From an uncultured Oscillospiraceae bacterium (GTDB taxonomy: Bacteria > Bacillota > Clostridia > Oscillospirales > Oscillospiraceae): a stretch of DNA of 64,000 nucleotides. The position numbers were made by a program, and so were the translations under genes. The notes beneath the pieces were generated by a model, which saw only the letters and a list, made by a program, of their open reading frames with translations, ran no database searches and was not told the origin of the DNA. Each line of letters starts with the position of its first letter. Position 1 is the stretch's first letter. Below are positions 1-64,000 of the stretch, piece by piece. The DNA lies in assembly GCA_910579775.1 (NCBI GenBank), contig CAJTUE010000003.1, positions 79,653 through 143,652 on the forward strand, in the 5' to 3' direction.

Positions 1-2
1 AC

Positions 3-110
3 GCCGACGATCCCACTATGGAGTTTCGCTACTGCTCCAAGTGCGACGGGTACTACTGCTACTGCATGGACCACATCAACGACCACGTCCACATCCGCAA
101 GGACGATTGA
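3..110 (+). CDS. 3' end of an upstream CDS with a Cys/His-rich C-terminus, function unknown
   Basis: The frame is open from the window edge: ...ADDPTMEFRYCSKCDGYYCYCMDHINDHVHIRKDD, with TGA at 108-110. No family recognised by eye. Confidence 0.4.
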   Translation, partial: ADDPTMEFRYCSKCDGYYCYCMDHINDHVHIRKDD

Positions 111-197
111 CCCACACAGCACGGCCCGATCGGGGTCTACCCGCCGGGAGCAAACATTTGTAAGGCCCGATGCCCTTATCGGGCCTTTACACGCAGA

Positions 198-229
198 AGA
201 GAGCCTTCACTTCGCAGTGAAGGCTCTCT
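198..229. terminator. GC-rich hairpin between convergent CDS ends (possibly a bidirectional terminator)
   Basis: Inverted repeat agagagccttcac / gtgaaggctctct with a 5-nt loop and a T-rich run after it on the + strand. A second hairpin aaggcccgat/atcgggcctt lies at 162-187. Confidence 0.6.
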
Positions 230-233
230 TGCT

Positions 234-878
234 TTATTTCTTTGAAAGGTGGGCGACGATCAGGTCGATCTGGACCTCGCTCAGTCCCACCTTCTCCAGC
301 AGATAGGTCCGGGTGGCGGCGGCCAGGTCCATACTATCCAAGGCAGCCTCGTCAGCCGCTCCGGTAAAGGTCAGAAGGTTGGATATAGCCTCTGCCCTTG
401 CAACGCGCCAGGGGGCCGTATAGGGCTCTACGCGGCAGTATTCCTCATAGGAGCGCAGGTAGTCCGCCAACAGCTCCTCCTTGGACGCGCCCATGAGGGC
501 CTCCAGTACCATGCACAGATAGCCGGTACGCTCTATTCCCTCCGTGCCGTGGATCAGATAGGGTCCGGGACGCTCGGAGATAAAATCCAGGCCGTTGCCC
601 ATATCCTCCAAAAAAGCTTCGGAGGCATAGCTATGCCCCATGTTCAACGCCACTTGGTCGGTTGCGTCCAGCCGGGCATAATAGGTGTCCCGGTACCCCG
701 CAAAGCTGCGGAAACGCAGACGGCAATCGGCAGTGTTCACTACCGTTGCGATCCCGGTACGCCGTAGCAGAGCGTCGGCCACAAAGCGGCGCTCCCCCTG
801 GCGGGGGTCGATGGGACTGGAGGAACGGTAGAGCACCCCGGGGGCAATGCCCCCGGCGGTGATCTCCCGAAAGTTCAC
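234..878 (-). CDS. Tyr-phosphatase-like protein (Y_phosphatase3/CX5R type) lacking the catalytic Cys
   Basis: 214-aa ORF with a GTG start at 876-878 preceded by GAGG. PYLIHGTEGIERTGYLCMVLEAL...ADYL resembles the HCxxGxxRTG P-loop region, but Gly (GGC, 546-548) replaces Cys. Confidence 0.6.
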   Translation of the reverse strand: MNFREITAGGIAPGVLYRSSSPIDPRQGERRFVADALLRRTGIATVVNTADCRLRFRSFAGYRDTYYARLDATDQVALNMGHSYASEAFLEDMGNGLDFISERPGPYLIHGTEGIERTGYLCMVLEALMGASKEELLADYLRSYEEYCRVEPYTAPWRVARAEAISNLLTFTGAADEAALDSMDLAAATRTYLLEKVGLSEVQIDLIVAHLSKK

Positions 879-919
879 ATAAGCCTCATCGGAGGGGTAA
901 TTGGCCCGCTCCGGGTCGC

Positions 920-3118
920 TTACTGCGCGGGGGTAAAAAAATCGGTGTAGTTGGTGAGGATCTGAGCCAGCTCGGCGCGGGTAGCAGTGTCACCGGGAGC
1001 CAGCAGGTTGCCGGTCTTACCGGAGACCACCTTAGCGCCCACAGCCCACTGGAAGCCGGGGATGGCCCACTCGGTGAGCGCCTCACCGTCGGCAAAGTCC
1101 AGCAGATTGACTTCTTCAGAAGCGGTGTGGCCCTTCTTCTCCGCATAGCGGGCAAGGATGGTGACCAGCTCGGCGCGGACCACAGCCCGGTCGCCCTCAA
1201 AGCCATTACCGGTCCCGGTGGTCAGTTCCATCTGCTCGGCCCAGCGCGCGGCGTTCTCATACCACTTGCCCTGGGCGTCGGGGAAGGTAGCCATCTTGTT
1301 GGTGACCTCTGGCTTGCCCTCCAGGTTGTAGAGGGCCTGGAACACCGTGGCCCGGGTAACAACAGCGTCAGCGTCAAAGCCGTTGCCGGTAGAGGACATC
1401 AGGCCCTTGTCCATAACATTCTTGGCGGCGGCGGTATACCACTGCCCCGCCTCCAATCCTACATACTTCACATGGATGCGGCCCTGGGGCGCGGCATAGG
1501 TCTCGCCCACAACACCGTCCAGCTTCTCGGTAATGAAAGCCATGAGCGCCTCGTCCAGAGGCACGCCGGTGTCCACAATGTTCTCGGAGGTGGAGAAGGT
1601 ATAGTAGGTGTCGCCGCCGGCAGCCACGAAGTCGTTGGTGATGACGGCATAGGTGGCGTTGGCATCAAAGTCCTTGCCGTTCACGCTGTCGATGGTGACG
1701 CGGTTGATGGACTTGGGCGCGGCATAGGTAGTGCCCTCGTAGTTCTCGCCCGCGTCAAAGACGGCGGCGGTGTCGATGGTAAACTCAATGCCGGAGACCT
1801 GGGGGAAGCCGCCCACGGCGGTGGGGGTGCAGAAGGTGGAAGCCTCCAGAGCCTCCAGCAGGGCTGCGCCCTTGATGTAGATGGTGGCGACGGTGTTGCC
1901 GAAGGGCAGGACCTTGTTCACGTCCTGGCGGGTGATGTCGCCGGCAGCGATGGCGGCGCGGATACCGCCGCCGTTGGTGACGGCGATGACGTGGTCATCG
2001 TCCACGTCCAGACCGCCGTCCTTGGTGACCTGCCAGACCATGGCGTCACAAATCAGGTCGCCCAGGTTGGTCTCCTCGGTGCGGTTGCCGGGGGCGCGCT
2101 CGCCGTTGAGGTCCACTTCGCTCTTGGCAAACACCTGGCCGTACAGCTCGTTCACCGCGTCCACCACGGCCTTGGCGGCCTCAGCAACGGTCTCGTCGGC
2201 CCCGGGAATGGCGTCCACGGGGACCAGCTCGGCGGTGATGTTCTTGTCGCCGTCGATGATGACCACGCCCACGTTGGCGATCTTGGTGCCGGTGGAGGTG
2301 ATGACGGTCTCACCCACCTTGTTGGAGTCGTTGGTCTTGGCCCTGATGTCAGCAATGGTGGAGTGGGAATGGCCGTCGATGAGGAGGTCGATGCCCTCCA
2401 CCTTGGCCAGCAGGTCGATGGAGCGGTTGCCGTTGGCAGCGGACTCGTCGTCGATGCCCAGGTGGGACAGGCAGACGACCAGGTCCACGTTCTCCTTCTT
2501 CAGCGCCTCCACCTCAGCCTTGGCGACGGCATACAGCTCCTCGCCGCCCTCAAAGGTCACGCCCTTGATCTTGGCGGGGTGGGCCTTGGTAGCGGTCTCG
2601 GGGGTGTCCAGGCCGAACAAACCGATCTTCTTGCCGCCCTTCTCGATGACCACGTGGTCGCCGAAGGCCAGCTTGCCGTCAAACTTGATGTTGGCGGCCA
2701 GAACAGGGAACTCAGCCAGCTCCGCCAGGGTCTTGAGGTTCTCATAGCCGTAATCGAACTCATGATTGCCGGGGGCTACCGCCTCGTAACCCGCCAGGTT
2801 CATCAGCTCCACGGCGCTCTTGCCCTCGGAAACGCTGACGTAGGTCTCCCCCTGGGAGAAGTCGCCCGCGTCCACCAGCAGCACATGGGCACCGGCGTCG
2901 GCAAACCTCTTCTTCAGGGTGGCGACCTTGGCGTAGTTCTCCACCGCCCCATGGACGTCGTTGGTGTGCAGGATCACGATCTTCCCCTCCACGTCAGCAG
3001 GGACAGTGTAGGGAGCGGTCACAACAGGGGTCTCCTCCTCGCCATCCACCGCAAGCGCGGGGATCGCCAGGGAGAAGAACATCGCCATGACCAGCAACAG
3101 GGACAAAAACTTCTTCAT
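920..3118 (-). CDS. secreted 5'-nucleotidase / metallophosphoesterase with three C-terminal SLH domains
   Basis: 732-aa ORF with RBS AAAGGTGA and signal peptide MKKFLSLLLVMAMFFSLAIPALA. Metallophosphoesterase motifs HTNDVHG, GDFSQG, GNHEFD and DGHSH are present, followed by a 5'-nucleotidase C-terminal region. The last ~190 aa hold three SLH-type repeats (QWYTAAAKNV.., KWYENAARWA.., LTEWAIPGFQWA..). Confidence 0.85.
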   Translation of the reverse strand: MKKFLSLLLVMAMFFSLAIPALAVDGEEETPVVTAPYTVPADVEGKIVILHTNDVHGAVENYAKVATLKKRFADAGAHVLLVDAGDFSQGETYVSVSEGKSAVELMNLAGYEAVAPGNHEFDYGYENLKTLAELAEFPVLAANIKFDGKLAFGDHVVIEKGGKKIGLFGLDTPETATKAHPAKIKGVTFEGGEELYAVAKAEVEALKKENVDLVVCLSHLGIDDESAANGNRSIDLLAKVEGIDLLIDGHSHSTIADIRAKTNDSNKVGETVITSTGTKIANVGVVIIDGDKNITAELVPVDAIPGADETVAEAAKAVVDAVNELYGQVFAKSEVDLNGERAPGNRTEETNLGDLICDAMVWQVTKDGGLDVDDDHVIAVTNGGGIRAAIAAGDITRQDVNKVLPFGNTVATIYIKGAALLEALEASTFCTPTAVGGFPQVSGIEFTIDTAAVFDAGENYEGTTYAAPKSINRVTIDSVNGKDFDANATYAVITNDFVAAGGDTYYTFSTSENIVDTGVPLDEALMAFITEKLDGVVGETYAAPQGRIHVKYVGLEAGQWYTAAAKNVMDKGLMSSTGNGFDADAVVTRATVFQALYNLEGKPEVTNKMATFPDAQGKWYENAARWAEQMELTTGTGNGFEGDRAVVRAELVTILARYAEKKGHTASEEVNLLDFADGEALTEWAIPGFQWAVGAKVVSGKTGNLLAPGDTATRAELAQILTNYTDFFTPAQ

Positions 3119-3170
3119 GCTCGTTCACCTTTCCGTTTCTTTGATTTACCCATAAGGGCTTAACAAAATT

Positions 3171-3199
3171 ATTGTAACATTCCTGTAATATTCCCGCAA
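3171..3199 (-). promoter_or_regulatory. candidate sigma-A promoter of the 5'-nucleotidase gene
   Basis: The minus strand reads TTGCGG - 17 nt - TACAAT, about 45 nt upstream of the ATG at 3118. Confidence 0.5.
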
Positions 3200-3236
3200 G
3201 GCTTTTCGCCCAATTTCCCAAAATTTCTTGCGTGGA

Positions 3237-3269
3237 GACAAAAAGGCGCGCCGTTTTCGGCGCGCCTTT
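3237..3269 (-). terminator. intrinsic terminator after the histidine kinase gene
   Basis: Stem aaaggcgcgcc/ggcgcgccttt with a 6-nt loop, followed by TTTT on the minus strand. Confidence 0.75.
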
Positions 3270-3283
3270 GGCGTATCTATCCT

Positions 3284-4126
3284 TCAAGGGGCGGAGGCGG
3301 GCAGGACGATATGAAACACCGTGTCCTCTCCGGTGGACTCCGCGGCGATGGAGCCGCCGTGGCTATCCACGATCTCCTTGGCGATGGCCAGGCCCAACCC
3401 CGCCCCGCCGGTGCGGGTGGAGCGGGCGGCGTCCAGACGATAAAACCGCTCAAAAATATTGGACAGCTCCTTTTCCGGGATGCCCAGCCCCCGGTTGGCG
3501 ATGCGGATGTGGACCCTTCCCTCCTCCAGCGAGGCGGTGAGGCGGATGGTCCCGCCCTCGTGGGAGTAGCTCACGGCGTTTCGCAGCACGTTGTCAAAGA
3601 CCCGGGCCAGCTTGTCCGCGTCCCCTACCGCGGCCAGACCGGGGGCAATGTCCGCCTCCAGTTTCAGTCCCTTGTTCTCCAGCAGGGGGTAAAATTCGTC
3701 GGTGATCTGTTCCAGTAGCAGGGTAAGCTGAACGGTTTCCCGTTTGTCGCTGTCCTGATGGAGCTCCATGCGGGAAATATCAAAAAATTCCTCCAACAAA
3801 CTCTCCAGGCGGCGGGCTTTCTCCAAAGCCACCGCAGTGTAGCGCTCCCGCTCGGCCGGGTAGAGACCGGGCTTGTCGCTCAAAAGGGTGAGATACCCCA
3901 CCACAGAGGTCAAGGGTGTCTTCAGGTCGTGGGCCAAAAAGGCCACCAGGTCCTTCTTTCGCTTCTGCTCCTGCCGCGCCGCCTCCCGCTGGATCTCCAG
4001 TTCATCCCTCACCGCCTTCAGCTCCCGGTCCACCCGCCGCCAGCGGCGAAAATACTTCACCAGGAAAACCACCGCCGCCAACAGCAGCAGCGCCAGAAAC
4101 CCGATCCAAAAGTGCATGATCTTCAC
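3284..4126 (-). CDS. sensor histidine kinase (HisKA + HATPase_c) with a single N-terminal TM helix and no partner response regulator
   Basis: 280-aa ORF with RBS GAGGTGA. It has one TM helix (FWIGFLALLLLAAVVFLV), a charged coiled-coil linker, H-box FLAHDLKTPLTSV, an N box LRNAVSYS and G boxes IANRGLGIP / GGAGLGLAIAKEIV. Confidence 0.85.
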   Translation of the reverse strand: MKIMHFWIGFLALLLLAAVVFLVKYFRRWRRVDRELKAVRDELEIQREAARQEQKRKKDLVAFLAHDLKTPLTSVVGYLTLLSDKPGLYPAERERYTAVALEKARRLESLLEEFFDISRMELHQDSDKRETVQLTLLLEQITDEFYPLLENKGLKLEADIAPGLAAVGDADKLARVFDNVLRNAVSYSHEGGTIRLTASLEEGRVHIRIANRGLGIPEKELSNIFERFYRLDAARSTRTGGAGLGLAIAKEIVDSHGGSIAAESTGEDTVFHIVLPASAP

Positions 4127-4152
4127 CTCTCAGCTCTTACGTCAGTACAGGC

Positions 4153-4180
4153 AAGGCCACCGGCAAATGCCGGTGGCCTT
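4153..4180 (-). terminator. strong hairpin after the 376-aa SLH gene (probable operon end)
   Basis: aaggccaccgg / ccggtggcctt, an 11-bp stem with a 6-nt loop. The U-tract on the minus strand is weak. Confidence 0.5.
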
Positions 4181-4201
4181 GAAAACGCTTTGATGCGCGG
4201 C

Positions 4202-5332
4202 TTATTCGCCGTCCTGAACGATCTGGTCGGTGCCCGCCAGAGGGCCTGCGTCGGTCAGATCGTCATGGTAACGCCAACGCTCGTCGATCCAGCACTGGCT
4301 CCAGTGCTCCGGCAGAGTCTGCTTGTCCGGACCAGTGTAGGTCAGGGCGTGGTCGTTGGCCGCCTCGATAATCTCATAATAGGCCCAGTGGTTGGCGGGA
4401 ACGTCGGGCCAGGTCATGTACTCGTCGGTGCCGTCCTCGGTGTTGTTGCTGGCTACGCCGGAGTGGACATACTCGCTCAGTTCACTGAGGCCGTCGGCAT
4501 CTACGCCCCGGTAGAGGTAGGCGTTGAATACCTTCACCGCCTCGTCACGGCGAATGTTGTTCAGCGGCTTGAAAGTGCCGTCGGTGTAGCCGTCGATCCA
4601 ACCCGCGCCGGTGGCCAGCTTCAGGCCCTCCTTGGCCCAGTCGCCCACGTCCGCCATGTCGTCGAAGTCGTCCTTCTCCACCAGGCCAACGGGAATACGG
4701 TCCATCTTCGTGGCCAGACGGGCCACGGCGGTGACGTACTCCTGCCGGGTGATGGGCGCGTCTGGCTGGAAGGTCCCGTCCAGGTAACCATTGAACACAT
4801 CGAACTTGGAACAGTAGGCGATGGCGGACTCGGCCCAGTGACCGGCCACATCGCTGTAGTTACCGGGGTTACCGTAGTTGGCCCCTTCCTCAAAGCCCTG
4901 CAGTCCCGCCCGGGCGATGATGGTGGCCACGCTGCCCCGGGTGATGAAGTCACCGGGGCCGAACTGGCCGTTGGGATAACCGATGACATAGTGCTGATGA
5001 TAGGGGGCATAAACGGCGTAGAAGGTAGTGTCCTTGGTGACCCGCTCCGCGGTGGGGTCCACCAGGGGAGCCACCTCCCCCACCTTCAGCTTGGAGGGGT
5101 CGGTCAGGGACCAGCCCAGGAAGGTCCGCCGGTCCAGCGGAGTGACCTTGGGCACATGAGCGGGCTTGGTGTCCTGGGGAACGGCCTCGGAAGTGAGGTC
5201 GCTGGAGGTGCCGCCCACGCCCAGGTTGTAGTCCACGGAGACAGGACACCCCGCCGCGGCGGCGCTGAGCGCCGTCGCGGTGAGGATGGTCATAGTCAGA
5301 AGCAGGGCGAGAAGTCTTTTCGCGTTCTTCAT
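4202..5332 (-). CDS. secreted protein with one InlB-B/Flg_new repeat plus SLH repeats; a free-standing paralogue of the giant protein's anchor module
   Basis: I prefer the ATG at 5330-5332, 8 nt after AGGAGG (5341-5346), over the GTG of the ORF track (5341). Signal peptide MKNAKRLLALLLTMTILTATALSAAAA. Listeria-Bacteroides-type repeat (..RRTFLGWSL..TTFYAVY). SLH motifs include YSDVAGHWAESAIAYC...TRQEY. It is about 70% identical by eye to the last ~350 aa of the 5,922-aa protein. Confidence 0.8.
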   Translation of the reverse strand: MKNAKRLLALLLTMTILTATALSAAAAGCPVSVDYNLGVGGTSSDLTSEAVPQDTKPAHVPKVTPLDRRTFLGWSLTDPSKLKVGEVAPLVDPTAERVTKDTTFYAVYAPYHQHYVIGYPNGQFGPGDFITRGSVATIIARAGLQGFEEGANYGNPGNYSDVAGHWAESAIAYCSKFDVFNGYLDGTFQPDAPITRQEYVTAVARLATKMDRIPVGLVEKDDFDDMADVGDWAKEGLKLATGAGWIDGYTDGTFKPLNNIRRDEAVKVFNAYLYRGVDADGLSELSEYVHSGVASNNTEDGTDEYMTWPDVPANHWAYYEIIEAANDHALTYTGPDKQTLPEHWSQCWIDERWRYHDDLTDAGPLAGTDQIVQDGE

Positions 5333-5348
5333 GATACGCACCTCCTAC

Positions 5349-8300
5349 TTAATGGAGCCAGACGCGGAAGCCCGCGGATAACAGAGCGGCGTTGGGACCG
5401 CCGTCGTTCAGGTCATCGTGGTAACGCCAGCGCTCGTCGATCCAGCACTTGTCCCACTCCTCGGGCAGGGTATAGCCCAGCTCGGACTCGAAGTCAGGCA
5501 CGAACTCGTGGTCGTTGGCAGCTTCCACGATCTCATAGTAGGCCCAGTGGCCCTGCGGCACGTCAGGCCAGGTCATGTACTCGTCGGTACCGTTGCCGGT
5601 GACGTTGCTGGCAACGCCGGAGTGGACATATTCGTGGAGCTTGCGCAGCCCGTCGGCGTCCACGCCGCGGTTCAGATAGGCGTTGAAGACCTTCACGGCC
5701 TCGTCACGGCGGATGTTGTTCAGCGGCTTAAAGCTGCCGTCGGTGTAGCCGTTGACCCAGCCCTTCTTGTAGGCGGTGTAGATGCCGCCCAGAGCCCACG
5801 ACCCGGCCTCGTCGATGTCGGTGAAGTCCATCTCACCGGGGGTCATGACGCCGTCCAGACGGGCGATGACCAGGGCGAACTCCTGACGGGTGATAGGCTG
5901 GTTGGGCTTGAAGGTACCGTCGGTGTAACCCTCAAAGACGCCGTACTTGGAGCAGTAGGCAATGGCGCTCTCGGCCCAGTGTCCAGCCACGTCGGTGTAG
6001 CCGCCGGGGTTGCCGTAGTTGGAGCCTTCCTTAAAGTCGGGCAGGATGGCCCGGGCGATGATGGTGGCCACGCTGGCGCGGTCGATGTTATCGGCGGGGC
6101 CGAAGTTGCCGTTGGGATAGCCGATGACATAGTGCTCATGATAGGGCCGCTCGATGATCACCGCGTAGAAGGTCATGGTCTCACCCTTGGCCGTCACGGT
6201 CTTGGGATCCACCAGTTCGATCTTCTCACCCTTCTTCAACGTGGCGGGGTTGGTCAGAGACCAGCCGCGGAAGACGTAGCCGTCCAGAGCGGTGACCGTG
6301 GGCACCTTGCTGGGCCGGCTGCTCTCGCTCACGTCCTCAATGGTGGCGTCAGCGGTGACGCCGTGGATACCCACATGGTAGAGCACCTTGCACGGGCAGG
6401 TCTCCACCACACCGCCGCCACCGCCGGGAGAGCGGATGGTGATCTGGAACACGTAGGTGGACTGGATCGTTCTCGCGTCCTCCGGATCGTCCGCATTGGC
6501 CTTACCCAGAGCCAAGAGGGTCAGAGAATAGGTCCCGACCTTCGAGGTGTCCGCTGCGCTCAGATCGAGGACAACGCTCTGCTTGGCGCCGTCCACGGTG
6601 AGGTCAAAGCCTGTGGGCAACGTGCCCAGAGTGGCTCCGATCCCGTTTTCGGCAGAGGAAGTGATCGTATCCTGTGCCACCGTCCACTGTACGTCGTAGA
6701 CATTCGCACCATACGCGCCCAGGTTGATGGTGTAGCTGCCCAGCCCGGTAGCGCCCTGCATGACGGAAACGGTGCGGCGGTCATCCACCTTGGGGCCGGT
6801 CGTATCGGCCGGGTCGCTGCCGTCCTTCACGTCGTCGTGCATCAGGTAGGGTATCTTCTGTGTGATGTGGATAATGTGGTCGCCGTCCTCAGGATCACGC
6901 TCCACCTCCGGGTCGGGCGTGAGGTGGTCTGTAACGGTCAAGTCTGTGTTCTCGGTAATGTCCTCCTTGACGTCGGGAGTCGTGTCATCTTCTTCAGCGT
7001 AGACGTAGTTGGGATCGATGGTCACGTCCACCTTGACTTCCGTGTGCTTGCCGTCAGGCTCGCCGGGTTCAGGCTTCCAGGTGACGGTCACGTCCTGGAT
7101 GGGCACGTTGCCCTTGTCGTCCGGCGTTTCATTATCCACCGGCTCGTCGTCCTCGGTGGTTCCCTTCACCTCGGTAGGCTCGGTCTCGGGATCGGTAACG
7201 GTCACGTCTACCTTGGTGATGACCTTGGGATCGACCATAACGATCAGCTCATAAGTGGCCGTCACGTCAGGTTCGCCGCCCTCTGCGGCCAGCTCCGCAT
7301 TGGAGTAACCGGTAAGGGTAAACTTCGCGTGATGCTCGCCCACCCAAAGCTTTCCGCTCACAGGGGCCAGCTCCAGAACAAAAGTCTTTTCTCCGTCGCC
7401 AGAGGCAAACTGACCGTTGGTAAAGGTGGGATACGCACTGCCTTCCGCCAGCTTAAAGCCGGTCAGCTCATCCACCGTAAACACTGTGCCATGAATGGCC
7501 GCGTCCAGACTATGGAGCTTCACGGTGTACTGCGGTTCCACGTCCAGATAGGTGATGCGCTCGTTCTTACGGAAAGTCTCGTTGGTGTACGCCATGGCTT
7601 CGGGCGCCGTGGTAAAGGTCCCGTCGTAGCCCTCCGGCTTTTCCACCAGACTGTAGTCCGTGTCAAACTCGCCGGGCTTCAGCACATTCTCCACGTCGGC
7701 AAAATTCCGGATGATATCCGCAAACTCTGCGCCCACAGGAGGCTTGGCAATGGTGATGGTCATGTCGGTGACCGCCGCGGCGTAGTTCCACTTCTCCTCC
7801 GCCGTATCCGGCTTGTAGGTGAAGGTGAATCTATAGGTGCTGGGTTCCCCGGTACCTTGGAAGCGGGTGGGCGCCACCGTCCACGTGCCCTTATCGTAAA
7901 CGCCGCTGTCGTTGTTGGTCACATCGCCCGCATGACCGGTCGTATCGATCTGCGTGGCGGCTTGATCGTGAACGTTCTCGTAAGCAAACAGATGCTTGCG
8001 CACCGTCTCGTTGTACATGGGCACGCCGTTTTCATCCACAGGGATAAAGCTTCCGGCTGTATTCGCCGCCACATAGGCGTCGCCGCGCTTCACAGAAGTG
8101 TCCTGTGCTGCCGCGTGCGTCACAGCCAACTGGCCGGGCTCCACGTTGACCGTATAGGTCACGTCCTTGGATTTTCCGGCGTTGGTGGTAATGCGAACGG
8201 TAAGGACGACCTCGTTGTCCACTGCGCCGGCCTCGGCATAGGTCGCCTTGGTGCCGTCCTCTACCTGAACGTTGGTGTTCACAGGGGACTTGACGCTGAA

Positions 8301-11300
8301 TACGCCGGTGTCGGCATTCAGCTCCAACCAGTCGGGCAGGTCATCGGTGTTGACCACTGCATAGGTAAATGTTGTTCCGGTCGCCTCGGAATCAGTTGCG
8401 GCTACGCTGGTCTCGCTGCCGTCCTCAAATTTGGAGTTGCCATAAATCACCAACGCCTTCTTGTCAGCCGCGGTAAAGTCGCCGGGAGCAAAGGAGGCTT
8501 CTACCGTCGCTGTCAAGGATGTGGGTCTAAACACGGTCTCCGCCTTGGTTTCTCCCTCTTCCTCCAGGAATCTTCCGCTACCTGCAGTAATTTTCCAGCC
8601 GGTAAACACATAGCCGGGCGCAGGGTTCGCGTGAATCGTTACAACGCCATTCACTGTAGAGGCAGTAGAGGTTTCAGCGGCAGTTCCGTCCGACACGCCA
8701 TTCGTCACTTGGACGGTATGCCCCTGTCCCTTGTTGTCATCTGCCACAACGGCGGTCACATCCTTGTCACCTGTAGAGGTCACGTACGCTTTCGAGCGGT
8801 CATAGCCGGCATAACCCTCATTCTCAACACCCTTCTCCAAATCGTAGAAGGTGATGATATAGTCTTGGTCGCCCTCCAAGTTAGCTGTGATCCAACTGTT
8901 GGTCAGAACATAGTCGCCGTCCGCACCCATCTTCCCACCGGAAGGCTGTCCGGCAATCTTTTCAAAGGCAGTCGCATTGAGAACTCTGGGTGTGGTCAGA
9001 TCTTCATCCTCTGCCCCGGTCACTGCCAGGAAGCGAGAGCCGTCTGCCGGCTTGATCTCAATGCGGACATTGCCGCTGCCGTCATTGTGCTTATAGGTAA
9101 AGGTGCGGTCCGCTACCGGGATCGTTGCCGCGCCGATGGTACAGCCATTGGCGCCCGTCAAAACCGGCAGTAGGTCATAGTAACCGATAACCGTGTCCTG
9201 TTTCGTGACTGCGTAGGTCATAGCCAAACGGTCATCCGCATTCACTTCGATCCTGTCGTCACCCTCCGGCCCCCATCCAACAAAGTAATACTTCGCATTG
9301 GCGGGTGTTGCATTGTCGGCCTCATCTGCGGTAAAGGAAATTTCGCTGTTATCGGCCGGGATCACCAGCGTCCCGGAGTTGGACTTGGCACTGGAAGCTG
9401 TCTCGCCTGTACCGTAAGTGCCTTCGATCTGCACCGAAGTATCGGCGACCTGTGTCTTATCGCTATAACGCTGGGTTTTTAGAGAAATTGTTACCTGAGC
9501 ATAGACCGCGTCGGAGACAGCAAACTCACTGGCGTTGGCGGTACCAGCGCTGCGGTAGGCAATGAGGTAGAAGAACTTACCTTCTTCCGCCGCGCTGGGC
9601 TGGCGGGTCTTGCCCAGGGTGGTGTCCACGGTAGCTACGCCGTCCTTAGCTACCATCTTGTTGTTGGCCGTATCGATCTCAAAGTTGGCCGCGGTCAGGT
9701 CGCCCTTGTCAGACACCGCCCAGACGAAGCTGAGATCGCCGTCCTTCAGGTTGGCGTCCGTGCTGTTGGCGGCCACGGCGTCGGTGGCGGCGCTGCCGTC
9801 GTGATCCACCATCACGTGGTCAAGACCAGTCTTATTGGTGGCGTCGTTCTTGTCGTAACCCTCCAGGCTCAGCTCGCCGGTGGTGGCGTTCTTACCCGTG
9901 GTCACGCTCACGATGGGCAGTGGCTCTACCGTCAGATCGAGCACATAGTAAACGGTGGGGCCGACCGGGGTGTTGCCGTTGGTATCGGCATAGGTGGAGG
10001 GGAACTCCACCACATAGACCGCGTCGTCCTTGTTGGCCGCCGTCTTCTTCAGGGTCAGCGAGCCGCCGGCGGTGGTACCGTTCACTGCCAGGGCGGTGTT
10101 TGCGATGTCCAGACCGGAGATGGTCAGGTTATCGTCACTGTAGCTGCCGCTGGTCAACGCCAGCGCAGTGCCCAGCGTAACGCCGGTCATATTGGTAGAG
10201 GCGTTCACGCTCCCCGCCGCCAGCTTGTAGACCTTGGGCTGGCCCAGCTTCAGATCGGTGTTGCCCGGATTGCTCAGGGTCAGCGGGAAGGTTCCCGCGG
10301 TGGCGTTGAAGTAGTGGGTCTCTTCATTGTAGGCGTGCTTGTAGTTGGTGGCTACGTTGCCGCTGCCCTCAGAAGTGGCGTTGTTGTGGGGGGCCGCGCC
10401 CTCGTTGTCGGCCACCTTCAGCTTCAGGGCGGTGCCCGCCACGTAGATGGTGAACACCCGGTCGTCCGTCTGAACGGTGGGGGTCAAAGTCTCCTTGTTC
10501 CGGGTCTTGTCGGTATCGGTGTCGTCCGTGTTGACCGTTACCCGCTGAATGGTGGTGTTGACGCCGTCAAAGGAGGTGATATTATAAATACCCTTGACCA
10601 CGGTGAACTCGGCGGTATCACCCGGCTCACCACGAACGCCGTTGTTGTCCCCATCGCTCAGCACGCCGGTGGTCAGTTTTCCCGCCTCCGTAGCCGTGGT
10701 GAGGGTAAACTTGTTGTTGGACTCCGCCAGCTCCACCTTGAGCACGTGTCCGCCAGTCATGCCGGTCTCGTTCTTCACCGTGCCCACGACCTCATAGGTC
10801 TTCTGGTCGAGGCGGCCGCCGATGAAGGTCTTGTGGGTCACCGCGCCGTAGGCATACGCCCCGTTGGCAATGGCGGCGGTGGCGGACTGTCCCGTGGTCG
10901 CGGAGTCGGCCAGATTCACATCGGCGACGGCGGCGGCGGTGTTGTCATCCGACTTCTGCCGCCAAGTGAGGGTGTAGTCCTGAACCCAAGCCTTATCGGC
11001 GTTGGGCGCGCTCAGCGCCGGAGCCTTGGCGGCCACGCTCTGGCCGGAGAGAACAGGGGTGCCGTTGGGCAGAGCCGCGTGATCTGTGCCGATGGTAAAG
11101 GCGGGGGTGATGGTCACGCCGGTGAAGTCCTCCCCGGTGCCCGTCTGATACTCCTTGTTCACGAAGTTCACCGCATTGACGGTGAAGTAGGGCGCCGTGG
11201 CGGTGCGGTTGGCGTTGGAAATGCTCACATCGGCCAAGGTGACCAGGTTGGTCTTGTCATCCTTGGCGCGGCTGACCTCAACGGTATAGGTCTTGGTGGG

Positions 11301-14300
11301 CTCCAGTGCGGCCACATAGCCCTGGGCAGTGTTGTCCCAGGTGCCCTTGATCTTGTCACTGCCGTTGACAAAGTTGACGGTGTAGACAGGGTCGGTAGTG
11401 CCGCTAATGACGCCGGGATCAGCAGTCAGCGTCGTACCGTCCACCGAGATCTTCACAACGCCCTGGAAGGTGCTGGTGATGGGTGTAGAAATGGCGGCCT
11501 GGCTGGCGTTGCTGTCGTTGTTGGCATAGATGACCAGGTAGATGTCCTTGCCCTGCTGGGTCGAAGGGTCAAAGGTCTTGTTTGTCGCCCCGGCAATGGC
11601 CGTTGCGCCGGAAACGGTGGGGACACCCGCCGCCCAAGTCACGGTGGGCTGGGCAGAACCAGCGTCGGCAGCATACCACTGATACTGGTAATCCTCAGCA
11701 TTGCCGTAGGTCAAAGCGGTCTTATCGTCGGCGGCCACAGGATCGGCAGGCTCAGTCTCCGTAGCGGTAGCCGCGCCGGTGGGCGTCACCTGATACTTGT
11801 CGATGGACAGCGTGCCGTTGTCCAGCTTCTTGATTGTCACGTTGGTGAAGGGCAGGGGATCCACCACGACCTTGAGGGTGTAGGTGACCTTTGCGCTTCT
11901 GCCGCCGGTCTCCTTATTTTCAAAGGAGAAGTCAGCGGAGTATTTGTACTCACCCGCGTCCAAGCCGTCGGCAATGGTCAGGGTGATTTCTTCCTTCGCG
12001 GCGGGTTCCATCTTACCGCCGGTAAAGCTGCTGGCTGTGATGGCACTGGTGTTGCCGGCCGCCGGGGTGCTCCTCACGTTCCAGATCGCCGTGCCTTCGG
12101 TGGTGTTCTCCACCTCCATGACCACAGTCTGCCCCGTAGGGTAGTTGTAGTTCAGGTGGATCTCTTGATTGACGGTTCCGTTGACTACCGCCGCGGTATC
12201 AGCGTTGGGGATACTGCCCATGCCCGACTGGACGGTATTGCTGTCTGTTTTGTCCTTGGGCAGAGACGTCTCGGAGACCTTCATGTTCAGACCTTCACCG
12301 ATGAGGTTCACATCGTAAGTGTCCACATGCTCATCGCCTGTCACGTTCACGGTGATCTTCACACTGCCGGGATTATCCATGTCGCCGGGGGTATCCTGTC
12401 CGCCGTAGCGGTAGTTCCAACTGGCCACGCCGCTTTCCGTCTGACCGGGCACATGGGCGGTGGTGGTGTAGCCGTCTGCCTTAGGCAGACGGAAGGTGAC
12501 AGATTTACCCACGCCGATCCGATAATTCGTGGCGGAATCCAACCCGCTGTCGTCAATGCCCAGAATATTGTCAGTCTGCGTCCGCAGGGAGGTAAAGGTG
12601 TTGGTCACCGCGCCGTCTTCAAGGGCCATGGTGAGGTAGTTCACCCAGCCCGCGGTACCCGTGGCGTTGGCCTTCACGGGATAGAGGTTCAGCTTCAGCT
12701 GGGTCTTGACCTGAGCCAGCTGGCTGGAATAGGTCACGTTGGCGTGGGTCACGGCCCCGGCGTTGCCCGCCGCGGCCTTGTCGGTGGCGGTCACGCCGCC
12801 GGACCAAGTCAGGTCATAGTCCTTCGTCCACTGGGGATAGGTAAAGGTGACCTTCGTGCCCGTCTGTACCCAGGTGTTGACCACGTCCCTGCCTGCGACC
12901 CCTTCCGCGGCGGCAGAGGGACGCGGCGTAGGCGCGGTTTTGTAGAAATACTTGCTGCCATCAGGGATGTTCAGCTTGCCCTCGTAGTCATTCTGATGGA
13001 CGCTGGTATCATCCACGTCCACCTTGTAGTAAACCACGTCTTCCGTGCGGTGACCCACAGTGATGGTCTTCCCGGTGTTCTTCAAGGTGGCATCGTCCTT
13101 TACGATGCTGGCGTAGACCTTATAAGTCCAGGGCTTAGTGCTATCCGGGTTCTCCGGGTCGCTGGCCCACAAGTTCTTGGTGGACATAAAGGCGTTGTCC
13201 GCCGTGCTCCACTGGGTGGGGATCAGGTTCTCCGTATCGTTCAGGTCGATCTCGTCTCCACCCTGGGTGTTCCAAAGGTAGACGGTGTACTTCGCCCCTT
13301 CATCCGGGTCGGTGACCAGGGTAGTGTTTTCATGGATGGTGATCAGACCGTCGAAGGGCACCAGTTCCACCGGATCGCCGGCCTCCACGTCAGGGGTCAT
13401 GGCCGCGCTGGTGGCGTCCCGCTGGCCCTTGGCCACCAGGAAGAGGGCCATGCCTTTTTCTCCCGCGGTGGGCGTATAGGTCAGGTTGTTTGTGCCACGG
13501 GTGCCGGCACCCAGAGACAAGTTGCCTGTGCCGCCAGCGGTGTAGTAGGGCACGCCGGTGTTCTTGTTCAACTTCACCGTGGCATCCCAGGGAGCCACGT
13601 ACCACTCATAGACAATGTCGGCGTTGGTGGCCATGTTGTAATCGCCATCCTCCATGGTCACCAGAGCATTGTAATGGGGCTTGGTGGCCGGATTTTCGCC
13701 GTCCTCCGCGACCCAGGTCTCTTTGACATCATAGCGGATCACATTGCCGTCGCTATCCTTGATCTTGTTGGTCGCCACCTTGCTCACCGTGACGGGGTCG
13801 ATGGTGATGTTCAGGTTGTAGACGCCGTCGGGGCCCTTGGTGGTCACGCCGTCGCGGCCATCCACCGTGGAGAAGTTGAAGTGGTAGGCCACGTCGTCAT
13901 CGTTGTTCAGGTCGGCGGGGATGGTGACCACAAAGCTCTTGCTGGCGCCCACCGCCAAGTCAAAGGTGCGCTCCAGGCCGCCGATGGTCACGCCGTTGCC
14001 ATCGGTCAGAACACCGCCCGTCAGGGTCTGGGTGCCGTCATACACGGTGGTGTTGGTGCCCTTGGTGATCCCCAAGGTAACAGTCAAGGGGGTGTTGCCC
14101 TGGTTGGTGATGACAACGGTGCGGGTGTACTGGTTGTAATCCGCGAACTTTTCCTTGTCGCTGTGGTTCACAGTAGCCGTGGCAGAGCCGCCGGTGGCGA
14201 ACTGCTTGTGGGCCTCGTTATCCGTGTCCTTCACCTCGATGGAAAGGGTAGTAGACACGATGTGGATGGCAAACTTGCCATTTTCCGCCTTGGTCACCTG

Positions 14301-17300
14301 CTCCAAGGCCAAAGGCGCAACCTGATCGGCCGCCGCCTTACTGGGGGCGCTGTAGCCCACCAGGGTGGTATTGGCGCCCATCGTAGCGGAAATGACATAG
14401 TTTTCGTTGATCTCACCGGTCACCGCAGACTTGGGCACGGTAAATTCCACCACATTGATACCCGGCGCACCGCTGTAAAGCACCTTTCCGGTAAATTCAT
14501 GCCCGTTGGCGGTCAGCTTCGCCGTCGCCACGCTACCGCTGCCCTTGATGTCGCCTCTGATCAGGTAAGTGTTCTGCACCAGCTCGCCGCCGATGTTGGT
14601 CTTGGCGGTCACTGCGCCGTTGGCGTAACCCGTGGCGTTGGCGGTGGTGGAGTTCTGCTTGGTAGTGGTGTTCGCTACAGGGTCATTCCCCGTGCTCTTC
14701 TTCCATGTAAGGGTGTAGTCCTGGTTCCAGGTGGAGGACTTGGCGGTGACCGACGTGCCGGTGTGGACGCCGTTGCCGTCTGCCACAGTGGAACCGTTGG
14801 ACGTAGTCACGCTGTTGATGGCGGGGGTGTTGGTCGCGTCAAAGGTCTCGCCCACATCGCGGTTGTCCTTGTCCTGCGTATGGCTCTGGCTAAAGTCAAC
14901 GCGGTTCACCGAGAAGTAATTGACGTTCTTCCCGGTGTTGTTGAGCGGTGTGACCGTCCCGGCCTCGGTGGCGTGGAGGTAATAGGTGCTGCCCTCCGCG
15001 TCGCTGACCCAGATCACGTAATTGGTCGCGCCCTTGAGGGGGGAACCGCTGGTCGAGTAAATACCCGTGGCCGCGTTAAAGGTATCCGCCTTCTTGATGC
15101 CCTTGGCGTTCAGCGCGGCGTCGCCGGCAAAGTCAGCCTGGGTCACAGCCGTACCGCTGGGCACCAGGAACACCTTGTAGTTGTCCGCAGTCACGTGACT
15201 GCCGTCCTTGTTGACGGTGATCTCCGCGTCATAGTCCACGGGGATGGCGTTGGTGATGACCGCGCCCTCGGCGGTCTCGCTTGCCGCATCCACCTCAACC
15301 ACGGCGTAGATGTACTTGCCTCGCATAGCGCTGGTCACAGTCACCGCGCCTGTAGCGATCGAGTTTGTCCCTTCGTTCCACGCGCCGACGCCGGTCGCCC
15401 CGGTGGTGCCGATCAACGTAGCGCCGCTGACTGCCATTGCCGCCGTCTTTGCCGCCGCGGCGGGATCAGTCTGGGCATTAAAATTCGTCTGAGTGGGCTT
15501 GCTGTTCGCATAGTACCAAGTAAAGATCAGCTCGTCATGCTTGATGTCAGGCGCCGCGGCAGTGTGATCCTTATAGATCACACCGTCACGGGCAGTAGCA
15601 GTGTTGGGATTGGCGGTATCAGAAGCCTTGTCCTTCACCTGCACGTTCGTCTCGGTGAGCTTGTGCTTGTTGGAAGTCACGATAAAGTTGGTACTTTGGG
15701 CCGTTTTCTCCACATTGTTCGGGTGATTCACAGGCCCGAGCACATACGTAAGGTTCAGGGTGTACGTTCCGTTCGGCACATCTTCACGCAGATGCTCCGC
15801 CGTAATGGTGTAATACTCACCGTCGCCGCCGCTCACAACGTAGTCCGCAGCGTCCAGGACCTCCGTAAAGGTGGCTGTACCAGCCGCATTCAGGACCGTC
15901 ACCTTTGTGGGCGCTTGCCCGTTGTTCTTCGTCCAAGTAGAGCGCCGCTCTGCCGCGCCCGTAGGAGAGGTCGCGGTCCCTGTGCCCTTGTCGAACACCC
16001 ATCCCGCAGTGAGCGTACCCATCCGCCAGGCGTTCAGCTCCAAAACGCTGTCCTTCTTGGGTGTGTAGATGCCGTTCTGGATCACATATCCCACCTTGCC
16101 GTTTGCAGGCTTGGTCGCAGCTGCGTGGCTGCTGTTGTCAAATTCGCCGTGATCCGTGCTCGGGACCGTCCACTCGCTCAGCACACGGGTAGCGCTTTCA
16201 ACGCCGCCGCCGTTGGCAGCGCCGTTGATGGTAACGGTGTCGCCGCTGTCTACCATAATGGTGTTCGTTGCCGCCCAATTTGCCTCGCCCGTCTCCTTCA
16301 GGTGGACGGCAAACTCACTGCTGGGGATCCCGGCCGCCAGCTGCACCGTCACCTTGAACTGCTGCACAAAGCTGGCAGTAAGGGTGATTTTGTCGGTGGG
16401 CGTAATACCAGTATTAGCCTTCAACGTGGCTTCCGCCGGAAGGGTATACGTTGTGGTCGCATTCTTGGCGTTGCCCATGCTGCCGCCGTTGGCCCCCGGC
16501 GCGGTCACCGCCCAGTTGTCAAAGCGGTAATGGGTCCCGTCCGCCTCGTTAAAGGCCGTGGCGACCACGTTCCCAATGCTGTAAGCGTCTACCTTTGCCA
16601 GCACGATCTTGCTGGCGGTCGTACCAGCCGTACCGCCGGCAAAGTTCACCTTGTTCTGCTTCGGGGCGGTTCCCGCGGGATCGGCCACCAGATCAATGGT
16701 GTAGTAGTTGACCTCGGCCTTTCGCTTGGCCTGTTCATTAACGTCCGTGCTCTCCGCTTCCGCGGCGGTGAAGTTCAGATTTTTCTCGGAATCCGCCGTG
16801 GTCCCGGTCGTTACACCGTCTACATAGACGTCGTAATTACCGGGCAGCACTTTTGCTGTATAGAGTCCGTCTTCGGTGGCGCTTTCCGTCAGGGTATATT
16901 TCACCGCACCGCCCTGACGCAGCTCCACCTTTCGTCCTGCGTAAGCTTCGTTGTCCAGGTTGACCCGGATCTCCACCGGGTAAACGGCGGCTTCCGTCTT
17001 GGCAACCAGGGAAGCGTTGTCCGCGGTGGGGAAGAAATACACCGTAGTGGCCGCCGTCTTCGTACCGGAGGTCAACTGCGTCCCCGCCTGCTTATCAGCC
17101 GTGGTCCACAGCGTACCATTGGAGAAAGTCCAGTTATTCAGCGTATTGCCCGTGTTGTGGGTAAACTCCGCCTTCACGTAGTCCCCGCTGTCCACCGTAG
17201 CGCTGGTGGCAGGAGTCCCAATGCTGGAGCCGGTGGAGCCCTTTTCGGTAAAGATAGCCGTACCGCCGGTGGTAGGATCAACGCTGACCGTGGCGGTGTA

Positions 17301-20300
17301 CTGCCGCACATAATGCGCAGTCAGGGTCACGTCGGCGGTCATGCTGCCGATGGTCCAGGTGGTGGCGTTGCCCGTTCCCCCCTCCGGGGTGGTCACGTCG
17401 CCCGCACTGGCGGTCCAGAAGGAGTTGTTCGTTCCGTCATTGGCGACGGAACGCTTGCGGTAGCCCGTTGCTACTGTGGCGGCGGCGTTTACCGTCGGGG
17501 CAGCAGTGGTCACCGCCGCGCCGTTGGGTACGATCGCCAAGTTGCCCGTACCCGCGGCGTTCAGGCCCACGTTGCTGGTACCGCCCGCGGCGGGATCACG
17601 CGCGGTGGTCACCTTAAACACCACAACAGGCACTTTTCCGCCTGCGTTGGCGGAGGTGATCTGCTTGTTGCCCGCTCCGACCTTAAAGCCGTTCACCCAG
17701 ATATCATAGGTCTTGGCCGGGTCCAGACCGGACACACTGTAAGTGCCGTCGGCAGTCTGCTTTGTACAATTGATCGTGGGAGCGGCGCCCACCTCGGCCA
17801 GCTGCACCGTGGTCACGTTCGTCAGCGTGCCCGTGGTGGTCAGATGCCGCGTCTCAATAGTGGTGGCGAAGGTATAGGTGGGTGTGACCACCAAGTCGGT
17901 AGCGGCATTGTAACCCGTCTGCAGCGTCACCGTGCCGCCCGAAATGGATACATTCGCGAGCGCCGGGTCGTTGGTCTGTTCCCAGTTCGCCAGGGTGTAC
18001 CCGGTCGAGTGGGTCTCCGCGGCGGTCACGTTGCCCACGGGAGTCACCACACGGGCGCTCGCCGCAGAGCCGGCCCCGGCGGCCCGGACCGTAGCAGTAA
18101 GGCAGCCGGCGGGCTTCGTCTCCGCGACCTTCACGCCGTAGAAGTTCTTGGTCGCGACGTCATCTATCTTGGCCTGCTCGTAGTAAACGCCGCCGTCAAC
18201 GGTGGTAATGCGCCAATAGGGCGCCGTCACGCTGGCCGAAGATACGCCGTTGGCCTCCCAGCGGTCGTTCTTGCGCTCCAAGGTCACGCCACTCACCGAA
18301 GCCGTCCCGGTGGCGGTGTTCACCAGCTGGATCTCTTTGATGTTGGTGTCGCTGGTTCCCTTCGTGGCCCAGTTGCTGGTGTTGACGTTGACCACCAGAT
18401 AGGTGTTGTACTTATCCTTGATAAAGTTTGCCGTATAGGTGACCGTGCTGGTCACGCTGGCCAGCGTCTTGGGGTCGGAGGTATCGTGAGTGGTGGTGTT
18501 GTTCAATTGCCAGTAGCTAAACTTCCAGTTCTCCTGAGGATTCATCGACGTCCACTTCACCGCCGTGCCGTTGATCACCACAATGCTCTGGGAGGTGACC
18601 GGCGTGCCGTTGGCGTAATCCGTCTGGGCGGAACCGCTCAATCCGTCGGTGGTGACCTCCACCTTGGCGTCGCCGTGTCCGGCGGTCGCCGCTGTGACCG
18701 TCCAGTATCTGACCGTGATCTGGGGCACGTTAGCCTGATTCACCGTCACCTTGGCGGTGTGCGTTCCCACATACCCGGTCTTGCTCACCGACAGATCATA
18801 CTTGTTGGCGTCCGTGCCATTATACTCCACATTGCTGAAGGTATAAATGCCGTTTGCAACGCTGGTGGGAGTCTTCGTAGACAAAGTCACTGTGGCGTCG
18901 TTGACCGGGTTGCCGTCCAGCAGCACCTGTACCGTCACCGTGCCCAGCTTCTTCTTGAAGGTCGCCGTCAGCTCAGTCTTCTGGTTCATAGTGACGCTGG
19001 CGCTGGCGGAGGTAGGCGCGGTAATGCCGCCCACATCCACCGTCCATGCGTCCCACTCATAGTCGGTGTTCTTGGGGTCGGCAATGAAGGACACAGAAGT
19101 GCCCTTCTTATAGACGGTCGGTCCGACGGTCTGCGCCGTCGCGGAGGACCCAATGCCCACCTGCGCGGCGGTGGCCTTCGTCTGATCCGCCGTCAGCTTC
19201 AACGTGTAAAGCTCCAGCTTCGCCGGGGCGGCGGTGCTGTCCTGGGTGCCCTGGTCCACCGTAAAGGCGCCGTCCGGCGTGACAACGCTCCACTTCAAAT
19301 TGCTCTCCGTCGCCGAAATGACCCCCGCGTACTTCCACAGATTGACCGTCGTATCATAGGTCGCGTCATGGGTCCCCAGCTTCACGCTGGTGATCTTCCC
19401 GCCCAGGGCGGTCACGCCGCTGTCATCGAGGATCAGGTTCAAATAGGTATCGTACTTCGGCTTGCTGAACTCGGCGATCAACTCCGTCTTCTGGGTCAGC
19501 GTGATCTGGTTCGCCGCGTTCGTCGCAGTAGTAGGCAGAGTGCCCTCACCAAGCTTCCACCTGGTGAAGGAATAGTTGCTGCCGCTGGGCGCGGCGTTGA
19601 TATACACCGTCGTACCCGTCAGATAGGTGCCCGTCTGGTTATCCTGATTCGCCGTGGGCGGGTTGGCGGTAGCGCTCTGGGCGACCTTCGCGCCGCTGTC
19701 CACCGTCTGTTCAGCCGTCACCTTCAGGGTGTAGAAGGGGATATTGACCGTCTGATCCGAGGCGATCGCCGTAATGGTCCGGCTGAACGTCCCCAGGGCG
19801 ACGGTGTAGTTGTTCCCCTGCTCCACAGTAAACTCTTTGGTCGCGTCGGAGGTGGTCGTCCAGTCGGTCTGTCCGGTTACGGTGACCGTCTGGCTCCCGC
19901 CGGGGTGCTGGGTCGTGCCGTTCACCTGGAGGTTGACCGTAATCGTGGCGGTCAGCTTGGCGAAGGACACCGTGTACGTGGTGGTCTCGGTAATGGCCTT
20001 CAGCGTCGTGCTGTTGGTGGTGCTGGCAGCCGTCTGATCCACGCCCGCTGTCTTTGTCCAGGTCGCGGCGTTGGGGTTATAGTAGGTCTGCGCGCTGGCC
20101 GACAGGGTCACCCCCGTCGTGCCGTCCAGCACCACCAACGAGTTGTTGGAGGTGTTGACCTTGGGCGCGGTAGCGCCCGTTCCGGCGTTCAGCGTCACGG
20201 TCCAATAACGCACATCCTGGCTGCCGCCGGTATCTCCCACTGTAATATCGATCCCCGTGTTTGTACCGTTGACATAGATGCGATAACTACCCGGCGTAAC

Positions 20301-23117
20301 GTCGGCAGAATACACGCCCGTCGCGTCCTTGTTCAAGTCCGCGGCTTTCGTCGTTCCCGTGTAGAGGGCCACGCCGGAGCCCACCGTAGCGTCGCTCTTC
20401 GCATTGTCCAAGTAGATGTTGACTACAGCCGGAACGACCCCGGCGCCGAAGGTGGCGACGAGGGGCTTGGAGTTCTCCGTGTCTCCGGCGTTGGAGGCGA
20501 CGGTGACCGCCGAGACCTCCCACGTGCCGTCTGTCAGGGATGGGGTCTGGTCAGTCCCGTTATAGCTTACCTTCTTTGGCTGGTCGTTGCCCCCCGCATT
20601 CAGCGCGGGGGTAAGCTCCGTCCCCACCGGGTAATAGAGCGTGCGGGGGTTGGTCGTGTCCTTATTGACGGGCACATAGCCGTCCTCGGGGTCAACGTCG
20701 GTGGCGGCCGGATTCTCGTCGTGAGGGATCTTCAGGGTGCTCTCCGCATGGGTCGCCCCCTCCACCTTGGGGGTCACAGCGCCCAACTCCACCAGGAAAT
20801 GATAGGTGCCTTTGCCCAGGAGCATACTATACTCGTTCTCTGTCAGGGCGGAGGTATTGATCGTATACGCCGTATGGCCGTTGATGTTCAGGGTATACGT
20901 TCCGCCCGGCAGCGTGACCGACCAGGGGTCGGCCAGTCCGCCCGCCGCCTGGGCCGAGAGGGTGTACGTGCCGCTCTTGGAATAGCCGTCTTCGGCGTCG
21001 CCGCTGTCGTCCTTCGTCGCCGAGGCCAGGAGGGTCGTCCCCCGGTAAAGCTCGACCTTAAACACATGGTCCACGTTCTTGCTGCGGTCGGTGGGCGTGG
21101 CGTTATTGATATCCGTGCCCTTAAATGTGGTAAAGAACTTTACGTTGACCAGATCATAATGCGCCGTCACTGTGGTGTCCGCGGTGGGGTTAAAATAGCC
21201 GTTTTCCGCCTGCGTCACCCCGGCCATAGAGCCCGTCAAGCCGCTTCCCATGCTTGTACCCGACGTAACGGCCGCGCCGCTCCAGTGGTCAAACGCGTTC
21301 AGCTTGTCGCCGGCGTAGACGTTTACCGTGGTTCCCGTCGGATAATAGGAATACTGCACACGGCTGGACTTTACCCGGTCCCAGGTATAGTCGCCCAAAA
21401 CCTGCGGGTTGCCGGAGCCGCCGGAGCCGTCTTCCGCCACCGTAACCGCGTACGCGGGCACGTCGGTGAAGCCCTTCTTTACACCCTCTTGTGTGTTGAT
21501 CCCGTCGACAAACACCTTGCTGCCCAGCTCCACCGTGCGGCCGCCCGACAGTCCGTAATATCCGCCTTCCTCCGCGACCCACTCCAGAATATAATTTGCC
21601 GTGGTTCCAATCTTCAGCTGATGGAAGTCCTCTCCGCTGTCAGCCATGTTGTTCGTCTTCTTCATGCCCTTATATTCGTCTTGGGTCAAAGGGGTCGTTG
21701 TGCCGTCCGCGTTCACCTTCACCAGACGTACCTTCGGCTCCACATCCAGGCTTCCGGCCCAGTGAATGCCGCCGTTTGCCGACGCGCTGACTGGACGCCC
21801 GGCATATTCTCCCGATGCGCACGACGCCTCCGCCGTATAGCTGGACCATATGTCGGAGGGATAGTCATTGCCATCCCAAGTGCCTGCGCTATAAAAAGCC
21901 TCTATCACGCCGATGTCCGACATGGACGAGCCCCAGCCCAGGTTCTCGTCTCCAAACAGGGCCTCATCCACCGGCGTGACCAGCGGAAGATATACTGCAT
22001 TGTCCTCTCCCGGTTGAAGAGTCCCGATGGTATAGATCCCCCATGCATTTGTACCATCTGCAAACCCGTAGGCGTGACCCAGGGTTATGCCGCAATCAGC
22101 GTAATCCGCGAAGCCAATATCCGTTTCGCCGTTGTCAGCGCCCACCGTAATATTGCCCCACTGCGCGCCGGGGTCGTCGGTCACGATATTGCCGCGCTTC
22201 AACTGCACCGTCACGTTGGTCATTGCGGCCTCGCTCCGGTTGGTGACCTTTACATAGGCATATGCGCTTCCCCCCTCCTGGGGAAGCGTAAGGCCCTCGC
22301 TCGTATCCTTCACGTCCACCAACCGTTCTACAAGCTCCACCTTGAGGGGCTGGGTGGTGACTTTGATGCGCATGACGGCATGGCTGAAGCCGGAGGAACC
22401 GCCAATGAAGACAGTAAAAGGCAGACCATCCGTAGCAGGATCAATGGTCGTGGTACTGTCCGGCTCATAGAAGGTCTTGCCCAACGCATATTCGCTCAAC
22501 GCACTCATGTTAAAAGCTACCGAGCTATGCCGACTCTGTGCAGTATCTACAGCTGCCCCGTTAGCTCTAATTTGCCAGTTCCAGTCTACACTTACAGTGC
22601 CACCAAAGGTTGTATTCTTTGACTTTAGCCAGACATAGGGCATTCCCATAAAGTCTGCTAACTGTGTATCAGCATCACTTGCATTGTTGTTAAAATATCC
22701 GGTCCAATCGCCTGCCCCTAGCCCTTCGTAACCTGTCGTAGCTATAGAGTCGCCACCATTCGTAGTGAACCGAGGTACAATGAGAACTGCTACGGGGTCC
22801 TGACCTGTACCCGTACCAGTCGCAATTGTACCGCTCAAGTTAGTCACGTTCGTATTCGCCAGCGTAATGCTGGTAATGGCCGCGCTCAGATCCGCGGTAG
22901 GACCGTCGGGATCGACGGGGTCCACAGGCTTTTCCCCGGTGACGTCGTCGTCATGCCTCCCCTGGGTGTCCGCCACGGGGTCGTCGGGGCTGAGGACAGG
23001 CTGCTCCCCCACCACGTCGTCGGTGATGCGGGCGGCAAAAGCGGTGGTGGGGAGGGTCCCCACCACCATCAGCACCGCCAGAGCCATGGCCAGCCATCTC
23101 TTCAGAAGTCTCTTCAT
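5349..23117 (-). CDS. giant (5,922 aa) secreted, SLH-anchored repeat protein; putative cell-surface fibre/adhesin
   Basis: An uninterrupted 17,769-nt ORF with AGGAGG 8 nt upstream of the ATG at 23115-23117. Signal peptide MKRLLKRWLAMALAVLMVVGTLPTTAFA. The body is rich in T/A/G/V/N/D and looks like beta-type repeats, including many InlB-B-like units (..Y.F..W..). It ends with an acidic spacer, a GGGGG linker, one Flg_new repeat (GYVFRGWSL..TFYAVI) and SLH repeats (YTDVAGHWAESAIAYC..TRQEF etc.). Confidence 0.9.
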   Translation of the reverse strand: MKRLLKRWLAMALAVLMVVGTLPTTAFAARITDDVVGEQPVLSPDDPVADTQGRHDDDVTGEKPVDPVDPDGPTADLSAAITSITLANTNVTNLSGTIATGTGTGQDPVAVLIVPRFTTNGGDSIATTGYEGLGAGDWTGYFNNNASDADTQLADFMGMPYVWLKSKNTTFGGTVSVDWNWQIRANGAAVDTAQSRHSSVAFNMSALSEYALGKTFYEPDSTTTIDPATDGLPFTVFIGGSSGFSHAVMRIKVTTQPLKVELVERLVDVKDTSEGLTLPQEGGSAYAYVKVTNRSEAAMTNVTVQLKRGNIVTDDPGAQWGNITVGADNGETDIGFADYADCGITLGHAYGFADGTNAWGIYTIGTLQPGEDNAVYLPLVTPVDEALFGDENLGWGSSMSDIGVIEAFYSAGTWDGNDYPSDIWSSYTAEASCASGEYAGRPVSASANGGIHWAGSLDVEPKVRLVKVNADGTTTPLTQDEYKGMKKTNNMADSGEDFHQLKIGTTANYILEWVAEEGGYYGLSGGRTVELGSKVFVDGINTQEGVKKGFTDVPAYAVTVAEDGSGGSGNPQVLGDYTWDRVKSSRVQYSYYPTGTTVNVYAGDKLNAFDHWSGAAVTSGTSMGSGLTGSMAGVTQAENGYFNPTADTTVTAHYDLVNVKFFTTFKGTDINNATPTDRSKNVDHVFKVELYRGTTLLASATKDDSGDAEDGYSKSGTYTLSAQAAGGLADPWSVTLPGGTYTLNINGHTAYTINTSALTENEYSMLLGKGTYHFLVELGAVTPKVEGATHAESTLKIPHDENPAATDVDPEDGYVPVNKDTTNPRTLYYPVGTELTPALNAGGNDQPKKVSYNGTDQTPSLTDGTWEVSAVTVASNAGDTENSKPLVATFGAGVVPAVVNIYLDNAKSDATVGSGVALYTGTTKAADLNKDATGVYSADVTPGSYRIYVNGTNTGIDITVGDTGGSQDVRYWTVTLNAGTGATAPKVNTSNNSLVVLDGTTGVTLSASAQTYYNPNAATWTKTAGVDQTAASTTNSTTLKAITETTTYTVSFAKLTATITVNLQVNGTTQHPGGSQTVTVTGQTDWTTTSDATKEFTVEQGNNYTVALGTFSRTITAIASDQTVNIPFYTLKVTAEQTVDSGAKVAQSATANPPTANQDNQTGTYLTGTTVYINAAPSGSNYSFTRWKLGEGTLPTTATNAANQITLTQKTELIAEFSKPKYDTYLNLILDDSGVTALGGKITSVKLGTHDATYDTTVNLWKYAGVISATESNLKWSVVTPDGAFTVDQGTQDSTAAPAKLELYTLKLTADQTKATAAQVGIGSSATAQTVGPTVYKKGTSVSFIADPKNTDYEWDAWTVDVGGITAPTSASASVTMNQKTELTATFKKKLGTVTVQVLLDGNPVNDATVTLSTKTPTSVANGIYTFSNVEYNGTDANKYDLSVSKTGYVGTHTAKVTVNQANVPQITVRYWTVTAATAGHGDAKVEVTTDGLSGSAQTDYANGTPVTSQSIVVINGTAVKWTSMNPQENWKFSYWQLNNTTTHDTSDPKTLASVTSTVTYTANFIKDKYNTYLVVNVNTSNWATKGTSDTNIKEIQLVNTATGTASVSGVTLERKNDRWEANGVSSASVTAPYWRITTVDGGVYYEQAKIDDVATKNFYGVKVAETKPAGCLTATVRAAGAGSAASARVVTPVGNVTAAETHSTGYTLANWEQTNDPALANVSISGGTVTLQTGYNAATDLVVTPTYTFATTIETRHLTTTGTLTNVTTVQLAEVGAAPTINCTKQTADGTYSVSGLDPAKTYDIWVNGFKVGAGNKQITSANAGGKVPVVVFKVTTARDPAAGGTSNVGLNAAGTGNLAIVPNGAAVTTAAPTVNAAATVATGYRKRSVANDGTNNSFWTASAGDVTTPEGGTGNATTWTIGSMTADVTLTAHYVRQYTATVSVDPTTGGTAIFTEKGSTGSSIGTPATSATVDSGDYVKAEFTHNTGNTLNNWTFSNGTLWTTADKQAGTQLTSGTKTAATTVYFFPTADNASLVAKTEAAVYPVEIRVNLDNEAYAGRKVELRQGGAVKYTLTESATEDGLYTAKVLPGNYDVYVDGVTTGTTADSEKNLNFTAAEAESTDVNEQAKRKAEVNYYTIDLVADPAGTAPKQNKVNFAGGTAGTTASKIVLAKVDAYSIGNVVATAFNEADGTHYRFDNWAVTAPGANGGSMGNAKNATTTYTLPAEATLKANTGITPTDKITLTASFVQQFKVTVQLAAGIPSSEFAVHLKETGEANWAATNTIMVDSGDTVTINGAANGGGVESATRVLSEWTVPSTDHGEFDNSSHAAATKPANGKVGYVIQNGIYTPKKDSVLELNAWRMGTLTAGWVFDKGTGTATSPTGAAERRSTWTKNNGQAPTKVTVLNAAGTATFTEVLDAADYVVSGGDGEYYTITAEHLREDVPNGTYTLNLTYVLGPVNHPNNVEKTAQSTNFIVTSNKHKLTETNVQVKDKASDTANPNTATARDGVIYKDHTAAAPDIKHDELIFTWYYANSKPTQTNFNAQTDPAAAAKTAAMAVSGATLIGTTGATGVGAWNEGTNSIATGAVTVTSAMRGKYIYAVVEVDAASETAEGAVITNAIPVDYDAEITVNKDGSHVTADNYKVFLVPSGTAVTQADFAGDAALNAKGIKKADTFNAATGIYSTSGSPLKGATNYVIWVSDAEGSTYYLHATEAGTVTPLNNTGKNVNYFSVNRVDFSQSHTQDKDNRDVGETFDATNTPAINSVTTSNGSTVADGNGVHTGTSVTAKSSTWNQDYTLTWKKSTGNDPVANTTTKQNSTTANATGYANGAVTAKTNIGGELVQNTYLIRGDIKGSGSVATAKLTANGHEFTGKVLYSGAPGINVVEFTVPKSAVTGEINENYVISATMGANTTLVGYSAPSKAAADQVAPLALEQVTKAENGKFAIHIVSTTLSIEVKDTDNEAHKQFATGGSATATVNHSDKEKFADYNQYTRTVVITNQGNTPLTVTLGITKGTNTTVYDGTQTLTGGVLTDGNGVTIGGLERTFDLAVGASKSFVVTIPADLNNDDDVAYHFNFSTVDGRDGVTTKGPDGVYNLNITIDPVTVSKVATNKIKDSDGNVIRYDVKETWVAEDGENPATKPHYNALVTMEDGDYNMATNADIVYEWYVAPWDATVKLNKNTGVPYYTAGGTGNLSLGAGTRGTNNLTYTPTAGEKGMALFLVAKGQRDATSAAMTPDVEAGDPVELVPFDGLITIHENTTLVTDPDEGAKYTVYLWNTQGGDEIDLNDTENLIPTQWSTADNAFMSTKNLWASDPENPDSTKPWTYKVYASIVKDDATLKNTGKTITVGHRTEDVVYYKVDVDDTSVHQNDYEGKLNIPDGSKYFYKTAPTPRPSAAAEGVAGRDVVNTWVQTGTKVTFTYPQWTKDYDLTWSGGVTATDKAAAGNAGAVTHANVTYSSQLAQVKTQLKLNLYPVKANATGTAGWVNYLTMALEDGAVTNTFTSLRTQTDNILGIDDSGLDSATNYRIGVGKSVTFRLPKADGYTTTAHVPGQTESGVASWNYRYGGQDTPGDMDNPGSVKITVNVTGDEHVDTYDVNLIGEGLNMKVSETSLPKDKTDSNTVQSGMGSIPNADTAAVVNGTVNQEIHLNYNYPTGQTVVMEVENTTEGTAIWNVRSTPAAGNTSAITASSFTGGKMEPAAKEEITLTIADGLDAGEYKYSADFSFENKETGGRSAKVTYTLKVVVDPLPFTNVTIKKLDNGTLSIDKYQVTPTGAATATETEPADPVAADDKTALTYGNAEDYQYQWYAADAGSAQPTVTWAAGVPTVSGATAIAGATNKTFDPSTQQGKDIYLVIYANNDSNASQAAISTPITSTFQGVVKISVDGTTLTADPGVISGTTDPVYTVNFVNGSDKIKGTWDNTAQGYVAALEPTKTYTVEVSRAKDDKTNLVTLADVSISNANRTATAPYFTVNAVNFVNKEYQTGTGEDFTGVTITPAFTIGTDHAALPNGTPVLSGQSVAAKAPALSAPNADKAWVQDYTLTWRQKSDDNTAAAVADVNLADSATTGQSATAAIANGAYAYGAVTHKTFIGGRLDQKTYEVVGTVKNETGMTGGHVLKVELAESNNKFTLTTATEAGKLTTGVLSDGDNNGVRGEPGDTAEFTVVKGIYNITSFDGVNTTIQRVTVNTDDTDTDKTRNKETLTPTVQTDDRVFTIYVAGTALKLKVADNEGAAPHNNATSEGSGNVATNYKHAYNEETHYFNATAGTFPLTLSNPGNTDLKLGQPKVYKLAAGSVNASTNMTGVTLGTALALTSGSYSDDNLTISGLDIANTALAVNGTTAGGSLTLKKTAANKDDAVYVVEFPSTYADTNGNTPVGPTVYYVLDLTVEPLPIVSVTTGKNATTGELSLEGYDKNDATNKTGLDHVMVDHDGSAATDAVAANSTDANLKDGDLSFVWAVSDKGDLTAANFEIDTANNKMVAKDGVATVDTTLGKTRQPSAAEEGKFFYLIAYRSAGTANASEFAVSDAVYAQVTISLKTQRYSDKTQVADTSVQIEGTYGTGETASSAKSNSGTLVIPADNSEISFTADEADNATPANAKYYFVGWGPEGDDRIEVNADDRLAMTYAVTKQDTVIGYYDLLPVLTGANGCTIGAATIPVADRTFTYKHNDGSGNVRIEIKPADGSRFLAVTGAEDEDLTTPRVLNATAFEKIAGQPSGGKMGADGDYVLTNSWITANLEGDQDYIITFYDLEKGVENEGYAGYDRSKAYVTSTGDKDVTAVVADDNKGQGHTVQVTNGVSDGTAAETSTASTVNGVVTIHANPAPGYVFTGWKITAGSGRFLEEEGETKAETVFRPTSLTATVEASFAPGDFTAADKKALVIYGNSKFEDGSETSVAATDSEATGTTFTYAVVNTDDLPDWLELNADTGVFSVKSPVNTNVQVEDGTKATYAEAGAVDNEVVLTVRITTNAGKSKDVTYTVNVEPGQLAVTHAAAQDTSVKRGDAYVAANTAGSFIPVDENGVPMYNETVRKHLFAYENVHDQAATQIDTTGHAGDVTNNDSGVYDKGTWTVAPTRFQGTGEPSTYRFTFTYKPDTAEEKWNYAAAVTDMTITIAKPPVGAEFADIIRNFADVENVLKPGEFDTDYSLVEKPEGYDGTFTTAPEAMAYTNETFRKNERITYLDVEPQYTVKLHSLDAAIHGTVFTVDELTGFKLAEGSAYPTFTNGQFASGDGEKTFVLELAPVSGKLWVGEHHAKFTLTGYSNAELAAEGGEPDVTATYELIVMVDPKVITKVDVTVTDPETEPTEVKGTTEDDEPVDNETPDDKGNVPIQDVTVTWKPEPGEPDGKHTEVKVDVTIDPNYVYAEEDDTTPDVKEDITENTDLTVTDHLTPDPEVERDPEDGDHIIHITQKIPYLMHDDVKDGSDPADTTGPKVDDRRTVSVMQGATGLGSYTINLGAYGANVYDVQWTVAQDTITSSAENGIGATLGTLPTGFDLTVDGAKQSVVLDLSAADTSKVGTYSLTLLALGKANADDPEDARTIQSTYVFQITIRSPGGGGGVVETCPCKVLYHVGIHGVTADATIEDVSESSRPSKVPTVTALDGYVFRGWSLTNPATLKKGEKIELVDPKTVTAKGETMTFYAVIIERPYHEHYVIGYPNGNFGPADNIDRASVATIIARAILPDFKEGSNYGNPGGYTDVAGHWAESAIAYCSKYGVFEGYTDGTFKPNQPITRQEFALVIARLDGVMTPGEMDFTDIDEAGSWALGGIYTAYKKGWVNGYTDGSFKPLNNIRRDEAVKVFNAYLNRGVDADGLRKLHEYVHSGVASNVTGNGTDEYMTWPDVPQGHWAYYEIVEAANDHEFVPDFESELGYTLPEEWDKCWIDERWRYHDDLNDGGPNAALLSAGFRVWLH
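9440..15700 (-). repeat. diverged ~640-aa (~1.9 kb) coding super-repeat, 3 full copies plus the start of a 4th, inside the giant ORF
   Basis: Motif ..(F/E/Q/V)W(Y/A).. occurs at W2534, W3172, W3814 and W4466 (codons 15516-18, 13602-04, 11676-78, 9720-22). Motif DY(T/D)LTW occurs at D2800, D3433 and D4047 (14718-20, 12819-21, 10977-79). All are in the ORF frame. Confidence 0.75.
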
Positions 23118-26100
23118 TTCATTGTCCTCCTAGTCAGGAATGCGATAATGGGTCCGGCCATGGTCACGGTCACGGACGGTTTTCGGTCGGTCGGTTCGTC
23201 AGGTATGTCCTCCAACGTCCCTGCTGCCTGCAGGGGGGCCTCCTCCGGCCCGATGAGGGCATCGGGCCCTACAGGCTCCTCCAGCGTCGCCGCGCCAGGA
23301 GCCTCTACGGTCACGGGGTCGCCGCGCCCTACGGGGGTCGCGTCGGGCAGGTCATCCAGGGGGACGTTCTCGTCCTCCGGGGCTTCCTCCAGGCTCAGGA
23401 GGCTGGCGCGGGTGGCCTTTTCCTTCCACACCCACGGCGCGTTCTCCTGGGTCGCCCAAGCCTCACATTCCTCTGTGGTGGGCATGATCCAGCCCGACTC
23501 TACATCGTTGAGATGGAGCAGCACATATTGGAACTCCGCCCACGTCGGCGGGGTCACCCACTTGCGGTTGGTCGCCGCGCCGGTGATAAACTCCTTCTTC
23601 CGGTTGGAGGTGTTCAGGGCGGTCATCACCTGCCACAAGAGGTCCTGCTTATCCCCACTGAACATTTCCGCGGCGGCGATCACGTCGCTGTCGTTCGGTC
23701 CCTTGCGCAGCAGCAGGGTGTCCTTCAGCTTATCGTCCGTCAGGTCATAGACAAACCCCGCGGGGTTGCCCGCGGTCTTCTTGAAGTAACCGATGGCGGA
23801 GGTCATAAAGTCGCCCCACTCTGTGGCGTCTGGCCGCACCGCCTCATACTCGACCTTTCCGCCGGTGACCCACATCCACCCGTAATTCTCCTTCTCCGCC
23901 GCGCATTCCTCTGTGGGCGGCATGATCCAGCCCGACTCCACATCGTTCAGATGGAGCAGCACATATTGGAATTCCTCCCAGGTCGGCTTATTCACCCACC
24001 TGCGGTTGGTCGCCGCGCCGGTGATAAACTCCTTCTTCCGGTTGGAGGTGTTCAGGGCGGTCATCACCTGCCACAAGAGGTCCTGCTTATCCCCACTGAA
24101 CATTTCCGCGGCGGTGATCACGTCGCTGTCGTTCGGTCCCTTGCGCAGCCGCAGCACATCCTTCAGCTTTTCGTCCGTCAGGTCATAGACAAACCCCGCG
24201 GGGTTGCCCGCCGTCTTCTTGAAGTAGCCGATGGCGGAATCCAGGAAAGCGTCCCATTCCGCCGGGTCTGCAAACAGCTCTTCCTTCTTGACCTCTTCCT
24301 CCGGCTTTTTGTCCGCGTTGAACCACCAGTAGGCGTCCACGCCGTCCACAATGACCTCCGCCTTGACCTCCGCGTCCGTCTTATAGACGCCGTTCAAGAG
24401 CAGATACTGGAGCTGGTAATCCGTCAGCCCCGTCAGGCTGTCATAGGTCAGGGTGGGATCGGCCGCAGCCGCCGCGCGCAGCGTGCTCAAAAGGGCGTTC
24501 TTAAACGCCTCAATGCTGGTAAAGGCCGCGCCGTCCGCGTTCACGCGCATAGCCATGCCTGGGTCGGTAACCGAGGGCCGGCGGGTGATAAAGTCCAGAT
24601 CGAGGATCTGGTCCATGGCGTCGGTAGCTGTCTTGCCGTCAAAGCCCACCGCCGCCAGCCAGGCGGCCTGGGCCAGGGTGGCGTGGGTGTCGGCGGTGAA
24701 GCCACTGCCCTGCCACCAGTAGTTTTCCGTGATGCTGGCCGCGGTCTGATAGCTGCTGCCGGGGAAGAGGAGGTGCTGCACCTCCTTCGTCAGGTCCGCG
24801 GCGCTCTGGGAAGCGACGGCGTCCAGATCCTTGTAGGGCAGGCCGCCGCCCGTCTTGCGCACGACCTCCATGATCCGGGCGCGCAGGTCGGCATAGCTCT
24901 CGTCGGTGAAGGGCATGCCGTGGACCTCCGCGCGCAGCTTCAGCCGCTCCAGGGTGGCGGCGTCCAGCTTGCCCAGGGGGTCGATGGCCAGAGGCTGCAT
25001 CGCCCCGTCCACCTCCACGCCGTCCCTGGCCCAGTAGGCGTAGGTGAGCAGGTCCATAATGTCGCCGATGCGCTGGGCCTCGGTGGGGGTGTGGGGCTCG
25101 GGGATCCACCAGTAGTTGCACACCACGTCCGGGTCGGCGGGGTCGGCGATCTTGTCCGCGGGCGGAATGGGCTGGCCCACCAGCTTGTTGGCGTTAATAA
25201 GCAGATATTGCAGCTGGTAAATATCCAGGGCGTACTCTCCCGAGGGCAGCTTCCTCAGGCTGCCGTCCAGGCTCAAAAAGTCGTTCATGTTGTCCACAAA
25301 GCCCAGCACCTTCAGCGCCAGCTCCAGGGAGGTCTTAAACTGCTCCACGCTGGTAAAGCCGCTGCCCGCGGCGGTGCGGCGGAGATAGACCTCGTTATTG
25401 ACGGGGGTGATCCCCTTGGCCAGGAGGGTGTCCAGCTTGGTGGAGTCGGTGTAGTTGCTGGCCCGCCAGGCGTCCGCCGCCTCCATCAGCCGCTCGTAGG
25501 TGAGCCGCGGCTGGCCGCCGTTCTTCCACCAATAATTCTTTTCCTTGAGGATCTCCTCCGCGGTCTTGTAGTCTCCCGCCGGCTGGATCAGAGCGTATTG
25601 GATCTCCTCCCAGGGGATAGTCTCCCACACGTCCATCACCGTCTTGGGGTCGGAGAGGTCATAATGGGCGCTGAGGGTGGTCAGCGCCTTGAGCCAGGCG
25701 GTCTTGAACTCCGCCAGGGTGGTAAAGGCGTTGTCGTCCTCCTCCGACTCCTCCTTGCGGAACCACCCCACATTTTGTGGAGTTTCGTTCCCGGTGGGGG
25801 GCGCGTAGCTGATCAATTCTGTCAAAGCGTTGGGCAGGTTCTCCTCCGTCATGGCGTCCAGGGCGTCGGGCACATCCCCTGAGACCACCAGCATGCCGCC
25901 CTCGATAAAGTCCTTCCAGCCGGTCACCGGGCGTTTGCCGCCGTTTTGCCACCAGTAGGTCTTGCCCGTGGTGGGCCAGGTCCCGGTGATGAGCAGCTCC
26001 TGCACCTGCTCCGCGGTGATCTGCTTCATGGCGTCCTGGTCCAGGCCCGCCGCCGCCAGAATGTCGTATACCTTCTCCAGCGCGTCCAGCATCTCCTGGC

Positions 26101-29100
26101 GGTTCTGGAACTTGCGGCCGTCCTCGTCCTTGCGGAAGGTGGACTGGTAATAGCCGTCCAGGAGGGAGGGGGTCTCGGTGAGCAGCTTATCCAGGGCGTC
26201 CTTGGCCGGGTGCTTATCTCCGGTCTCGTCCTTGGCCTTGTCCATGGCGACAAAGATATCACCCAGGTCAAAGATATCCACAGTGATGTCCTTGGCGCAG
26301 TCGTCCAGGCGGCACCAGGGGAAGCCGGCGCACTGGGCCTCGCTCATGAGGCTGCCGCCGCTGTAAATGCCGTCGCCGCCCCCGGCCTGCATGCACAGCA
26401 GGATGTGGCGCTGGAGTTGATGCCAGCCCAGCTTCACGTCCCCGGTCTTGGGGTCGATAGAGACCCCAGCGTTATACAGGCGTGTGACTAAATCTTGAAA
26501 GTAAGTGGCGGCGCGGGTATAGTTACCCCCGGTAAATTCATCCCCGTTCAGATTTGTCCGCAAATTCAAATCCTTAAGCGTAGCACGGCTCATGTGTTGC
26601 GTTAATTTGTTGCTCTCACCTCTTGCTCCCTTGGTCGCCTCCGCAAGAAGAGTGTTCAACGTAGCATCCAACACAAAGCCATCTGTTCCCTGACGGTCAG
26701 GATAGGCGACCCCGTCCGAATAGAGGAAGTTGTTTTTCAAGTCCAGTTCCTCACCGGCAGAGCGTTGCTTACCTGAAGAAATATTTTCTCCATAGGTATC
26801 TCTCAGCATATAATCCAACTTCCACAACACGCCGCCGGTGGTCATGTCGATGTTCAGAATATCGTCGTTGTTGGAAAGGGTCTTCAGGAAAAACACGTTC
26901 GTATCAGAGGACGGGTCCAAGTCCTGGTCTTCCGAATCAAACGCGTTTACGTCGTAGGTATAGCCTGTCTGTACAGCAGGGTCTCTAGTCCGGTTAACTC
27001 CCTGCCATGGTCCTTCCGCCTGCGATGCACGACGGTATTGATATTGAAAAGAGTAGACTGATGCCTCGGTAGAGGCCGCAATACTATATCTCTCTATGTG
27101 TAAACTTTCGTCCACCACGGTATAGTTATAGTCCTCCAGCAAGCTCTCTCCCGGCTCATAAACCGCCTTGACAATGAGCACGTCCTGGCCGGGCCGCAGC
27201 ATTTTTTCCATGGCGGAAAAGTCCGCAAAACGCAAATACCACGCCGCGTCCTGTTCGGTCACGGCGTAGGTATATGGCTCTGCGGTTCCGGGTATGGTTT
27301 GGGTGGCGGCTGCTGCCGGGTCCAGGTCTCCCAGCTCGCCCACCCCGAAGGTGGTCCACACGTCTTCGGTTTTGATGGAATCCTTATGTAAGATCCAGTT
27401 TTTCTTGGTGAGGTCCTGTGACTCGTCCTCCACGATGGCCCATCCATATACATATGGATAAAGGTAGCCGTCGTATTCCTCCTCCGGGTCAACGGGGGCC
27501 GGCCCGGTCTCCACCGGATCGACGGTGTAGTACCGGGTGGTGAGTCCCGTGCCGGGGTCGGTCACCTCCTTCTGGGTGGTGACGCGGCGGTAGAAGGCGT
27601 AGTCCAGCTTGTCCGTTAACGGGTAGTCCTCTCCCGGCTCGGCGCTGTCCGGGCCGAACTTCATGGCGTCGTCATTGTCGTGACCGACGGTATAGGCGTA
27701 GTCCCCCCGGTAGGTATGCTCCCGCGCCAGGGAGTTTACCCGGTTTTGGTAGTCGGCATATTCGGGCTTGGTCTGCAGGTCGGCCAGATCCTTGGCTCCG
27801 GCCACGATCTCCCCCGTGCGTAACCGGGGATGAATGAAGGTCTTCTCCACGTATTCGTTGACCAGAGGGCGCGCGTCACCCTCGGGGTCCACCACAAGGG
27901 CTCCGATGAGGGTGTCGTCCCAGTCATAGAAGAGGATCTGCGCGCCGCCCACGCCGCCGGTGGGCTTGCGGTAGGTCTCCGCGTTTACCAGGGTGAGCCG
28001 GAGGGTGTTTTCCCTCAGGGTGAGGAGGTTCTGGAAGAAGGAATAATTCCCGTTGGCGTTCACGCCGCCGGGGGCGTCGGGGTCGCCGGGGGTGGCCCAG
28101 GCGGCGTTGTAGTCGGCCACGATGGCGGAGCCCAGGGTGTTGGGCAGCCACAGCGTCGCCTCGTCGTCGTTGTCGGTGGCCTCGTCGTGGATCACAACGT
28201 TCCCCTGGCCGCTGACGTTATAGGAGGTGTTCTTGCCCGCGCCCAGGTAATAATAGAAGCGGGTGGGCGCGTCGGTCACGCCGTCGTTCTCCAGGTTCTG
28301 GGTGTAGAGCACGCTCTGGAACACCGAGCTGCCCGCCACCTGCTTGTCGGCGGCGGTGAGGCTGGCGGCGTCTGTCCAGGCGCCCAGATAGGTCAGGGGG
28401 GTCTTGCCCGAGTTCTGGGGAAGCTCCGCGTCGCCGGGGTCGTTGTCGTCCTTGTTCAGGCCCAGCCAGAAATTAGAGGTGTTCGGCTCGTAGTCCGGCT
28501 GGCCGGGTTCGCCCACGCCCACCTCCAGGTCCGTGAAGCGGTTCATATCATAGGCAAAGCGGACCACCACCACGGGGGTGGAGGTCTCGTAGACTACGTT
28601 GGCGGTGGTGGTGGTGTTGGCCGAGAGGGTGAGAAGGCCCGTGCGGTCGGTGGCCGCCGCGCCGAAGGTCCCCTCCTCGATAAAGGCGGTGGCGTTGTTC
28701 ACCTCGTCGGGCTTGGCGGTGTCCAGCCGGACCCGGACCTTCTTCCCCGAGGTGTTATTCAGCACAGGGTCCAGGTCGGTGAAGATCTTCGCCTGGTCCT
28801 CGCCGTCCTTGTCGATGCCCCGGGGGTAGTGGGTATCGCGGCCGGCGTCGTCGGTGTAGCTGCCCGAGGTGGAGCCGGTCCCGGCGGCGGACCAGCTGTC
28901 GTAAACGGGCTTGCCCGCGCCCCAGGTCACGGCGGTGAGGGCGTCGAGATTCACCGTTACAGCCGCCGCGGCGGACTGGAACGGGTAGTTGCGCACATCA
29001 TATTTGGCCTCCAGGGCCGCCCGGTCCTCGGGCTTGTTGCCGTCCGCCAGCACCTGGGCCAGCTCGGCGGCGTAGACCGCGTCGTCCACAAGGGAGCCGT

Positions 29101-29359
29101 CTGCTTTCAGGGTGACCGTGCGGGCCGTGCGCACGCACAGGGCCAACTCGTAGAAGCCGGTGGGCTTGCCCTTGTCCACCACCACGTTGCCCTGGATGGT
29201 GACCTGGGGCTTGGGGGCCGCGCTGTTGAGCAGGGCGCTGGCGCCCTCCGCCGGAGCTGCCAGGGCCGTACCGCTGAAAAGCGCGCAAGAAAGCGCCGCC
29301 GCCAGGAACAGCGCTCCCAGACGGCCGAGCCGGCCGGACCCTCTCTTTCTTGTCTCCAC
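23114..29359 (-). CDS. 2,081-aa secreted protein: beta-rich N-terminal half plus 7-8 helical YWW repeats, with no recognisable wall anchor
   Basis: GTG start at 29357-29359, 7 nt after GGGGG. Signal peptide ..LGALFLAAALSCALFSGTALAAP. The stop overlaps the giant ORF start (ATGA, 23114-23117). Repeat motifs are listed in the findings. Confidence 0.85.
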   Translation of the reverse strand: METRKRGSGRLGRLGALFLAAALSCALFSGTALAAPAEGASALLNSAAPKPQVTIQGNVVVDKGKPTGFYELALCVRTARTVTLKADGSLVDDAVYAAELAQVLADGNKPEDRAALEAKYDVRNYPFQSAAAAVTVNLDALTAVTWGAGKPVYDSWSAAGTGSTSGSYTDDAGRDTHYPRGIDKDGEDQAKIFTDLDPVLNNTSGKKVRVRLDTAKPDEVNNATAFIEEGTFGAAATDRTGLLTLSANTTTTANVVYETSTPVVVVRFAYDMNRFTDLEVGVGEPGQPDYEPNTSNFWLGLNKDDNDPGDAELPQNSGKTPLTYLGAWTDAASLTAADKQVAGSSVFQSVLYTQNLENDGVTDAPTRFYYYLGAGKNTSYNVSGQGNVVIHDEATDNDDEATLWLPNTLGSAIVADYNAAWATPGDPDAPGGVNANGNYSFFQNLLTLRENTLRLTLVNAETYRKPTGGVGGAQILFYDWDDTLIGALVVDPEGDARPLVNEYVEKTFIHPRLRTGEIVAGAKDLADLQTKPEYADYQNRVNSLAREHTYRGDYAYTVGHDNDDAMKFGPDSAEPGEDYPLTDKLDYAFYRRVTTQKEVTDPGTGLTTRYYTVDPVETGPAPVDPEEEYDGYLYPYVYGWAIVEDESQDLTKKNWILHKDSIKTEDVWTTFGVGELGDLDPAAAATQTIPGTAEPYTYAVTEQDAAWYLRFADFSAMEKMLRPGQDVLIVKAVYEPGESLLEDYNYTVVDESLHIERYSIAASTEASVYSFQYQYRRASQAEGPWQGVNRTRDPAVQTGYTYDVNAFDSEDQDLDPSSDTNVFFLKTLSNNDDILNIDMTTGGVLWKLDYMLRDTYGENISSGKQRSAGEELDLKNNFLYSDGVAYPDRQGTDGFVLDATLNTLLAEATKGARGESNKLTQHMSRATLKDLNLRTNLNGDEFTGGNYTRAATYFQDLVTRLYNAGVSIDPKTGDVKLGWHQLQRHILLCMQAGGGDGIYSGGSLMSEAQCAGFPWCRLDDCAKDITVDIFDLGDIFVAMDKAKDETGDKHPAKDALDKLLTETPSLLDGYYQSTFRKDEDGRKFQNRQEMLDALEKVYDILAAAGLDQDAMKQITAEQVQELLITGTWPTTGKTYWWQNGGKRPVTGWKDFIEGGMLVVSGDVPDALDAMTEENLPNALTELISYAPPTGNETPQNVGWFRKEESEEDDNAFTTLAEFKTAWLKALTTLSAHYDLSDPKTVMDVWETIPWEEIQYALIQPAGDYKTAEEILKEKNYWWKNGGQPRLTYERLMEAADAWRASNYTDSTKLDTLLAKGITPVNNEVYLRRTAAGSGFTSVEQFKTSLELALKVLGFVDNMNDFLSLDGSLRKLPSGEYALDIYQLQYLLINANKLVGQPIPPADKIADPADPDVVCNYWWIPEPHTPTEAQRIGDIMDLLTYAYWARDGVEVDGAMQPLAIDPLGKLDAATLERLKLRAEVHGMPFTDESYADLRARIMEVVRKTGGGLPYKDLDAVASQSAADLTKEVQHLLFPGSSYQTAASITENYWWQGSGFTADTHATLAQAAWLAAVGFDGKTATDAMDQILDLDFITRRPSVTDPGMAMRVNADGAAFTSIEAFKNALLSTLRAAAAADPTLTYDSLTGLTDYQLQYLLLNGVYKTDAEVKAEVIVDGVDAYWWFNADKKPEEEVKKEELFADPAEWDAFLDSAIGYFKKTAGNPAGFVYDLTDEKLKDVLRLRKGPNDSDVITAAEMFSGDKQDLLWQVMTALNTSNRKKEFITGAATNRRWVNKPTWEEFQYVLLHLNDVESGWIMPPTEECAAEKENYGWMWVTGGKVEYEAVRPDATEWGDFMTSAIGYFKKTAGNPAGFVYDLTDDKLKDTLLLRKGPNDSDVIAAAEMFSGDKQDLLWQVMTALNTSNRKKEFITGAATNRKWVTPPTWAEFQYVLLHLNDVESGWIMPTTEECEAWATQENAPWVWKEKATRASLLSLEEAPEDENVPLDDLPDATPVGRGDPVTVEAPGAATLEEPVGPDALIGPEEAPLQAAGTLEDIPDEPTDRKPSVTVTMAGPIIAFLTRRTMK
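23465..24258 (-). repeat. near-identical intragenic tandem duplication (period 438 nt = 146 aa)
   Basis: catgatccagcccgactc... starts at both 23483 and 23921. The encoded ~105-aa cores differ at about 9 positions (SAIGYFKKTAGNPAGFVYDLTD...HLNDVESGWIMP). Confidence 0.85.
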
Positions 29360-29491
29360 GGCGATACCCCCGTCTCGAAAGGTTTACTCTTCTCTCTTTT
29401 CCTCCGCGGCGTTCCCCATTTTGCGCAAAATTTCTGAATTTTTCAGCAATATCCGTCAAATAGGGCGCAAAGGTAGACATAATTATTTTTG

Positions 29492-29520
29492 ATTATACAA
29501 CAAGCCTTTCCAAATTGCAA
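29492..29520 (-). promoter_or_regulatory. candidate sigma-A promoter of the giant-protein operon
   Basis: The minus strand reads TTGCAA (29515-29520) - 17 nt - TATAAT (29492-29497). The leader to the GTG start is about 125 nt. Confidence 0.6.
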
Positions 29521-29623
29521 GTCTTTTGGTAAATTTCTGTGATAGTCATTTTCTTCCATCGCCGCGCCGCTTTTTTGTTCCTTTCTTAGACGCTATATAC
29601 GACCCGCCGGTTCCCACCCGCGC

Positions 29624-29652
29624 GTAGGGCGGGCTTCCCAGACGCGCCGCTC
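29624..29652. repeat. short GC-rich repeat, copy 1 (gtagggcgggcttcccagacgcgccgctc)
   Basis: Matches 39126-39155 with a single 1-nt indel. Confidence 0.7.
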
Positions 29653-29661
29653 ACTTTTTCA

Positions 29662-29690
29662 TTGACACGGCTTTATTATTGTGGTAAACT
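29662..29690 (+). promoter_or_regulatory. candidate rpsO promoter
   Basis: TTGACA (29662-29667) - 17 nt - TAAACT (29685-29690), with a TGn extended -10. Confidence 0.6.
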
Positions 29691-29696
29691 ATCTCA

Positions 29697-29793
29697 GTCT
29701 GCGAAGGCAGACACTACCCTTGGCTGTGGCCTGCGGCTTTCACCGGCCCTTGTCTCGGCTTTGGGCAAATTTTGTGAAAGGTGGAACACCACA
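29697..29793 (+). promoter_or_regulatory. rpsO 5' leader, possible S15 autoregulatory structure
   Basis: A ~100-nt leader with hairpin gtctgc-gaag-gcagac and further GC-rich pairing potential before RBS GAAAGGTGG. The function is inferred only from known S15 autoregulation. Confidence 0.3.
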
Positions 29794-30060
29794 ATGATCC
29801 GTAAGGACGAAAAGACGGCCGTGATCGAGGCCAACCGCACCCACGAGACCGACACCGGCTCTCCCGAGGTGCAGATCGCCATCCTCACCGCCCGCATTAC
29901 CCAGCTCACCGCCCACATGCAGGCCAACCCGCAGGACAAGCACTCTCAGCGCGGCCTTTTGCAGATGGTCGGTAAGCGCCGCAAGATGCTGGACTACCTC
30001 ATGCGCAAGGATATCGAGCGTTACCGCACTTGTATCGCCAAGCTGGGCATCCGTAAGTAA
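29794..30060 (+). CDS. rpsO: 30S ribosomal protein S15
   Basis: [69 protein letters not shown].., 88 aa. Internal ATG at 29794 with an RBS. Classic rpsO-pnp synteny. Confidence 0.95.
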
Positions 30061-30069
30061 GAATGTGAG

Positions 30070-30097
30070 ACATAGGGCGGCGTATGCCGCCCTATGT
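30070..30097 (+). terminator. rpsO-pnp intergenic hairpin (attenuator or processing site)
   Basis: acatagggcggc - gtat - gccgccctatgt, a 12-bp stem. Confidence 0.55.
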
Positions 30098-30229
30098 TCG
30101 CATATACGGCCCGGTAGTTTCCTCGTTTTTTTAGCAGTTGAAGATGGATTTGACATTGCTCGAGCCTATCTTCAAGTGCTAAAGGGCAGAGAAAACTCCG
30201 GGTCAAACGAAAGAAAAGGAGTTGTTATC

Positions 30230-32377
30230 ATGTCAACCGTTATCACCCACAAGCAGTTCCCCAACCGCAAGACCTGGTCCATGGACCTCTGCGGCCGCAA
30301 GCTGTCCATCGAGATGGGCCGGGTGGCCGAGCTGGCCAACGCCAGCGCCATTGTCACCTACGGTGAGACCACCGTTCTGGTGGCCGTCACCGCCGCGCCC
30401 CGTCCCCGGGACGGAGTGGACTTCTTCCCCCTGAGCGTGGACTTTGAAGAGAAGCTGTACGCCGTGGGCCGCATCCCCGGCTCCTTCATGCGCCGGGAGG
30501 GTCAGCCCTCTCTGCCCGCGGTGCTGGCCAGCCGGGTCATCGACCGCTCCATCCGCCCCCTGTTCCCCTACGACTACCGCAACGACGTGGTGGTGACCTG
30601 CACCGTCATGAGCGTAGACCGGGACTGCTCTCCCGAGATGACCGCCATGTTCGGCGTGTCCGCCTGTCTGGCCGTCAGTGACATCCCCTGGGCCGGCCCC
30701 ATCGGCTGCCTTGAGGTGGGCTATGTGGACGGTCAGATCGTCATGAATCCCACCCAGGCCCAGCGTCATGCCTCCCAGCTGGACCTCACCGTCGCCGCCA
30801 GCCAGGAGAAGGTCATCATGATCGAGGCGGGCGCCAAGGAGCTGCCCGACGACATTATGTACGACGCCATCTGCCAGGCCCACGAGGAGGCCAAGAAGCA
30901 GGTGGCGCTCATCAACCAGATGGTCAGCGAGATCGGCAAGGAGAAGATGACCTACGACCACGCCGCCTTTGACCAGGAGTTGTTCGACAAGATCGTGGCC
31001 GACTTTATGGACGAGGCCAAGGCCGCCATGGACACCGACGACAAGAACGTGCGGGAGAGCCGCTGGAACGCCATGATCGAGAAGTGGCACGAGAAGTATC
31101 TGGACGACCATCCCGACATGGACCAGTTCCTGGAGGAGATCACTTACAAGTTCCAGAAGAAGATCGTCAAGGCCTGGCTGCTGGAGGGCCACCGGGTGGA
31201 TGGCCGCGCCAAGAACGAGATCCGGCCTCTGGCCGCCGAGGTAGGCGTCCTGCCCCGGGTCCACGGCTCCGGCCTCTTCACCCGCGGCCAGACCCAGGTG
31301 CTGTCCATCTGCACCCTGAACACCCTGGCCGCCACCCAGAAGCTGGACACCATCTGGGAAGAGGAAGAGAAGCGGTATATGCACCACTACAACTTCCCCT
31401 CCTTCTCCGTGGGCGAAGCCCGGGCCAGCCGCTCCACCAACCGCCGGGAGAAGGGCCACGGCGCCCTGGCTGAGCGGGCGCTGGAGCCGGTCATCCCCAG
31501 CGTGGAGGACTTCCCCTACGCCATCCGCGTGGTCTCCGAGGTGGTCAGCTCCAACGGCTCCACCTCCCAGGGCTCTATCTGCGGCTCCACCCTGGCTCTG
31601 ATGGACGCGGGCGTGCCCATCTCCGCCCCCGTGGCAGGCATTTCCTGCGGCCTCATCCAGGACGACAACGGCGGCTTCACCACCTTTATCGACATCCAGG
31701 GCGTGGAGGATTTCCACGGTGAGATGGACTTTAAGGTGGCAGGCACCAAGAAGGGCATCACCGCCATCCAGATGGACATCAAGAACGACGGCCTCAGCCA
31801 CGCCATCATCAAGGAGGCGCTGGAGATCACCCGGGACGCCCGCTTCGCCATTCTGGATGAGATCATGCTCCCCTGCATTGCGGAGCCTCGCCCCGAGGTG
31901 AGCCGCTACGCCCCCAAGATGCTCACCATGAAGATCGACGTGGACAAGATCCGCGAGGTCATTGGCAAGGGCGGCAGCGTCATCCAGAAGATCACCGCCG
32001 AGTCCGGCGCTCAGGTAGACATCGATGAGGACGGCACCATTCACATCGCTTCCCCCGATGCGGAGAAGTGCGACGTGGCCAAGAAGATGATCGAGACCAT
32101 CGTCTTTGTCCCCGAGGTGGGCCAGCTCTACTACGGCAAGGTGGTCCGCATCCTTCAGTTCGGCGCGTTTGTGGAGCTTGCGCCCGGTAAGGACGGCATG
32201 GTCCACATCTCTAAGCTGGCAAACCACCGTGTGGAGAAGGTGGAGGACGTGGTGAACATCGGAGACATGATCTGGGTCAAGGTCACCGACATCGACGAGA
32301 AGGGCCGGGTGAACCTCTCCTATAAGGACGCCCTCAAGGAGCTGGAGAACCGCGGCGCGAAGGCCCCGGAAGTGTGA
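30230..32377 (+). CDS. pnp: polyribonucleotide nucleotidyltransferase (PNPase)
   Basis: ATG at 30230 after AAAGGAG, 715 aa. Two RNase PH-like domains followed by KH and S1 regions (..GKGGSVIQKI.., ..YYGKVVRILQFGAFVEL..). Confidence 0.95.
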   Translation: MSTVITHKQFPNRKTWSMDLCGRKLSIEMGRVAELANASAIVTYGETTVLVAVTAAPRPRDGVDFFPLSVDFEEKLYAVGRIPGSFMRREGQPSLPAVLASRVIDRSIRPLFPYDYRNDVVVTCTVMSVDRDCSPEMTAMFGVSACLAVSDIPWAGPIGCLEVGYVDGQIVMNPTQAQRHASQLDLTVAASQEKVIMIEAGAKELPDDIMYDAICQAHEEAKKQVALINQMVSEIGKEKMTYDHAAFDQELFDKIVADFMDEAKAAMDTDDKNVRESRWNAMIEKWHEKYLDDHPDMDQFLEEITYKFQKKIVKAWLLEGHRVDGRAKNEIRPLAAEVGVLPRVHGSGLFTRGQTQVLSICTLNTLAATQKLDTIWEEEEKRYMHHYNFPSFSVGEARASRSTNRREKGHGALAERALEPVIPSVEDFPYAIRVVSEVVSSNGSTSQGSICGSTLALMDAGVPISAPVAGISCGLIQDDNGGFTTFIDIQGVEDFHGEMDFKVAGTKKGITAIQMDIKNDGLSHAIIKEALEITRDARFAILDEIMLPCIAEPRPEVSRYAPKMLTMKIDVDKIREVIGKGGSVIQKITAESGAQVDIDEDGTIHIASPDAEKCDVAKKMIETIVFVPEVGQLYYGKVVRILQFGAFVELAPGKDGMVHISKLANHRVEKVEDVVNIGDMIWVKVTDIDEKGRVNLSYKDALKELENRGAKAPEV

Positions 32378-32662
32378 GCGTAGACACATAGCCGTGGATG
32401 GACCGGAGCGAGGGCCGAATTGGTAAGGCGGCAAAGCCGCCGCGATTTGGCCCGAGACGTAGGGAAGCCACGGCGTGATGTGTCCAACGCGAACATGACA
32501 AGGAAGTGTGAGCGTAGACACATAGCCGTGGATGGACCGGAGCGAGGGCCGAATTGGTAAGGCGGCAAAGCCGCCGCGATTTGGCCCGAGACGTAGGGAA
32601 GCCACGGCGTGATGTGTCCAACGCGAACATGACAAGGAAGTGTGAGCGTAGACACATAGCCT
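32372..32662 (+). repeat. 134-nt long-hairpin element, 2 tandem copies plus a 23-nt partial third, in the pnp 3' UTR
   Basis: gtgtgagcgtagacacatagcc starts at 32372, 32506 and 32640, giving an exact period of 134. The first copy contains the pnp stop codon. Confidence 0.9.
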
Positions 32663-32689
32663 CTCGCCCACCCCCTGCACACACAGATC

Positions 32690-32726
32690 AAAAGCCCCTC
32701 GACCAGTGGTCGAGGGGCTTTTTTCG
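32690..32726 (+). terminator. intrinsic terminator of the pnp transcript (downstream of the repeats)
   Basis: aaaagcccctcgacc - agt - ggtcgaggggctttt, followed by a T-run. Confidence 0.85.
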
Positions 32727-32824
32727 CCTGTTTCCTTGACTTTTCTTCCCCCAGCGGCTACCATAGAGACACCGCCCGCAAGGCTGAGGGCAAATCGATC
32801 CACACACCCAAGGAGGGGACTTCT

Positions 32825-33850
32825 ATGGAAGACAAGCGGCCCTTTGGCGAGTACATCCGCCGCAAGCGGCTGGAGGCAGGCTTGACCCAGAAGGAGCTGG
32901 CCGAGCGCCTGTTTGTCACCGAGTCCAGCGTCAGCAAGTGGGAGCGGGGACTTTCCTACCCCGACGTGCCTATCATTACATCTATTTGCGCTGAGCTGGG
33001 CATCTCCGAGCATGAGTTCTTCACCGCCTGCGACGACGACAAGGCCCACGCCCAGGAACGGGCCGCTGCCATTTGGCACGGTTTGACCAAGACCTTCCGT
33101 GTCATCTGTCTGGCGGGCTACGCCATCGCCTTGATTACCTGCTTTATCTGCGATCTGGCCATCTTCCACACCCTGGACTGGTTCTGGATCGTGCTCACCG
33201 CGCTGGCCTTGGCCTTCTGCTTCACCAACCTACCCGCCTACGTTCCAAAGGAGCGGACCGCTGTCTGCCTGGGGGCGGCCACCGTCTGTCTTATGCTGCT
33301 GCTTTTGTCCTGCTGGTTCTATGTGGGCGGCAAGTGGATCCTGGGCGGCATGGTCATCACCGCTGTCTCTCTCGCCTTGCCATGGAGCTGGTGGGTCGTG
33401 TGGCGGTTCTATGGCAAGCACGTGCTGCTCCTGTGCGTGGCGTTGACCACGGTGTGGGTGTTCCCCCTGCTGGCGGTCATCCGGGCCTTTGAGGGCGGGG
33501 ACTGGCTGCTGGGTGTGGCCTATCCCATGGCGCTGGTGGGCGGCGTGTTCCTGTGGGGGTATTATCTGGCCCTGAAGCTGCCCCGGGACCCGGTGATGAA
33601 GACCGGTCTGTGCGTTCTCCTCACCGCCCTGGCTACCCCGACGTTCAACACTCTGTGCGACGCGCTGTTAGGCGGCGGACAGAGCGGCGTTCCCTTTGCA
33701 CAGTATTTCTCCATCCCCGCCATGCTGGCGCGGTCGAAAGCGGGAGATCTGGACTGGGTGAACATCCTCACCACCCTGATCCTTGTGGCGGCGGGAGTCA
33801 TTGTCACCGCCGTGGGCGGGGTGCGGGAATACCGCGTCAAGAAGTCCTGA
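32825..33850 (+). CDS. membrane-anchored XRE-family HTH regulator (HTH_3 domain plus a polytopic membrane domain)
   Basis: N-terminus FGEYIRRKRLEAGLTQKELAERLFVTESSVSKWERG, followed by about 7 hydrophobic helices. RBS AAGGAGGGG. Confidence 0.8.
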   Translation: MEDKRPFGEYIRRKRLEAGLTQKELAERLFVTESSVSKWERGLSYPDVPIITSICAELGISEHEFFTACDDDKAHAQERAAAIWHGLTKTFRVICLAGYAIALITCFICDLAIFHTLDWFWIVLTALALAFCFTNLPAYVPKERTAVCLGAATVCLMLLLLSCWFYVGGKWILGGMVITAVSLALPWSWWVVWRFYGKHVLLLCVALTTVWVFPLLAVIRAFEGGDWLLGVAYPMALVGGVFLWGYYLALKLPRDPVMKTGLCVLLTALATPTFNTLCDALLGGGQSGVPFAQYFSIPAMLARSKAGDLDWVNILTTLILVAAGVIVTAVGGVREYRVKKS

Positions 33851-33863
33851 AGGAACAAGCTAT

Positions 33864-33908
33864 AAAACACCCCGTTATCTTTTTGGTCAAGATAACGGGG
33901 TGTTTTTC
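33864..33908. terminator. bidirectional terminator hairpin
   Basis: aaaacaccccgttatc / gataacggggtgtttt, flanked by A/T runs on both sides. Confidence 0.8.
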
Positions 33909-33915
33909 CATTCTA

Positions 33916-34106
33916 GAGTTGTCACGCTCCCGTTGGACACACTACGGCTTCGCGTCTCGCCTTTCGGCTCGGTCAGCTCGTAGCTCGGGCCCCACCGGGG
34001 CCCACTCGCCCCTCCGACTCGGGGCAGATCGCGCGGCCCTTGGCCGCTTACCAATTCGCCCCTCGCTCCGGTCCATCGAAGCCTGTGTGTCTACGGGTCG
34101 CACTTC
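33916..34106 (-). repeat. 191-nt member of the same long-hairpin element family, in the prfB 3' UTR
   Basis: The reverse complement begins gaagtgcgacccgtagacacac..gatggaccggagcgaggggcgaattggtaag.. and ends ..gtgtgtccaacgggagcgtgacaac. It is collinear with the 134-nt unit plus a ~57-nt internal insertion. Confidence 0.8.
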
Positions 34107-35228
34107 TTACTTTTCTACCCAACTCCCCGTGGCTTCGCAGGACAAATAGGCGTTGATGAAGCCGTCCAGGTCGCCGTCCATGACGGAATTGATGTTGGCG
34201 GTCTCGTAGCCGGTGCGGGTGTCCTTGACCAGCTGGTAGGGCATGAAGACGTAGGAGCGGATCTGACTACCCCATTCGATCTTCATCTGCACGCCCTTGA
34301 GGTCGGAGATTTTTTCCGCATGGGCCTGCATCTGCAGCTCTACCAGCTTGGAGCGGAGCATCCGCATACAGGTGTCCCGGTTCTGGAACTGGGAACGCTC
34401 CTGCTGGGAGGACACCACAATACCCGTGGGCTTATGGATGAGGCGAACGGCGGATGAGGTTTTGTTGATGTGCTGGCCGCCCGCGCCGGAGGAACGAAAC
34501 ACCTGCATCTCCACGTCCTCGGGGCGGATGTCCACCTCCACGTCGTCAGGGATCTCAGGCATGACCTCCAGAGCGGCGAAGGAGGTCTGCCGTCTGGCAT
34601 TGGCGTCGAAGGGGGAGACACGCACCAGCCGGTGGACGCCATTTTCTCCCCGCAGGAAGCCGTAGGCGTTTTCTCCGGTGATCATAATGGTGGCGGATTT
34701 CAATCCGGCCTCGTCGCCCTCCAGGTAATCCACGGTCTCGCAGGTGAACCCATGGCGTTCCGCCCAGCGGGTGTACATGCGAAAGAGCATCTGGGCCCAG
34801 TCCTGGGCCTCGGTTCCCCCCGCCCCGGCGTGGAAGGTGAGGATGGCGTTGGCGTTGTCATACTCCCCGGTCAGGAGGGTAGCCAGCCGCGCGGACTCCA
34901 CGTCCTCCTCCAGGGCTCTGCAGCCCTCGGACAGCTCAGGGAGGAGGGAAGCGTCCTCCTCCTCGTTGCCCATCTCGCAAAGGGTGACCAGATCGGACCA
35001 GCTGCGCTCCCGCTTGGCCTGGTTCTCAATCTTGTCCTGAAGGGCCTTGATGCGCTGCTGGGTCTTTTGAGCCTTGTCCGGGTCGTCCCAAAAGCCGGGG
35101 GCGGCGGACTGTGACTGGAGCAGATCCAGCTCCCGGGCCGCCTGGTCCAGGCCCAGGGAAGCCTTCAGGGTTTCCAACTGAGGTTTGAAGTTGTTGAGCC
35201 AAACCTTGTATTCGTCAAATTCCAGCAT
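34107..35228 (-). CDS. prfB: peptide chain release factor 2, encoded in a single frame
   Basis: 373 aa with the SPF motif (VRVSPFD) and the GGQ motif (SGAGGQHINK). The N-terminus ..LKASLGLDQAARELD.. is continuous where many prfB genes carry CTT TGA C. Confidence 0.95.
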   Translation of the reverse strand: MLEFDEYKVWLNNFKPQLETLKASLGLDQAARELDLLQSQSAAPGFWDDPDKAQKTQQRIKALQDKIENQAKRERSWSDLVTLCEMGNEEEDASLLPELSEGCRALEEDVESARLATLLTGEYDNANAILTFHAGAGGTEAQDWAQMLFRMYTRWAERHGFTCETVDYLEGDEAGLKSATIMITGENAYGFLRGENGVHRLVRVSPFDANARRQTSFAALEVMPEIPDDVEVDIRPEDVEMQVFRSSGAGGQHINKTSSAVRLIHKPTGIVVSSQQERSQFQNRDTCMRMLRSKLVELQMQAHAEKISDLKGVQMKIEWGSQIRSYVFMPYQLVKDTRTGYETANINSVMDGDLDGFINAYLSCEATGSWVEK

Positions 35229-35263
35229 AGTAAATCTCCTAGCACTTGTAAAGTCAGTAGCCT

Positions 35264-35293
35264 ATTATACCCAATTGGCCCCACTCCTGTCAA
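35264..35293 (-). promoter_or_regulatory. candidate prfB promoter
   Basis: The minus strand reads TTGACA - 18 nt - TATAAT. It overlaps the stop of the upstream small CDS. Confidence 0.5.
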
Positions 35294-35499
35294 TCCTTGG
35301 GCTTCAGCGGAGTCTTGCTGCCGTCGGGATGTTGAATGACGGTGTGGTCCAGCTGGGCGGTGAGGTTTTCCCGCACCGCCTCCACATACCGCCGCCGTAG
35401 CTCCATCTGCTCAGCCTTTTCTTCCACGGTGAGGCCCTCGGGGGTGCGGGACTTACGAGCCAGGGCGTTGATGCGGTCAATGTCGGCTTGGGTGATCAT
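35290..35499 (-). CDS. small DUF896/UPF0291-like protein
   Basis: MITQADIDRINALARKSRTPEGLTVEEKAEQMELRRRYVEAVRENL.. (69 aa). The ATG overlaps the upstream stop as ATGA. The longer ORF-track start would run into the upstream CDS. Confidence 0.65.
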   Translation of the reverse strand: MITQADIDRINALARKSRTPEGLTVEEKAEQMELRRRYVEAVRENLTAQLDHTVIQHPDGSKTPLKPKD

Positions 35500-36290
35500 A
35501 CATATCGCTCCATTTCCACCAAGATGCGGCCCTTGCGGCTGAGACCGTTGACCTTGGTCAACTTGCATTTGCCCAGACCCTTGCCGTTGAGGGAGTCCCC
35601 CTCCTGGAGCAGGCGGTCTGGCTTGGTACAGGGCAGATGGTTGAGCAAAAGCCGCCCGCCGGAAATAAGGGCGGCGGCCTTGGACCGGGGGATGCGAAAG
35701 GCGGAGGCTGCCACCGCGTCAAAACGGAGGGATTGGAAGGTCTCTGTGCGCCGCTGGACCATTTCCTCCGCCGGGGTCAGCCGGGAAAGGGGGATCTCCT
35801 TTGGGGAGGCGGAATACCACCCCACCTCTCGCCACTGCTCCAGCAAAATAGGCAGGGCGGAGGCCAGACAGACCACCTGGGCGGTGTCCTCTCCCACCAA
35901 AATGTCACCCAGCAGGTCCCGGGTGATTCCCAGCCCCATGAGAGAGCCTAAAAAGTCCCGGTGGGAGAGCTTCTTTGCCCCCTCCCCCTCGCGAGGCAGC
36001 TTGACCTCCACGGCGGCCAGCGGCGGCTCGTCCGGCGTTTCCATCCAATCGGGGAGAAAGCGGCAGACCTTGCGGGAGGCGGCGGCAAAGCCGCCCTCCA
36101 AGGTCCAGCGGATCTCCCCCGCCGCGGCAATGGCCTGAACGGCCAGGGCCTGTTCGCCGTCGGAGAGAAAATGGCTGTGGGTGGGGATATCCCGCCGCCG
36201 GCACAGCTCCAGCTGATCCAACAGTCGAGCCAGAGACATGCGGCTGTCGGCGTCGGCGGCCAAATGGTCCAGGACCTTGGTCTTATCCAT
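35496..36290 (-). CDS. YlmH-like RNA-binding protein with a C-terminal S4 domain
   Basis: I chose the start MDKTKVLDHL.. (ATG 36288-36290) because the longer ORF overlaps the ABC gene. The C-terminus ..SLRFDAVAASAFRIPRSKAAALISGGRLLLNH.. looks like an S4 domain. Confidence 0.65.
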   Translation of the reverse strand: MDKTKVLDHLAADADSRMSLARLLDQLELCRRRDIPTHSHFLSDGEQALAVQAIAAAGEIRWTLEGGFAAASRKVCRFLPDWMETPDEPPLAAVEVKLPREGEGAKKLSHRDFLGSLMGLGITRDLLGDILVGEDTAQVVCLASALPILLEQWREVGWYSASPKEIPLSRLTPAEEMVQRRTETFQSLRFDAVAASAFRIPRSKAAALISGGRLLLNHLPCTKPDRLLQEGDSLNGKGLGKCKLTKVNGLSRKGRILVEMERYV

Positions 36291-38040
36291 GGGCGTGCCC
36301 TTTCTGGGCGGCGTGGAGCTGGGCGTATTGTCCGCCAAGGGCCAGCAGCTCCTCATGAGTGCCCTCCTCGGCAATGCCCGCCCCATCCACCACCAGGATG
36401 CGCTGGGCGGAACGGATGGTGGAGAGGCGGTGGGCGATGATGAGGGTGGTGCGCCCCTTCGCCAGCGCGTCAAAGGCCCCCTGGATGCGGTGCTCGGTGA
36501 CGCTGTCCAGGGCGGAGGTGGCCTCGTCCAGAATGAGGATGGGCGGGTTTTTCAGAAAGATGCGGGCAATGGACACCCGCTGCTTCTGGCCGCCGGAGAG
36601 CATGACCCCCCGCTCACCCACATAGGTGTTGAAGCCGTCGGGCATGTCCAGAATATCGTCCAGGATCTCCGCCTTGCGGGCGGCCTCCCGGACCTCCTCC
36701 AGGGTGGCGCCCGGTCTGCCGTAGGCGATGTTGTCAAAGATGGTCCCGGCAAACAGGAACACGTCCTGCTGGACGATGCCGATGGCCCGGCGCAGGGAAT
36801 GCTGGGTCAGAGTGCGCACGTCCTTGCCGTCCACCAGGATAGCCCCCTCCGTCACGTCGTAAAAACGGGGGATGAGCTGGCAGAGGGTGGACTTGCCGCC
36901 GCCGGAGGGCCCCACCACCGCCACCGTCTGGCCGGGAGCGATGTGAAGGTCCACATGGCTGAGCACCGGCTCGCCGCCGGGCTCATAGGCAAAGGTCATG
37001 TCCTTGACCAAAATATCCCCCTTCACGTCGGTAAGGTCGCGGGCGTGGGGGGCGTCCTGAATATCCGGTTCCACCCGCATGAGCTCCAGGAAGCGGTGGA
37101 AGCCCGCCATACCCTGGGTGTACTGCTCCACAAAGGCGGAGAGCTTGCGGATGGGGGTGAGGAAGGTGGAAACATAGAGGGAGAAGGTGATAAGGTCCAC
37201 ATAGTCCATGCGGCCGCCCATGATGAGAAAGCCGCCCAGGGCGATGACCAGCACGGACATGATGCCCATGGCGAACTCCAGCCCGGAGTGGTAGGTGGCC
37301 ATGGCCTTGTAGTAGTCGTTTTTGGAGCCCCGGAACAGGTCGTTGGCCTTGCCGAATTTCTCGATCTCCGAGCGCTCGTTGGCAAAGGCCTTGGCCGTCC
37401 GCATCCCGGACAGAGAGGATTCCAGCTCCCCGTTGATCCCCGCCAGGGTGCGCTTCACCGCCATGGAGGCGCGGCTCATCCGCCGGCGCTGGATGATGGT
37501 GAAGACCAGGAAAACGGGCACCACCACAAACACGGCCAGGGCCAGCTCCCAGCGGATGGTGAGCATCACGCACAGCGCGCCCAGGAGGGTGACCGACGAG
37601 ATGAACAGGTCCTCGGGGCCGTGGTGGGCCAGCTCGGTGATCTCAAAGAGGTCGCCGGTGACCCGGCTCATCAACTGCCCCGTGCGGTTTTTATCATAAA
37701 AGGAGAAGGACAGGTCCTGCATGTGGGAAAAGAGGTCCCGGCGGATGTCCGCCTCGATGCGCACCCCCAGCTGGTGGCCCCAGTAGGTGACCACAAAGTA
37801 AAAGGCGGAGCGCAGAAGGTAGGACAGGGCCAGCACCGCCATCACCGCGAAAAAGGCGGAGTACAGTTTACCGGGCAGCAGCTCATTCATGCACAGCCGG
37901 GACACCCACGGAAAGGCCAGGTCCACCAGGCAGATGCCGGTGGCGCAGAGCATGTCCAGGGCAAACAGCGGCCAGTGAGGCTTGTAGTAGGAGGAAAATA
38001 TTTTTAAAGGCCGTGCGGTCTTCATCTCTTTGGCGGTCAT
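36283..38040 (-). CDS. ABC exporter, fused permease/ATPase (MsbA/multidrug type)
   Basis: 585 aa with six N-terminal TM helices. Walker A GPSGGGKST, signature LSGGQKQR, Walker B ILILDEATSALD. Confidence 0.9.
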   Translation of the reverse strand: MTAKEMKTARPLKIFSSYYKPHWPLFALDMLCATGICLVDLAFPWVSRLCMNELLPGKLYSAFFAVMAVLALSYLLRSAFYFVVTYWGHQLGVRIEADIRRDLFSHMQDLSFSFYDKNRTGQLMSRVTGDLFEITELAHHGPEDLFISSVTLLGALCVMLTIRWELALAVFVVVPVFLVFTIIQRRRMSRASMAVKRTLAGINGELESSLSGMRTAKAFANERSEIEKFGKANDLFRGSKNDYYKAMATYHSGLEFAMGIMSVLVIALGGFLIMGGRMDYVDLITFSLYVSTFLTPIRKLSAFVEQYTQGMAGFHRFLELMRVEPDIQDAPHARDLTDVKGDILVKDMTFAYEPGGEPVLSHVDLHIAPGQTVAVVGPSGGGKSTLCQLIPRFYDVTEGAILVDGKDVRTLTQHSLRRAIGIVQQDVFLFAGTIFDNIAYGRPGATLEEVREAARKAEILDDILDMPDGFNTYVGERGVMLSGGQKQRVSIARIFLKNPPILILDEATSALDSVTEHRIQGAFDALAKGRTTLIIAHRLSTIRSAQRILVVDGAGIAEEGTHEELLALGGQYAQLHAAQKGHAHG

Positions 38041-38123
38041 AAGATCCCTTCCTTGTGAAAAAGTGGCTATTGTGGTAGTATATGCGAAAAAGCGGAAAAA
38101 GTCAATCGATCAGGGCAACGTCC

Positions 38124-38152
38124 TTGCTTTTTCCCCGGACTGACGGTATAAT
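38124..38152 (+). promoter_or_regulatory. candidate promoter of the small membrane protein gene
   Basis: TTGCTT - 17 nt - TATAAT. Confidence 0.5.
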
Positions 38153-38175
38153 GGGCCGTGAAAGGTGGGACCGCC

Positions 38176-38490
38176 ATGAAAAACCGTCAGCGGGAAATGA
38201 AATATCTCTATCTTGCGTGCAGTGTGTTCGGCATCGGCTATTTTGTCCTCAGCCTGATCGCTCTCTTTGCGGACGGAGCCATGCACAGAGTATTTTTCGG
38301 CCTGGAGGACTCCCTGGGCAGCGTAGCCTATTTCGCGTCCATGCTCTTTTGGTGGGTGAGCATCCAGCTCTATCTGCGTTCTCTCCCTGAGCCCAAGCTG
38401 CCCCCCTGGGCCAAAAAGCTGTGCGTGGCCGACCTGCTGGCCTTTCTCGGCGTCCTGGCCCTGCGGCTTTTGGACCTCTATGTGATCTGA
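38176..38490 (+). CDS. small integral membrane protein, unknown function
   Basis: ATG at 38176 after AAAGGTGGG. 104 aa with about 3 hydrophobic helices. Confidence 0.5.
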   Translation: MKNRQREMKYLYLACSVFGIGYFVLSLIALFADGAMHRVFFGLEDSLGSVAYFASMLFWWVSIQLYLRSLPEPKLPPWAKKLCVADLLAFLGVLALRLLDLYVI

Positions 38491-38504
38491 CAAAACGCAA
38501 AACG

Positions 38505-38534
38505 AAGGGACGGCTCCATCGAGCCGTCCCTTTT
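38505..38534. terminator. bidirectional terminator of the GGGACGGCTC type
   Basis: aagggacggctc - catc - gagccgtccctt. Confidence 0.8.
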
Positions 38535-38535
38535 G

Positions 38536-38778
38536 CTACTTCAATTCCTGCTCCAGACTGTCAAATTCCTCGGTGGAGAAAAACTCGCCCAAGGTCATGT
38601 CCAGGCCGTCGCACAGCATTTTGATGGTAGCCAGCTTCGGATTGCGGCTTTTTCCATAGAGGATGTTTTTCACGCTGGACGGCGGCAGCCCCGCCAGATC
38701 CGCAAGCTTGTTGATCGTGATCTCGTGTTCTCCACAAAGCGTCAGAATACGGTTGCGTACCGTCTCGATCATGTCCAT
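38536..38778 (-). CDS. XRE-family HTH transcriptional regulator
   Basis: MDMIETVRNRILTLCGEHEITINKLADLAGLPPSSVKNILYGKS.. (80 aa), with RBS GGGGTGA. Confidence 0.8.
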   Translation of the reverse strand: MDMIETVRNRILTLCGEHEITINKLADLAGLPPSSVKNILYGKSRNPKLATIKMLCDGLDMTLGEFFSTEEFDSLEQELK

Positions 38779-38845
38779 TGTTTTCACCCCTTGTCGGGAG
38801 AATAACAAAAAACTCTGGACATTGTAGGCTACCCATGCTACTATT

Positions 38846-38861
38846 AGGCTATGCATAGCCT
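38846..38861. promoter_or_regulatory. perfect 16-bp palindrome, candidate operator in the divergent promoter region
   Basis: aggctatgcatagcct is self-complementary. An extra half-site, gtaggcta, lies at 38825-38832. Confidence 0.5.
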
Positions 38862-38877
38862 ATTTCAAGGGAGGTAC

Positions 38878-39129
38878 ATGATGGAACGATTGCCAAAGGC
38901 CATGCGGCCAGCCGCTGTATGCGGGACCTGTGTCCACTACCGTCAACACTTTGTCATGAGCATTCACCAACGGTTGACTCCAGTGTGGTACGGTCACTGC
39001 AACCTGCCAAGCAACAGACACACAGCCCCCGACGAGACCTGTACGCACTGGGATGAGAGCCCCAGTGTTTCACACTCAAACATCACCAAAGACATCTTGC
39101 TCCCGCCCGCCGGCAAACCTCCAATGTAG
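38878..39129 (+). CDS. small Cys/His-rich protein (CxxC..GHC..C, zinc-ribbon-like), unknown function
   Basis: RBS AAGGGAGG followed by ATGATG. MMERLPKAMRPAAVCGTCVHYRQHFV..PVWYGHC..PDETCTHWDES. A paralogue lies at 60385. Confidence 0.5.
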   Translation: MMERLPKAMRPAAVCGTCVHYRQHFVMSIHQRLTPVWYGHCNLPSNRHTAPDETCTHWDESPSVSHSNITKDILLPPAGKPPM

Positions 39130-39650
39130 GGCGCGGCTTCCCAGACGCGCCGCTCCTTGCGGTCTGGGACCGCTGGCCTTTCTGGGAGACTATCTTTTCC
39201 ATCCTCGAAAAGATAGCCCCCAGACCCCCAGAAAAGAGGCCAAAGGGGGCAATCCGAGAGCCCCCTTTGGAAACCCCTTCGGCCAAAGAGGGGGTCCTCG
39301 GTCCCCCTCTGTCGGATACTCCCCCTGGAGAGTCTTCTTGCCAGGTAGGATGGTCGTCTCGGCTTACTCCGTAACGCCGCGCCGACACGGGCCGCCCTGT
39401 CCTTCGTAGGGCGCGCCTTGTCCTTGACCTTGGCCCCTTTGGCAAAGGAGCTGTCAGCCGACAGACTGACTGGGGATTGTGCCCTTGTGCTGTACCTGAC
39501 AATCCCCAGTCATTTGCTTCGCAAATGCCACCCTCTTTTTAAAGGGTGCTTGTAGACCGCGCCGCCATCCACCATCCTACATTCCGGGCGGGGCAAGCCC
39601 CGCCCCTACGGTAGGATATGGGCTGTGAGGCAGCGGCCAGGGGCAGCGCT
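39126..39650. repeat. 0.5-kb non-coding array of at least 8 consecutive GC-rich hairpins / short repeats
   Basis: Inverted repeats at 39140-39168, 39190-39216, 39242-39268, 39288-39309, 39469-39510 (12-bp perfect stem), 39513-39525, 39529-39548 and 39574-39617 (the last containing gggcgggg-caag-ccccgccc). Confidence 0.7.
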
Positions 39651-39736
39651 TACGCCGCGGTGTCGGCGAAAAAGAGGAAATCTCCGTCCTGGTACACCTC
39701 TACATGGCCCATCACATAACGAATTTCACAGTTCAT
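39650..39736 (-). CDS. possible 28-aa small ORF (MNCEIRYVMGHVEVYQDGDFLFFADTAA)
   Basis: AGGAGG sits 7 nt upstream of the ATG at 39734-39736. The ORF is below the ORF-track size cut-off and ends where the hairpin array begins. Confidence 0.2.
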   Translation of the reverse strand: MNCEIRYVMGHVEVYQDGDFLFFADTAA

Positions 39737-39834
39737 AAGAAAACCTCCTATCCCGTTGCCTTCTGACAATAGGATAGAAGATCTGCTGTCCCATAAACGG
39801 GACTCATTCTTTCTTTTCTCTGCCTGACCTCAAA

Positions 39835-39886
39835 AACACAAAAGGACGATCCCCCGTGGTAACACGGAAGGACCGTCCTTTTTTCA
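39835..39886 (-). terminator. rny terminator
   Basis: An imperfect long stem aaaaggacggtcc..ggatcgtcctttt followed by a T-run on the minus strand. Confidence 0.7.
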
Positions 39887-39890
39887 AAAC

Positions 39891-41438
39891 TTATTTCGCG
39901 TACTCGATGGCGCGGGTCTCACGCAAGACGTTGACCTTGATCTGACCGGGATATTCCAGCTCCTCCTCGATCTTCTTTGCAATGTCCCGGGCCAGGAGCA
40001 CCATCTGGTCCTCGCTGACCTTGTCGGGGGCGACCATGATGCGGACCTCCCGGCCGGCCTGGATGGCAAAGGATTTCTCCACGCCGGGGAAGGAGGACGT
40101 GACCTCCTCCAACTTCTCCAGGCGCTTGATGTAGTTCTCCACGTTCTCACGGCGGGCGCCGGGGCGGGCGGCGGAGATGGCGTCAGCGGCCTGGACCAGA
40201 CAGGCGACGATGGTCTTGGGCTCCACATCGTTGTGGTGGGCCTCGATGGCGTGGATCACGCCGTCGCTCTCCCGGTATTTCCGGGCCAGCTCCACGCCGA
40301 TTTGGACGTGGGAGCCCTCTACCTCGTGGTCGATGGACTTGCCCAGGTCGTGAAGCAGGCCCGCGCGCTTGGCCATAGTGACGTCGGCGCCGATCTCAGC
40401 AGCCAGCAGTCCGGCCACGTGGCACACCTCAATGGAGTGGTTCAACACGTTCTGGCCGTAGCTGGTGCGGTATTTCATGCGGCCCAGGAGCTTGATGAGC
40501 TCGGGGTGGAGGCCGTGGACGTTGGTCTCGAACACAGCCCGCTCGCCCTCGGCCTTGATGGTGGCGTCCACCTCCCGCTTGGCCTTCTCCACCATCTCCT
40601 CAATGCGGGCGGGGTGGATGCGGCCGTCCTGGATGAGCTTTTCCAGCGCCAGCCGGGCGATCTCCCGGCGCACCGGGTCGAAGCAGGACACGGTGATGGC
40701 CTCGGGGGTATCGTCAATGATGAGGTCCACCCCGGTGAGGGTCTCCAAGGTGCGGATGTTGCGGCCCTCCCGACCGATGATGCGGCCCTTGAGGTCGTCA
40801 TTGGGCAGCGGCACCACAGACACGGTGGCCTCAGCCACGTGGTCGGCGGCGCAACGCTGGATGGCGAGGGAAATGATCTCCTTGGCAGTGGTGTCCGCCT
40901 CTTCCTTGGCCCGGGTCTCGATCTCCTTGACCTTCAGGGCGGCCTCGTGGGTGACCTCCTGCTCCAGCTCGGTCAACAGGACGTTCTTGGCCTCCTCGGC
41001 GGTCATGCCGGAAATGCGCTCCAGCTCACGGACCTCCTGGTCCTTCAGCTGGGTCAGTTCCTCGCGCTGGGCGTCCAGGGCCTCCTGCTTGGTGGTCAGG
41101 GCTTCTTCCTTATGCTCCAGGTTTTCCAGCTTGCGGTCCAGGTTTTCTTCTTTCTGATTGAGGCGGTTTTCCTGCTTTTGCAGCTCGGCGCGGCGCTCCT
41201 TGACCTCGGTCTCGTGCTCGGTGCGGGCCTTCAGGATCTCCTCCTTGGCCTCTACCAGCGCCTCGCGCTTCTTGCTCTCGGCGGACTTGATGGCGTCGTT
41301 AATGATGCGCTTGGCCTCTTCCTCCGCGCTGGAGATCTCCTTTTCGGAGACCCTCTTGCGGTATTGCACGCCCACAGGGAACCCGATGGCGAAAAAGACC
41401 ACGGCGCAAATCACGCCGACTAAGATGTAAATGCCCAT
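39891..41438 (-). CDS. rny: ribonuclease Y
   Basis: 515 aa with an N-terminal TM helix and a long E/K-rich coiled coil. KH domain ([17 protein letters not shown]) and HD domain ([20 protein letters not shown]). Confidence 0.95.
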
Positions 41439-41580
41439 ATTGCTTTGCTGACACCTCCGTTTTTTTGAATTTATCCTTGACTTTCAGCTTCCAAAGACAA
41501 AGCGGCATTATTTCAGCATACCTCTATTATTTTAAGTCAGTGTGGGCATTATGTCAAGGAATAATTTGTCCTGGGAGGGG

Positions 41581-42069
41581 TCAGGCCTTCTGCTTCTCCG
41601 CCAGAGAATCGTCCTCCCGGATCCAGTCCTCCACATGGACCACCCGGTAATCTGTCGGGGTGTCCCGAATGACCACCTGGGCAATACCCGCGTTAATGAT
41701 GAGGCGGCGGCACATGGCGCAGGAGCTGGTCCCCGCCATCAGCTCTCCGCTCTGCGGATCGAGGCAGGCCAGATAAATCGTGCCACCCAGGCTCTCCCGG
41801 CGGGCGGCGGAAATGATGCAGTTAGCTTCGGCGTGGACGCTGCGGCAGAGCTCGTAGCGCTCCCCGGAGGGGATGCCCAGCTCCTCCCGGGTACAGCGGC
41901 CCAGGTCGGCGCAGTTTTTCCGCCCCCGGGGCGCACCGTTGTAGCCGGTGGAAACGATCTCGTCATCCTTTACCAAAATGGCGCCGTAGCACCGCCGCAG
42001 ACAGGTGGAGCGCTCGGCCACCGTCTGGGCGATGTCCAGATAATAATTCATCTTGTCCCGTCGTGTCAT
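41581..42069 (-). CDS. dCMP (deoxycytidylate) deaminase, ComEB type
   Basis: Zinc motifs VHAEANCI and SCAMCRRLI, 162 aa. Confidence 0.85.
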   Translation of the reverse strand: MTRRDKMNYYLDIAQTVAERSTCLRRCYGAILVKDDEIVSTGYNGAPRGRKNCADLGRCTREELGIPSGERYELCRSVHAEANCIISAARRESLGGTIYLACLDPQSGELMAGTSSCAMCRRLIINAGIAQVVIRDTPTDYRVVHVEDWIREDDSLAEKQKA

Positions 42070-42218
42070 GGTGTGGTCCTCCTTTGTGTTGGGGTCATGT
42101 GCCTATTATACGGCCTGACCCCCCCCCACCGCAAGGGAAATTTACACTTTGTTTACGCTTTCGCCATTGACGGCGCTCTGTTCGCGGGGTATGATAAACG
42201 TAGCAATGAGGTGATACC

Positions 42219-42611
42219 TTGGGCTTTTTGCGGAGATTTCTCTATGGCCGCTATGGCGGCGACAACTTAGGCCGGGCGCTGATGGCTGCCTACCTGGCGA
42301 CGTATCTGATCGGGCTGCTGGCCCGATGGGGCGCGCTTTGCATTTTGAGCCTGCTCCCCGCCGGGTGGTGCCTGTTTCGTATGCTCTCCCGCAATCTCTC
42401 CGCCCGCCGCCGGGAAAACGACAGATATCTTGCCCTCACCGCCGCCCCGCGCCGCTTTTTGCGCCGCCGGCGGGCGATCCACGGCGACAAGACCCACCGC
42501 TATTTCAAGTGCCCCAACTGCGGCCAGCAGCTCCGGGTCCCCCGGGTCAGCGGGACGCTGAAAATCACCTGCCGTGCTTGCGGCGCCGTGTTTGAAGAAA
42601 AGATCAAATAA
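42219..42611 (+). CDS. membrane protein with a C-terminal zinc ribbon
   Basis: TTG start after GAGGTGA, two hydrophobic helices, and CPNCGQQLRVP...CRACG. Confidence 0.5.
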   Translation: MGFLRRFLYGRYGGDNLGRALMAAYLATYLIGLLARWGALCILSLLPAGWCLFRMLSRNLSARRRENDRYLALTAAPRRFLRRRRAIHGDKTHRYFKCPNCGQQLRVPRVSGTLKITCRACGAVFEEKIK

Positions 42612-42648
42612 AAACTGGGATGGCCCGAGAGCCGTCCCAGTTTTGTTT
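42611..42648. terminator. bidirectional terminator
   Basis: aaaactgggatggc - ccgaga - gccgtcccagtttt. Confidence 0.75.
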
Positions 42649-42652
42649 TGAT

Positions 42653-43036
42653 TCAAGCTTCTTTTTTCGTCCCGGCGGGTTTTTTGCCCCCCTCCAGGAT
42701 CTTTTCAACTCCGCCTACAAATCCGTGATAGACGGGCAAAAGCGCCTTCAGGTGGGCACGGCCCTTGTCGGTGATGTGGTAAAACTGCCTGCGGCGTCCG
42801 TCGGGGGCGTTGCAACGGTCCCCCTCCACGATGTGTCCAAATTCCAACAGGCGGTACAGCGCCGCGTAGGGAAACACGATGCTCAGCGCCTTATCCGAGC
42901 GCTCTTCCATCTCCCGTAGCAGCTGTCCGGCGTACATATCCTCTTCATTGAGCAGGGACAGGACCACCAGCTCGGTGACCGCCTTTTTCAGATTGTCCTC
43001 CATGCCCTGGGGTGCTCCACTTCTTGTCTTTGCCAT
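42653..43036 (-). CDS. PadR-family transcriptional regulator
   Basis: LVVLSLLNEEDMYAGQLLREMEERSDKALSIVFPYAALYRLLEFGHI, 127 aa. Confidence 0.85.
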   Translation of the reverse strand: MAKTRSGAPQGMEDNLKKAVTELVVLSLLNEEDMYAGQLLREMEERSDKALSIVFPYAALYRLLEFGHIVEGDRCNAPDGRRRQFYHITDKGRAHLKALLPVYHGFVGGVEKILEGGKKPAGTKKEA

Positions 43037-43168
43037 GCTTCGTTCCCCTCTTATAGCGGCTTGCGTTTTCTAGCAACTCCCACATAATAGCATAAAATTT
43101 TGGAAAACTAAAGGATTTTTTGTAAAATCACTGTATAAGATACCTTTTAGCGAAAAATTCCCTCTTAT

Positions 43169-44443
43169 TTATACCGCAGCCAGCGCCTTTTCCACGTCCG
43201 CCAGAATATCCTCCACATCCTCGATGCCCACAGAGAACCGCACCAAGTCAGGGGACACCCCCGCCGCTTCCAGTTCGGCGTCGCTCATCTGCCGGTGGGT
43301 GGTGGAGGCGGGGTGGAGGACGCAGGTCTTGGCGTCGGCCACGTGGGTGGCGATGGAGGCCAGCTCCAGTCCCGCCATAAATTTAGACGCTGCCGCGCGC
43401 CCGCCCTTCACCCCGAAGGACACCACGCCGCAGCAACCCTCGGGCATATACTTTTGCGCCAGGGCGTAGTCCGGGTCGCCCTCCAGGCTGGGGTGGCGCA
43501 CCCAGGCCACCTTGGGGTGGTTTTTCAGGTACTTGGCCACCGCCAGAGCATTGGCACAGTGGCGCGCCATGCGCAGGCTCAGCGTCTCCAGGCCGATGTT
43601 GAGATAGTAGGCGTTCTGCGGGGAGGGAATCGAGCCGAAGTCCCGCATGAGCTGAGCCGTAGCCTTGGTGATGAACGCCCCCGCCAGACCGAAGCGCTCG
43701 GTGTAGGTCACCCCGTGGTAGCTCTCGTCGGGGGTGCACAGGCCAGGGAACTTATCGGGGTATTTGGTCCAGTCAAACTTCCCGCTGTCCACGATGGCGC
43801 CGCCCACGGCGTTGGCGTGACCGTCCATGTACTTTGTGGTGGAGTGGGTCACGATGTCCGCGCCGAACTCAAAGGGCCGGCAGTGGACGGGGGTGGGAAA
43901 GGTGTTGTCGATGATGAGGGGCACGCCATGGTCGTGGGCCGCCTTGGCAAAGCGCTCAATGTCCAGCACGGAGAGCGCGGGGTTGGCCACGCTCTCCCCG
44001 AAAACCGCCTTGGTATTGGGGCGGAAAGCAGCGGCCAGCTCATCGTCGGAGCAGTCGGGGGAGACAAACGTAAAGTCGATCCCCATGCGCTTCATGGTCA
44101 CGGCAAAGAGGTTGAAGGTCCCGCCGTAGATGGTGGAGGAGGCCACCACATGGTCGCCGCAGGAGGCGATGTTGAACACGGCGTAGAAGTTGGCCGCCTG
44201 GCCTGAGGAGGTGAGCATCCCTGCCGTACCCCCCTCCAGCTGGGTGATCTTCGCCGCCACCCGGTCGTTGGTGGGGTTTTGGAGCCGGGTGTAGAAATAT
44301 CCGCTGGCCTCCAGGTCAAAGAGGGCGCCCATGGCCTCGCCGGTGGCGTAGCGGAAGGTAGTGGACTGAACGATAGGGATGTTACGCGGCTCCCCGTTTT
44401 CCGGGGTGTAGCCCCCGTGGATGCAGACGGTGTCTCGGTTCAT
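43169..44443 (-). CDS. metY: O-acetylhomoserine sulfhydrylase / aminocarboxypropyltransferase (PLP-dependent)
   Basis: ATG at 44441-44443 after AAAAGGAGG. MNRDTVCIHGGYTPENGEPRNIPIVQSTTF.. and ..HSTTKYMDGH.. (PLP lysine). 424 aa. Confidence 0.9.
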   Translation of the reverse strand: MNRDTVCIHGGYTPENGEPRNIPIVQSTTFRYATGEAMGALFDLEASGYFYTRLQNPTNDRVAAKITQLEGGTAGMLTSSGQAANFYAVFNIASCGDHVVASSTIYGGTFNLFAVTMKRMGIDFTFVSPDCSDDELAAAFRPNTKAVFGESVANPALSVLDIERFAKAAHDHGVPLIIDNTFPTPVHCRPFEFGADIVTHSTTKYMDGHANAVGGAIVDSGKFDWTKYPDKFPGLCTPDESYHGVTYTERFGLAGAFITKATAQLMRDFGSIPSPQNAYYLNIGLETLSLRMARHCANALAVAKYLKNHPKVAWVRHPSLEGDPDYALAQKYMPEGCCGVVSFGVKGGRAAASKFMAGLELASIATHVADAKTCVLHPASTTHRQMSDAELEAAGVSPDLVRFSVGIEDVEDILADVEKALAAV

Positions 44444-44477
44444 GGCAGCGGCCTCCTTTTTCTTACTCGGTGGGGCC

Positions 44478-44506
44478 ATTATAGCACGGTAAAACGGGAA
44501 AGACAA
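44478..44506 (-). promoter_or_regulatory. candidate metY promoter
   Basis: The minus strand reads TTGTCT - 17 nt - TATAAT with a TGn extension. The leader is only about 30 nt. Confidence 0.5.
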
Positions 44507-44553
44507 GCGAAATGTAGCGCGGCGCGCTCTGGGGATATCCCTTGCCCCTCCCA

Positions 44554-44582
44554 TTGCATTTTTCCTTCACCTATGGTAGAAT
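44554..44582 (+). promoter_or_regulatory. candidate promoter of the DEAD-box helicase gene
   Basis: TTGCAT - 17 nt - TAGAAT with a TGn extension. Confidence 0.5.
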
Positions 44583-44620
44583 ACTTCCAAATCCCATTTT
44601 ATACAAAGGATGTTTGCGAT

Positions 44621-45799
44621 ATGGAGATCAACGGCGAGCAAGTAAACGAGATACAGGACTACAAGGACATGGGCCTCTCCCCCGCCCTCATGGCGGCCAT
44701 CGACAAGAAGGGCTACGTCACCGCCACCCCCATCCAGGTGGGGGCCATCCCGCCCTTTATGGAGTGGAAGGACGTGATCGCCAAGGCCCCCACGGGCACG
44801 GGCAAGACCTTCGCCTTCGGCATTCCCATGGTGGAGCACACCGACCCGGAGAGCGACTATGTCTCCTCGGTGGTCCTGGCCCCCACCCGGGAGCTGGCCA
44901 TCCAGATCCAGGACGAGCTGCGGGACCTGTGCGCCTTTAAGGAGGGCGTGCGGGTGGTGTGCCTCTACGGCGGCGCCCCCATTGAAAAACAAATTCAAGC
45001 GCTCAAGAAAAAGCCCCAGATCGTGGTCGCCACGCCCGGGCGGCTCATGGACCATATGAAGCGGCGCACGGTGCGGCTGGACCAAGTAGAAACCGTGGTG
45101 CTGGACGAGGCGGACCGGATGCTGGACATGGGCTTCATCCGAGACGTGACCCACATCCTCGACCTCATGCCCCAGCGCAAAAACCTGGGCATGTTCTCCG
45201 CCACCATCTCCCGGGAGGTGCTGGATATCTCCTGGGTCTACCAGCGCGATCCGGTGGAGATCACCGTCCAAGCCGTGGCGGGCAACAAGCCGGACATCCA
45301 ACAGTACCGCATCGACGTAGACCGGGGAGATAAATTGGACATTACCGTCCAGCTTCTCAACGCCGGGGGCTATGAGCGGGCCATCGCTTTTTGCAACACC
45401 AAGAACATGACCGACCGGCTGGCCTCCCTTCTCCGCATGAACGGCGTCCAAGCCGACGCCATCCACGGCGACATCCAGCAGCGGGTACGGGAGAAGGTGC
45501 TCAAGACCTTCCGGGACGGCAAGCTCCGGGTGCTGGTAGCCACCGACGTGGCTGCCCGGGGGCTGGACATCGACGACGTGGACGCGGTGTTCAACTACGA
45601 CGTGCCCGACGAGAACGAATACTACGTCCACCGCATCGGCCGCACCGGACGGGCCAAACGCCACGGCGTGGCGTACACCCTGGTCAGCAGCGTCACCGAG
45701 AGCCTGAAAATGGACGACATTCAAAAGGGCACCCAAAACAAGGTCCTGCCCCTGAAATACGAAAACGGCGTGCTGCTGGAGCTGGAAGAAGAGAAATAA
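44621..45799 (+). CDS. DEAD-box ATP-dependent RNA helicase
   Basis: Motifs AKAPTGTGKT, PTRELA, DEAD (VVLDEADRM), SAT and HRIGRTGRA. 392 aa. Confidence 0.9.
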   Translation: MEINGEQVNEIQDYKDMGLSPALMAAIDKKGYVTATPIQVGAIPPFMEWKDVIAKAPTGTGKTFAFGIPMVEHTDPESDYVSSVVLAPTRELAIQIQDELRDLCAFKEGVRVVCLYGGAPIEKQIQALKKKPQIVVATPGRLMDHMKRRTVRLDQVETVVLDEADRMLDMGFIRDVTHILDLMPQRKNLGMFSATISREVLDISWVYQRDPVEITVQAVAGNKPDIQQYRIDVDRGDKLDITVQLLNAGGYERAIAFCNTKNMTDRLASLLRMNGVQADAIHGDIQQRVREKVLKTFRDGKLRVLVATDVAARGLDIDDVDAVFNYDVPDENEYYVHRIGRTGRAKRHGVAYTLVSSVTESLKMDDIQKGTQNKVLPLKYENGVLLELEEEK

Positions 45800-45833
45800 C
45801 GAAACGGACGGCGTGTTTGTGGCAGCAATGACA

Positions 45834-45875
45834 GAGGGACGGTTCTTCCTGTCGATATGACAGAAGAACCGTCCC
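45834..45875. terminator. long bidirectional hairpin between the helicase and cinA genes
   Basis: agggacggttcttcctgtc - gatat - gacagaagaaccgtccct. Confidence 0.75.
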
Positions 45876-45915
45876 TGCTGTCTTGTTGCGGACCGGTCGT
45901 CCGGGAACCCCCAGC

Positions 45916-47181
45916 CTACACCTTCAGTTCTGAAGGGAGCCCCGCCAGATACCGCCTTGTCATGTCGAAGGCGTGGTGGGCGGCGGTGGTGCGCACCCGG
46001 TCGCGGCTCTGGCCCAGGTGGAGCTCCCGGCAGAAGGTCCCTTCGGGAGTCGCCAGCGCCACATAGACCAGCCCCACCGGGTTGCCCCGCTCGTCGGAGT
46101 CCGGCCCGGCCACGCCGGTGGCAGAGACGGCCAGGTCGCTGCCAAAAACGGTCCGCGCCCCCTCCGCCATGGCTCTGGCCACCTCTTCGCTCACCGCGCC
46201 CTTCTCGTCCAGCAGTGTTTGAGGCACACCCAGCAGACCGCGCTTGACCTCGCTCCAATAGGTCACCGCACCGCCCTCGAACGCCGCCGACGCGCCGGGC
46301 AGATCGGTGAGCCGCTTGGCAATGAGCCCGCCGGTACAGCTTTCCGCGCAGGAGAGAGTCAGCCCCTTCTCCTTCAACGCCGCCAAAACGACCTCCTCCA
46401 GGCTGTCCACGTCCGCGCCGTAGATCAGGTCGCCAAAGATGGCCCGGACCTCTTCCTCCACAGGGGCAATGAGGGCGTCTGCCTCAGCGTCGCTCTCCGC
46501 CTTGGCGGTGATGCGCAGCTCCACCTCCCCCGTCTTGGCGTAGGGAGCCAGGGTGGGGTTGGTGAGCGCGTTCATCCGATCCCGAAGCCGCGCCTCTACC
46601 GCCGATTCTCCCATACCGAAAAGCTTGAGCGTGCGGGAGCGGATGGTCTCCCCGGACAGCTTCTGCAGATAGGGGACCACGTGGGCGCAAAACATGGGCT
46701 CGCACTCTCTGGGCGGGCCGGGGAGCATCACCACATGGCAGCCGTCCGCCTCGAAAATGCACCCCGGCGCAGTGCCCCAGTCGTTTGGGAGAATGACGCA
46801 CCCATCGGGGAACATGGCCTGTTGGAGGTTATTCTCCGGCATGGGAGCTCCATGGAGATTTTGTTCAAAATAGTCCCGGATGCGCTCCGCGCTCTCCTCG
46901 TGGAACACCAGCTTTTTGCCAAAGGCCGCCGCCAGCGTCTGCTTGGTGAGGTCGTCGCAGGTGGGGCCCAGGCCCCCGGTGGTGATGATGATGTCCGCCC
47001 GGCCTTTTGCGATGTCCACCGCCCGGCGCAGCCGCTCCGGGTTGTCTCCGACCACCGTCTGGTAGTAGACGTTCATCCCTAACTTGGAAAGCTCCCGGGA
47101 CAAAAATCGGGCATCGGTGTTCAAAATATTGCCCAGCAGCAGCTCGGTACCCACCGAAATCAGCTCCGCGTTGTGGCTCAT
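45916..47181 (-). CDS. cinA: CinA-family protein (MoCF-binding plus nicotinamide-nucleotide amidase domains)
   Basis: ATG at 47179-47181 after AAAGGAGG. MSHNAELISVGTELLLGNILNTDARFLS.. and ..SCAESCTGGLIA... Confidence 0.9.
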   Translation of the reverse strand: MSHNAELISVGTELLLGNILNTDARFLSRELSKLGMNVYYQTVVGDNPERLRRAVDIAKGRADIIITTGGLGPTCDDLTKQTLAAAFGKKLVFHEESAERIRDYFEQNLHGAPMPENNLQQAMFPDGCVILPNDWGTAPGCIFEADGCHVVMLPGPPRECEPMFCAHVVPYLQKLSGETIRSRTLKLFGMGESAVEARLRDRMNALTNPTLAPYAKTGEVELRITAKAESDAEADALIAPVEEEVRAIFGDLIYGADVDSLEEVVLAALKEKGLTLSCAESCTGGLIAKRLTDLPGASAAFEGGAVTYWSEVKRGLLGVPQTLLDEKGAVSEEVARAMAEGARTVFGSDLAVSATGVAGPDSDERGNPVGLVYVALATPEGTFCRELHLGQSRDRVRTTAAHHAFDMTRRYLAGLPSELKV

Positions 47182-47318
47182 GCTCCCGCCTCCTTTAGGG
47201 ATAGTATAGCACGGTTTTGCGGTGTTGACCACACAAAACCCTCCCGCCCCTTGCTTTTTCCCGCCTCTTCCCGTATAATGGGGAAAATGGTGTTCAGGAG
47301 GGAGGGAAGAAAGGTCAA

Positions 47319-48845
47319 ATGGTGTCCAAAATACGTTCCCTGGGGCTTCAGGGGGTCAGCGGTTACGAGGTCTCTACCGAGTGCGATCTGTCCGGTGGGC
47401 TGCCCAACTTTGACATCGTCGGCCTGCCCGACGCCGCCGTGAAGGAGGCCCGGGACCGGGTTCGCGCCGTCATCAAAAACTGTGGCTTTACCTTTCCCGT
47501 CTCCCGCATTACCATCAATCTGGCCCCCGCCGACCGCCGCAAGGCGGGGACAGTCTACGACCTGCCCATCCTGGTCGGCATTCTGGTGTCCGGAGGCCAG
47601 CTGCCCGCCCCCGAGGAGGACGCCGCCCTGGTGGGCGAGCTGTCCCTCAGCGGCCAGCTGCGGCCCATCACCGGGATGCTCCCTATGGCCATGGCCGCGG
47701 CCCGGGCAGGGATCAAGCATCTTTACGTTCCCGCCGACTCCGCCGCCGAGGCCACACTGGCAAAAGGCCCTGCCGTCTATCCCGTCCACGACATGGGCCA
47801 GCTGGCCCGCCACCTGCGGGGGGATGAGCGGATCGAGCCAGCGCCGGTGTGGACGCCGCCAGCCGCCGACCGCGAAGGCCCCGACTTCAGCCAGGTCAAG
47901 GGCCAGCACGCGGCCAAACGCGCCCTGGAGATCGCCGCCGCTGGCGGCCACAACCTTCTGATGTCCGGCCCTCCCGGCTCAGGAAAAAGTATGCTGGCCC
48001 GCCGCCTGCCCTCCATTCTTCCCGACCTGACCATGGACGAGGCCCTGGCCACCACCGAGATCTATTCCGTTCTGGGCCTCACCACTGCGGAGGAGCCGCT
48101 GATCGTCCACCGCCCCTTCCGGGCCCCTCATCACACCATCTCCAACATGGGCATGGCGGGCGGCGGCAATCCGGTGCCCCGACCGGGAGAGATCTCCCTG
48201 GCCCATAACGGTGTTCTCTTTCTGGACGAGCTACCCGAATTCCACAAGGACGTCATCGAGGTCCTCCGCCAGCCCCTGGAGGAAGGAAGGGTCCAGATCA
48301 GCCGAGCCACCGCCACCGAGGTATTTCCCAGCCGCTTTATGCTGGTGTGCGCCATGAACCCCTGCAAGTGCGGCTGGTACGGCCACCCCTCCGGGCGGTG
48401 CAAATGCTCCCCAGGCGCGGTGGCAAAATACACCCAGAAGCTCTCCGGCCCCCTTCTGGACCGCATCGACCTCTTCATTGAGGTCCCCGCCATGGAGTTT
48501 GACGAGCTGGCCGCAAAGGATTCCAAAGAGGAATCATCTTCCGAAATTCGACAAAGAGTTAACGCCGCCCGCCGCATTCAGGTGGAGCGTACCGCAGGCA
48601 AAGGCGCAAGCTGCAACGCCCAGCTGGGCCCCGAGGAGCTGAAGGCCCACTGCGCCCTCAGCGACGACTGCCAGGCCATGATGAAGTCCGCCTTCGAGCG
48701 GCTGGGACTCACCGCCCGCAGCTATGACCGCATCCTCCGGGTGGCCCGCACCATCGCCGACCTGGATGGAGCGGAGTGCATTGAACTGCCCCATCTGGCG
48801 GAGGCCCTGCAATACCGACAGCCGGCGGCGTGGATGTCCCGTTAA
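47319..48845 (+). CDS. comM: YifB/ComM-family Mg-chelatase-like AAA+ ATPase
   Basis: 508 aa. LMSGPPGSGKSML (Walker A), GVLFLDELPEF (Walker B) and a CxxC-rich insert. Confidence 0.9.
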   Translation: MVSKIRSLGLQGVSGYEVSTECDLSGGLPNFDIVGLPDAAVKEARDRVRAVIKNCGFTFPVSRITINLAPADRRKAGTVYDLPILVGILVSGGQLPAPEEDAALVGELSLSGQLRPITGMLPMAMAAARAGIKHLYVPADSAAEATLAKGPAVYPVHDMGQLARHLRGDERIEPAPVWTPPAADREGPDFSQVKGQHAAKRALEIAAAGGHNLLMSGPPGSGKSMLARRLPSILPDLTMDEALATTEIYSVLGLTTAEEPLIVHRPFRAPHHTISNMGMAGGGNPVPRPGEISLAHNGVLFLDELPEFHKDVIEVLRQPLEEGRVQISRATATEVFPSRFMLVCAMNPCKCGWYGHPSGRCKCSPGAVAKYTQKLSGPLLDRIDLFIEVPAMEFDELAAKDSKEESSSEIRQRVNAARRIQVERTAGKGASCNAQLGPEELKAHCALSDDCQAMMKSAFERLGLTARSYDRILRVARTIADLDGAECIELPHLAEALQYRQPAAWMSR

Positions 48846-49099
48846 AGGCACAAGGCCATCAGCCGCATACCAAGGCACAGGCCCATGTGGAAGATAAACG
48901 TCTTTTCTGTTGCCCCGCACTCCAGCGCGGCAAACCAGATCTTCTCCCCTTCCTCATCGCCCAACGCCGCGCACAAGCGTTCATATTCCGGCTCGGTGTC
49001 GGCCATCCTCTGCCGCATGATCGCCTCGTGCTTCAGATCGTTTTCTACTGTCAGTTCATATAGGCTGTCCAACAGCTCTTCCATGTCCATGTGTGCCAC
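48842..49099 (-). CDS. small hypothetical protein divergent from an XRE regulator
   Basis: 85-aa ORF MAHMDMEELLDSLYELTVEND..FIFHMGLCLGMRLMALCL. No family assigned. Confidence 0.4.
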   Translation of the reverse strand: MAHMDMEELLDSLYELTVENDLKHEAIMRQRMADTEPEYERLCAALGDEEGEKIWFAALECGATEKTFIFHMGLCLGMRLMALCL

Positions 49100-49176
49100 C
49101 TCAATTTTGAGATTATTTTATTCTCAGTTTGGATTATAGCACACTGTTTCTTTTCGTCAAGGGGGTAATGTGAAAA

Positions 49177-49398
49177 ATGTCGGATTTTGGGTCGCGGTTT
49201 CGGGAGCTGCGGAGGGAGCGAAAGCTCAATCAGGATGAAATGGGAGCAGTATTCGGTGTAACGCGGCGCACGATCTGTGCTTACGAACATGACACCCTCC
49301 ACCCTGACTTCAAGGGCCTGCTGTTCATCGCGGAATACTTCGGGGTGTCCCTGGACTATCTTGTCGGCTGGTCGGACGAACGCGACGTGCGGCGGTAG
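49177..49398 (+). CDS. XRE-family HTH transcriptional regulator
   Basis: FGSRFRELRRERKLNQDEMGAVFGVTRRTICAYEHD, 73 aa. Confidence 0.8.
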   Translation: MSDFGSRFRELRRERKLNQDEMGAVFGVTRRTICAYEHDTLHPDFKGLLFIAEYFGVSLDYLVGWSDERDVRR

Positions 49399-49453
49399 CG
49401 GTGGATCCCAACCCCGCCCACTCCATTGTATCATGTAAAAAGAGGTACACATC

Positions 49454-50632
49454 ATGAAAGAAACCATCCTGTTGAAATTGGGCGAGATCGTCCTCAAGGG
49501 AGCCAACCGCCGCAGCTTTGAGGAAAAGCTGATGCACAACGCGAGGCGGCGGCTCAAGCCCTTCGGGAAGTTCAACGTCTACACCCGCCAGTCCACCGTC
49601 TATGTGGAGCCCCTGGACGAGACCTGCGACATGGACGGAGCCTACGCCGCCATGGAGCACCTCTTTGGCGTGGTGGGGCTGGCCCGCAGCTACCCCTGCG
49701 AAAAGACGGTAGAGGCCATGCGGGACGCCGCCCAGACCTATCTGGCAGACAAGCTCAATGCCGCCAAGTCCTTCAAGGTGGAGTCCAAGCGCTCGGACAA
49801 GACCTTTCCTATGACCTCCATCCAACTGTCCCAGACGGTGGGCGGCGACCTCCAGGATGCCTTCCCCCACCTGAAGGTAGACGTACACCACCCGGAGGTC
49901 ACCGTCTATCTGGAGGTGCGTGACTTTGCCGCCTACGTCCACGCCGACCCCGATCCCGGCGCGGGCGGACTGCCCGTAGGCATCGGCGGGCGGGCGGTGT
50001 GCCTGCTGTCGGGGGGGATCGACTCCCCTGTGGCCGCCTATATGATGACCAAGCGGGGCCTGGGGCTGGAGATGGTCCACTTCTTCTCCTACCCCTACAC
50101 CTCCGAGGCCGCCAAGGAGAAGGTCTTTGACCTGACCCGGAAGCTGGTGCCCTGGTGTGGGCGGCTCACCGTCCACGTGGTGCCCTTCACCAAGATCCAG
50201 GAGGAAATGCGCCGCGTTGTCCCCGAGGAATACTTCACCCTGGTCATGCGCCGCTTTATGATGCGGATCGCCGAGGCGGTGGCGGAGCGCACCGGCTGCG
50301 GCGCGCTCATCACCGGGGAGAGCCTGGGCCAGGTGGCCAGCCAGACCATGCAGGCTATGGCCTGTACCGGGGCGGTGTGTACCCTTCCCGTGTTTCGCCC
50401 CTTGGTGGGCATGGACAAGGAGGAGATCGTCCGCGTGGCGCGGAAGATCGACACCTTTGAGACCTCTATTTTGCCCTATGAGGACTGCTGCACCGTCTTC
50501 ACTCCCAAACACCCCAGGACCCGGCCCCAGCTGGACGAGGTGGTGGCCGCCGAGGCCGCTCTGGACATTGACGCTCTCGTCCAAGAGGCTGTAGACGGCA
50601 TCGAACGGGTCTATTTCACCCCAGAAAAATAA
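49454..50632 (+). CDS. thiI: tRNA 4-thiouridine(8) synthase
   Basis: THUMP-type N-terminus and PP-loop LLSGGIDSPVAAY. 392 aa. Confidence 0.9.
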   Translation: MKETILLKLGEIVLKGANRRSFEEKLMHNARRRLKPFGKFNVYTRQSTVYVEPLDETCDMDGAYAAMEHLFGVVGLARSYPCEKTVEAMRDAAQTYLADKLNAAKSFKVESKRSDKTFPMTSIQLSQTVGGDLQDAFPHLKVDVHHPEVTVYLEVRDFAAYVHADPDPGAGGLPVGIGGRAVCLLSGGIDSPVAAYMMTKRGLGLEMVHFFSYPYTSEAAKEKVFDLTRKLVPWCGRLTVHVVPFTKIQEEMRRVVPEEYFTLVMRRFMMRIAEAVAERTGCGALITGESLGQVASQTMQAMACTGAVCTLPVFRPLVGMDKEEIVRVARKIDTFETSILPYEDCCTVFTPKHPRTRPQLDEVVAAEAALDIDALVQEAVDGIERVYFTPEK

Positions 50633-50692
50633 CAAAGAACAGCGCAAGAGGACCGGCCCGCAGGCCGGTCCTCTGTTCATTACGCGGGAAGG

Positions 50693-51964
50693 TCACTCTT
50701 CTTCAGCCGTCTCTTCCTCCCGGGCCACCTGAACATTGATCTCCAACACCCGGCGGTGCTCGATCTTGGTGATGGTGACGTGGAGGTTTTCGTAGTCAAA
50801 GCTGTCCCCCTCCTCGGGGATGCGGCCAATCTGCTCCAGCACCCAGCCGGACACCGTAGCGCTGTCGCACTCGCCCTTGAGGGAGAACAGCTCATAGAGG
50901 TCGCTGAGGTCGGCGGAGCAGGCGATGGTATAGGACCCGTCGGCGTTTCTATGAAAGGTCTCTATGACCTCGTCGTGCTCGTCCCAGATCTCGCCCACCA
51001 ACTCCTCCAAAATATCCTCCAGGGTCACGATCCCCTCGGTGCCGCCGTACTCGTCCACCACCACGACCATATGGTTCTTGCTGGCCTGAAGAACCCGCAT
51101 CAGGTCGGAAATTTTCGTCCCCGGCGTGGTACAGATCACCTCGCCGTAGATGGCGGAGAGGTCGGTCAGCCCCCGGTAGCGGGCGGCATAGAAGTCCTTT
51201 TCATGTATGATGCCGATGATGGAGTCAATGGTCTCCCGGTATACCGGCAGGCGGGAATACCCCGTTTGAACAAAGCGGATGGCCAACTCCTCGGGGGTGA
51301 TATCCTCGGGAACAGCCTCGATATCCACCCGGGGGGTGAGGATCTCCCCCACCTCCAGATCGTCAAACTCAATGGCGGCGCGGATGAGCTGGCTCTCGTG
51401 GGCGTCCAGGCCGCCCTCGTCCTCCGCCTGCTCCACCATGGCGGTGATCTCCTCGTCGGTAATGCCGCTGTCCTCCGGGGCCTGAAACAGCTTGGACATA
51501 GCGTTTTTCAGCTTAGTAAAGAGAAATGCTAACGGAGTAAACACCTTCACCAGCAGGCCCATGATAGGGGTGGAGAACATGGCAAAGCTCTCAGGCCGTT
51601 CCTTGGCAATGCTCTTGGGGGTGACCTCTCCGAAAATGAGCACCAGCAAGGTGAGCACCACCGTGGACACTGTGGGACCGTAAGCCCCGCCCAGCAGTCC
51701 GGTAAAAAACACCGTAGCCACGGTGGTAGCCGAGATGTTCACGATGTTGTTGCCGATGAGGATGGTGGTGATGAGCTTGTCGTAATCCTCCGCCAGAACC
51801 AAGCACTTCCCGGCCCTCCTGGCCTTAGCGCCATCGCTGTCCGCCCAACTTTTCAGGCGGATCTTATTCAAGGAAGAAAAGGCAGTCTCGGTGGCGGAGA
51901 AAAAGGCGGACAGCATCAGCAGCACCAAAAGCGCCGCCACCATCATAATACTGGGTATGTCCAT
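50693..51964 (-). CDS. CNNM/TlyC-family membrane protein (DUF21 + CBS pair + CorC_HlyC)
   Basis: 423 aa. The N-terminal TM domain reads ..[14 protein letters not shown].., followed by CBS-like repeats and a C-terminal transporter-associated domain. Confidence 0.85.
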
Positions 51965-52138
51965 GTGGACAAATCAACTCCTATGTTTCAAGTTTCCCGG
52001 TAAAATACCGAGTTTAGGGGATTATAGCATATGTAGCGCCAATGCGCAAGTACCCCTTGCCAAGGCCAAAGCCTTTATGATATACTATTATGTAGTATTA
52101 TGGAAAGTCGTAACCATCCTCGAAAGGGGTGTTTGCCC

Positions 52139-53026
52139 ATGAAGAACCCGTACAGCACCTATCGTGGCCGCGCCAACTGGCTGCGGCGCATCCTCATCGC
52201 CATTGTCGTGCTTCTGGTCATCGCCCTGGCGGCGGCCATTGTGGGGCTGTTCGTGCTGCCCAACTACGTGGTCTACACTCCCGACGGCCCTCAGCTGGTG
52301 CTCCCCTTCTTTGGCGGCAAGGGGTCCGAGGCCCCCGCGCCCACCCCGGATGTGACCGTGGAACCCAGCGACATCGTCATCGAGACGCCGCCTCCCTCCC
52401 CCTCTCCCACCGTCACCCCGCCGCCTCCCGATTCTCTCCCGCCCCGGCGGGATACGCCCCTGGGCCTGGTGGGCTACGAGTTCCCCCGCTTGCTGGACAG
52501 CTCCGCCAAGGAGAGCCTTGTCAAGGGACGGGGGGCCGTCTTCTCCCTGGAGGGTGCGGACCTGGACGACCCCGACCTCACGGCCGGGCAGTACCCCCTG
52601 GACCTCCCCTACGCCGCCGCCCTGGTTCCCTTTGACCCCGCCGACAGCGAGGCCGCCATCTCCACCTGCCGGACTCTGGCCTATCAGTGCTTTGACGAGG
52701 TCATCCTCACCCTTGCCGAGGACGCCGACCCCTCCGACGAGGACGCCGTTTCCTTCTTCAGCGACCTGGTAGACGCCCTGGCGGACTACCACTTTAACGG
52801 CCGGATCTCCATCGTGGCCGAGAAGGCCCCCTTCCAAAATGACACTGCCCTGGGCCGGGCCATCGCCCAGAAGTTTGACCGGGTGTATGTCCCCGGCGGC
52901 AACTGGGGCGGTCTCAACCTCTACAAATACCTGAAGGACAACGGCTTCCAGGGCACCACCGCCGACATCGTCACCACGGTGAGCAAACCCATCTCCGCCA
53001 ACTACTCCTGGGCGATCCTGCCATGA
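52139..53026 (+). CDS. membrane-anchored extracytoplasmic protein with a Pro-rich linker, unknown function
   Basis: ATG at 52139 after GAAAGGGGTG. One TM helix (ILIAIVVLLVIALAAAIVGLFVL) followed by a PTP/PPP linker. The stop overlaps the next start (ATGA). Confidence 0.5.
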   Translation: MKNPYSTYRGRANWLRRILIAIVVLLVIALAAAIVGLFVLPNYVVYTPDGPQLVLPFFGGKGSEAPAPTPDVTVEPSDIVIETPPPSPSPTVTPPPPDSLPPRRDTPLGLVGYEFPRLLDSSAKESLVKGRGAVFSLEGADLDDPDLTAGQYPLDLPYAAALVPFDPADSEAAISTCRTLAYQCFDEVILTLAEDADPSDEDAVSFFSDLVDALADYHFNGRISIVAEKAPFQNDTALGRAIAQKFDRVYVPGGNWGGLNLYKYLKDNGFQGTTADIVTTVSKPISANYSWAILP

Positions 53027-54063
53027 ACAAAGCATCCTTGACCCGGGAGGGCTGGGCCGACGCTTTGCGGGTGTTTGCCATGATTTCGGTGGTGATGCTC
53101 CACTGCGCCGTGCTTCCCATAGGCACCGAGACCCCCGGCGACGCGCGCTTCTGGGTCATGAACCTGCTGGACGGCGGCGTGCGGTGGGGCGTGCCTGTGT
53201 TCGTGATGCTCTCCGGCGCCTTTTTGCTGGACCCCAAAAAAGAGATGACCACCCGGCAGTGGCTCTCTCACGCAGGCCGTATTGCCCTGCTCACAGTGTT
53301 TTGGGGCGGGGTCTACGCTCTCTACGCCGCCCGTGGCGCGCACATGGGCCTTGAATGGCTGCTGGAGGCGCTGATCTCTCTGGTCACCTGCCGCCTCCAC
53401 TACCATCTTTGGTTTTTGCCCATGCTGCTGGGCCTTTACATACTTCTCCCCATCTTCCGTGCCTTTGTAAAGGGCGCGGATCGAAGGATCCTTTGGTATG
53501 CCGCTATTTTGTGGGTGGTCGCTGTCCCCGGCCTGGACATTCTCTTCTCTCTCTTTCCCAACATCGCCGGGCACGGCTGGTTCACTGCGCTGGATCTGCG
53601 CCACCTCTATGGCTACGGGGGCTATTTCCTCTTTGGTTATCTCCTGCGCACCTGTGAGATACGCCCCAGGCGGGCCTACTGCCTCTATGCCGCCGGGGCC
53701 TTGGGCCTGATCGTCACTTGGTGGACAGCCTACACCGCTTCCGTAGAGCTGGGCCGTTTCTCCGGGGTGCTGTACGCCAACCTCACCTTCAATGTCTGCG
53801 CCACCGCCCTGGCCGTCTTTTTGGCTTTCCGTCACTTTGATCTGGGCAAGCGACCCTTCTGGGCAAAGCTCTCCACCCTGTCTCTTGGGGTGTTTGTTCT
53901 CCATCCTCTTTTCATTGACTGGACCGTCTACCTCGGCTTTCCGCCGGACGCCTGGAACTTGGCGCTTTCCATCCCCTTGCGCTGTCTGACTGTCACTGTG
54001 CTGTCCCTGGCGGCTGCGTGGCTCATCCGCAAGCTCCCCCGGGTTGGAAAACTTATCGCGTGA
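53023..54063 (+). CDS. acyltransferase family 3 membrane protein
   Basis: 346 aa with about 10 TM helices. N-terminus ..WADALRVFAMISVVMLHC... Confidence 0.75.
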   Translation: MNKASLTREGWADALRVFAMISVVMLHCAVLPIGTETPGDARFWVMNLLDGGVRWGVPVFVMLSGAFLLDPKKEMTTRQWLSHAGRIALLTVFWGGVYALYAARGAHMGLEWLLEALISLVTCRLHYHLWFLPMLLGLYILLPIFRAFVKGADRRILWYAAILWVVAVPGLDILFSLFPNIAGHGWFTALDLRHLYGYGGYFLFGYLLRTCEIRPRRAYCLYAAGALGLIVTWWTAYTASVELGRFSGVLYANLTFNVCATALAVFLAFRHFDLGKRPFWAKLSTLSLGVFVLHPLFIDWTVYLGFPPDAWNLALSIPLRCLTVTVLSLAAAWLIRKLPRVGKLIA

Positions 54064-54075
54064 GGTCAATACATC

Positions 54076-55506
54076 ATGCTATTCTCTTCTCCCATCTTTC
54101 TCTTCGCCTTTCTCCCCATCGTTCTGGCTGTCTACTATGGCCCCCTGCGCAGTACGCGCCGGGGGCAAAATCTGTTTCTCCTGATCGCCTCGCTGTTCTT
54201 CTATGGCTGGGCCGAACCGGCCTTTGCCTTGGTAATGGTCGGAAGCATTCTGCTCAATTACAGCTTGGGCCTGTGGGCGGCGTGGCTGCGGCGGAAGAAG
54301 AAGTCCACCGTTCCGGCGGTGGCGGTGGCGGCTGTGTGTAACCTCTCGCTGCTTTTCGTGTTCAAGTATCTCACCTTTGTTTTGGCCAATCTGCGCAGTC
54401 TGGGCGCCAACGTCCCTCTGTGGGACATCGTTCTCCCCGTGGGCATTTCCTTCTTTACCTTTCAGGCCCTCAGCTATGTGTTGGATGTGGCCCGGGGGGA
54501 CGCCCCCTGCCAGAAAAACCCCCTCCATGTGGGGCTTTACATCGCCTTTTTCCCTCAGCTTATTGCCGGGCCCATCGTGAAATACCGCACGGTGGCCGAA
54601 CAGATCCAAAACCGCCGGGAGACCTGGGAACATTTCTCCCAAGGGTGTTATCGCTTTCTCATTGGCCTGGGCAAGAAGGTCCTGCTTTCCAACCAGCTGG
54701 CCGTCATTGCCGACGCCGCCTTCGGAACCGGCGGACCGGACTCTGTTGCCATGGCTTGGCTGGGCTCCCTCTGCTACACCCTGCAGATCTTCTTTGACTT
54801 CGGCGGCTACTCGGACATGGCCATCGGCTTGGGAAAAATGTTCGGCTTTCAGTTTTTGGAGAACTTCCGCTATCCCTATCTGGCCGCTTCCCCCAGCGAC
54901 TTCTGGAAGCGGTGGCACATCTCCCTGAGCACTTGGTTTCGCGACTACGTCTACATTCCCCTGGGAGGCAACCGCAAGGGGAAGTACCGCACCATCCTCA
55001 ACATGTTCCTGGTCTGGCTTCTCACTGGGATCTGGCACGGGGCCAACTGGACCTTTATCCTCTGGGGACTCACTTGGTTCGTCGCCCTGGCCTGCCAGCG
55101 GCTTCTGCCGGACCGGAATGTCTGCCTTCCTCTGTGGCTGCGCCGGGTTCTTACCCTTCTGCTGGTCAACGCCACCTGGGTCCTTTTCCGGGCGGACAGC
55201 GTGGGGGACGCCTTCTCCTTTTTGGGGACCATGTTTCTCTGGAACGCTCCGCCTCTCTGGAGCGTACAGGCCGGCTATTACCTGGCCCAAAACGTGGTTG
55301 TTCTGGCAGCGGCAGCTCTGGCCTGCGCTCCCACCGCCACCTGGCTGCGAGGCAGGCTTGCCCACCTGTCCGCACGCAACGCCCTCCCCGCCCTTCTAAA
55401 CGCGTGGGACGCCCTGTGCGCCGTCGCCACCGTGTGCATCCTTCTCGTCTCCGCCGCTTACTTGGTGAAGGGAACGTATAACCCGTTTATTTATTTTAAT
55501 TTCTAA
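54076..55506 (+). CDS. MBOAT-family O-acyltransferase (AlgI/DltB/PatA-like)
   Basis: 476 aa. MLFSSPIFLFAFLPIVLAVYY.. and the conserved His region FWKRWHISLSTWFRDYVYIPLGGNR. Confidence 0.9.
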   Translation: MLFSSPIFLFAFLPIVLAVYYGPLRSTRRGQNLFLLIASLFFYGWAEPAFALVMVGSILLNYSLGLWAAWLRRKKKSTVPAVAVAAVCNLSLLFVFKYLTFVLANLRSLGANVPLWDIVLPVGISFFTFQALSYVLDVARGDAPCQKNPLHVGLYIAFFPQLIAGPIVKYRTVAEQIQNRRETWEHFSQGCYRFLIGLGKKVLLSNQLAVIADAAFGTGGPDSVAMAWLGSLCYTLQIFFDFGGYSDMAIGLGKMFGFQFLENFRYPYLAASPSDFWKRWHISLSTWFRDYVYIPLGGNRKGKYRTILNMFLVWLLTGIWHGANWTFILWGLTWFVALACQRLLPDRNVCLPLWLRRVLTLLLVNATWVLFRADSVGDAFSFLGTMFLWNAPPLWSVQAGYYLAQNVVVLAAAALACAPTATWLRGRLAHLSARNALPALLNAWDALCAVATVCILLVSAAYLVKGTYNPFIYFNF

Positions 55507-55644
55507 GATGCTCAGGCCGGGGAACCCGGCTTTCCGTAAATTCTCGGCCTGCGGCCTCAAATTTACGCACCTGCTGGCGCGTCCCCGCTCTCGCGGGTGC
55601 CCTCCGGATATTCTACCGAAACCTACAAGGAAGGAGGTTCCTGA

Positions 55645-57030
55645 ATGAATTGGAAATACAGACTCAAGCGGCTGGTCACCAACCGATTTTCCCTGTCCGC
55701 CGCGCTGTTTCTGGCGGTGATCGTCTTCGGGGCCTTCTCCGCTTTGTTCGGTGTGCTGGACAACTCCACCGCCTGCACCGGTTTTGCCCAGCCTTCCCTA
55801 CTCAAGCAAGACCCCTCTCTTCCTCACCACGTAGCCGCCTACCGTTCTCTCAGCGCCGGCGCTCTGAACGCCCCCGCCCCCATAGAGGAGTGGCCTGACC
55901 GCTTTTCTCAAAAAACCGCCGCCGCAGAGGACGCCGTCCAGGCCGCCCTCACTGACCAGCGTGCCCTCATCCAGCTCTACGGCGGCTTCCAGGCCCTCAC
56001 CGGCCGCACAGTAGTAGAGGACGTGGACCCCGCCAGCACCGTGGTGCGTCTGGGCAACGGTTCCCTCTCCTTTGTGGCCTCCGGCGACCCTGACCCCGCC
56101 GCCCAGGCCGCGTCCCTCAAGCGTCTTCAGCGCGCTCTGGACAACCGGGACATCCCACTGCTCTATCTCCAGGCTCCCTCCAAGATCACAGCCGACAGCG
56201 ACCTGCCCTACGGCGTGGAGGACAGCTCCAACCAAAACGCCGACGACCTACTGGCCTCTCTGGACGAGGCCGGGGTGGACTATCTGGACTTCCGCCAGAC
56301 CCTGCGCAACGCCGGGGGGCCCTGGAAGAACTGGTTCTACGCCACCGACCACCACTGGACCCAGGAGGGGGCCTTCCAGGCCTTCCGCACTCTGTGCGAC
56401 AAGCTGGACGACTACGACCAGACCCTCTCCGCCGCCCGCGGCATCAAACGCCGCCCCATCTCCATAGATCCGAAATGGACCGACCGGGCAAGCTACCAAA
56501 TCAACACTCTCCCCTCCTTCTTCCTCGGCAGTCAGGGCAAGCGGGTGGGTTCCCTCTACGCCGGGATGGACGACTTTGCCCTCTGGGTCCCCGACTCCCC
56601 CACCCTTCTGCGCTACGACGCCACCGACCCCGTCTCCCACGGCGACGCGGAGGACACCGTGCTCTTCCCCGAGCGCCTGGAGGAAACAGACCCCTTTGCC
56701 GCAAATCCCTACACCTACTACGCCGGCGGAGACTACGGCGCCGCCCGGATCAAGAATTACTATAATCCCCAGGGCCCCAAGGTCCTGCTCATCCGCGATT
56801 CCTTTGCCTGTGCGCTCACCCCCTATTTGGCCTATGCCTGCGCCGAGGTCACCACCGTCGACCCCCGCTACTTCTCCGGCGACCTGCTCTCCTATGTAGA
56901 CTGGGTCCAGCCCGACGTGGTGCTGGTGTTATATTCCTCCGGCATGGTGCGCTCTGAGGACTATTACCGTCTTTTGTCCCAACCCTCCGCTCCCTCCAAG
57001 GGGGACGTTCTGCGCTGGAAGCAGGGCTGA
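55645..57030 (+). CDS. DHHW-family / AlgX-AlgJ-like extracytoplasmic acyltransferase partner
   Basis: 461 aa with an N-terminal TM helix and the diagnostic FYATDHHWTQEGAF motif. It lies immediately downstream of the MBOAT gene. Confidence 0.8.
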   Translation: MNWKYRLKRLVTNRFSLSAALFLAVIVFGAFSALFGVLDNSTACTGFAQPSLLKQDPSLPHHVAAYRSLSAGALNAPAPIEEWPDRFSQKTAAAEDAVQAALTDQRALIQLYGGFQALTGRTVVEDVDPASTVVRLGNGSLSFVASGDPDPAAQAASLKRLQRALDNRDIPLLYLQAPSKITADSDLPYGVEDSSNQNADDLLASLDEAGVDYLDFRQTLRNAGGPWKNWFYATDHHWTQEGAFQAFRTLCDKLDDYDQTLSAARGIKRRPISIDPKWTDRASYQINTLPSFFLGSQGKRVGSLYAGMDDFALWVPDSPTLLRYDATDPVSHGDAEDTVLFPERLEETDPFAANPYTYYAGGDYGAARIKNYYNPQGPKVLLIRDSFACALTPYLAYACAEVTTVDPRYFSGDLLSYVDWVQPDVVLVLYSSGMVRSEDYYRLLSQPSAPSKGDVLRWKQG

Positions 57031-57053
57031 GGTAAACTTTTTGTGAACAAGCC

Positions 57054-57082
57054 TTGCTTTTTGGAAACAGATGGAGTATGAT
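57054..57082 (+). promoter_or_regulatory. candidate htpG promoter
   Basis: TTGCTT - 17 nt - TATGAT, ending 5 nt before the CIRCE element. Confidence 0.55.
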
Positions 57083-57087
57083 ATGGG

Positions 57088-57114
57088 TTAGCACTCAGTC
57101 TTTTAGAGTGCTAA
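57088..57114. promoter_or_regulatory. CIRCE operator (HrcA binding site)
   Basis: TTAGCACTC-agtctttta-GAGTGCTAA is a perfect match to TTAGCACTC-N9-GAGTGCTAA. The palindrome extends to atggg..cccat (57084-57118). Confidence 0.9.
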
Positions 57115-57140
57115 CCCATCTTGCTTTAGGAGGCAGACCC

Positions 57141-59048
57141 ATGGCAAAGAAGCAATTCAAGACAGAATCCAAGCGTCTCTTGGACCTGATGGTCAACTCC
57201 ATCTACACCCATAAGGACATTTTCCTGCGGGAGCTGGTCTCCAACGCCAGTGACGCCATCGACAAGCTGGCCTATCTGGCCCTCACCGACGAAAAGGTAG
57301 GACTGAACCGCGGGGACTTTCAAATCACCCTGGTCCCCGACAAAGCCAGCCGCACCCTCACCATCTCAGACAACGGCATGGGCATGACGGCCGAAGATCT
57401 GGAGAAGAACCTGGGCACCATTGCCAAAAGCGGCTCTTTACAATTCAAGCAGGCGCTGGACGAGGGAGAGGCCAAGGACGTGGACATTATCGGACAGTTC
57501 GGCGTAGGCTTTTACTCCGCGTTCATGGTGGCCGACGAGGTCACCGTCACCTCCCGGGCCTACGGAGAGCCCGACGCCCACCGCTGGCACTCCAAGGGAG
57601 CGGACGGCTATACTGTGGACGACGCCCAGCGGGACGCCCCCGGCACCGACGTCGTGTTGAAGCTGAAGGAAAACGCTGACGGAGAGGACTATGACCGCTA
57701 CCTGGACCCCCATGTCCTCATGGGCCTGGTGAAAAAGCACTCCGACTACATCCGCTACCCCATCCGTATGGAGCTGGAGCACACTCACGAGCTGCCCCGC
57801 CCCGATGACGCCGGAGACGACTATAAACCCCAGTACGAGACCCACCGTGAGTGGGAGACGCTGAACTCCATGCAGCCCCTTTGGAACCGCCCTAAAAAGG
57901 ACGTGACCAAGGAGGAATATGACCAATTCTATCAGGAGAAGTTTGGTGACTGGCAGCCGCCCCTGGCGGTGACCCACCTTGCCGCCGAGGGGGCGGTGAG
58001 CTACAAGGCCCTGCTCTATATCCCCGCCCAGGCTCCCTACGACTACTTTACCCGGGACTTTGAAAAAGGCCTGCAGCTCTATTCCTCCGGGGTTCTCATC
58101 ATGGACAAGTGCGGAGAATTGCTCCCCGAGCACTTCCGCTTCGTCCGGGGGGTGGTGGACTCTCCCGACTTCTCTCTGAATATTTCCCGTGAAATTCTGC
58201 AGCAGGACCGCCAGCTCACCGCCATTGCCGCCAATCTGGAGAAGAAGATCAAGGCGGAGCTGGAAAAGCTGTTGAAGGATGACCGGGAAAAATACCTCAC
58301 CTTCTGGAAGGCCTTCGGCCCCCAGCTGAAGTACGGCGTAGTCAACGAGTTTGGCGTCCACAAGGACCTTTTGAAGGACCTGCTGCTGTTCTGGTCCTCC
58401 AAGTCCGAAGGGATGTCTACTCTCCGGGAGTACCGCGACCGGATGTCCGAGAGCCAGCAGTTCATCTACTACGTCCGGGGAGAGAGCAAGGAGAAGGCCG
58501 CCGCCCTGCCCCAGACCGAGCGCATTCTGGATGCGGGCTTTGAGGTCCTGTACCTTACCGAGGACATCGACGAGTTTGCGATCCAGACCTTGAATGACTA
58601 CGACGGCAAGGTTTTCAAGTCGGTCTCCGACCCCGGAGCTCTTCCCGAGACCGATGCCCAAAAGGCGGAGGCTGAGAAGCAGAGCGAGGAAGCCAAGCCC
58701 CTGCTGGACTTCTGCAAGGAGACCCTGGGCGAGGCGGTCAAGGAGGTGCGGGTGTCCCGTATCCTAAAGTCCGCTCCCGTGTGCATGACTGCCGGAGGGC
58801 CCATGTCCTTTGAGATGGAGCGGTATTTTGAGAAGGTGGAGGGTCAGGCCCCCATGAAGGCGGAGCGGGTCCTGGAGCTGAACCTGGACCACCCCGCCGT
58901 AAAAGCCCTTCAGGCCGCCCTGGGCAGCGACAAGGAAAAGGCGGAAAAGTACGTCAAGCTCCTGCACGCCCAGGCTTGTCTTGCCGCCGGGCTGGAACTG
59001 ACCGATGTGGCGGAATACACCGAACTGGTGTGCTCGCTGATGGAGTGA
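57141..59048 (+). CDS. htpG: molecular chaperone HtpG (Hsp90)
   Basis: ATG at 57141 after TAGGAGG. ..FKTESKRLLDLMVNSIYTHKDIFLRELVSNASDAIDK.. and GQFGVGFYSAF. 635 aa. Confidence 0.95.
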   Translation: MAKKQFKTESKRLLDLMVNSIYTHKDIFLRELVSNASDAIDKLAYLALTDEKVGLNRGDFQITLVPDKASRTLTISDNGMGMTAEDLEKNLGTIAKSGSLQFKQALDEGEAKDVDIIGQFGVGFYSAFMVADEVTVTSRAYGEPDAHRWHSKGADGYTVDDAQRDAPGTDVVLKLKENADGEDYDRYLDPHVLMGLVKKHSDYIRYPIRMELEHTHELPRPDDAGDDYKPQYETHREWETLNSMQPLWNRPKKDVTKEEYDQFYQEKFGDWQPPLAVTHLAAEGAVSYKALLYIPAQAPYDYFTRDFEKGLQLYSSGVLIMDKCGELLPEHFRFVRGVVDSPDFSLNISREILQQDRQLTAIAANLEKKIKAELEKLLKDDREKYLTFWKAFGPQLKYGVVNEFGVHKDLLKDLLLFWSSKSEGMSTLREYRDRMSESQQFIYYVRGESKEKAAALPQTERILDAGFEVLYLTEDIDEFAIQTLNDYDGKVFKSVSDPGALPETDAQKAEAEKQSEEAKPLLDFCKETLGEAVKEVRVSRILKSAPVCMTAGGPMSFEMERYFEKVEGQAPMKAERVLELNLDHPAVKALQAALGSDKEKAEKYVKLLHAQACLAAGLELTDVAEYTELVCSLME

Positions 59049-59071
59049 CCTTCAAACGCATCTGATACGTC

Positions 59072-59102
59072 AAAGGGACGGCTCAATTTGAGCCGTCCCT
59101 TT
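59072..59102 (+). terminator. htpG terminator of the GGGACGGCTC type
   Basis: aaagggacggctc - aattt - gagccgtcccttt. Confidence 0.8.
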
Positions 59103-59172
59103 CTGTTCCCGCCTTGCCTTTTGGCCGGGGCCATGGTATGATAGGTAAAATACCATTCAAGGAGGGCACGCC

Positions 59173-60003
59173 ATGAGCCGCGCCGACGAAATTTTTCTCC
59201 AAAACTGCCGGGACATCCTGGACCGCGGGGTTTGGGACACCGACCTCGCCGTGCGGCCCCGCTGGCAGGACGGGACCCCCGCACACACCGTCAAGCTTTT
59301 CGGCGTTGTCAACCGCTACGACCTGCGAGAGGAATTTCCCATCCTCACCGTACGCAAGCAGTACCTGAAAAGCGCCATCGACGAGCTGCTGTGGATCTGG
59401 CAGAAGAAATCCAACAACATCGCCGACCTCAGCAGTCATGTGTGGGACTCCTGGGCGGATGAAACGGGCTCCATCGGCAAGGCCTACGGCTACCAGCTGG
59501 GGGTGCCCTATGACTTTCCCGAGGGCCGCATGGACCAGGTGGACTGGATCTTGAAGACCCTGCGGGAAAACCCTGCCTCCCGCCGCATGGTGACCAATCT
59601 TTTTAACCACCACGATCTGAAGGATATGGCTCTCCAGCCCTGCGCCTACTCCATGACCTTTAACGTCTCGGGCAATGTGCTCAACGGCATTTTGAACCAG
59701 CGCAGTCAGGACATGCTCACCGCCAACGGCTGGAACGTGATGCAGTACGCCGCTTTGCTCATGATGTTCGCCCAGGTCTCCGGTCTGGTCCCCGGCGAGC
59801 TGGTCCACGTCATCGCTGACTGCCACATATACGACCGCCATGTGCCCATTGTGGAGGAATTGCTCAAACGAGAGTCCTATCCCACCCCTAAGGTGACCCT
59901 GGACCCCACCGTCACCGATTTCTATTCCTTTACCAAACAGTCCTTCACCGTGGAGGGCTACCAAGCCCACGACCTGAACACCCCCATTGAAGTGGCGGTG
60001 TGA
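59173..60003 (+). CDS. thyA: thymidylate synthase (ThyA)
   Basis: 276 aa. ..LLWIWQKKSNN.., ..RRMVTNLFNHHDL..LQPCAYSMTF.. (catalytic Cys) and ..QRSQDM... Confidence 0.9.
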   Translation: MSRADEIFLQNCRDILDRGVWDTDLAVRPRWQDGTPAHTVKLFGVVNRYDLREEFPILTVRKQYLKSAIDELLWIWQKKSNNIADLSSHVWDSWADETGSIGKAYGYQLGVPYDFPEGRMDQVDWILKTLRENPASRRMVTNLFNHHDLKDMALQPCAYSMTFNVSGNVLNGILNQRSQDMLTANGWNVMQYAALLMMFAQVSGLVPGELVHVIADCHIYDRHVPIVEELLKRESYPTPKVTLDPTVTDFYSFTKQSFTVEGYQAHDLNTPIEVAV

Positions 60004-60023
60004 AGAAAGAACACATAACACAT

Positions 60024-60054
60024 AAAAGAGACGGCTCAACGAGCCGTCTCTTTT
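60024..60054. terminator. bidirectional terminator, a variant of the same hairpin family
   Basis: aaaagagacggctc - aac - gagccgtctctttt. Confidence 0.8.
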
Positions 60055-60226
60055 ATTCATCAGGGATATAAAGCCAAACATCCTCCACGCGGCAGTCCAG
60101 CATGTTGCAAAGATCGTTGAGTGTGGCAGTGGAAATGTTGCGTCCCTGCTTGAGAGAATCCAACGTTCCTCGGCTAAAGGAATATTGTTTGAGCAAGGTA
60201 TATGTGGTGATCCCTTTGCGCTTCAT
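60053..60226 (-). CDS. short HTH (Cro/C1-like) transcriptional regulator
   Basis: MKRKGITTYTLLKQYSFSRGTLDSLKQGRNISTATLNDLCNMLDCRVEDV.. The internal ATG is preferred. The ORF-track start at 60295 cannot be excluded. Confidence 0.6.
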   Translation of the reverse strand: MKRKGITTYTLLKQYSFSRGTLDSLKQGRNISTATLNDLCNMLDCRVEDVWLYIPDE

Positions 60227-60306
60227 GGTCGCCCATAACGGTTTTATGAAATAATTGCAATCACCTACCTTTATAACTTTAATTATATTTTGCATAAGTG
60301 GGGTTG

Positions 60307-60332
60307 AGCATTCCCGATATATCTGGAATGCT
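60307..60332. promoter_or_regulatory. 26-bp near-perfect palindrome, candidate operator
   Basis: agcattcc-c-gatatatc-t-ggaatgct, with only the c/t pair mismatched. It lies between the divergent HTH and small-Cys genes. Confidence 0.5.
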
Positions 60333-60384
60333 GTGTGTGAAGGTCGTGCGCGATCTCCTGCCCATAAAGAAATGAGGTGATATT

Positions 60385-60575
60385 ATGCAAAGAATGCCAA
60401 AGCCCATGGTGCAGGCCGCGGTGTGCGGGACTTGCGCCCACTACCACCAGCACTATGTTCTGGGCGGCAAAAAATTTGTGCCGCTGTGGTACGGCCACTG
60501 CGTCGCATCCAAGCTGAAGGACCGGATCCTGACCAGACCTGCGAGCGCTGGGAGGAAAACCACAGCGAGGAATGA
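60385..60575 (+). pseudogene. paralogue of the small CxxC/GHC protein, apparently frameshifted
   Basis: MQRMPKPMVQAAVCGTCAHYHQHYV..PLWYGHC is in the annotated frame. The conserved C-terminal PDQTCERWEENHSEE-stop (TGA 60573-60575) is in the -1 frame. The spacer between GHC and (E/Q)TC is 32 nt here and 33 nt in the 38878 copy. Confidence 0.5.
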
Positions 60576-60598
60576 AACGTCCCATAGCAACAACGATA

Positions 60599-60647
60599 GA
60601 GGGACGGTTTTCTCTGTCGGGCCCTTTCCGACAGGAGAACCGTCCTC
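60599..60647 (+). terminator. long hairpin after the small-Cys paralogue
   Basis: gagggacggttttctctgtcgg - gcccttt - ccgacaggagaaccgtcctc. Confidence 0.65.
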
Positions 60648-60764
60648 ACGTTCCGGGAGGGGCAAGCCACTCCCCTACATCACCTATGGTAACGTTCGTG
60701 TCCATAGGGGCGGGGCTTGCCCTGCCCGCCGATTCTCATCTGCCCTTCGTAGGGCCGGGTTTGG
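60648..60764. repeat. GC-rich repeat remnants related to the 39.1-39.65 kb array
   Basis: ttccgggaggggcaagccactcccctac resembles ttccgggcggggcaagccccgcccctac (39583-39610). ccttcgtagggcc resembles ccttcgtagggcg (39401-39413). Also contains ggggcggggcttgccctgccc. Confidence 0.55.
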
Positions 60765-63074
60765 CTACGGCTTCCGCGCCGGGAGACGCTGAAGGATCAC
60801 CTCCACCCCGGCGGTCCAGGCCATCAGGGCGGGGAGGATGAACCACATGACCCCGTGGGGGATCACCAGCGAGAAAAGCTCCGCCAGCAGCCACGCCGCC
60901 AGATAAAACCCCGCCGTCATGGTAACGAGCAGAACCAGCCGCCAGCGGTTCAGCGGGCGGCTGACAAAGTAGAGGTTCACCAGCCCGCCAAAGCCCACCA
61001 GCAAAACGCACAGGGTGGACAACTGGGCGGCGTCAAACCGGTGCCAGTTCAGCAGGGCCACGCACCACAGCACCGCGCTGGCCATGGCGGCCGCCCCCGG
61101 CAACGCCCGGCGAAATACGTTGTCCCGGAAGCGGCCGTGCACCCGCTCCAGATTCGGCTCCAAGGCCAGCAAAAAGGACGGGATGCCGATGGTCATGGTG
61201 CTGATAAGGCTCAGCTGGATCGGCTCAAAGGGATAGCCAACAGAGAAGAACAAAAAGCAGACGGCCAGAATGGTGGAAAAGCCAGTTTTGGTCAAAAACA
61301 GGGCGGAGGAGCGCTGGAGATTGTTGATGGCCCGCCGCCCCTCGTCCACCACATGGGGCAGGGCGGAGAAGTCGGAGTTCATAAGCACTACCTGGCTCAC
61401 GTTGCGGGCCGCCTCGCTGCCCGCCGCCATGGCAATGGAGCAGTCGCTCTCCTTGAGGGCCAGCACATCGTTCACCCCGTCTCCCGTCATGGCGACGGTA
61501 TGTCCGTCCTCCTTTAGGCTCTGAATGAGCCACAGCTTCTGCTGTGGGCTGACCCGGCCAAAGACGGTATATGTCTTCGCCGCCGCTCGAGTGGCCTCCT
61601 CGGTCAACAGCGTGGAGGCGTCCACCGTCCGCTCCGCCCCCTCCACCCCCACCCGGCGGGCCAAGGCGCTGACGGTGCGGGGATCGTCCCCGGAGATAAG
61701 CTTCAGCGCCACCCCCTGGCGCTTGAAATAGTCCACCGTCTCCTCCGCGCCGGGACGCAGGGTGTCCGCCAAAACGATCAAGCCCGCCGGACGCAGGTTT
61801 TCGGGCAGGGCGTCGCCGGTCCCAAAGTCCGCCTCCGACACCCCCACGCACAGCACCCGCAGGCCCTGCTCGGCGTATTCTGCCGCCTTGCCCTCCAGGC
61901 TCCAGCCCTCCGGGAACACAAAGGAGCCCGCCCCCAGCACCCAGCTCTCGCCCGCTGCCGTGCGGCATCCGCTCCACTTCACCTCCGAGCGGAAGGGAAG
62001 GCCCCGTAGGGTCTCTGCCGCCACCGTTCCATTCAAATAGTCCTTCAACGCCGCCGCCGTGGGATTTTCATCCCCGGTGGCGTTTAATATGGCCAAAACT
62101 CCCTCCCGCAAGCGGTTTTCCTCCATACTTGCCGCCGGCTCCAGGGCTGAAACTGCCATTTCTCCCGTGGTCAGGGTCCCCGTCTTATCCAGGCAAAGGG
62201 TATCCACCCGGGCCAGCAGTTCGATGGATGCCAGCTCCTGGCACAGCGCGTCCCGTCCGGCCAAACGGACCACTCCCACCGCCAGCACCACGCTGGTTAG
62301 AAGGATCAGCCCCTCAGGGATCATCCCCACCAGCGCCGCCACCGTCCGCACCACCGCCTCCTTGGGGGTGGCGTGGACAAAAAACCACTGCTTGACAAAC
62401 AGGGCGGCCCCCACAGGCAGGATCACCGCCGCCATAACCCGGATGATGCGGTCGATGGTGTTCAGGATCTCCGAGTCGGGGCGCTTCCAGCGTTTTCCCC
62501 CGGCGGCGATCTGGGCGGCGTAGTTCTCCGCGCCCACATGCTCCACCCTGGCAACGCAATGCCCCGAGGCCACAAAGCTTCCCGACAACAGCTTATCCCC
62601 CGCCGTGCGCTCCACCGCGTCCGACTCCCCGGTGAGCAGGGCCTCGTTCATGCGGCACACGCCCTCCAGGACCACGCTGTCCGCCCCCACCTGATCCCCG
62701 GCGGCGTAGCGGACGATATCCCCCCGCGCCAGCTCCTCCAGGGGCAGCTTCACCCAAACGCCGTCCCGCAGGGTATCGGCGTCAGGAGCAGCCACCACGG
62801 TGAGGCGGTCGATGACCGCCTTGGCCCGCAGTTCCTGGACGATGCCAATGACGATGTTGCAGAGGATGACCCCCATAAACAACAGGTTCTTCCACGAGCC
62901 CACCACCGCCACCAGCACCGCCAGCACGGCGCACAGAAGATTGGCGGGGGTGAGCAGATTCCCCCGAATGATCTCCTTGACCGACTTTGAGCGGGGAGCA
63001 GCTTGTACGTTCCCCTCTCCCGCCTCGTGCAGGGCCCGCGCCTCGCCCGTTGTCAAACCCCGGTATACCTCCAC
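60765..63074 (-). CDS. cation-transporting P-type ATPase (HAD superfamily)
   Basis: 769 aa. Phosphorylation motif CLDKTGTLT, TGES, MTGDGVNDVLALKESD, and multiple TM helices. Confidence 0.9.
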   Translation of the reverse strand: MEVYRGLTTGEARALHEAGEGNVQAAPRSKSVKEIIRGNLLTPANLLCAVLAVLVAVVGSWKNLLFMGVILCNIVIGIVQELRAKAVIDRLTVVAAPDADTLRDGVWVKLPLEELARGDIVRYAAGDQVGADSVVLEGVCRMNEALLTGESDAVERTAGDKLLSGSFVASGHCVARVEHVGAENYAAQIAAGGKRWKRPDSEILNTIDRIIRVMAAVILPVGAALFVKQWFFVHATPKEAVVRTVAALVGMIPEGLILLTSVVLAVGVVRLAGRDALCQELASIELLARVDTLCLDKTGTLTTGEMAVSALEPAASMEENRLREGVLAILNATGDENPTAAALKDYLNGTVAAETLRGLPFRSEVKWSGCRTAAGESWVLGAGSFVFPEGWSLEGKAAEYAEQGLRVLCVGVSEADFGTGDALPENLRPAGLIVLADTLRPGAEETVDYFKRQGVALKLISGDDPRTVSALARRVGVEGAERTVDASTLLTEEATRAAAKTYTVFGRVSPQQKLWLIQSLKEDGHTVAMTGDGVNDVLALKESDCSIAMAAGSEAARNVSQVVLMNSDFSALPHVVDEGRRAINNLQRSSALFLTKTGFSTILAVCFLFFSVGYPFEPIQLSLISTMTIGIPSFLLALEPNLERVHGRFRDNVFRRALPGAAAMASAVLWCVALLNWHRFDAAQLSTLCVLLVGFGGLVNLYFVSRPLNRWRLVLLVTMTAGFYLAAWLLAELFSLVIPHGVMWFILPALMAWTAGVEVILQRLPARKP

Positions 63075-63259
63075 TGCCGCCGCCTCCTACAGAACCTCAT
63101 TTTCCGCCATTATACCACACCCGTCTCGCCAATTGCTTTCATTTTTCTTAAATTCTCCTAAAACTTTCCCGGCGTCTCCTCCAGTCTTCGCCTGTCTTCG
63201 CCCTCGCCCCGGCGGTATGATGTGGACAAGCTTATTTCCCGGCCAAAGGAGGGTCTTTT

Positions 63260-63571
63260 ATGCCCATTCAAGCCAAGGAGGAAAACGGCGCTCTCACCGT
63301 CTTTTTGAGCGGCGACATCGACCACGCCTCCGCCCGATCCATGATGCTCGCCCTGGACAAGGAGGTGGCCCGCCGCGCTCCCGGTCTGCTCCGGGTGGAC
63401 ATGTCCGGCGTAACCTTTATGGACAGCTCGGGAATCGCCGTGCTGCTGCGGACCTGGCGGCGGGTCCAGGAGGCCGACGCCGCCATGGAGGTCACCGCCG
63501 TCCCCCGCCAGCCCTGGAAGGTATTTGCCACCGCGGGATTACCTAAGATCATTCCCATGAGCACCTTATAA
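63260..63571 (+). CDS. spoIIAA: anti-sigma-F factor antagonist (STAS domain)
   Basis: 103 aa, ..VDMSGVTFMDSSGIAVLL.., directly upstream of a SpoIIAB-like kinase. RBS AAAGGAGGG. Confidence 0.85.
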   Translation: MPIQAKEENGALTVFLSGDIDHASARSMMLALDKEVARRAPGLLRVDMSGVTFMDSSGIAVLLRTWRRVQEADAAMEVTAVPRQPWKVFATAGLPKIIPMSTL

Positions 63572-63585
63572 AGGAGGTCCTACAT

Positions 63586-64000
63586 ATGATCCCCATTTTG
63601 AACCAGGCCACCATCTTATTTCCTTCCAAAAGCGCCAACGAGGCCTTTGCCCGCTCCGCCGCCGCCGTCTTCGCCGCCCAGCTGGACCCCACCCTGGAGG
63701 AGCTGGGAGACGTGAAGACCGCCGTCAGCGAGGCAGTGACCAACGCCATTGTCCACGCCTACCCCGAGGAGCTAGGGGTGGTCACCCTGCGCCTGCGCAT
63801 TTTGGAGGGGCGCATTTTTGAGGTCATGGTGAAGGATAAGGGGGTTGGCATCCCCGACGTGGAGCAGGCCCGCCAGCCCCTCTACACCACCGGGGACGAC
63901 TCCCGCTCGGGCATGGGCTTCACCATTATGGAAAGTTTTATGGACTCTCTGCGGGTGCGTTCGATCCCTGGAAAAGGGTCTACGGTGACCATGCGCAAGC
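63586..64000 (+). CDS. spoIIAB: anti-sigma-F factor (Ser kinase), 5' part, running off the window
   Basis: ATG at 63586 after AAAGGAGG. ..DVKTAVSEAVTNAIVHAY.. (N box) and ..DKGVGIPDV..SGMGFTIMESFMD... Confidence 0.85.
   Translation, partial: MIPILNQATILFPSKSANEAFARSAAAVFAAQLDPTLEELGDVKTAVSEAVTNAIVHAYPEELGVVTLRLRILEGRIFEVMVKDKGVGIPDVEQARQPLYTTGDDSRSGMGFTIMESFMDSLRVRSIPGKGSTVTMRK

Follow-up and report, generated by a model that had tools for sequence, protein, structure and literature searches.

A three-gene locus of an uncultured Oscillospiraceae bacterium is hypervariable and mosaic among strains, an observation that is new in this analysis. On balance our data suggest that it encodes a surface fibre of two components, anchored in the wall, with diversifying selection acting on its distal parts. 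The genes, called A, B and C here, lie within a 64,000-nt stretch of DNA that was analysed as a whole (the window). We propose that they form a chromosomal locus for a surface structure, restricted to one clade of gut Oscillospiraceae.

Organization of the locus

The following features were identified in and next to the locus.
23114..29359, minus strand: gene A, an ORF for a secreted, anchorless protein of 2,081 aa, the founding member of an uncharacterised family
5349..23117, minus strand: gene B, an ORF for a secreted giant of 5,922 aa with a C-terminal SLH anchor
4202..5332, minus strand: gene C, for a secreted stand-alone copy of B's anchor module with three SLH repeats
29492..29520, minus strand: sigma-70-type promoter, TTGCAA-17 nt-TATAAT, read in the sequence (scan score 10/12)
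29473..29485, minus strand: 13-nt block TAATTATGTCTAC just 3' of the -10 hexamer, invariant in a five-locus alignment
4153..4180, minus strand: G+C-rich hairpin 3' of C with a 13-bp stem, from the sequence and cross-locus comparison
3284..4126, minus strand: small histidine kinase of 280 aa with one TM segment and HisKA/HATPase domains (Pfam)

An initial annotation of this DNA, made from the sequence alone, had placed three same-strand genes at these coordinates, and the ORF listing returns them, with a GTG start for A and an ATG start for B. The longest listed version of gene C begins with a GTG at 5341; the public databases hold the 376-aa form from the ATG at 5332. Both gene junctions read as they had been described: the stop of A overlaps the start of B in ATGA (23114-23117) with AGGAGG 8 nt upstream, and the TAA of B is followed after 2 nt by AGGAGG and, 8 nt past that, by the ATG of C. 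The last residues of A, RRT, are the in-frame reading of B's Shine-Dalgarno sequence AGGAGG.

The promoter named in the initial annotation is present. Our promoter scan gave 6 sites where 2.3 are expected, so one match to the consensus says little by itself; four other loci (L033, L009, L010 and L008), whose A proteins are only 45-63% identical, keep both hexamers and the 17-nt spacing unchanged. The 13-nt block may be an operator or a start-of-leader element. The leader of the operon has no Rfam family match and its fold is not unusual (z = -1.5). The strong hairpin reported earlier downstream of C is also there. It is not called by a strict terminator scan, its tail having just 4 T in 8 bases, and it is found at the same place with different stem sequences in three other loci (L031, L035 and L036). 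It probably acts as a terminator or attenuator, and its weak T tail may allow read-through into the kinase gene.

Internal promoters or terminators separating the genes had been named beforehand as evidence against a single operon. Our scan gave chance-level counts only, i.e. 7 promoter-like sites versus 5.4 expected and 17 terminator-like sites versus 17.2 expected inside the genes. The three tightly coupled genes have a promoter that is conserved across relatives in front of them and a hairpin of conserved position behind them, and we infer that they are co-transcribed from the one promoter.

The operon is bounded upstream by the divergently transcribed rpsO-pnp. A 978-aa ORF at 30233..33169 on the minus strand was considered as a gene and rejected as a shadow of pnp. 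The G+C content is uniform across the locus, and therefore the locus is not a foreign island. Scanning the flanking genes in the 64-kb window, we found neither a carbohydrate-active enzyme within or close to the locus nor a csaB-like gene (wall-polysaccharide pyruvyl transferase).

The strand opposite to B carries an ORF of 4,273 aa. High-G+C DNA yields very long chance ORFs of this kind, and one may suspect that the giant ORFs are themselves assembly or annotation artefacts or decaying pseudogenes. We give this explanation practically no weight. A protein identical to B is encoded on 37 contigs (NCBI, ENA and Logan assemblies), so B is not an assembly artefact, a danger that the initial annotation had raised, and C is found on 441 contigs (NCBI, ENA, JGI/IMG and Logan assemblies). 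The minus-strand frame has a signal peptide, SLH and Flg_new_2 domains, collinear homologues occur in 11 of the loci compared, and the frames are intact in both alleles of the variable parts described below.

Export and anchoring

N-terminal signal peptides had been claimed for all three proteins, and hydrophobic segments are indeed N-terminal only in each; the sole other hydrophobic stretch is a marginal 19-residue window at B 885. The SLH domain (PF00395) matches three stretches each in B (E 5.9e-36) and C (E 9e-30) and none in A, which bears out the claim that only B and C have SLH anchors. Over 364 aa, C shares 60% identity with the final ~390 aa of B, and its earlier description as a spare anchor stands: it is a free paralogue of B's anchor module.

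Searches of Pfam, NCBIfam, PHROGs, PADLOC and PDB by sequence and profile, together with motif scans, agree with the first reading in giving no enzyme, toxin, sortase-signal, dockerin or secretion-machinery signature in A, B or C. No cohesin family of Pfam matches the whole of A at E<=0.01, nor any of eight segments of it at E<=10. A regular expression for the EF-hand-like dockerin loop has 0 matches in the three proteins, and Pfam finds no dockerin in them; none ends in a C-terminal LPXTG with a hydrophobic segment and a basic tail. PADLOC and PHROG give no match to anti-phage defence or phage-derived modules for A or B, and the PHROG matches of C are confined to its SLH region (aa ~155-280). 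A polymorphic toxin or contact-dependent inhibition system was considered and rejected, as the C-terminus of B is its most conserved part (86% nucleotide identity versus 32-42% amino acid identity elsewhere) and the next gene is the SLH anchor paralogue.

Modules of protein B

The giant has ~50-60 beta-rich modules and divides into three parts.
20418..22895, minus strand: B residues ~75-900, N-terminal head, strain-variable and almost repeat-free within B
6432..20417, minus strand: B residues ~900-5562, stalk of divergent beta-rich modules (self-BLAST and jackhmmer tiling; Pfam Flg_new_2)
5352..6431, minus strand: B residues ~5563-5922, anchor module (three Pfam SLH domains; structure matches)

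In self-BLAST and jackhmmer tiling, seeds before aa ~870 have almost no paralogous copies inside B. B-repeat (Flg_new_2-like) modules alternate with ~90-aa modules at aa ~900-2300, three super-repeats of ~640 aa occupy aa ~2470-4400, and further unique modules lie beyond. At least six B-repeat copies were found by jackhmmer, one of them within the anchor module. Pfam finds in B only Flg_new_2 (PF18998; E 4.6e-9, three stretches, plus others) and SLH, with no recognised lectin or adhesin head, and the repeat analysis gave no long DNA-level tandem repeats. The anchor module combines a B-repeat-like domain, in which there is a CPxxVxY motif, with three SLH repeats and a C-terminal extension that ends in CWIDERWRYHDDL, and it matches the SLH structures 6bt4 and 3pyw of Bacillus anthracis Sap. 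Going down the coordinates, the nucleotide identity with a diverged relative rises abruptly to 86%, exactly at position 6428 of the window.

Protein A and its family

Protein A consists of two halves, the second with a duplication in it.
26690..29254, minus strand: A residues ~36-890, beta-rich multidomain N-terminal half (AlphaFold model mf1775dab2110, pLDDT 79.9)
23390..26689, minus strand: A residues ~891-1990, all-helical region (AlphaFold model mc273c57c35f2, pLDDT 79.5)
23460..24197, minus strand: 438-nt tandem duplication, two 300-nt copies 93% identical (DNA repeat analysis)

The initial annotation had called A a helical-repeat partner. This holds for the C-terminal half; residues ~40-890 are mostly beta in the AlphaFold models. 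A has no match in Pfam, NCBIfam, PHROG, PADLOC or PDB. Only 163 relatives were found in an exhaustive HMMER search of 1.84 billion representatives, and the 75 full-length homologues all lack Pfam domains. Shorter relatives of 650-900 aa carry the core only, and in the few distant core relatives for which Pfam finds a domain, it is SLH, LRR_5, Big_2 or Flg_new, each of them a surface module. This core, the best-conserved part of A (aa ~440-900), has the motifs ILFYDWDD, YTYRGKY, YPLTNKLDY, WTTFGVGEL and LIVKAVYEPG in its invariant columns and dozens of invariant D/E/R/K/W/Y residues.

By Foldseek the N-terminal model has no match at E<=0.001; the best PDB matches of residues 1-1100 are type II cohesins, and they are weak (E 0.035-0.1, TM (target) 0.35-0.40). 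The helical region has no PDB fold match either (best E 1.3). It contains an invariant H980/C1016/C1021 cluster followed by ~six helical repeat units with the family consensus motif W..QY...YWW. The 438-nt duplication makes one extra helical unit of 146 aa, and other records hold A proteins of 1,934/1,935 aa which are 99% identical over the aligned part and 146-147 aa shorter.

The many invariant charged and aromatic residues and the H980/C1016/C1021 cluster would also fit an unrecognised enzyme or a glycan-binding site. An alternative hypothesis could thus be that A is released from the cell in soluble form, as an enzyme, a glycan binder or an effector merely co-expressed with B, and that its core serves catalysis or ligand binding and not docking; the missing anchor and the core-only relatives point the same way. 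We think this unlikely. A has no catalytic family or fold match by sequence, profile or structure, its strict adjacency to the giant with frequent start/stop overlap is kept across wide divergence, and within a species its tail varies along with the head of B.

Conservation of gene order

The initial annotation had suggested looking for the trio in other genomes, and the neighbourhood search finds it in relatives down to ~30% identity of A. The order A, giant, C and small histidine kinase recurs in gut Oscillospiraceae, including one complete isolate genome. In every locus with room for it, the A homologue is directly followed by a giant of >2,500 to 8,294 aa (4,816-8,294 aa for the giants in relatives), and tight or overlapping A-to-B junctions recur across loci. 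The A-giant pairing persists at 24-28% identity in Pseudoflavonifractor phocaeensis and Vermiculatibacterium agrestimuris. C orthologues come directly after the giant in L031, L034 (there at the contig end), L035 and L036, their starts called 16 nt past the giant's end, and the kinase is a conserved neighbour after C in L031, L032, L035 and L036. In our locus the kinase gene comes after the hairpin and may lie outside the operon, and its product is a possible regulator of the locus.

Where identity is down to 32-64% for A and 28-42% for B, the housekeeping neighbours still have 86-98%. One other relative has C 92%, the kinase 91% and the N-terminal half of A 45% identical, its C-terminal half of A being undetectable by BLAST.

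This gene order could be read in another way, i.e. A may be an extracellular assembly, folding or maturation factor (chaperone-like or processing) for the giant and be absent from the final structure. A is encoded first, is translationally coupled to B and always precedes the giant. We regard such a role as rather improbable, since a housekeeping assembly factor should be conserved and A has 2,081 aa, strain-variable repeats and copy-number variation; nor does A have any peptidase, isomerase or transglutaminase signature.

Strain-level mosaic variation

A strain of the same species (L037) has flanks 99.7% identical at the nucleotide level. The head of B (aa 75-900) is only 26-48% identical between the two strains, and aa 900-3,300 of B are 96-100% identical except for two 50-aa windows at 90% and 94%. 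The first 700 aa of A are ~100% identical, the differences being found only at aa ~700-1000 and beyond ~1200; the C-terminal helical repeats, variable from aa ~1200, are 50-69% identical or unalignable. In pairs of A alleles, identity of ~100% extends over 400-750 aa before it drops to 15-45%. A second species pair has the same kind of identity break.

From these alignments we propose that the head of B and the tail of A may be exchanged between strains by recombination. Their co-variation could be simple physical linkage, the two segments being adjacent in the DNA. Such variation narrows the functional options for the locus. Swapped B heads and A tails are expected for an exposed recognition or adhesion structure.

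Phage or antibody pressure would also yield strain-level replacement of exposed parts in a fibre whose main purpose is that of a protective coat or a decoy (a sheath associated with the S-layer, or a phage or immunity shield) with A as a coat component. SLH anchoring is typical of S-layer and S-layer-associated proteins, and no lectin or adhesin head is recognised in B. We would not expect this to be the correct reading, however, as one stalk of 5,922 aa that bears a single non-repetitive head resembles a stalk-and-tip adhesin and not a lattice former, and no self-assembly domain was identified. The coat differs from the fibre that we favour in purpose alone.

A proposed model of the surface fibre

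In the favoured fibre model, one promoter would drive all three genes, which are translationally coupled, and the Sec pathway would export their products. B would be held at its C-terminus by the SLH triplet binding wall polysaccharide non-covalently, and its modules would project a fibre with the non-repetitive N-terminal head presumably outermost. The length may be of the order of 200 nm, judging from typical module sizes. C would place a free copy of B's anchor module in the wall, and the anchorless A would be retained through protein-protein contact with the fibre, the free anchor or both. The conserved beta-rich N-terminal half of A may be its docking or structural part, leaving its variable helical repeats exposed together with the head of B. 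These exposed parts could form a ligand-binding or antigenic tip, with phage, host IgA or competitors as plausible agents of the diversifying selection. The most likely role would be adhesion to, or recognition of, a host, particle or cell surface.

We further speculate, much more tentatively, that this is a new kind of two-component Gram-positive surface organelle, in which a helical-repeat protein A of new fold docks without cohesin-dockerin chemistry on an SLH stalk, and matched alleles of A tail and B head are swapped as one specificity cassette for host, phage or IgA recognition in gut Oscillospiraceae. The suspicion in the initial annotation that the combination is undescribed agrees with the records: public entries label the proteins merely 'hypothetical' or 'S-layer homology domain-containing', and our literature search found no description of the A/B/C trio.

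Comparison with known systems

Clostridial cellulosome anchoring (scaffoldins of the SdbA, OlpB and Orf2p type, with type II cohesin/X-dockerin) resembles this locus in several ways. C-terminal SLH triplets anchor to the wall, a small SLH 'anchor' protein is encoded beside a large unanchored secreted partner, and the taxonomic setting is shared (Oscillospiraceae, formerly Ruminococcaceae). The fold matches of the A N-terminus are to type II cohesins only and are non-significant. Unlike cellulosome systems, the locus has no cohesin or dockerin by Pfam, no duplicated Ca-binding motif and no carbohydrate-active enzyme in or near it.

Giant adhesins and 'periscope' stalks (Ebh, SasG and Rib/Esp in Gram-positives; SiiE, LapA and MpIBP in Gram-negatives) share with B a multi-thousand-residue beta-sandwich chain of variable length that projects a terminal head. 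They differ in being retained by LPXTG/sortase or T1SS, whereas the anchor of B is non-covalent SLH, and the repeats of B are divergent at the DNA level. As to copy-number change of the periscope type, B lacks long DNA tandem repeats, and A has its one 438-nt duplication and versions elsewhere that are one unit shorter. We know of no obligate 2,000-aa secreted partner or free anchor paralogue in adhesins of the Ebh/SasG/SiiE type, both of which are present here.

The SLH proteins of B. anthracis (Sap, EA1 and BslA) likewise have three tandem SLH repeats, and those of Sap (6bt4/3pyw) are similar in sequence to ours. The SLH repeats are N-terminal in Sap and EA1 but C-terminal in B and C, and the passenger of B exceeds 5,500 aa and has no crystallisation domain.

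Another class of extracellular giants in gut Oscillospiraceae of human, mouse and rabbit, including Pseudoflavonifractor, consists of one repeated RCC1 beta-propeller domain and has no anchors (bioRxiv 10.1101/2023.11.21.568195). B differs from these in ending in SLH, and no segment of it matches RCC1 (PF00415) even at E<=5.

Variable surface-protein cassettes are exchanged between strains in other bacteria, e.g. the S-layer cassette of Clostridioides difficile, and antigenic diversity is found in pilins and M proteins. Our locus resembles them in its sharp recombination breakpoints, with near-identical flanks around alleles whose identity is 15-48% in the exposed part of a surface protein. 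It differs from these systems in its genes and architecture: the variable tract here is made of the 3' part of A and the 5' part of B, with a conserved junction.

Gene anatomy and signals of the locus

Three consecutive minus-strand genes (ORF table), here A, B and C, encode three exported proteins, and our analysis shows that this gene set is conserved and tightly coupled. Two of the products carry C-terminal SLH anchors and the third has none, and no catalytic module is recognizable.

Features of the locus (window positions)
23114..29359, minus: gene A, GTG start, 2,081 aa (ORF table)
5349..23117, minus: gene B, ATG start, 5,922 aa (ORF table)
ATG at 5332, end 4202, minus: gene C, 376 aa (ORF table and sequence)
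29520-29492, minus: promoter TTGCAA-17-TATAAT, seen in the sequence ~130 nt 5' of the GTG of A

At the A/B junction the sequence reads AGGAGG-N8-ATGA, with the TGA of A overlapping the ATG of B, and at the B/C junction the TAA of B is followed by GT, AGGAGG and the ATG of C. B and C each carry an SLH triplet and A carries none, and the only hydrophobic segments of the three proteins are N-terminal, save one marginal 19-residue window at B 885. The ORF table, the sequence and Pfam thus confirm the initial annotation in its three-gene layout, its ATGA overlap, its AGGAGG sites and its restriction of SLH domains to B and C. The 376-aa version of C is the one found in public collections.

The proposed promoter also holds: its -35 and -10 hexamers and their 17-nt spacing are unchanged in five loci (the window and the relatives' loci L033, L009, L010 and L008) whose A proteins are 45-63% identical. 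Directly 3' of the -10 hexamer, at 29473-29485 (minus), a 13-nt block, TAATTATGTCTAC, is invariant in the same five loci among highly diverged coding sequences, and judging from this conservation it may be an operator or a transcription-start element. Neither the block nor its leader has a matching Rfam family; a riboswitch in the ~130-nt leader was rejected on the lack of an Rfam match at E<=1 and on a fold stability that is not unusual. Downstream, a G+C-rich 13-bp hairpin lies 3' of the stop of C, where a hairpin had been proposed, and four loci (the window, L031, L035 and L036) have a strong hairpin in the gap between C and the gene after it, with different stem sequences. Internal promoters or terminators separating the genes had been named as a possible refutation of the operon; such matches within the genes show no excess over shuffled sequence.

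On the upstream side, the plus strand carries rpsO (29662..30060) and pnp (30065..32377), divergent from A. A 978-aa ORF (30233..33169, minus) was considered as a fourth gene and rejected as a shadow of the plus-strand pnp, with rpsO adjoining. The order and orientation of the pnp-RNase Y block (prfB, DUF896, YlmH, ABC transporter; window 30065-41438) relative to A vary when the window is compared with L001, L002, L006 and L037, and the neighbour of A is RNase Y in L006 and rpsO-pnp in the window. This comparison suggests that rearrangements occur at the upstream edge of the locus.

Other neighbouring genes
3284-4126, minus: minimal 280-aa histidine kinase (HisKA and HATPase, one TM), the next gene after C
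920-3118, minus: 732-aa 5'-nucleotidase/metallophosphoesterase with a C-terminal SLH domain, just downstream
54076-57030, plus: MBOAT O-acyltransferase, then an AlgX/DHHW-like SGNH protein

The kinase follows C in every relative having sequence there; it has its own ribosome-binding site, located after the hairpin, and the flanking genes scanned in the window include no response regulator. The 5'-nucleotidase is a second SLH-anchored exoprotein near the locus. Pairs like the MBOAT and AlgX/DHHW-like proteins acylate cell-envelope polymers, and this one may therefore bear on wall chemistry.

Reality and distribution of the genes

ORF length alone is no evidence for a gene in this genome, since the Thr/Ala/Gly/Val-rich codons of B leave the reverse strand stop-free, and shadow ORFs of 4,273 aa (9801-22622, plus) and 1,251 aa (5418-9173, plus) lie opposite B. 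The minus frame of B is the one with the signal peptide, the Flg_new_2 and SLH domains and collinear homologues. The initial annotation had named an assembly artefact as a possible refutation; the exact B protein recurs on 37 contigs and the exact C on 441 (NCBI, ENA, JGI and Logan assemblies), under the public names 'hypothetical protein' or 'S-layer homology domain-containing protein', given in an Oscillospiraceae MAG, and the probability that the giant ORFs are artefacts is negligible.

Full-length homologues of protein A number 75 (1,600-2,200 aa), and none has a Pfam domain. In a scan of one genome per species the family is confined to Oscillospiraceae and other Clostridia, with carriers in mouse, rabbit, goat and other guts that include Pseudoflavonifractor phocaeensis and Vermiculatibacterium agrestimuris DSM 112226. 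The neighbourhood comparison bears out the conservation of the trio: a giant of >2,500 to 8,294 aa lies directly 3' of the A homologue in every locus with enough sequence, and C orthologues follow the giant in four loci, L031, L034, L035 and L036 (the last being the complete genome AP025582.1 of Oscillospiraceae bacterium CE91-St43), with called starts 16 nt past its end. The order is giant-A-giant in the more distant loci L017-L022 (V. agrestimuris, P. phocaeensis and MAGs). In L024, L026 and L029 the homologous A core is a separate 640-830-aa protein preceding the giant. The suggestion that the combination may be undescribed agrees with full-text literature searches, which cover part of the journals and turned up no account of this locus or of the A family.

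Protein A

No match to A was found in Pfam, with the whole protein or with eight segments at E<=10, in NCBIfam, PHROGs or PADLOC, or in the PDB by sequence or profile, and the dockerin-type Ca loop, the LPXTG signal and HExxH are all absent. These Pfam, NCBIfam, PDB and motif scans uphold the earlier statement that A has no recognizable enzyme, dockerin or sortase signature. A C-terminal sorting signal ('...IIAFLTRRTMK') was considered and rejected: its RR is the Shine-Dalgarno sequence of B read in frame, and homologues do not share a conserved C-terminus. Several distant A homologues (e.g. P0049, P0054, P0056, P0060, P0063 and P0068) have in common the motif E[IT]PLG[ED]E in a Pro/Glu-rich linker ~30-50 residues ahead of the C-terminus, and the window A has only a loose counterpart (LIGPEEAPL).

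AlphaFold models of A from a 48-sequence alignment (pLDDT 79.9 for residues 1-1100 and 79.5 for residues 901-2081) are beta-rich and multidomain in the N-terminal half and all-helical in the C-terminal half, so the earlier description of A as a helical-repeat partner fits the second half and fails for the first. Foldseek found nothing in the PDB at E<=0.001 with either model. The top matches of the N-terminal half are weak and consistently type II cohesins (E 0.035-0.1, TM 0.35-0.40), a likeness of the predicted model that we treat as a lead and not as a finding; the best match of the helical half to PDB folds has E = 1.3. The viral structure library BFVD gave nothing, and a phage or defence origin was rejected on this empty fold search and the negative PHROGs and PADLOC results.

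The best conserved part of A is the core at aa ~440-900, with invariant residues by the dozen. An exhaustive search of 1.84 billion cluster representatives with the core profile gave 163 proteins at E<=0.001 as all its relatives. We scanned 36 family members (31 shorter distant and five long) and found Pfam domains in few of them, namely SLH, LRR_5, Big_2 or Flg_new, all surface modules, and an enzyme domain in none of the 36. That A, itself free of SLH repeats, is a released enzyme or binder is in our opinion unlikely.

Beyond the core, in the first helical segment, H980, C1016 and C1021 (window ~26297-26422) are invariant; the family consensus of this cluster is WCHLHxxCA and the window version WCRLDDCA. 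From the residues, it could be a disulfide or metal site. Such a site would be unusual in an exoprotein of a strict anaerobe. About six units of the helical half bear a W..QY...YWW motif, and a tandem duplication of 438 nt (93% identical; 23460-24197, minus) adds one 146-aa helical unit. The A forms of 1,934/1,935 aa in other records, 99% identical where aligned, are one such unit shorter than the 2,081-aa form, which suggests that the copy number of the helical units varies.

Proteins B and C

The module map of B is coarse, from a tiling run.

Modules of protein B (residues)
aa 1-28: signal peptide, then an acidic Pro-rich linker
aa ~75-900: head, internal repeats almost absent
up to aa ~2300: stalk of B-repeat (Flg_new_2-like) units alternating with ~90-aa units
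aa ~2470 to ~4400: three super-repeats of ~640 aa each, with further unique modules after
from aa ~5563: anchor module of a B-repeat-like domain, three SLH repeats and a C-terminal extension

The stalk modules are beta-rich and very divergent, and simple repeat seeds therefore recover few copies. The sole sequence match of B to a solved structure is that of its SLH part to B. anthracis Sap. A homologue search with residues 1-1200 gave two matches only, and B was compared with the giants from the relatives' loci. C is 60% identical to the anchor module of B across 364 aa, and its description as a spare anchor stands. The lipobox-like AAGC of C had made it a candidate lipoprotein, but the Cys often follows QK, E, SK or ER in orthologues, and the candidate was rejected; the Cys is part of a domain motif, CPxxVxY, found inside B too.

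A mosaic at strain level

In related genomes the neighbours prfB and RNase Y have 86-98% protein identity, against 32-64% for A and 28-42% for B. Against the strain of L031 and L033, identity is 92% for C and 91% for the kinase, and the stretch between the start of the B anchor module (window 6428) and the kinase's end is 86% identical in nucleotides; the N-terminal half of A is 45% identical, its C-terminal half is undetected by BLAST, and B is 32-42% identical. Public pairs of A alleles have ~100% identity over the first 400-750 residues and then fall abruptly to 15-45%. The plainest example is L037, which belongs to the species of the window, with 99.7% nucleotide identity across 7 kb of flank, and compares as follows.

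Identity of the window to L037
A aa 1-700: 100%
A aa 700-1000: ~78%
A aa 1000-1200: ~98%
A aa 1200-1700: 50-69%
A beyond aa 1700: unalignable
A/B junction and B signal peptide: 98% (nucleotides)
B aa 75-900: 26-48%, one 50-aa window at 70%
B aa 900-3300: 96-100%, two 50-aa windows at 90% and 94%

The same type of sharp break recurs in another species pair, L038 and L009: it lies 1.46 kb into A, the rest of which is 18-40% identical, and their giants are 24-49% identical save an island of 96% nucleotide identity. These data show that recombinational replacement in the window's species is concentrated in the N-terminal head of B and the C-terminal repeats of A. The mosaic, hypervariable character of the locus, as deduced from these alignments, is a new finding. 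A horizontally acquired island was rejected: G+C is uniform (57-63%) over the window, and several relatives keep the housekeeping neighbourhood. The uniform G+C therefore points to exchange among related lineages or maintained old alleles, and not to a foreign island, as the source of the variation.

Proposed function and significance

Since its anchor is C-terminal, the head of B would be the distal end of a fibre. Parts swapped between otherwise identical strains would be exposed, selected parts, and by this reasoning the helical repeats of A are probably exposed too and may sit together with the head. Two invariant parts are candidates for the conserved contact holding A on the cell: its own N-terminal half, and the anchor module that B carries and C supplies in free form. 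Taken together, a distal head, exposed swapped parts and a candidate contact point to a fibre of two components, anchored in the wall, that would serve adhesion or recognition and on which phage, host IgA or competitors would exert diversifying selection; we consider this somewhat probable. The co-variation of A tail and B head is a weakened argument because the variable tracts are adjacent in the DNA and thus physically linked, with a conserved 300-nt junction between them. The same exposed, swapped parts could belong to a protective coat or a decoy instead of an adhesin, which seems to us improbable, and that A, with its invariant N-terminal half and its swapped repeats, is an assembly factor is quite improbable. 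The initial annotation's overall reading, an anchored fibre B, an un-anchored A and a spare anchor C, is supported, and its function we infer.

Oscillospiraceae are abundant yet poorly understood gut commensals, and to our knowledge almost nothing is known of how they touch their surroundings. Here ~25 kb is devoted to three exported proteins, in a system relevant to strain specificity in the gut. As the locus is conserved in the clade and its exposed parts are swapped between strains with 99.7%-identical neighbours, it likely determines strain-specific colonisation, susceptibility to phage or recognition by antibodies. A, a rare family with confident models and no solved-fold match, is therefore a good structural target, and cultured carriers exist (Oscillospiraceae bacterium CE91-St43, P. 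phocaeensis and V. agrestimuris DSM 112226), so that hypotheses on the locus are testable.

Comparison with known systems

As a working analogy, the anchoring arrangement of the cellulosome comes closest: there, an unanchored scaffoldin is held by SLH anchoring proteins. The locus does not belong to that class, lacking a sequence-recognizable cohesin, dockerin motifs and the accompanying enzymes. B is alike in design to the giant stalk adhesins and differs from them in its anchor and its obligate partner, and it is not of the type of the RCC1-type Oscillospiraceae giant (bioRxiv 10.1101/2023.11.21.568195). The logic of polymorphic toxins is inapplicable, since the C-terminus is the best conserved part of B. 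The locus probably encodes a giant wall-anchored surface fibre, with an uncharacterised, structurally unmatched partner family and mosaic exposed parts.

Follow-up and report, generated by a model that had tools for sequence, protein, structure and literature searches.

The window, by which we mean the whole 64,000-nucleotide stretch of DNA analysed here, stems from a mouse-gut member of the Oscillospiraceae and encodes a 5,922-aa secreted protein (the giant) that we regard, with a probability of roughly 60%, as an SLH-anchored, adhesin-like surface fibre working together with a second secreted protein of 2,081 aa (the partner). An earlier note, made from the sequence alone, had envisaged a secreted giant with a C-terminal SLH anchor, a string of diverged repeats, and a unique N-terminus distal to the wall, and this main reading was borne out. 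Giant surface proteins as such are already known, but the giant and the partner represent two new protein families. The giant probably does not act alone, and the partner is probably involved in its function. The following genes and signals are concerned:

5349..23117, minus strand: giant ORF, 5,922 codons, ATG start, single terminal stop, uninterrupted
23114..29359, minus strand: partner gene for a 2,081-aa secreted protein, GTG start, signal peptide
4202..5332, minus strand: downstream 376-aa gene, which encodes the anchor module of the giant in a stand-alone version
29492..29520, minus strand: putative promoter-like site TTGCAA-17 nt-TATAAT, found by consensus scan

The giant has a mass of 625 kDa and a pI of 4.6, and threonine, alanine, glycine, and valine make up 44% of its residues. 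With an ATG start, one stop, and an AGGAGG ribosome-binding site 6 nt 5' of the ATG, the gene is indeed the single 17.8-kb ORF of 5,922 codons with a good ribosome-binding site that had been described. Every sequence of the gene comes from a short-read metagenome assembly or a metagenome-assembled genome. This is the only point that could be raised for the view that the long ORF stems from misassembly or is a pseudogene in decay, for which we otherwise found no support and which we consider extremely improbable. In many independent mouse-gut assemblies, the gene callers gave the giant intact at 5,922 or 5,930 aa. The strain differences in the stretches compared consisted of substitutions and one in-frame 1-aa indel only, the dN/dS between strains was 0.29–0.34, and collinear orthologues at 81% and 34–44% identity are likewise open. 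The longest direct DNA repeats in the gene are imperfect and 24–28 nt long. Thus, as the earlier note had stated, the ORF contains no long identical DNA blocks, and without a repeat >28 nt there is nothing that assembly could collapse or expand. The frameshifts or stops expected of a pseudogene were not encountered: the ORF is open in independent assemblies and the sole indel is in-frame. Such intactness is compatible with neither a pseudogene nor an assembly artefact and, together with the dN/dS of about 0.3 and the open orthologues, effectively refutes that reading. We conclude that the giant gene is under purifying selection.

The partner gene lies upstream of the giant gene, and its TGA stop codon overlaps the ATG of the giant as ATGA. 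The earlier note had overlooked this operon context, both the partner and the 376-aa gene on the other side of the giant. Approximately 130 nt separate the partner gene from the promoter-like site upstream of it, which falls within the intergenic region between this gene and the divergently oriented rpsO-pnp. Neither the whole window, scanned at the Rfam gathering thresholds, nor the operon leader, scanned at E ≤ 1, matched a riboswitch or any other Rfam family; this negative result includes the c-di-GMP riboswitch. At the other end, the ribosome-binding site of the 376-aa gene directly abuts the stop codon of the giant. Immediately downstream of the giant lie two other genes for SLH proteins.

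The N-terminal ~950 aa of the partner are conserved and beta-rich. The C-terminal half consists of variable helical repeats with NYWW / QYxLL motifs, followed by a short hydrophobic and basic tail. The partner gene also contains an apparently repeated 438-nt module. The family comprises at least 81 cluster representatives, all unnamed and without a Pfam match; Pfam scans of pieces of the partner and a search of its family profile against PDB sequences gave no match. NCBI labels the partner 'hypothetical protein [Oscillospiraceae bacterium]'. An AlphaFold model of the conserved N-terminal half was obtained with good confidence (pLDDT 80.9).

The partner–giant gene pair is conserved. In 11 of the 11 loci examined, a giant gene is found immediately downstream of a partner-family gene on the same strand. 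Nine of these loci have called giants, with sizes of 5,922, 5,957, 5,994, 6,791, 6,941, 7,013, 7,135, 7,141, and 8,294 aa; in the tenth, the giant comprises at least 4,236 codons and reaches the end of the locus, and the eleventh, on a short contig, retains an 897-aa N-terminal fragment. The giants of the related loci are homologous to that of the window (25–81% identity) and have the signal peptide and acidic lead in common. Homologous giants carry 4–11 Flg_new matches as well as weak CarboxypepD_reg-like and CBM_X2 matches, and several giants of partner-family loci show SLH and Flg_new matches. The length of the partner family members ranges from 1,600 to 2,200 aa. In several species, this chromosomal locus keeps its place beside prfB and rpsO-pnp, in synteny and by vertical inheritance. 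One related species representative was found in a scan of genome contigs.

The N-terminal part of the giant is divided as follows:

23031..23117, minus strand: signal peptide, aa 1–29 (MKRLLKRWLAMALAVLMVVGTLPTTAFAA), from the sequence and a hydrophobic-run scan
22878..23030, minus strand: acidic/Pro-rich mature N-terminal lead, aa 30–80, from the sequence and homologue comparison
20448..22877, minus strand: unique N-terminal 'head', aa 81–890, without Pfam/PDB match, its only relatives being its own orthologues

Reading the N-terminus (MKRLLKRWLAMALAVLMVVGTLPTTAFA|A) confirmed the proposed signal peptide, which is the sole long hydrophobic run of the giant in a hydrophobic-run scan and is kept in homologues. 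The acidic/Pro-rich lead was likewise recovered by reading the sequence, at aa 30–80, and shows unusually high conservation between species. The claim of a unique N-terminal region stood as well: a full HMMER search of 1.84 billion representative proteins with the N-terminal 816 aa retrieved two ortholog fragments and no other relative. No match to aa 1–890 was obtained in Pfam, NCBIfam, or PDB, and a recognisable adhesive or ligand-binding domain was not found there with these databases or with HMMER. A new adhesive domain, of a kind foreign to the databases, may still lie in the head. AlphaFold modelling of the N-terminal 900 aa from a 3-sequence alignment gave an unusable model with a mean pLDDT of 31. 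The AT-rich patch that the earlier note had placed in this region turned out to be a mild GC dip only (0.557–0.57 versus a mean of about 0.60).

The middle of the giant was mapped by chunked BLAST, iterative HMM tiling, and Pfam matches, which gave the following segments:

15729..20447, minus strand: diverged two-domain units, aa 891–2463, Flg_new_2/InlB-B-like units alternating with other beta-rich units
9438..15728, minus strand: super-repeat, aa 2464–4560, ~645-aa unit (chunked BLAST, HMM tiling)
13797..15728, minus strand: super-repeat copy R1, aa 2464–3107
11859..13796, minus strand: super-repeat copy R2, aa 3108–3753
9927..11858, minus strand: super-repeat copy R3, aa 3754–4397
9438..9926, minus strand: partial super-repeat copy R4, aa 4398–~4560
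7248..9437, minus strand: unique C-terminal segments, aa 4561–5290, with near-threshold Flg_new_2 (~4801–4874) and He_PIG (~4900–4992)

The segment of aa 891–2463 is the part of the giant with the greatest length variation between species. About 1,500 aa of alternating units had been proposed here. A two-domain period of ~175 aa was detected at aa ~1120–1660, whereas the rest of the proposed array is not supported by sequence; indirect support comes from the up to 11 Flg_new matches in homologous giants. Flg_new_2 exceeded the Pfam threshold (cutoff 23.6 bits) twice, with 32.8 bits at aa ~1327–1390 and 30.9 bits at aa ~1161–1220. The other Flg_new-type units of the giant are sub-threshold, the Flg_new_2 unit at aa ~4801–4874 only just so. 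An iterated HMM seeded on three clear Flg_new-like units retrieved no further units in the giant, indicating that the units have diverged too far to be counted from the sequence.

The ~640-aa super-repeat, said to be present about 3.2 times, was found as three copies and a partial fourth, which align end to end with pairwise identities of 20–32%. It is the best-conserved stretch of the giant between species, with identities of up to 75%. The super-repeat has no Pfam or PDB match, a protein-database search with copy R2 was empty, and PDB profile searches with alignments of its sub-domains gave matches at chance level only. Altogether, about 5,000 aa of the giant found nothing in Pfam, NCBIfam, or PDB sequence searches. 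The beta-sandwich or Ig-like nature ascribed to the modules is presumed for the about 5,000 aa on which the databases are silent. Pfam matched a He_PIG Ig-like domain at aa ~4900–4992.

The C-terminal part consists of a tether and an anchor:

6411..7247, minus strand: tether region, aa 5291–5569, with D/E/P/T spacer (5291–5410), beta-rich part (5411–5564), and GGGGG (5565–5569)
5352..6410, minus strand: anchor module, aa 5570–5922, with a Flg_new-like unit, three SLH (aa ~5656–5815), and a ~105-aa extension

SLH (Pfam PF00395) matched the giant with 124.8 bits (cutoff 20.8) in three stretches at aa ~5656–5815, and a phmmer search against PDB revealed similarity of this region to the Sap S-layer protein (6bt4_A, E = 9.4e-6; 3pyw_A, E = 1.3e-5). 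Thus, the C-terminal SLH anchor is well established; the ~105-aa extension behind it is conserved. The motifs read from the sequence (TRQE, RRDE, and DRAS) are TRAE-like. The Flg_new repeat that had been placed before the SLH domains remained below threshold (16.4 bits versus a cutoff of 27). An LPXTG-type sortase motif was found neither close to the C-terminal end of the giant nor anywhere in the partner; in the giant, the regular expression matched only at aa 22, 1194, and 4697. A csaB-like gene was not seen among the window ORFs scanned. The D/E/P/T-rich spacer and the GGGGG linker were both located as proposed, the former at aa ~5291–5410 with a D/E/P/T content of 53–60% and the latter at aa 5565–5569.

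The downstream 376-aa protein shares 62% identity with the anchor module over 346 aa and has its own signal peptide, which ends in a lipobox-like AAAG|C. A free-standing anchor of this kind implies that the module is able to work on its own, and the flexible low-complexity linkers just before the anchor of the giant, namely the D/E/P/T spacer and Gly5, would be candidate cleavage sites. Both observations would suit a precursor, or polyprotein, processed after its export to yield several independently acting proteins, either surface-bound or released. We consider this very unlikely, because neither a protease domain nor a recognisable processing motif was found, and flexible low-complexity linkers are common in uncleaved surface proteins.

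We favour an SLH-anchored fibre of the following construction. The 625-kDa giant would be exported by the Sec pathway, and its C-terminal three-SLH module would attach it non-covalently to the wall, by analogy with characterised SLH proteins, whose ligand is pyruvylated secondary cell-wall polymer. Beyond this anchor, the flexible acidic spacer and the Gly5 linker would lead into about 5,500 residues made up of diverged modules, most of them beta-rich. Among these, the Flg_new-type units, the super-repeat, and the He_PIG domain may together form a long stalk, at whose far end the ~900 unique residues of the N-terminus would stand clear of the cell. The giant is probably co-transcribed with the partner and, in the species of the window, would also be translationally coupled to it through the ATGA overlap; the partner would then assemble with the giant fibre on the surface. 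The next gene would supply the 376-aa copy of the anchor module alone. Three elements of this construction are inferred: that the stalk is extended, that the head serves in adhesion or binding, and that the giant and the partner associate physically.

Fibrillar adhesins, of which we take SasG, Ebh, and Cna to be examples, resemble the giant in that they are single long polypeptides with a signal peptide, a stalk of tandem diverged units, a C-terminal anchor, and a distal unique N-terminus. They differ from the giant in that the latter has no recognised adhesive domain, almost no recognised stalk domain, and SLH instead of LPXTG. Nor is a partner gene of ~2,000 aa, present in every locus examined, a feature of the class. 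The order of anchor, stalk, and distal N-terminus nevertheless fits the description of Gram-positive fibrillar adhesins by Monzon et al. (2021; PMC8286594), who include SLH among the accepted anchors.

The conservation pattern runs counter to a simple division into an inert stalk and a functional tip: the identity of the head between species is 22–51%, whereas that of the super-repeat reaches 75%. An internal super-repeat conserved above the tip might rather be expected of a structural envelope component, S-layer-associated or sheath-forming, that does not project as an adhesin. An SLH anchor as in true S-layer proteins, the chromosomal, syntenic, and vertically inherited position beside prfB and rpsO-pnp, and the two further SLH proteins encoded directly downstream would agree with such a role. 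The giant indeed shares three tandem SLH domains with TRAE-like motifs with Sap/EA1 and the BSL proteins of B. anthracis and with SpaA of P. alvei. In Sap, however, the SLH module is N-terminal and the lattice is built of subunits of about 800 aa, whereas the giant carries its SLH module at the C-terminus of a 5,922-aa fibre. The known lattice-forming S-layer proteins are far smaller than 625 kDa. Moreover, the gain and loss of units between species (5,922–8,294 aa) and the fast divergence are more typical of a stalk than of a lattice. We therefore regard an envelope component as unlikely and retain the adhesin-like fibre.

About 25 of the top 31 Foldseek matches of the AlphaFold partner model in PDB were cohesins, mostly of type II, from several organisms and with probabilities of up to 0.91. 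Type II cohesins are carried by SLH-anchored proteins in classical cellulosomes. The cassette could accordingly build a surface assembly of several proteins that resembles a cellulosome but lacks cellulases, with the giant as the anchoring scaffold and the partner docking to it, or to further giants, by a cohesin-like module. The strict pairing of partner and giant across loci would be in line with this. So would the additional third giant of about 4,900 aa in the distant cassettes L017 and L020: both third giants carry a dockerin-type DLDGDG motif, and that of L017 also shows a near-threshold Dockerin_1 (21.6 bits, cutoff 22.9) together with a weak match to CBM_4_9. However, no Foldseek match of the partner reached E ≤ 1e-3 (best 1.4e-2), the target-normalised TM-scores were 0.35–0.40 with an rmsd of 7–13 Å, and the profile of the N-terminal domain of the partner retrieved no cohesin among PDB sequences. 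In the giant of the window, the partner, and the 376-aa protein, Pfam detected neither Cohesin (PF00963) nor Dockerin, and these three proteins contain no DxDxDG-type dockerin calcium-binding motif. Furthermore, there are no glycoside hydrolase genes in the neighbourhood. We consider such an assembly quite improbable. A Foldseek comparison of the partner model with viral structures gave nothing meaningful, and a profile–profile comparison between a sub-domain of the giant and the N-terminal domain of the partner showed no relationship.

Like the giant, the cellulosomal anchoring scaffoldins SdbA, OlpB, and ScaB are large modular surface proteins of Clostridia with a C-terminal SLH triplet, and the weakly type II cohesin-like partner encoded alongside the giant and the dockerin-like module in the third giant of distant cassettes add to the likeness. 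They differ in that the proteins of the window have no Pfam cohesin or dockerin and no glycoside hydrolases nearby, and the cohesin resemblance is below significance. A doubtful further proposal is that the cassette specifies an undescribed multi-component surface organelle of gut Oscillospiraceae, composed of a giant scaffold, a docking partner with a cohesin-like N-terminal module and variable NYWW helical repeats, and, in some lineages, a dockerin-bearing third giant. Docking would perhaps occur via the conserved mature N-terminal lead of the giant or the conserved C-terminal tail of the partner. If true, a cellulosome-like assembly principle would have been reused for something other than cellulose degradation.

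The giant alone would be another large repeat-rich surface protein, and its size by itself is unremarkable. The statement in the earlier note that genes of this size are rare in bacteria holds in a relative sense, but genes of gut Clostridia reach 10,000–30,000 aa and homologues of the giant 8,294 aa. West-Roberts et al. (bioRxiv 10.1101/2023.11.21.568195) describe genes of that size, with repeats of the same kind, in Clostridia of the mammalian gut. Those proteins share with the giant the origin in gut Clostridia/Oscillospiraceae, the extracellular repeats, and the Listeria-Bacteroides (Flg_new) repeats. They differ in being 10,000–30,000 aa or longer, or pure RCC1 arrays, whereas the giant of the window has 5,922 aa, is SLH-anchored, and consists mostly of unrecognised modules. 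No mention of a conserved partner gene was found in the passages of that preprint consulted.

Oscillospiraceae are abundant, mostly uncultured gut commensals, and their contacts with mucus, food particles, and other cells are poorly known. About 25 kb of core chromosome is spent on two secreted proteins that the databases fail to recognise. The confident AlphaFold model of the partner and the pairing of the two genes provide a concrete handle on how such fibres are assembled or used. Mouse-gut metagenomes commonly contain the locus: in the assembly collection, 797 blocks index the exact 376-aa protein.

The ORF list of the window contains a single open frame of 5,922 aa that starts with ATG at 23117 and runs to 5349 on the minus strand. 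It encodes an SLH-anchored protein, here called the giant, and its surroundings comprise the following features.

Genes considered in the analysis (coordinates, strand, description)
23114-29359, minus strand: partner, a secreted protein of 2,081 aa
5349-23117, minus strand: giant, 5,922 aa
4202-5332, minus strand: 376-aa protein
within 234-4126, minus strand: soluble histidine kinase of ~277-280 aa with HisKA and HATPase_c domains (Pfam)
within 234-4126, minus strand: 5'-nucleotidase/metallophosphoesterase with SLH, 732 aa
within 234-4126, minus strand: tyrosine phosphatase, 214 aa
54076-55506, plus strand: MBOAT-family membrane O-acyltransferase

An earlier note, based on the sequence alone, had described the giant frame as uninterrupted, which was borne out upon translation, as the only stop is the terminal one. 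The proposed ribosome-binding site and signal peptide were also found. An AGGAGG lies 6 nt before the ATG (the upstream sequence ends with ...CTAGGAGGACAATGAA directly before ATG), and the N-terminus, MKRLLKRWLAMALAVLMVVGTLPTTAFA/A, reads as a Sec signal peptide with a basic stretch, a hydrophobic stretch and AxA. This signal peptide is the sole long hydrophobic run in the giant. The mature protein has 622 kDa, a pI of 4.6, 44% Thr+Ala+Gly+Val and nine Cys residues. The GC content of the ORF is 0.600, compared with 0.609 for the window, and never leaves the range 0.55-0.65; the proposed AT-rich patch exists as a GC dip, but only a shallow one (0.557-0.57, first ~370 codons). As also described, long identical blocks are missing. 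No direct DNA repeats longer than 28 nt occur inside the ORF, and those found are imperfect; collapse or expansion during assembly thus has no substrate.

To assess the intactness of the gene, the exact sequences of both flanking proteins were looked up in public assemblies. Both recur in mouse-gut material, across many independent metagenome contigs and metagenome-assembled genomes, with 797 blocks of the assembly collection listing the exact 376-aa protein. Gene calls in those assemblies gave the giant 5,922 aa, except in two where it has 5,930 aa. Nine fetched loci did not differ from the window over ~10 kb of shared giant gene, and two others differed at 28 of 9,984 nt (dN/dS 0.34). In the two strains with 5,930 aa, the last 3,328 codons showed 20 residue differences and one in-frame 1-aa deletion (dN/dS 0.29). 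The giant is under purifying selection. A pseudogene or assembly artefact is effectively excluded, given the same ORF in independent assemblies, dN/dS values of 0.29-0.34 and an indel that keeps the frame.

The C-terminal SLH anchor was clearly recovered with Pfam as three stretches at aa ~5656-5815 (124.8 bits), and this region matched the solved SLH domain of B. anthracis Sap in a PDB sequence search. The remaining Pfam matches were Flg_new_2 at aa ~1161-1220 and ~1327-1390 (above threshold) and, more weakly, at ~1502-1567 and ~4801-4874, and He_PIG at ~4900-4992, so that recognised domains cover very little of the protein. The Flg_new repeat that the note had placed ahead of the SLH domains is weaker than described, as this unit scored only 16.4 bits against a cutoff of 27. 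NCBIfam added only the SLH part of a NEAT-domain leucine-rich repeat protein model, aa 1-4,990 matched no PDB sequence at E≤1, and the giant contains no sortase motif near its C-terminus. Internal repeats were mapped by chunked self-BLAST and iterative HMM tiling. A two-domain period of ~175 aa occupies aa ~1120-1660, aa 880-991 match aa 2031-2158, and self-match offsets of ~615-650 and ~1,240-1,290 aa are spread over aa 2700-4400. The latter correspond to a super-repeat of ~640 aa in about 3.2 copies, as claimed: aa 2464-3107, 3108-3753 and 3754-4397 align end to end with 20-32% pairwise identity, and a fourth copy comprises the first ~150 aa only. Also as described, aa ~5291-5410 form a D/E/P/T-rich spacer (53-60% DEPT) and aa 5565-5569 the GGGGG linker. 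Composition, the few Pfam anchors and homologues carrying many Flg_new domains suggest that ~5,000 aa of the giant are beta-sandwich or Ig-like.

The giant gene follows the partner gene directly, the partner TGA and the giant ATG overlapping as ATGA. We compared the context of ten partner relatives (25-79% identity) with that of the window. In all 11 loci, a giant gene followed on the same strand, with called sizes of 5,922 (window), 5,957, 5,994, 6,791, 6,941, 7,013, 7,135, 7,141 and 8,294 aa; one further giant spans at least 4,236 codons up to the end of the fetched locus, and one short contig carries an 897-aa N-terminal fragment. Several of these giants gave SLH and Flg_new matches, and the giants share the signal peptide and acidic lead. 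Identity to the window giant was 81% for a close relative, 34-44% and collinear for another species, and 25-31% over 500-1,700 aa for the remainder; length differences lie mostly in the region of alternating units. Because prfB, DUF896, ylmH and an ABC transporter adjoin the partner-giant cassette in several loci, its inheritance appears to be vertical. When the window is compared with the 34-44% orthologue, the partner (60%) is more conserved than the giant; within the latter, the super-repeat (up to 75%) and the initial ~110 residues exceed the rest of the head (aa 81-890; 22-38%). The mature acidic/Pro-rich lead (aa 30-110; 22788-23030) is far more conserved between species than the next ~800 aa.

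The partner carries a signal peptide and matched nothing in Pfam, NCBIfam or PDB. Its N-terminal half is beta-rich, and its C-terminal half consists of helical repeats in which the motifs NYWW and QYxLL recur. A search with the partner yielded a family of 81 cluster representatives of 1,600-2,200 aa, every one unnamed and without Pfam match, which have the N-terminal ~950 aa in common and vary in the helical repeats. Within the partner gene, 23460-24197 contains a sequence duplicated in tandem with a period of 438 nt (300 nt, 93% identical). This period equals 146 aa, exactly the amount by which the 2,081-aa window partner exceeds the 1,935-aa forms from 99%-identical strains; a helical module thus appears to be copy-number variable between strains. 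Many family members end with E-x-P-L-G-[DE]-E and 25-35 hydrophobic and basic residues; the window partner ends with ...PSVTVTMAGPIIAFLTRRTMK (23117-23260). This ending, or the acidic lead of the giant, could be a putative docking or sorting signal.

AlphaFold modelled partner aa 2-1000 confidently from a 76-sequence alignment (mean pLDDT 80.9, pTM 0.53). Foldseek gave no PDB match at E≤1e-3 and nothing among viral structures. Cohesins, mainly of type II, made up about 25 of the 31 top PDB matches (best E-value 1.4e-2, probabilities up to 0.91, target-normalised TM-scores 0.35-0.40), and a sequence profile of the matching region retrieved no cohesin. We regard the modelled resemblance as a lead, not a finding. 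Two distantly related cassettes include a third giant gene, which is located upstream of that for the partner (L017, 1-9665, 4,909 aa; L020, 1-9668, 4,921 aa). Both products contain the dockerin-type motif DLDGDG. That of L017 matches Dockerin_1 near threshold (21.6 bits, cutoff 22.9) and, weakly, CBM_4_9, beyond which it has a long acidic tail of Pro and Glu. Dockerin motifs are absent from the giant, the partner and the 376-aa protein of the window. That the cassette represents a cellulosome-like multi-giant surface assembly seems to us rather improbable.

Database relatives of the giant were scarce. With aa 1-900 as query, a word-indexed search across 5.8 billion protein clusters returned two orthologue fragments (91% and 51% identical); a full HMMER scan against 1.84 billion representatives, run with aa 75-890, returned these two alone. 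Super-repeat copy R2 (aa 3108-3753) retrieved no protein, and profiles of sub-domain alignments gave only chance-level matches to PDB sequences. The full-length giant was likewise never returned; very long proteins may therefore be absent from the libraries, and the lack of relatives perhaps partly reflects the databases. A three-sequence AlphaFold model of the N-terminal 900 aa was unusable (mean pLDDT 31). The names that NCBI gives to cluster members mark the organism as an uncultured Oscillospiraceae bacterium. The peptide patterns WLAMALAV and DPVADTQG, both present in the window, detected only a different species among GTDB species-representative genomes (uncultured Clostridia MAG CAMNQX010000002.1). 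Either the window's species is unrepresented there, or its representative lacks the locus.

The giant combines an export signal, an SLH triplet, modular diverged repeats and a conserved pairing with the partner. By analogy with Sap and SpaA, its SLH module would bind wall polymer. The spacer and Gly5 linker would serve as a flexible tether for a string of modules of ~5,500 aa, presumably an extended fibre that binds through the N-terminal region or the conserved super-repeat and with which the partner may assemble. Gram-positive fibrillar adhesins have a C-terminal anchor, for which SLH is accepted, and an N-terminal adhesive end (PMC8286594). The giant resembles them in its C-terminal SLH anchor and presumably distal N-terminus, but a recognisable adhesive domain, one of the defining features of the class, was not found in it; we therefore consider it to act in the manner of a fibrillar adhesin without counting it among the verified members. 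Its size alone is unsurprising, because giant repeat-rich surface proteins, some of 10,000-30,000 aa with Listeria-Bacteroides repeats, are documented for gut Clostridia (bioRxiv 10.1101/2023.11.21.568195). What is new is that the giant is, as judged by sequence searches, an orphan family, that each of the 11 loci compared pairs it with a ~2,000-aa partner from an unannotated family, and that an anchor-module-only copy is encoded beside it.

This copy is the 376-aa protein, whose ribosome-binding site directly follows the giant TAA. It is 62% identical to the giant's anchor module and comprises a Flg_new-like unit, three SLH domains and a C-terminal extension. Its signal peptide ends with a lipobox-like AAAG/C, giving a mature protein that starts with Cys; an equivalent Cys lies in the giant just past the GGGGG linker (ETCPC). 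The protein might act as a wall-site competitor or spacer. A promoter-like TTGCAA-17-TATAAT precedes the partner gene by ~130 nt, and the leader contains no Rfam family. As no terminator-like hairpin occurs ahead of 197-230, the histidine kinase, 5'-nucleotidase and tyrosine phosphatase genes may share the giant's transcript. The Pfam scan revealed no sensor domain in the kinase, and the neighbouring genes that were scanned include no response regulator. The remaining window is ordinary core chromosome, with rpsO-pnp, prfB, RNase Y, cinA and htpG among its genes. No csaB-like pyruvyltransferase was present among the window ORFs scanned; the MBOAT-family O-acyltransferase may contribute to the modification of a wall polymer.

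Follow-up and report, generated by a model that had tools for sequence, protein, structure and literature searches.

A previously undescribed all-helical repeat in a secreted Oscillospiraceae protein and in prophage tail-region proteins, possibly a fibre-building module

A 64,000-nucleotide stretch of DNA from an uncultured Oscillospiraceae bacterium (the window) encodes a secreted protein of 2,081 residues (23114..29359, GTG start, by ORF translation; all features given here lie on the minus strand). Its C-terminal half raises two questions: what is the tandem repeat with a Tyr-Trp-Trp (YWW) signature that fills it, and what would an array of such units do? The protein has the same sequence as P0001, the representative of its cluster; at 90% identity it shares a cluster with MFG6373719.1, titled 'MAG: hypothetical protein [Oscillospiraceae bacterium]'. 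Read from the sequence, it starts with a probable signal peptide (residues 1-34, ...SGTALA/AP; 29258..29359), and all homologues have a similar type of N-terminus. A conserved, beta-rich head (residues 35-865; 26765..29257) and the repeat array follow, and the protein closes with an acidic, proline-rich and poorly conserved tail (residues 1986-2081; 23117..23404) that is variable among homologues and contains no LPXTG, SLH or other recognised anchor. A Pfam search found no SLH domain (PF00395) anywhere in the protein and no anchor domain in any of the 75 homologue clusters, and no attachment point was identified at either end. A candidate sigma-70-like promoter, TTGCAA-17-TATAAT (29492..29520), picked out by consensus match alone, lies roughly 130 nt before the GTG start.

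The array is real and somewhat longer than first described. The YWW codons of Tyr1135 (25949-25957), Tyr1276 (25526-25534), Tyr1416 (25106-25114), Tyr1547 (24713-24721) and Tyr1677 (24323-24331) lie exactly where the preliminary description placed them. The YWW or W-x-W motifs at 1826 and 1976 are also present, and the spacings of 141, 140, 131, 130, 149 and 150 residues hold. Every unit contains the upstream glutamine helix motif, (W/Y)xx(L/F/I)Q(Y)xLL, with its Gln at Q983, 1120, 1254, 1384, 1528, 1651, 1798 and 1944. Seven or eight copies had been proposed; eight is the right number (residues 866-1985), a cryptic first unit having been missed. Because this unit belongs to the array, the true span is 23405-26764 instead of 23390-26360. 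Unit 0 (residues 866-1015; 26315..26764) is a variant that has the WHQLQRHIL helix and FPWC in place of YWW, and Cys1016 and Cys1021 in its region are invariant across the protein family. It is followed by Unit 1 (residues 1009-1146; 25922..26335), ending in KTYWWQNGG, Unit 2 (residues 1144-1288; 25496..25930), ending in KNYWWKNGG, Unit 3 (residues 1282-1426; 25082..25516), ending in CNYWWIPEP, Unit 4 (residues 1429-1559; 24683..25075), ending in ENYWWQGSG, and Unit 5 (residues 1550-1687; 24299..24712), ending in DAYWWFNAD. Unit 6 (residues 1699-1835; 23855..24265) is of a C-terminal subtype and ends in NYGWMWVTGG, and Unit 7, the last (residues 1845-1985; 23405..23827), ends in NAPWVWKEK.

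The periodicity is statistically supported. An independent profile, to which only orthologues no more than 40% identical contributed units, detected the eight units at 14-68 bits (Unit 4, at 14 bits, being the weakest), whereas the C-terminal half, shuffled 200 times with its composition kept, scored 3.2 bits at best. BLASTP of unit against unit among U1-U5 gave E-values down to 2e-9. U6 and U7 share 79% amino acid and 83% DNA identity, and by sequence U6 is a recent duplicate of U7. The other units share 12-30% amino acid identity, and TRF found no DNA-level tandem repeat array in the gene.

That the repeat belongs to no recognised family, as had been suspected, was confirmed across Pfam, NCBIfam, PHROGs, PDB sequences and profiles, and Foldseek. 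The best Pfam match of the whole protein was Cofac_haem_bdg (E 0.0016; 18.9 bits against a cut-off of 27.7), NCBIfam gave nothing relevant and PHROGs gave nothing. A confident Pfam match of a single unit, which the preliminary description had named beforehand as refutation, was not found: the best E among the eight units was 0.027, and no family was common to more than two of them. A 62-sequence unit profile matched nothing in the PDB at E up to 10, and the sole match of an eight-unit profile was calmodulin, at a non-significant E of 0.09. Foldseek searches of the PDB and BFVD, with the whole 1,141-residue array model as query, returned nothing at E below 1; the 27 PDB matches all had E of 2 or more, and topoisomerase V (HhH repeats), ranked second, was non-significant at E 2.2. 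We rejected an EF-hand or calmodulin-like unit on the loss of the calmodulin match with the 62-unit profile and on the lack of a Ca-loop (DxDxDG-type) pattern. We conclude that the YWW repeat is a previously undescribed all-alpha module of 130-150 residues, a new family of domains set in an architecture of a familiar kind.

Helicity, the other property ascribed to the units, also holds: AlphaFold2 modelled residues 860-2000 as nearly all helix, with a mean pLDDT of 82. The model is a string of small bundles, each unit comprising four to five helices and a short hairpin at an 'LR..G..F' motif, and the DSSP helix pattern recurs in every unit. Because pTM is only 0.41 and pLDDT around the YWW stretches is below that of the helices, the model does not support a rigid rod, and the bundles may be flexibly linked. 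Across about 600 units near-invariance is limited to a few positions, namely W-x3-Q-Y in the fourth helix and Y-W-W-x3-G (consensus YWWxxGG), which lies about 25 residues further on (range 14-45) and leads into the next bundle. Among the junctions measured, Q and W are 14 to 45 residues apart, and the spacing from YWW to G is 4 residues in 63 of 103 and 14 in another 29. The last unit of the array, in host and phage proteins alike, has W-x-(P)-x-W in place of the YWW..GG ending. This replacement and the spacing pattern fit YWW..GG as a junction element. In helix 4, W98, L101/Q102 and L105/L106 share one face with hydrophobic positions (i, i+3/4, i+7/8), as expected of a buried face. Positions outside the aromatic and Gln motifs drift to less than 20% identity, and the arrays are acidic (pI ~4.5).

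AlphaFold2 also agrees with the earlier view that the N-terminal half is beta-rich. When the head model was compared with the PDB using Foldseek, cohesin chains, mostly type II, accounted for 29 of the 31 top matches. These matches are weak (E 0.02-0.3, probability 0.16-0.84, target TM 0.20-0.38), and the cohesin-like features reported previously are suggestive, not established; the model points to a cohesin-like beta-sandwich somewhere within residues 35-865. Pfam Cohesin has no match in the protein, and the head carries the InlB-B-repeat-like motifs ILFYDWDD and YGWA. A dockerin-type Ca-loop pattern is absent from the YWW protein, its giant neighbour and the 379-residue protein described below; in all frames of the window it has a single match, within pnp, by chance.

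The YWW gene is closely tied to the gene that follows it, which encodes a threonine-rich protein of 5,922 residues with Flg_new_2 repeats and C-terminal SLH domains (5349..23117). The YWW stop codon overlaps the ATG of this giant gene by 4 nt (ATGA), AGGAGG stands just upstream of the overlap, and both the Shine-Dalgarno sequence and the start codon used by the giant gene fall within the last YWW-gene codons, ACT AGG AGG ACA ATG AAA TGA. Co-occurrence with giant SLH proteins had been raised as a point to check; the YWW gene directly precedes a giant gene in 11 of 11 related loci with enough flank, and the giant of the window carries SLH. Next comes the gene for a 379-residue SLH protein (4202..5341), which is 60% identical to the giant's C-terminal anchor module and a free-standing paralogue of it, and SLH domains occur in the neighbouring 5,922-, 379- and 732-residue proteins. 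That the SLH anchor belongs to a neighbour gene had been missed earlier. The flanks also contain rpsO-pnp, prfB, RNase Y and an ABC transporter. We considered whether the window gene is itself a phage tail fibre or prophage structural gene and rejected this, given its chromosomal setting and the lack of phage genes nearby.

The module is narrowly distributed. The unit matches just 83 of 1.84 billion representative proteins, nearly all of them encoded by uncultured Oscillospiraceae, 1,500-2,300 residues long and built on the same architecture, and family members have between 5 and 11 units. P0002 (1,935 residues), a 99% identical strain variant, lacks exactly one 146-residue U6/U7 period (residues 1796-1941), and P0089 (1,935 residues) likewise lacks exactly one 146-residue period. 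Across the family the head is 28-72% identical (37-55% in most distant members), compared with about 20% for the array. The conserved head and variable unit number make a head-plus-variable-stalk pattern, as in rod-like surface proteins (PMC9704523, PMC7587433).

The same module also builds proteins of Pseudoflavonifractor-like prophages, encoded between tail-fibre and lysis genes, an occurrence that the preliminary description had missed. P0108 has seven units (E 2.6e-70) and P0121 three (E 3.8e-38); their genes come after those for the tape measure, the tail and a collagen-like fibre, and before endolysin and holin. In P0134 and P0156 units are fused to canonical tail-fibre motifs, and P0156, which also lies in a prophage tail module, has a weak CBM_5_12 match adjoining its unit. 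After an N-terminus of 50 residues, nearly the whole polypeptide of the prophage YWW proteins consists of units; the signal peptide and large head of the window protein are absent.

What, then, might the array do? Tentatively, and at slightly short of an even chance, we favour an extracellular shaft of coupled bundles, a fibre-building module that has passed between the surface proteins of hosts and the fibres of phages. The aromatic/Gln/Gly cluster (W-x3-Q-Y, YWWxxGG) would act as a structural clasp that shuts each bundle and ties it to the one that follows, giving an extended beads-on-a-string shaft whose length would change as in-register recombination alters the number of units. In the bacterium the shaft would carry the conserved beta-rich head with its possible cohesin-like domain. 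The YWW protein and the giant SLH-anchored wall protein would be made from one transcript, probably with translational coupling, and would presumably form a single surface structure. The prophage proteins encoded after the collagen-like tail fibre and before the endolysin appear to be built from the same shaft cassette, including the final W-x-(P)-x-W unit, and it is because this cassette makes up fibre-region proteins too that we propose exchange between host and phage. Several observations run counter to a shaft. A near-invariant Gln with three or four aromatics also resembles a sugar-binding site, a stalk requires an attachment point, which neither end has yielded, and the units other than U6/U7 are too divergent for a classical 'periscope' tract. 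All-alpha modules are, moreover, unusual in phage fibres.

The likeness to a sugar-binding site leads to a second explanation, possible but doubtful in our estimate, in which the units are ligand-binding modules and the W/Q/Y/YWW cluster is an exposed aromatic site for a conserved Oscillospiraceae envelope component, a wall polysaccharide or other glycan. The array would then be a multivalent non-covalent anchor in the bacterium, like choline-binding, GW, WxL and CWB2 repeats, and would mediate host adsorption in the phage. It would supply an anchor, no other being recognised in any family member, and it is C-terminal, the usual place of non-covalent wall-binding repeats. Conservation concentrated in the aromatics and Gln, in units that elsewhere fall below 20% identity, is what such a site would show, and units make up nearly the whole of prophage proteins at a tail-fibre or receptor-binding position, with the CBM_5_12 match beside one of them. 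Exchange would also have precedent, wall-binding modules being well known to pass between phages and hosts. However, the conserved helix positions lie on a hydrophobic face, the loss of GG from last units suggests a linker role, and neither Foldseek, Pfam searches of the units nor the PDB profile revealed any likeness to known carbohydrate- or wall-binding folds. The acidity of the arrays also counts against binding, a weak point since the SLH region here is acidic as well.

It is unlikely that the units are instead protein-protein modules that bind the downstream giant SLH protein and so hold the anchorless YWW protein on the cell, with phages having copied the array to use the giant as a receptor. 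The strict gene pair with its 4-nt overlap, the division of labour between a protein without an anchor and a giant with SLH, and the presence of such arrays in prophages of this bacterial family, in proteins from the tail-fibre region, would all suit such binding. Unit number does not follow giant length, however (8 units with 5,922 residues, 6 with 7,013 and 9 with 8,294). The giants of different hosts are only 25-34% identical and the YWW motif is unchanged among them, whereas an interface with a fast-evolving partner should vary; docking would more naturally fall to the head, which is better conserved and may contain a cohesin-like domain.

Very improbable is a unit that is not new but has diverged far within a helical family already known, such as the FIVAR/GA bundles of Ebh/Embp, (HhH)2 or EF-hand-like pairs: its size (125-170 residues) and rod-of-bundles logic recall the Embp F/FG repeats (PMC7587433), and topoisomerase V and calmodulin were the non-significant matches noted above, but neither the whole protein nor single units reached a Pfam cut-off, the 62-sequence profile and the EF-hand loop pattern found nothing, and the Ebh/Embp structures 2DGJ and 6GV5, built of paired three-helix bundles, are not among the 27 Foldseek matches of the whole-array query.

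The YWW protein shares features with several known systems. In its head alone it may resemble the cohesins of cellulosome and amylosome scaffoldins, which top the Foldseek list and are mostly type II, but the matches are weak, Pfam Cohesin does not score, and no dockerin-like motif occurs in the partners or the window. Cohesin systems are common in the Oscillospiraceae, and pairing with SLH-anchored proteins is seen in scaffoldin systems too. Modules such as Ig-like and wall-binding domains are likewise common to host surface proteins and to the tail-fibre and accessory fibre proteins of phages. The YWW arrays fit this company in late tail operons, beside collagen-like fibre genes and just before lysis, whereas the window gene is chromosomal, between rpsO-pnp and housekeeping and surface genes. 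To our knowledge, the modules described so far as shared between phage and host are beta-rich, none of them helical.

With periscope proteins (PMC9704523) the YWW protein shares its layout of head and repeat array, and the gain or loss of exactly one period between near-identical strains. Periscope tracts, however, consist of highly identical repeats and have a covalent or otherwise known wall anchor (PMC9704523); in the YWW protein only U6/U7 are similar (83% at the DNA level), other units fall below 30% amino acid identity, and it has neither a recognised anchor nor a tandem array detectable by TRF.

The F- and FG-repeats of Embp and Ebh (FIVAR or FIVAR-GA; 6GV5, 2DGJ; PMC7587433) differ from the YWW unit in family, since it matches neither FIVAR nor GA (PF07554/PF01468) in Pfam or Foldseek and has its own signature, W-x3-Q-Y ... 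Y-W-W-x2-G-G, and short hairpin. The YWW array is also C-terminal with no wall anchor downstream, and its host is an anaerobic gut Oscillospiraceae bacterium. The parallels are nonetheless extensive: tandem all-alpha units of 125-170 residues, folded as small helical bundles within a very large Gram-positive surface protein, with low identity between units and conserved secondary structure. In the giant staphylococcal proteins such repeats make up an elongated fibre with adhesive properties (PMC7587433), and the YWW module may be adhesive as well.

The repeat-bearing protein is encoded on the reverse strand of the window (23114..29359, GTG start) and is 2,081 aa long, with an N-terminal head followed by a C-terminal array of 130-150-aa units. 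A preliminary description made from the sequence had proposed an unrecognised helical repeat with a Y-W-W signature in 7-8 copies, and our analysis confirmed this observation and supports its overall reading. Every listed YWW motif was found at its codon, the YWW or W-x-W motifs are spaced by 141, 140, 131, 130, 149 and 150 residues as claimed, and a second motif, (W/Y)xx(L/F/I)Q(Y)xLL, lies upstream of each YWW in what we call the Q-helix. Because self-BLAST of the whole protein returned the identity match alone, the units were compared with one another: units 1-5 match pairwise in BLASTP with E values as low as 2e-9, and the last two (6 and 7) are 79% identical. We also used an independent profile built only from units of orthologues at most 40% identical to the window protein. 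It detected eight units at 14-68 bits, compared to a top score of 3.2 bits over 200 shuffled versions of the C-terminal half. Taken together with the unit comparisons, these scores show that the periodicity is real. The higher of the two proposed copy numbers is the correct one, as the profile recovers a first, variant unit, and the array extends over 23405-26764. A search for tandem repeats in the DNA (TRF) found none, since the units are too diverged.

To define the unit, an iterated profile gathered 595 units from 93 related proteins; those of full length carry 5-9 units each, and one locus has 11. Most of the information content falls at very few positions. In the Q-helix, W98, Q102 (94%), Y103 and L105 (profile numbering) are conserved on a single helix, followed by Y125-W126-W127, with W127 at 93%, and by a glycine four residues past YWW that is 90% conserved. 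The distance from Q to W varies (median 25, range 14-45), and that from W to G is 4 in 63 of 103 measurable junctions and 14 in 29 more. As expected from the composition of the units, an AlphaFold2 model of residues 860-2000, made with 69 homologues, is almost purely helical (mean pLDDT 82, pTM 0.41). Mapped onto the units, it places a helix right after YWW-GG, which is followed by short helices (one or two) and, at 'LR..G..F', by a small hairpin. Next come a long helix of amphipathic character (F69, L73, A76, V77), the Q-helix and another short helix, and the YWW turn is last. W98, L101/Q102 and L105/L106 share one helical face with hydrophobic positions, which suggests that the invariant glutamine is buried. 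Where an array ends, in bacterial and phage proteins alike, W-x-(P)-x-W takes the place of YWW..GG. From the helix-face pattern, the spacings and this exchange, we infer that the conserved cluster seals each helical bundle and links it to its successor. A rigid rod is not supported, given the low pTM and the drop in pLDDT around the YWW stretches.

Two regions of the array depart from the regular pattern. Unit 0 (residues 866-1015) keeps the Q-helix and has FPWC instead of YWW. Where units 0 and 1 meet (residues 990-1021; 26297-26392, reverse strand), a Cys/His cluster replaces the motif, with the family consensus C..H...LDCA.L.YHQLQ ... WCHLH..CA. C1016, C1021 and H980 do not vary within the family, and the cluster might form a disulfide or bind a metal. 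At the other end, 1,935-aa strain variants with 99% identity to the window protein lack exactly residues 1796-1941, one period between units 6 and 7. The DNA of these two units is 83% identical; divergence among the remaining units is too great for such recombination.

We found no known relative of the repeat, in agreement with its description as unassigned: Pfam, NCBIfam, PHROGs, PDB and Foldseek gave no significant match. Neither the whole protein nor any of the eight single units reached the Pfam or NCBIfam cut-offs, and there was no PHROG match. Profiles of 8 and 62 units found no relative among PDB sequences; the sole match, of the 8-unit profile to calmodulin (E 0.09), was gone with a richer profile, and the calcium-loop pattern of EF-hands is absent. 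Foldseek searches of PDB or BFVD, for which the query was the whole-array model rather than one unit, returned nothing at E <1. Topoisomerase V (HhH), at E 2.2, is not significant, and the helical repeats of Ebh and Embp (2DGJ, 6GV5), which come nearest to the array in logic, are not among the matches of this model. Rfam did not match the window, and IMG/VR scans with two phage-type homologues described below, P0134 and P0108, gave no relatives.

The family is also narrowly distributed. When 1.84 billion representative proteins were searched exhaustively with HMMER and the 8-unit profile, only 83 scored at E <=1e-3, almost all of 1,500-2,300 aa. A word-indexed search gave 75 clusters of 1,600-2,200 aa, none of which contains a Pfam domain; the single protein returned there by the 62-unit profile reflects a limitation of the index and carries no weight as evidence. 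The sole named member is a hypothetical protein from an Oscillospiraceae MAG. Among 185,579 species-representative genomes we located 12 loci, all in uncultured MAGs (9 labelled Oscillospiraceae and 1 each Clostridia, Clostridiales and Lachnospiraceae), several of them from mouse and rabbit gut. With ~600 units in ~80 protein clusters and no sequence or structure relative in the libraries searched, the YWW family is a new domain family and a candidate Pfam entry, and its unit makes an attractive target for structure determination.

The head is better conserved than the array: identity over the N-terminal 830 residues is 28-72% (37-55% in most distant members) vs ~20% in the array. Its model (pLDDT 82) bears out the beta-rich fold proposed for this half. 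The cohesin-like features noted there remain weak: cohesin chains, predominantly of type II, account for 29 of the top 31 Foldseek matches in PDB, but only with E values of 0.02-0.3 and a target TM of 0.20-0.38. No dockerin pattern occurs in the partner proteins or, other than a chance match within pnp, in any of the window's six frames. The protein begins with a signal-peptide-like sequence and ends in an acidic, variable tail, and we found no SLH domain or other anchor in it. Isoelectric points cannot tell anchor from stalk because all proteins here are acidic, including the SLH region.

Such an anchor is present in the partner encoded immediately downstream (5349..23117, reverse strand), a Thr-rich giant of 5,922 aa with C-terminal SLH domains and neither YWW units nor similarity to the YWW protein. 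The two genes overlap by 4 nt (ATGA), and the YWW gene closes with the codons ACT AGG AGG ACA ATG AAA TGA (23114-23135, reverse strand), which contain the Shine-Dalgarno sequence and start codon of the giant gene. Its AGGAGG encodes the 'RR' of the C-terminus ...TRRTMK, and the 'RR(T)' tail of closer homologues is probably conserved as ribosome-binding site nucleotides, not as a protein signal. All 11 related loci whose flanks are long enough keep the pairing. Homology to the window's giant is detectable in eight of the downstream open frames, and two that are complete encode 7,013 and 8,294 aa. This conserved two-gene surface module, whose giant bears an SLH anchor in the window, identifies a clade of uncultured Oscillospiraceae from mouse, rabbit and other guts.

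A candidate sigma-70-like promoter lies ~130 nt 5' of the YWW gene, and divergent from it are rpsO (S15, 29662-30060) and pnp (PNPase, 30065-32377), both on the forward strand. Housekeeping genes (rpsO-pnp, prfB, RNase Y) and more SLH proteins make up the surroundings, with no prophage. In L001 and L002, the two related loci whose gene tables we read, prfB is the gene upstream, in the same orientation as the YWW gene, indicating that the upstream boundary of the module is rearranged in the window genome. Directly 5' of the YWW gene, L002, L007 and L008 carry a gene of 645-750 aa, with a faint Flg_new match in L002. Two distant relatives (L012:3-8699, L013:3-8747) have at this position a frame of 2,900 aa or more that runs off the start of the locus, in addition to a giant gene downstream. 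On the other side of the giant gene, a 379-aa SLH protein (4202-5341, reverse strand) is a stand-alone copy of the giant's C-terminal anchor module, 60% identical over 364 aa to its B-repeat-like part and SLH domains (5349-6800, reverse strand). Since a 732-aa 5'-nucleotidase/metallophosphatase with C-terminal SLH domains (920-3118, reverse strand) is also found here, SLH-anchored surface proteins are clustered in this neighbourhood; between their genes lies a histidine kinase fragment (3284-4126). Long antisense frames oppose the giant gene (9801-22622, forward, 4,273 aa), the YWW gene (23513-25882, forward, 789 aa) and pnp (30233-33169, reverse, 978 aa), and look like by-products of 61% G+C and skewed codon usage. 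The last was rejected as a neighbour gene, being antisense to a clear pnp, without a Pfam match and of low-complexity translation.

Several short proteins among the 83 HMMER matches are not fragments of the bacterial family, and a profile of that family alone finds two of them, P0108 (856 aa, 7 units; E 2.6e-70) and P0121 (358 aa, 3 units; E 3.8e-38). These two share the N-terminus MELKHKTLEELF... with P0159 and P0162, without a signal peptide. In P0134, three units come after a classical tail-fibre motif at the N-terminus (KGADGKSAYEAAVAAGYTGT), and P0156 has one unit and then tail-fibre repeats with PHROG tail-fibre matches; a beta-helix (tailspike-like) gene and XkdX come after it. The loci are prophages, with genes in the order minor capsid, Gp15, tape measure, 704-aa tail protein, collagen-like tail fibre, YWW protein, Amidase_2 endolysin and holin. 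Proteins of 1-7 units occupy the tail-fibre region of prophages or phage-like elements (L015:10001-12571, L016:10001-11077, L018:10001-11962) in Pseudoflavonifractor-like Oscillospiraceae. The adjacent housekeeping genes have no counterpart in the window or the related loci; direct host comparison was impossible, and hosts were therefore assigned from clusters at 90% identity, in which the flanking SmpB and fructose-bisphosphatase group with Pseudoflavonifractor sp. proteins. Given these flanking genes, and as Pseudoflavonifractor is a genus within Oscillospiraceae, the module is common, within one bacterial family, to a surface protein of the bacterium and to fibre-region proteins of phages. 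This link, which is new relative to the preliminary description, offers a testable handle on phage-host recognition and surface architecture in these organisms.

The best-supported reading, in which our confidence falls a little short of even, is that the repeat is a new all-alpha module for building fibres. The array would be a string of coupled bundles forming a length-variable shaft, which in the bacterium would bear the conserved head and act with the giant SLH-anchored partner, and in phage the same shaft cassette would be reused in fibres. It is somewhat unlikely that the aromatic/Gln cluster instead forms a binding site exposed on the surface, with the array serving for multivalent anchoring to, or adsorption onto, a component of the envelope. 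Such binding is favoured by the phage context and by the lack of another anchor, but the way the conserved residues share a hydrophobic helix face, and the disappearance of GG where arrays end, speak against it. More speculatively, the array may recognise the cell's own surface, docking the anchorless protein to the giant or a wall glycan, and phages may have captured it for adsorption. The captured array would then be the distal part of an Oscillospiraceae phage tail fibre targeting the same structure; if true, it would give Gram-positive phages their first all-alpha receptor-binding module and point directly to the phage receptor among a group of uncultured gut commensals. We regard it as improbable that the array binds the giant partner protein, and very doubtful that the unit belongs to a known family diverged past detection.

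As a length-variable shaft, the YWW array is alike in logic to the F/FG repeats of Embp and Ebh (PMC7587433) but is not a member of that group. The protein likewise shares the head-plus-stalk logic of periscope proteins (PMC9704523) and does not belong to them. We conclude that the YWW repeat is a new domain family inside a familiar type of architecture.
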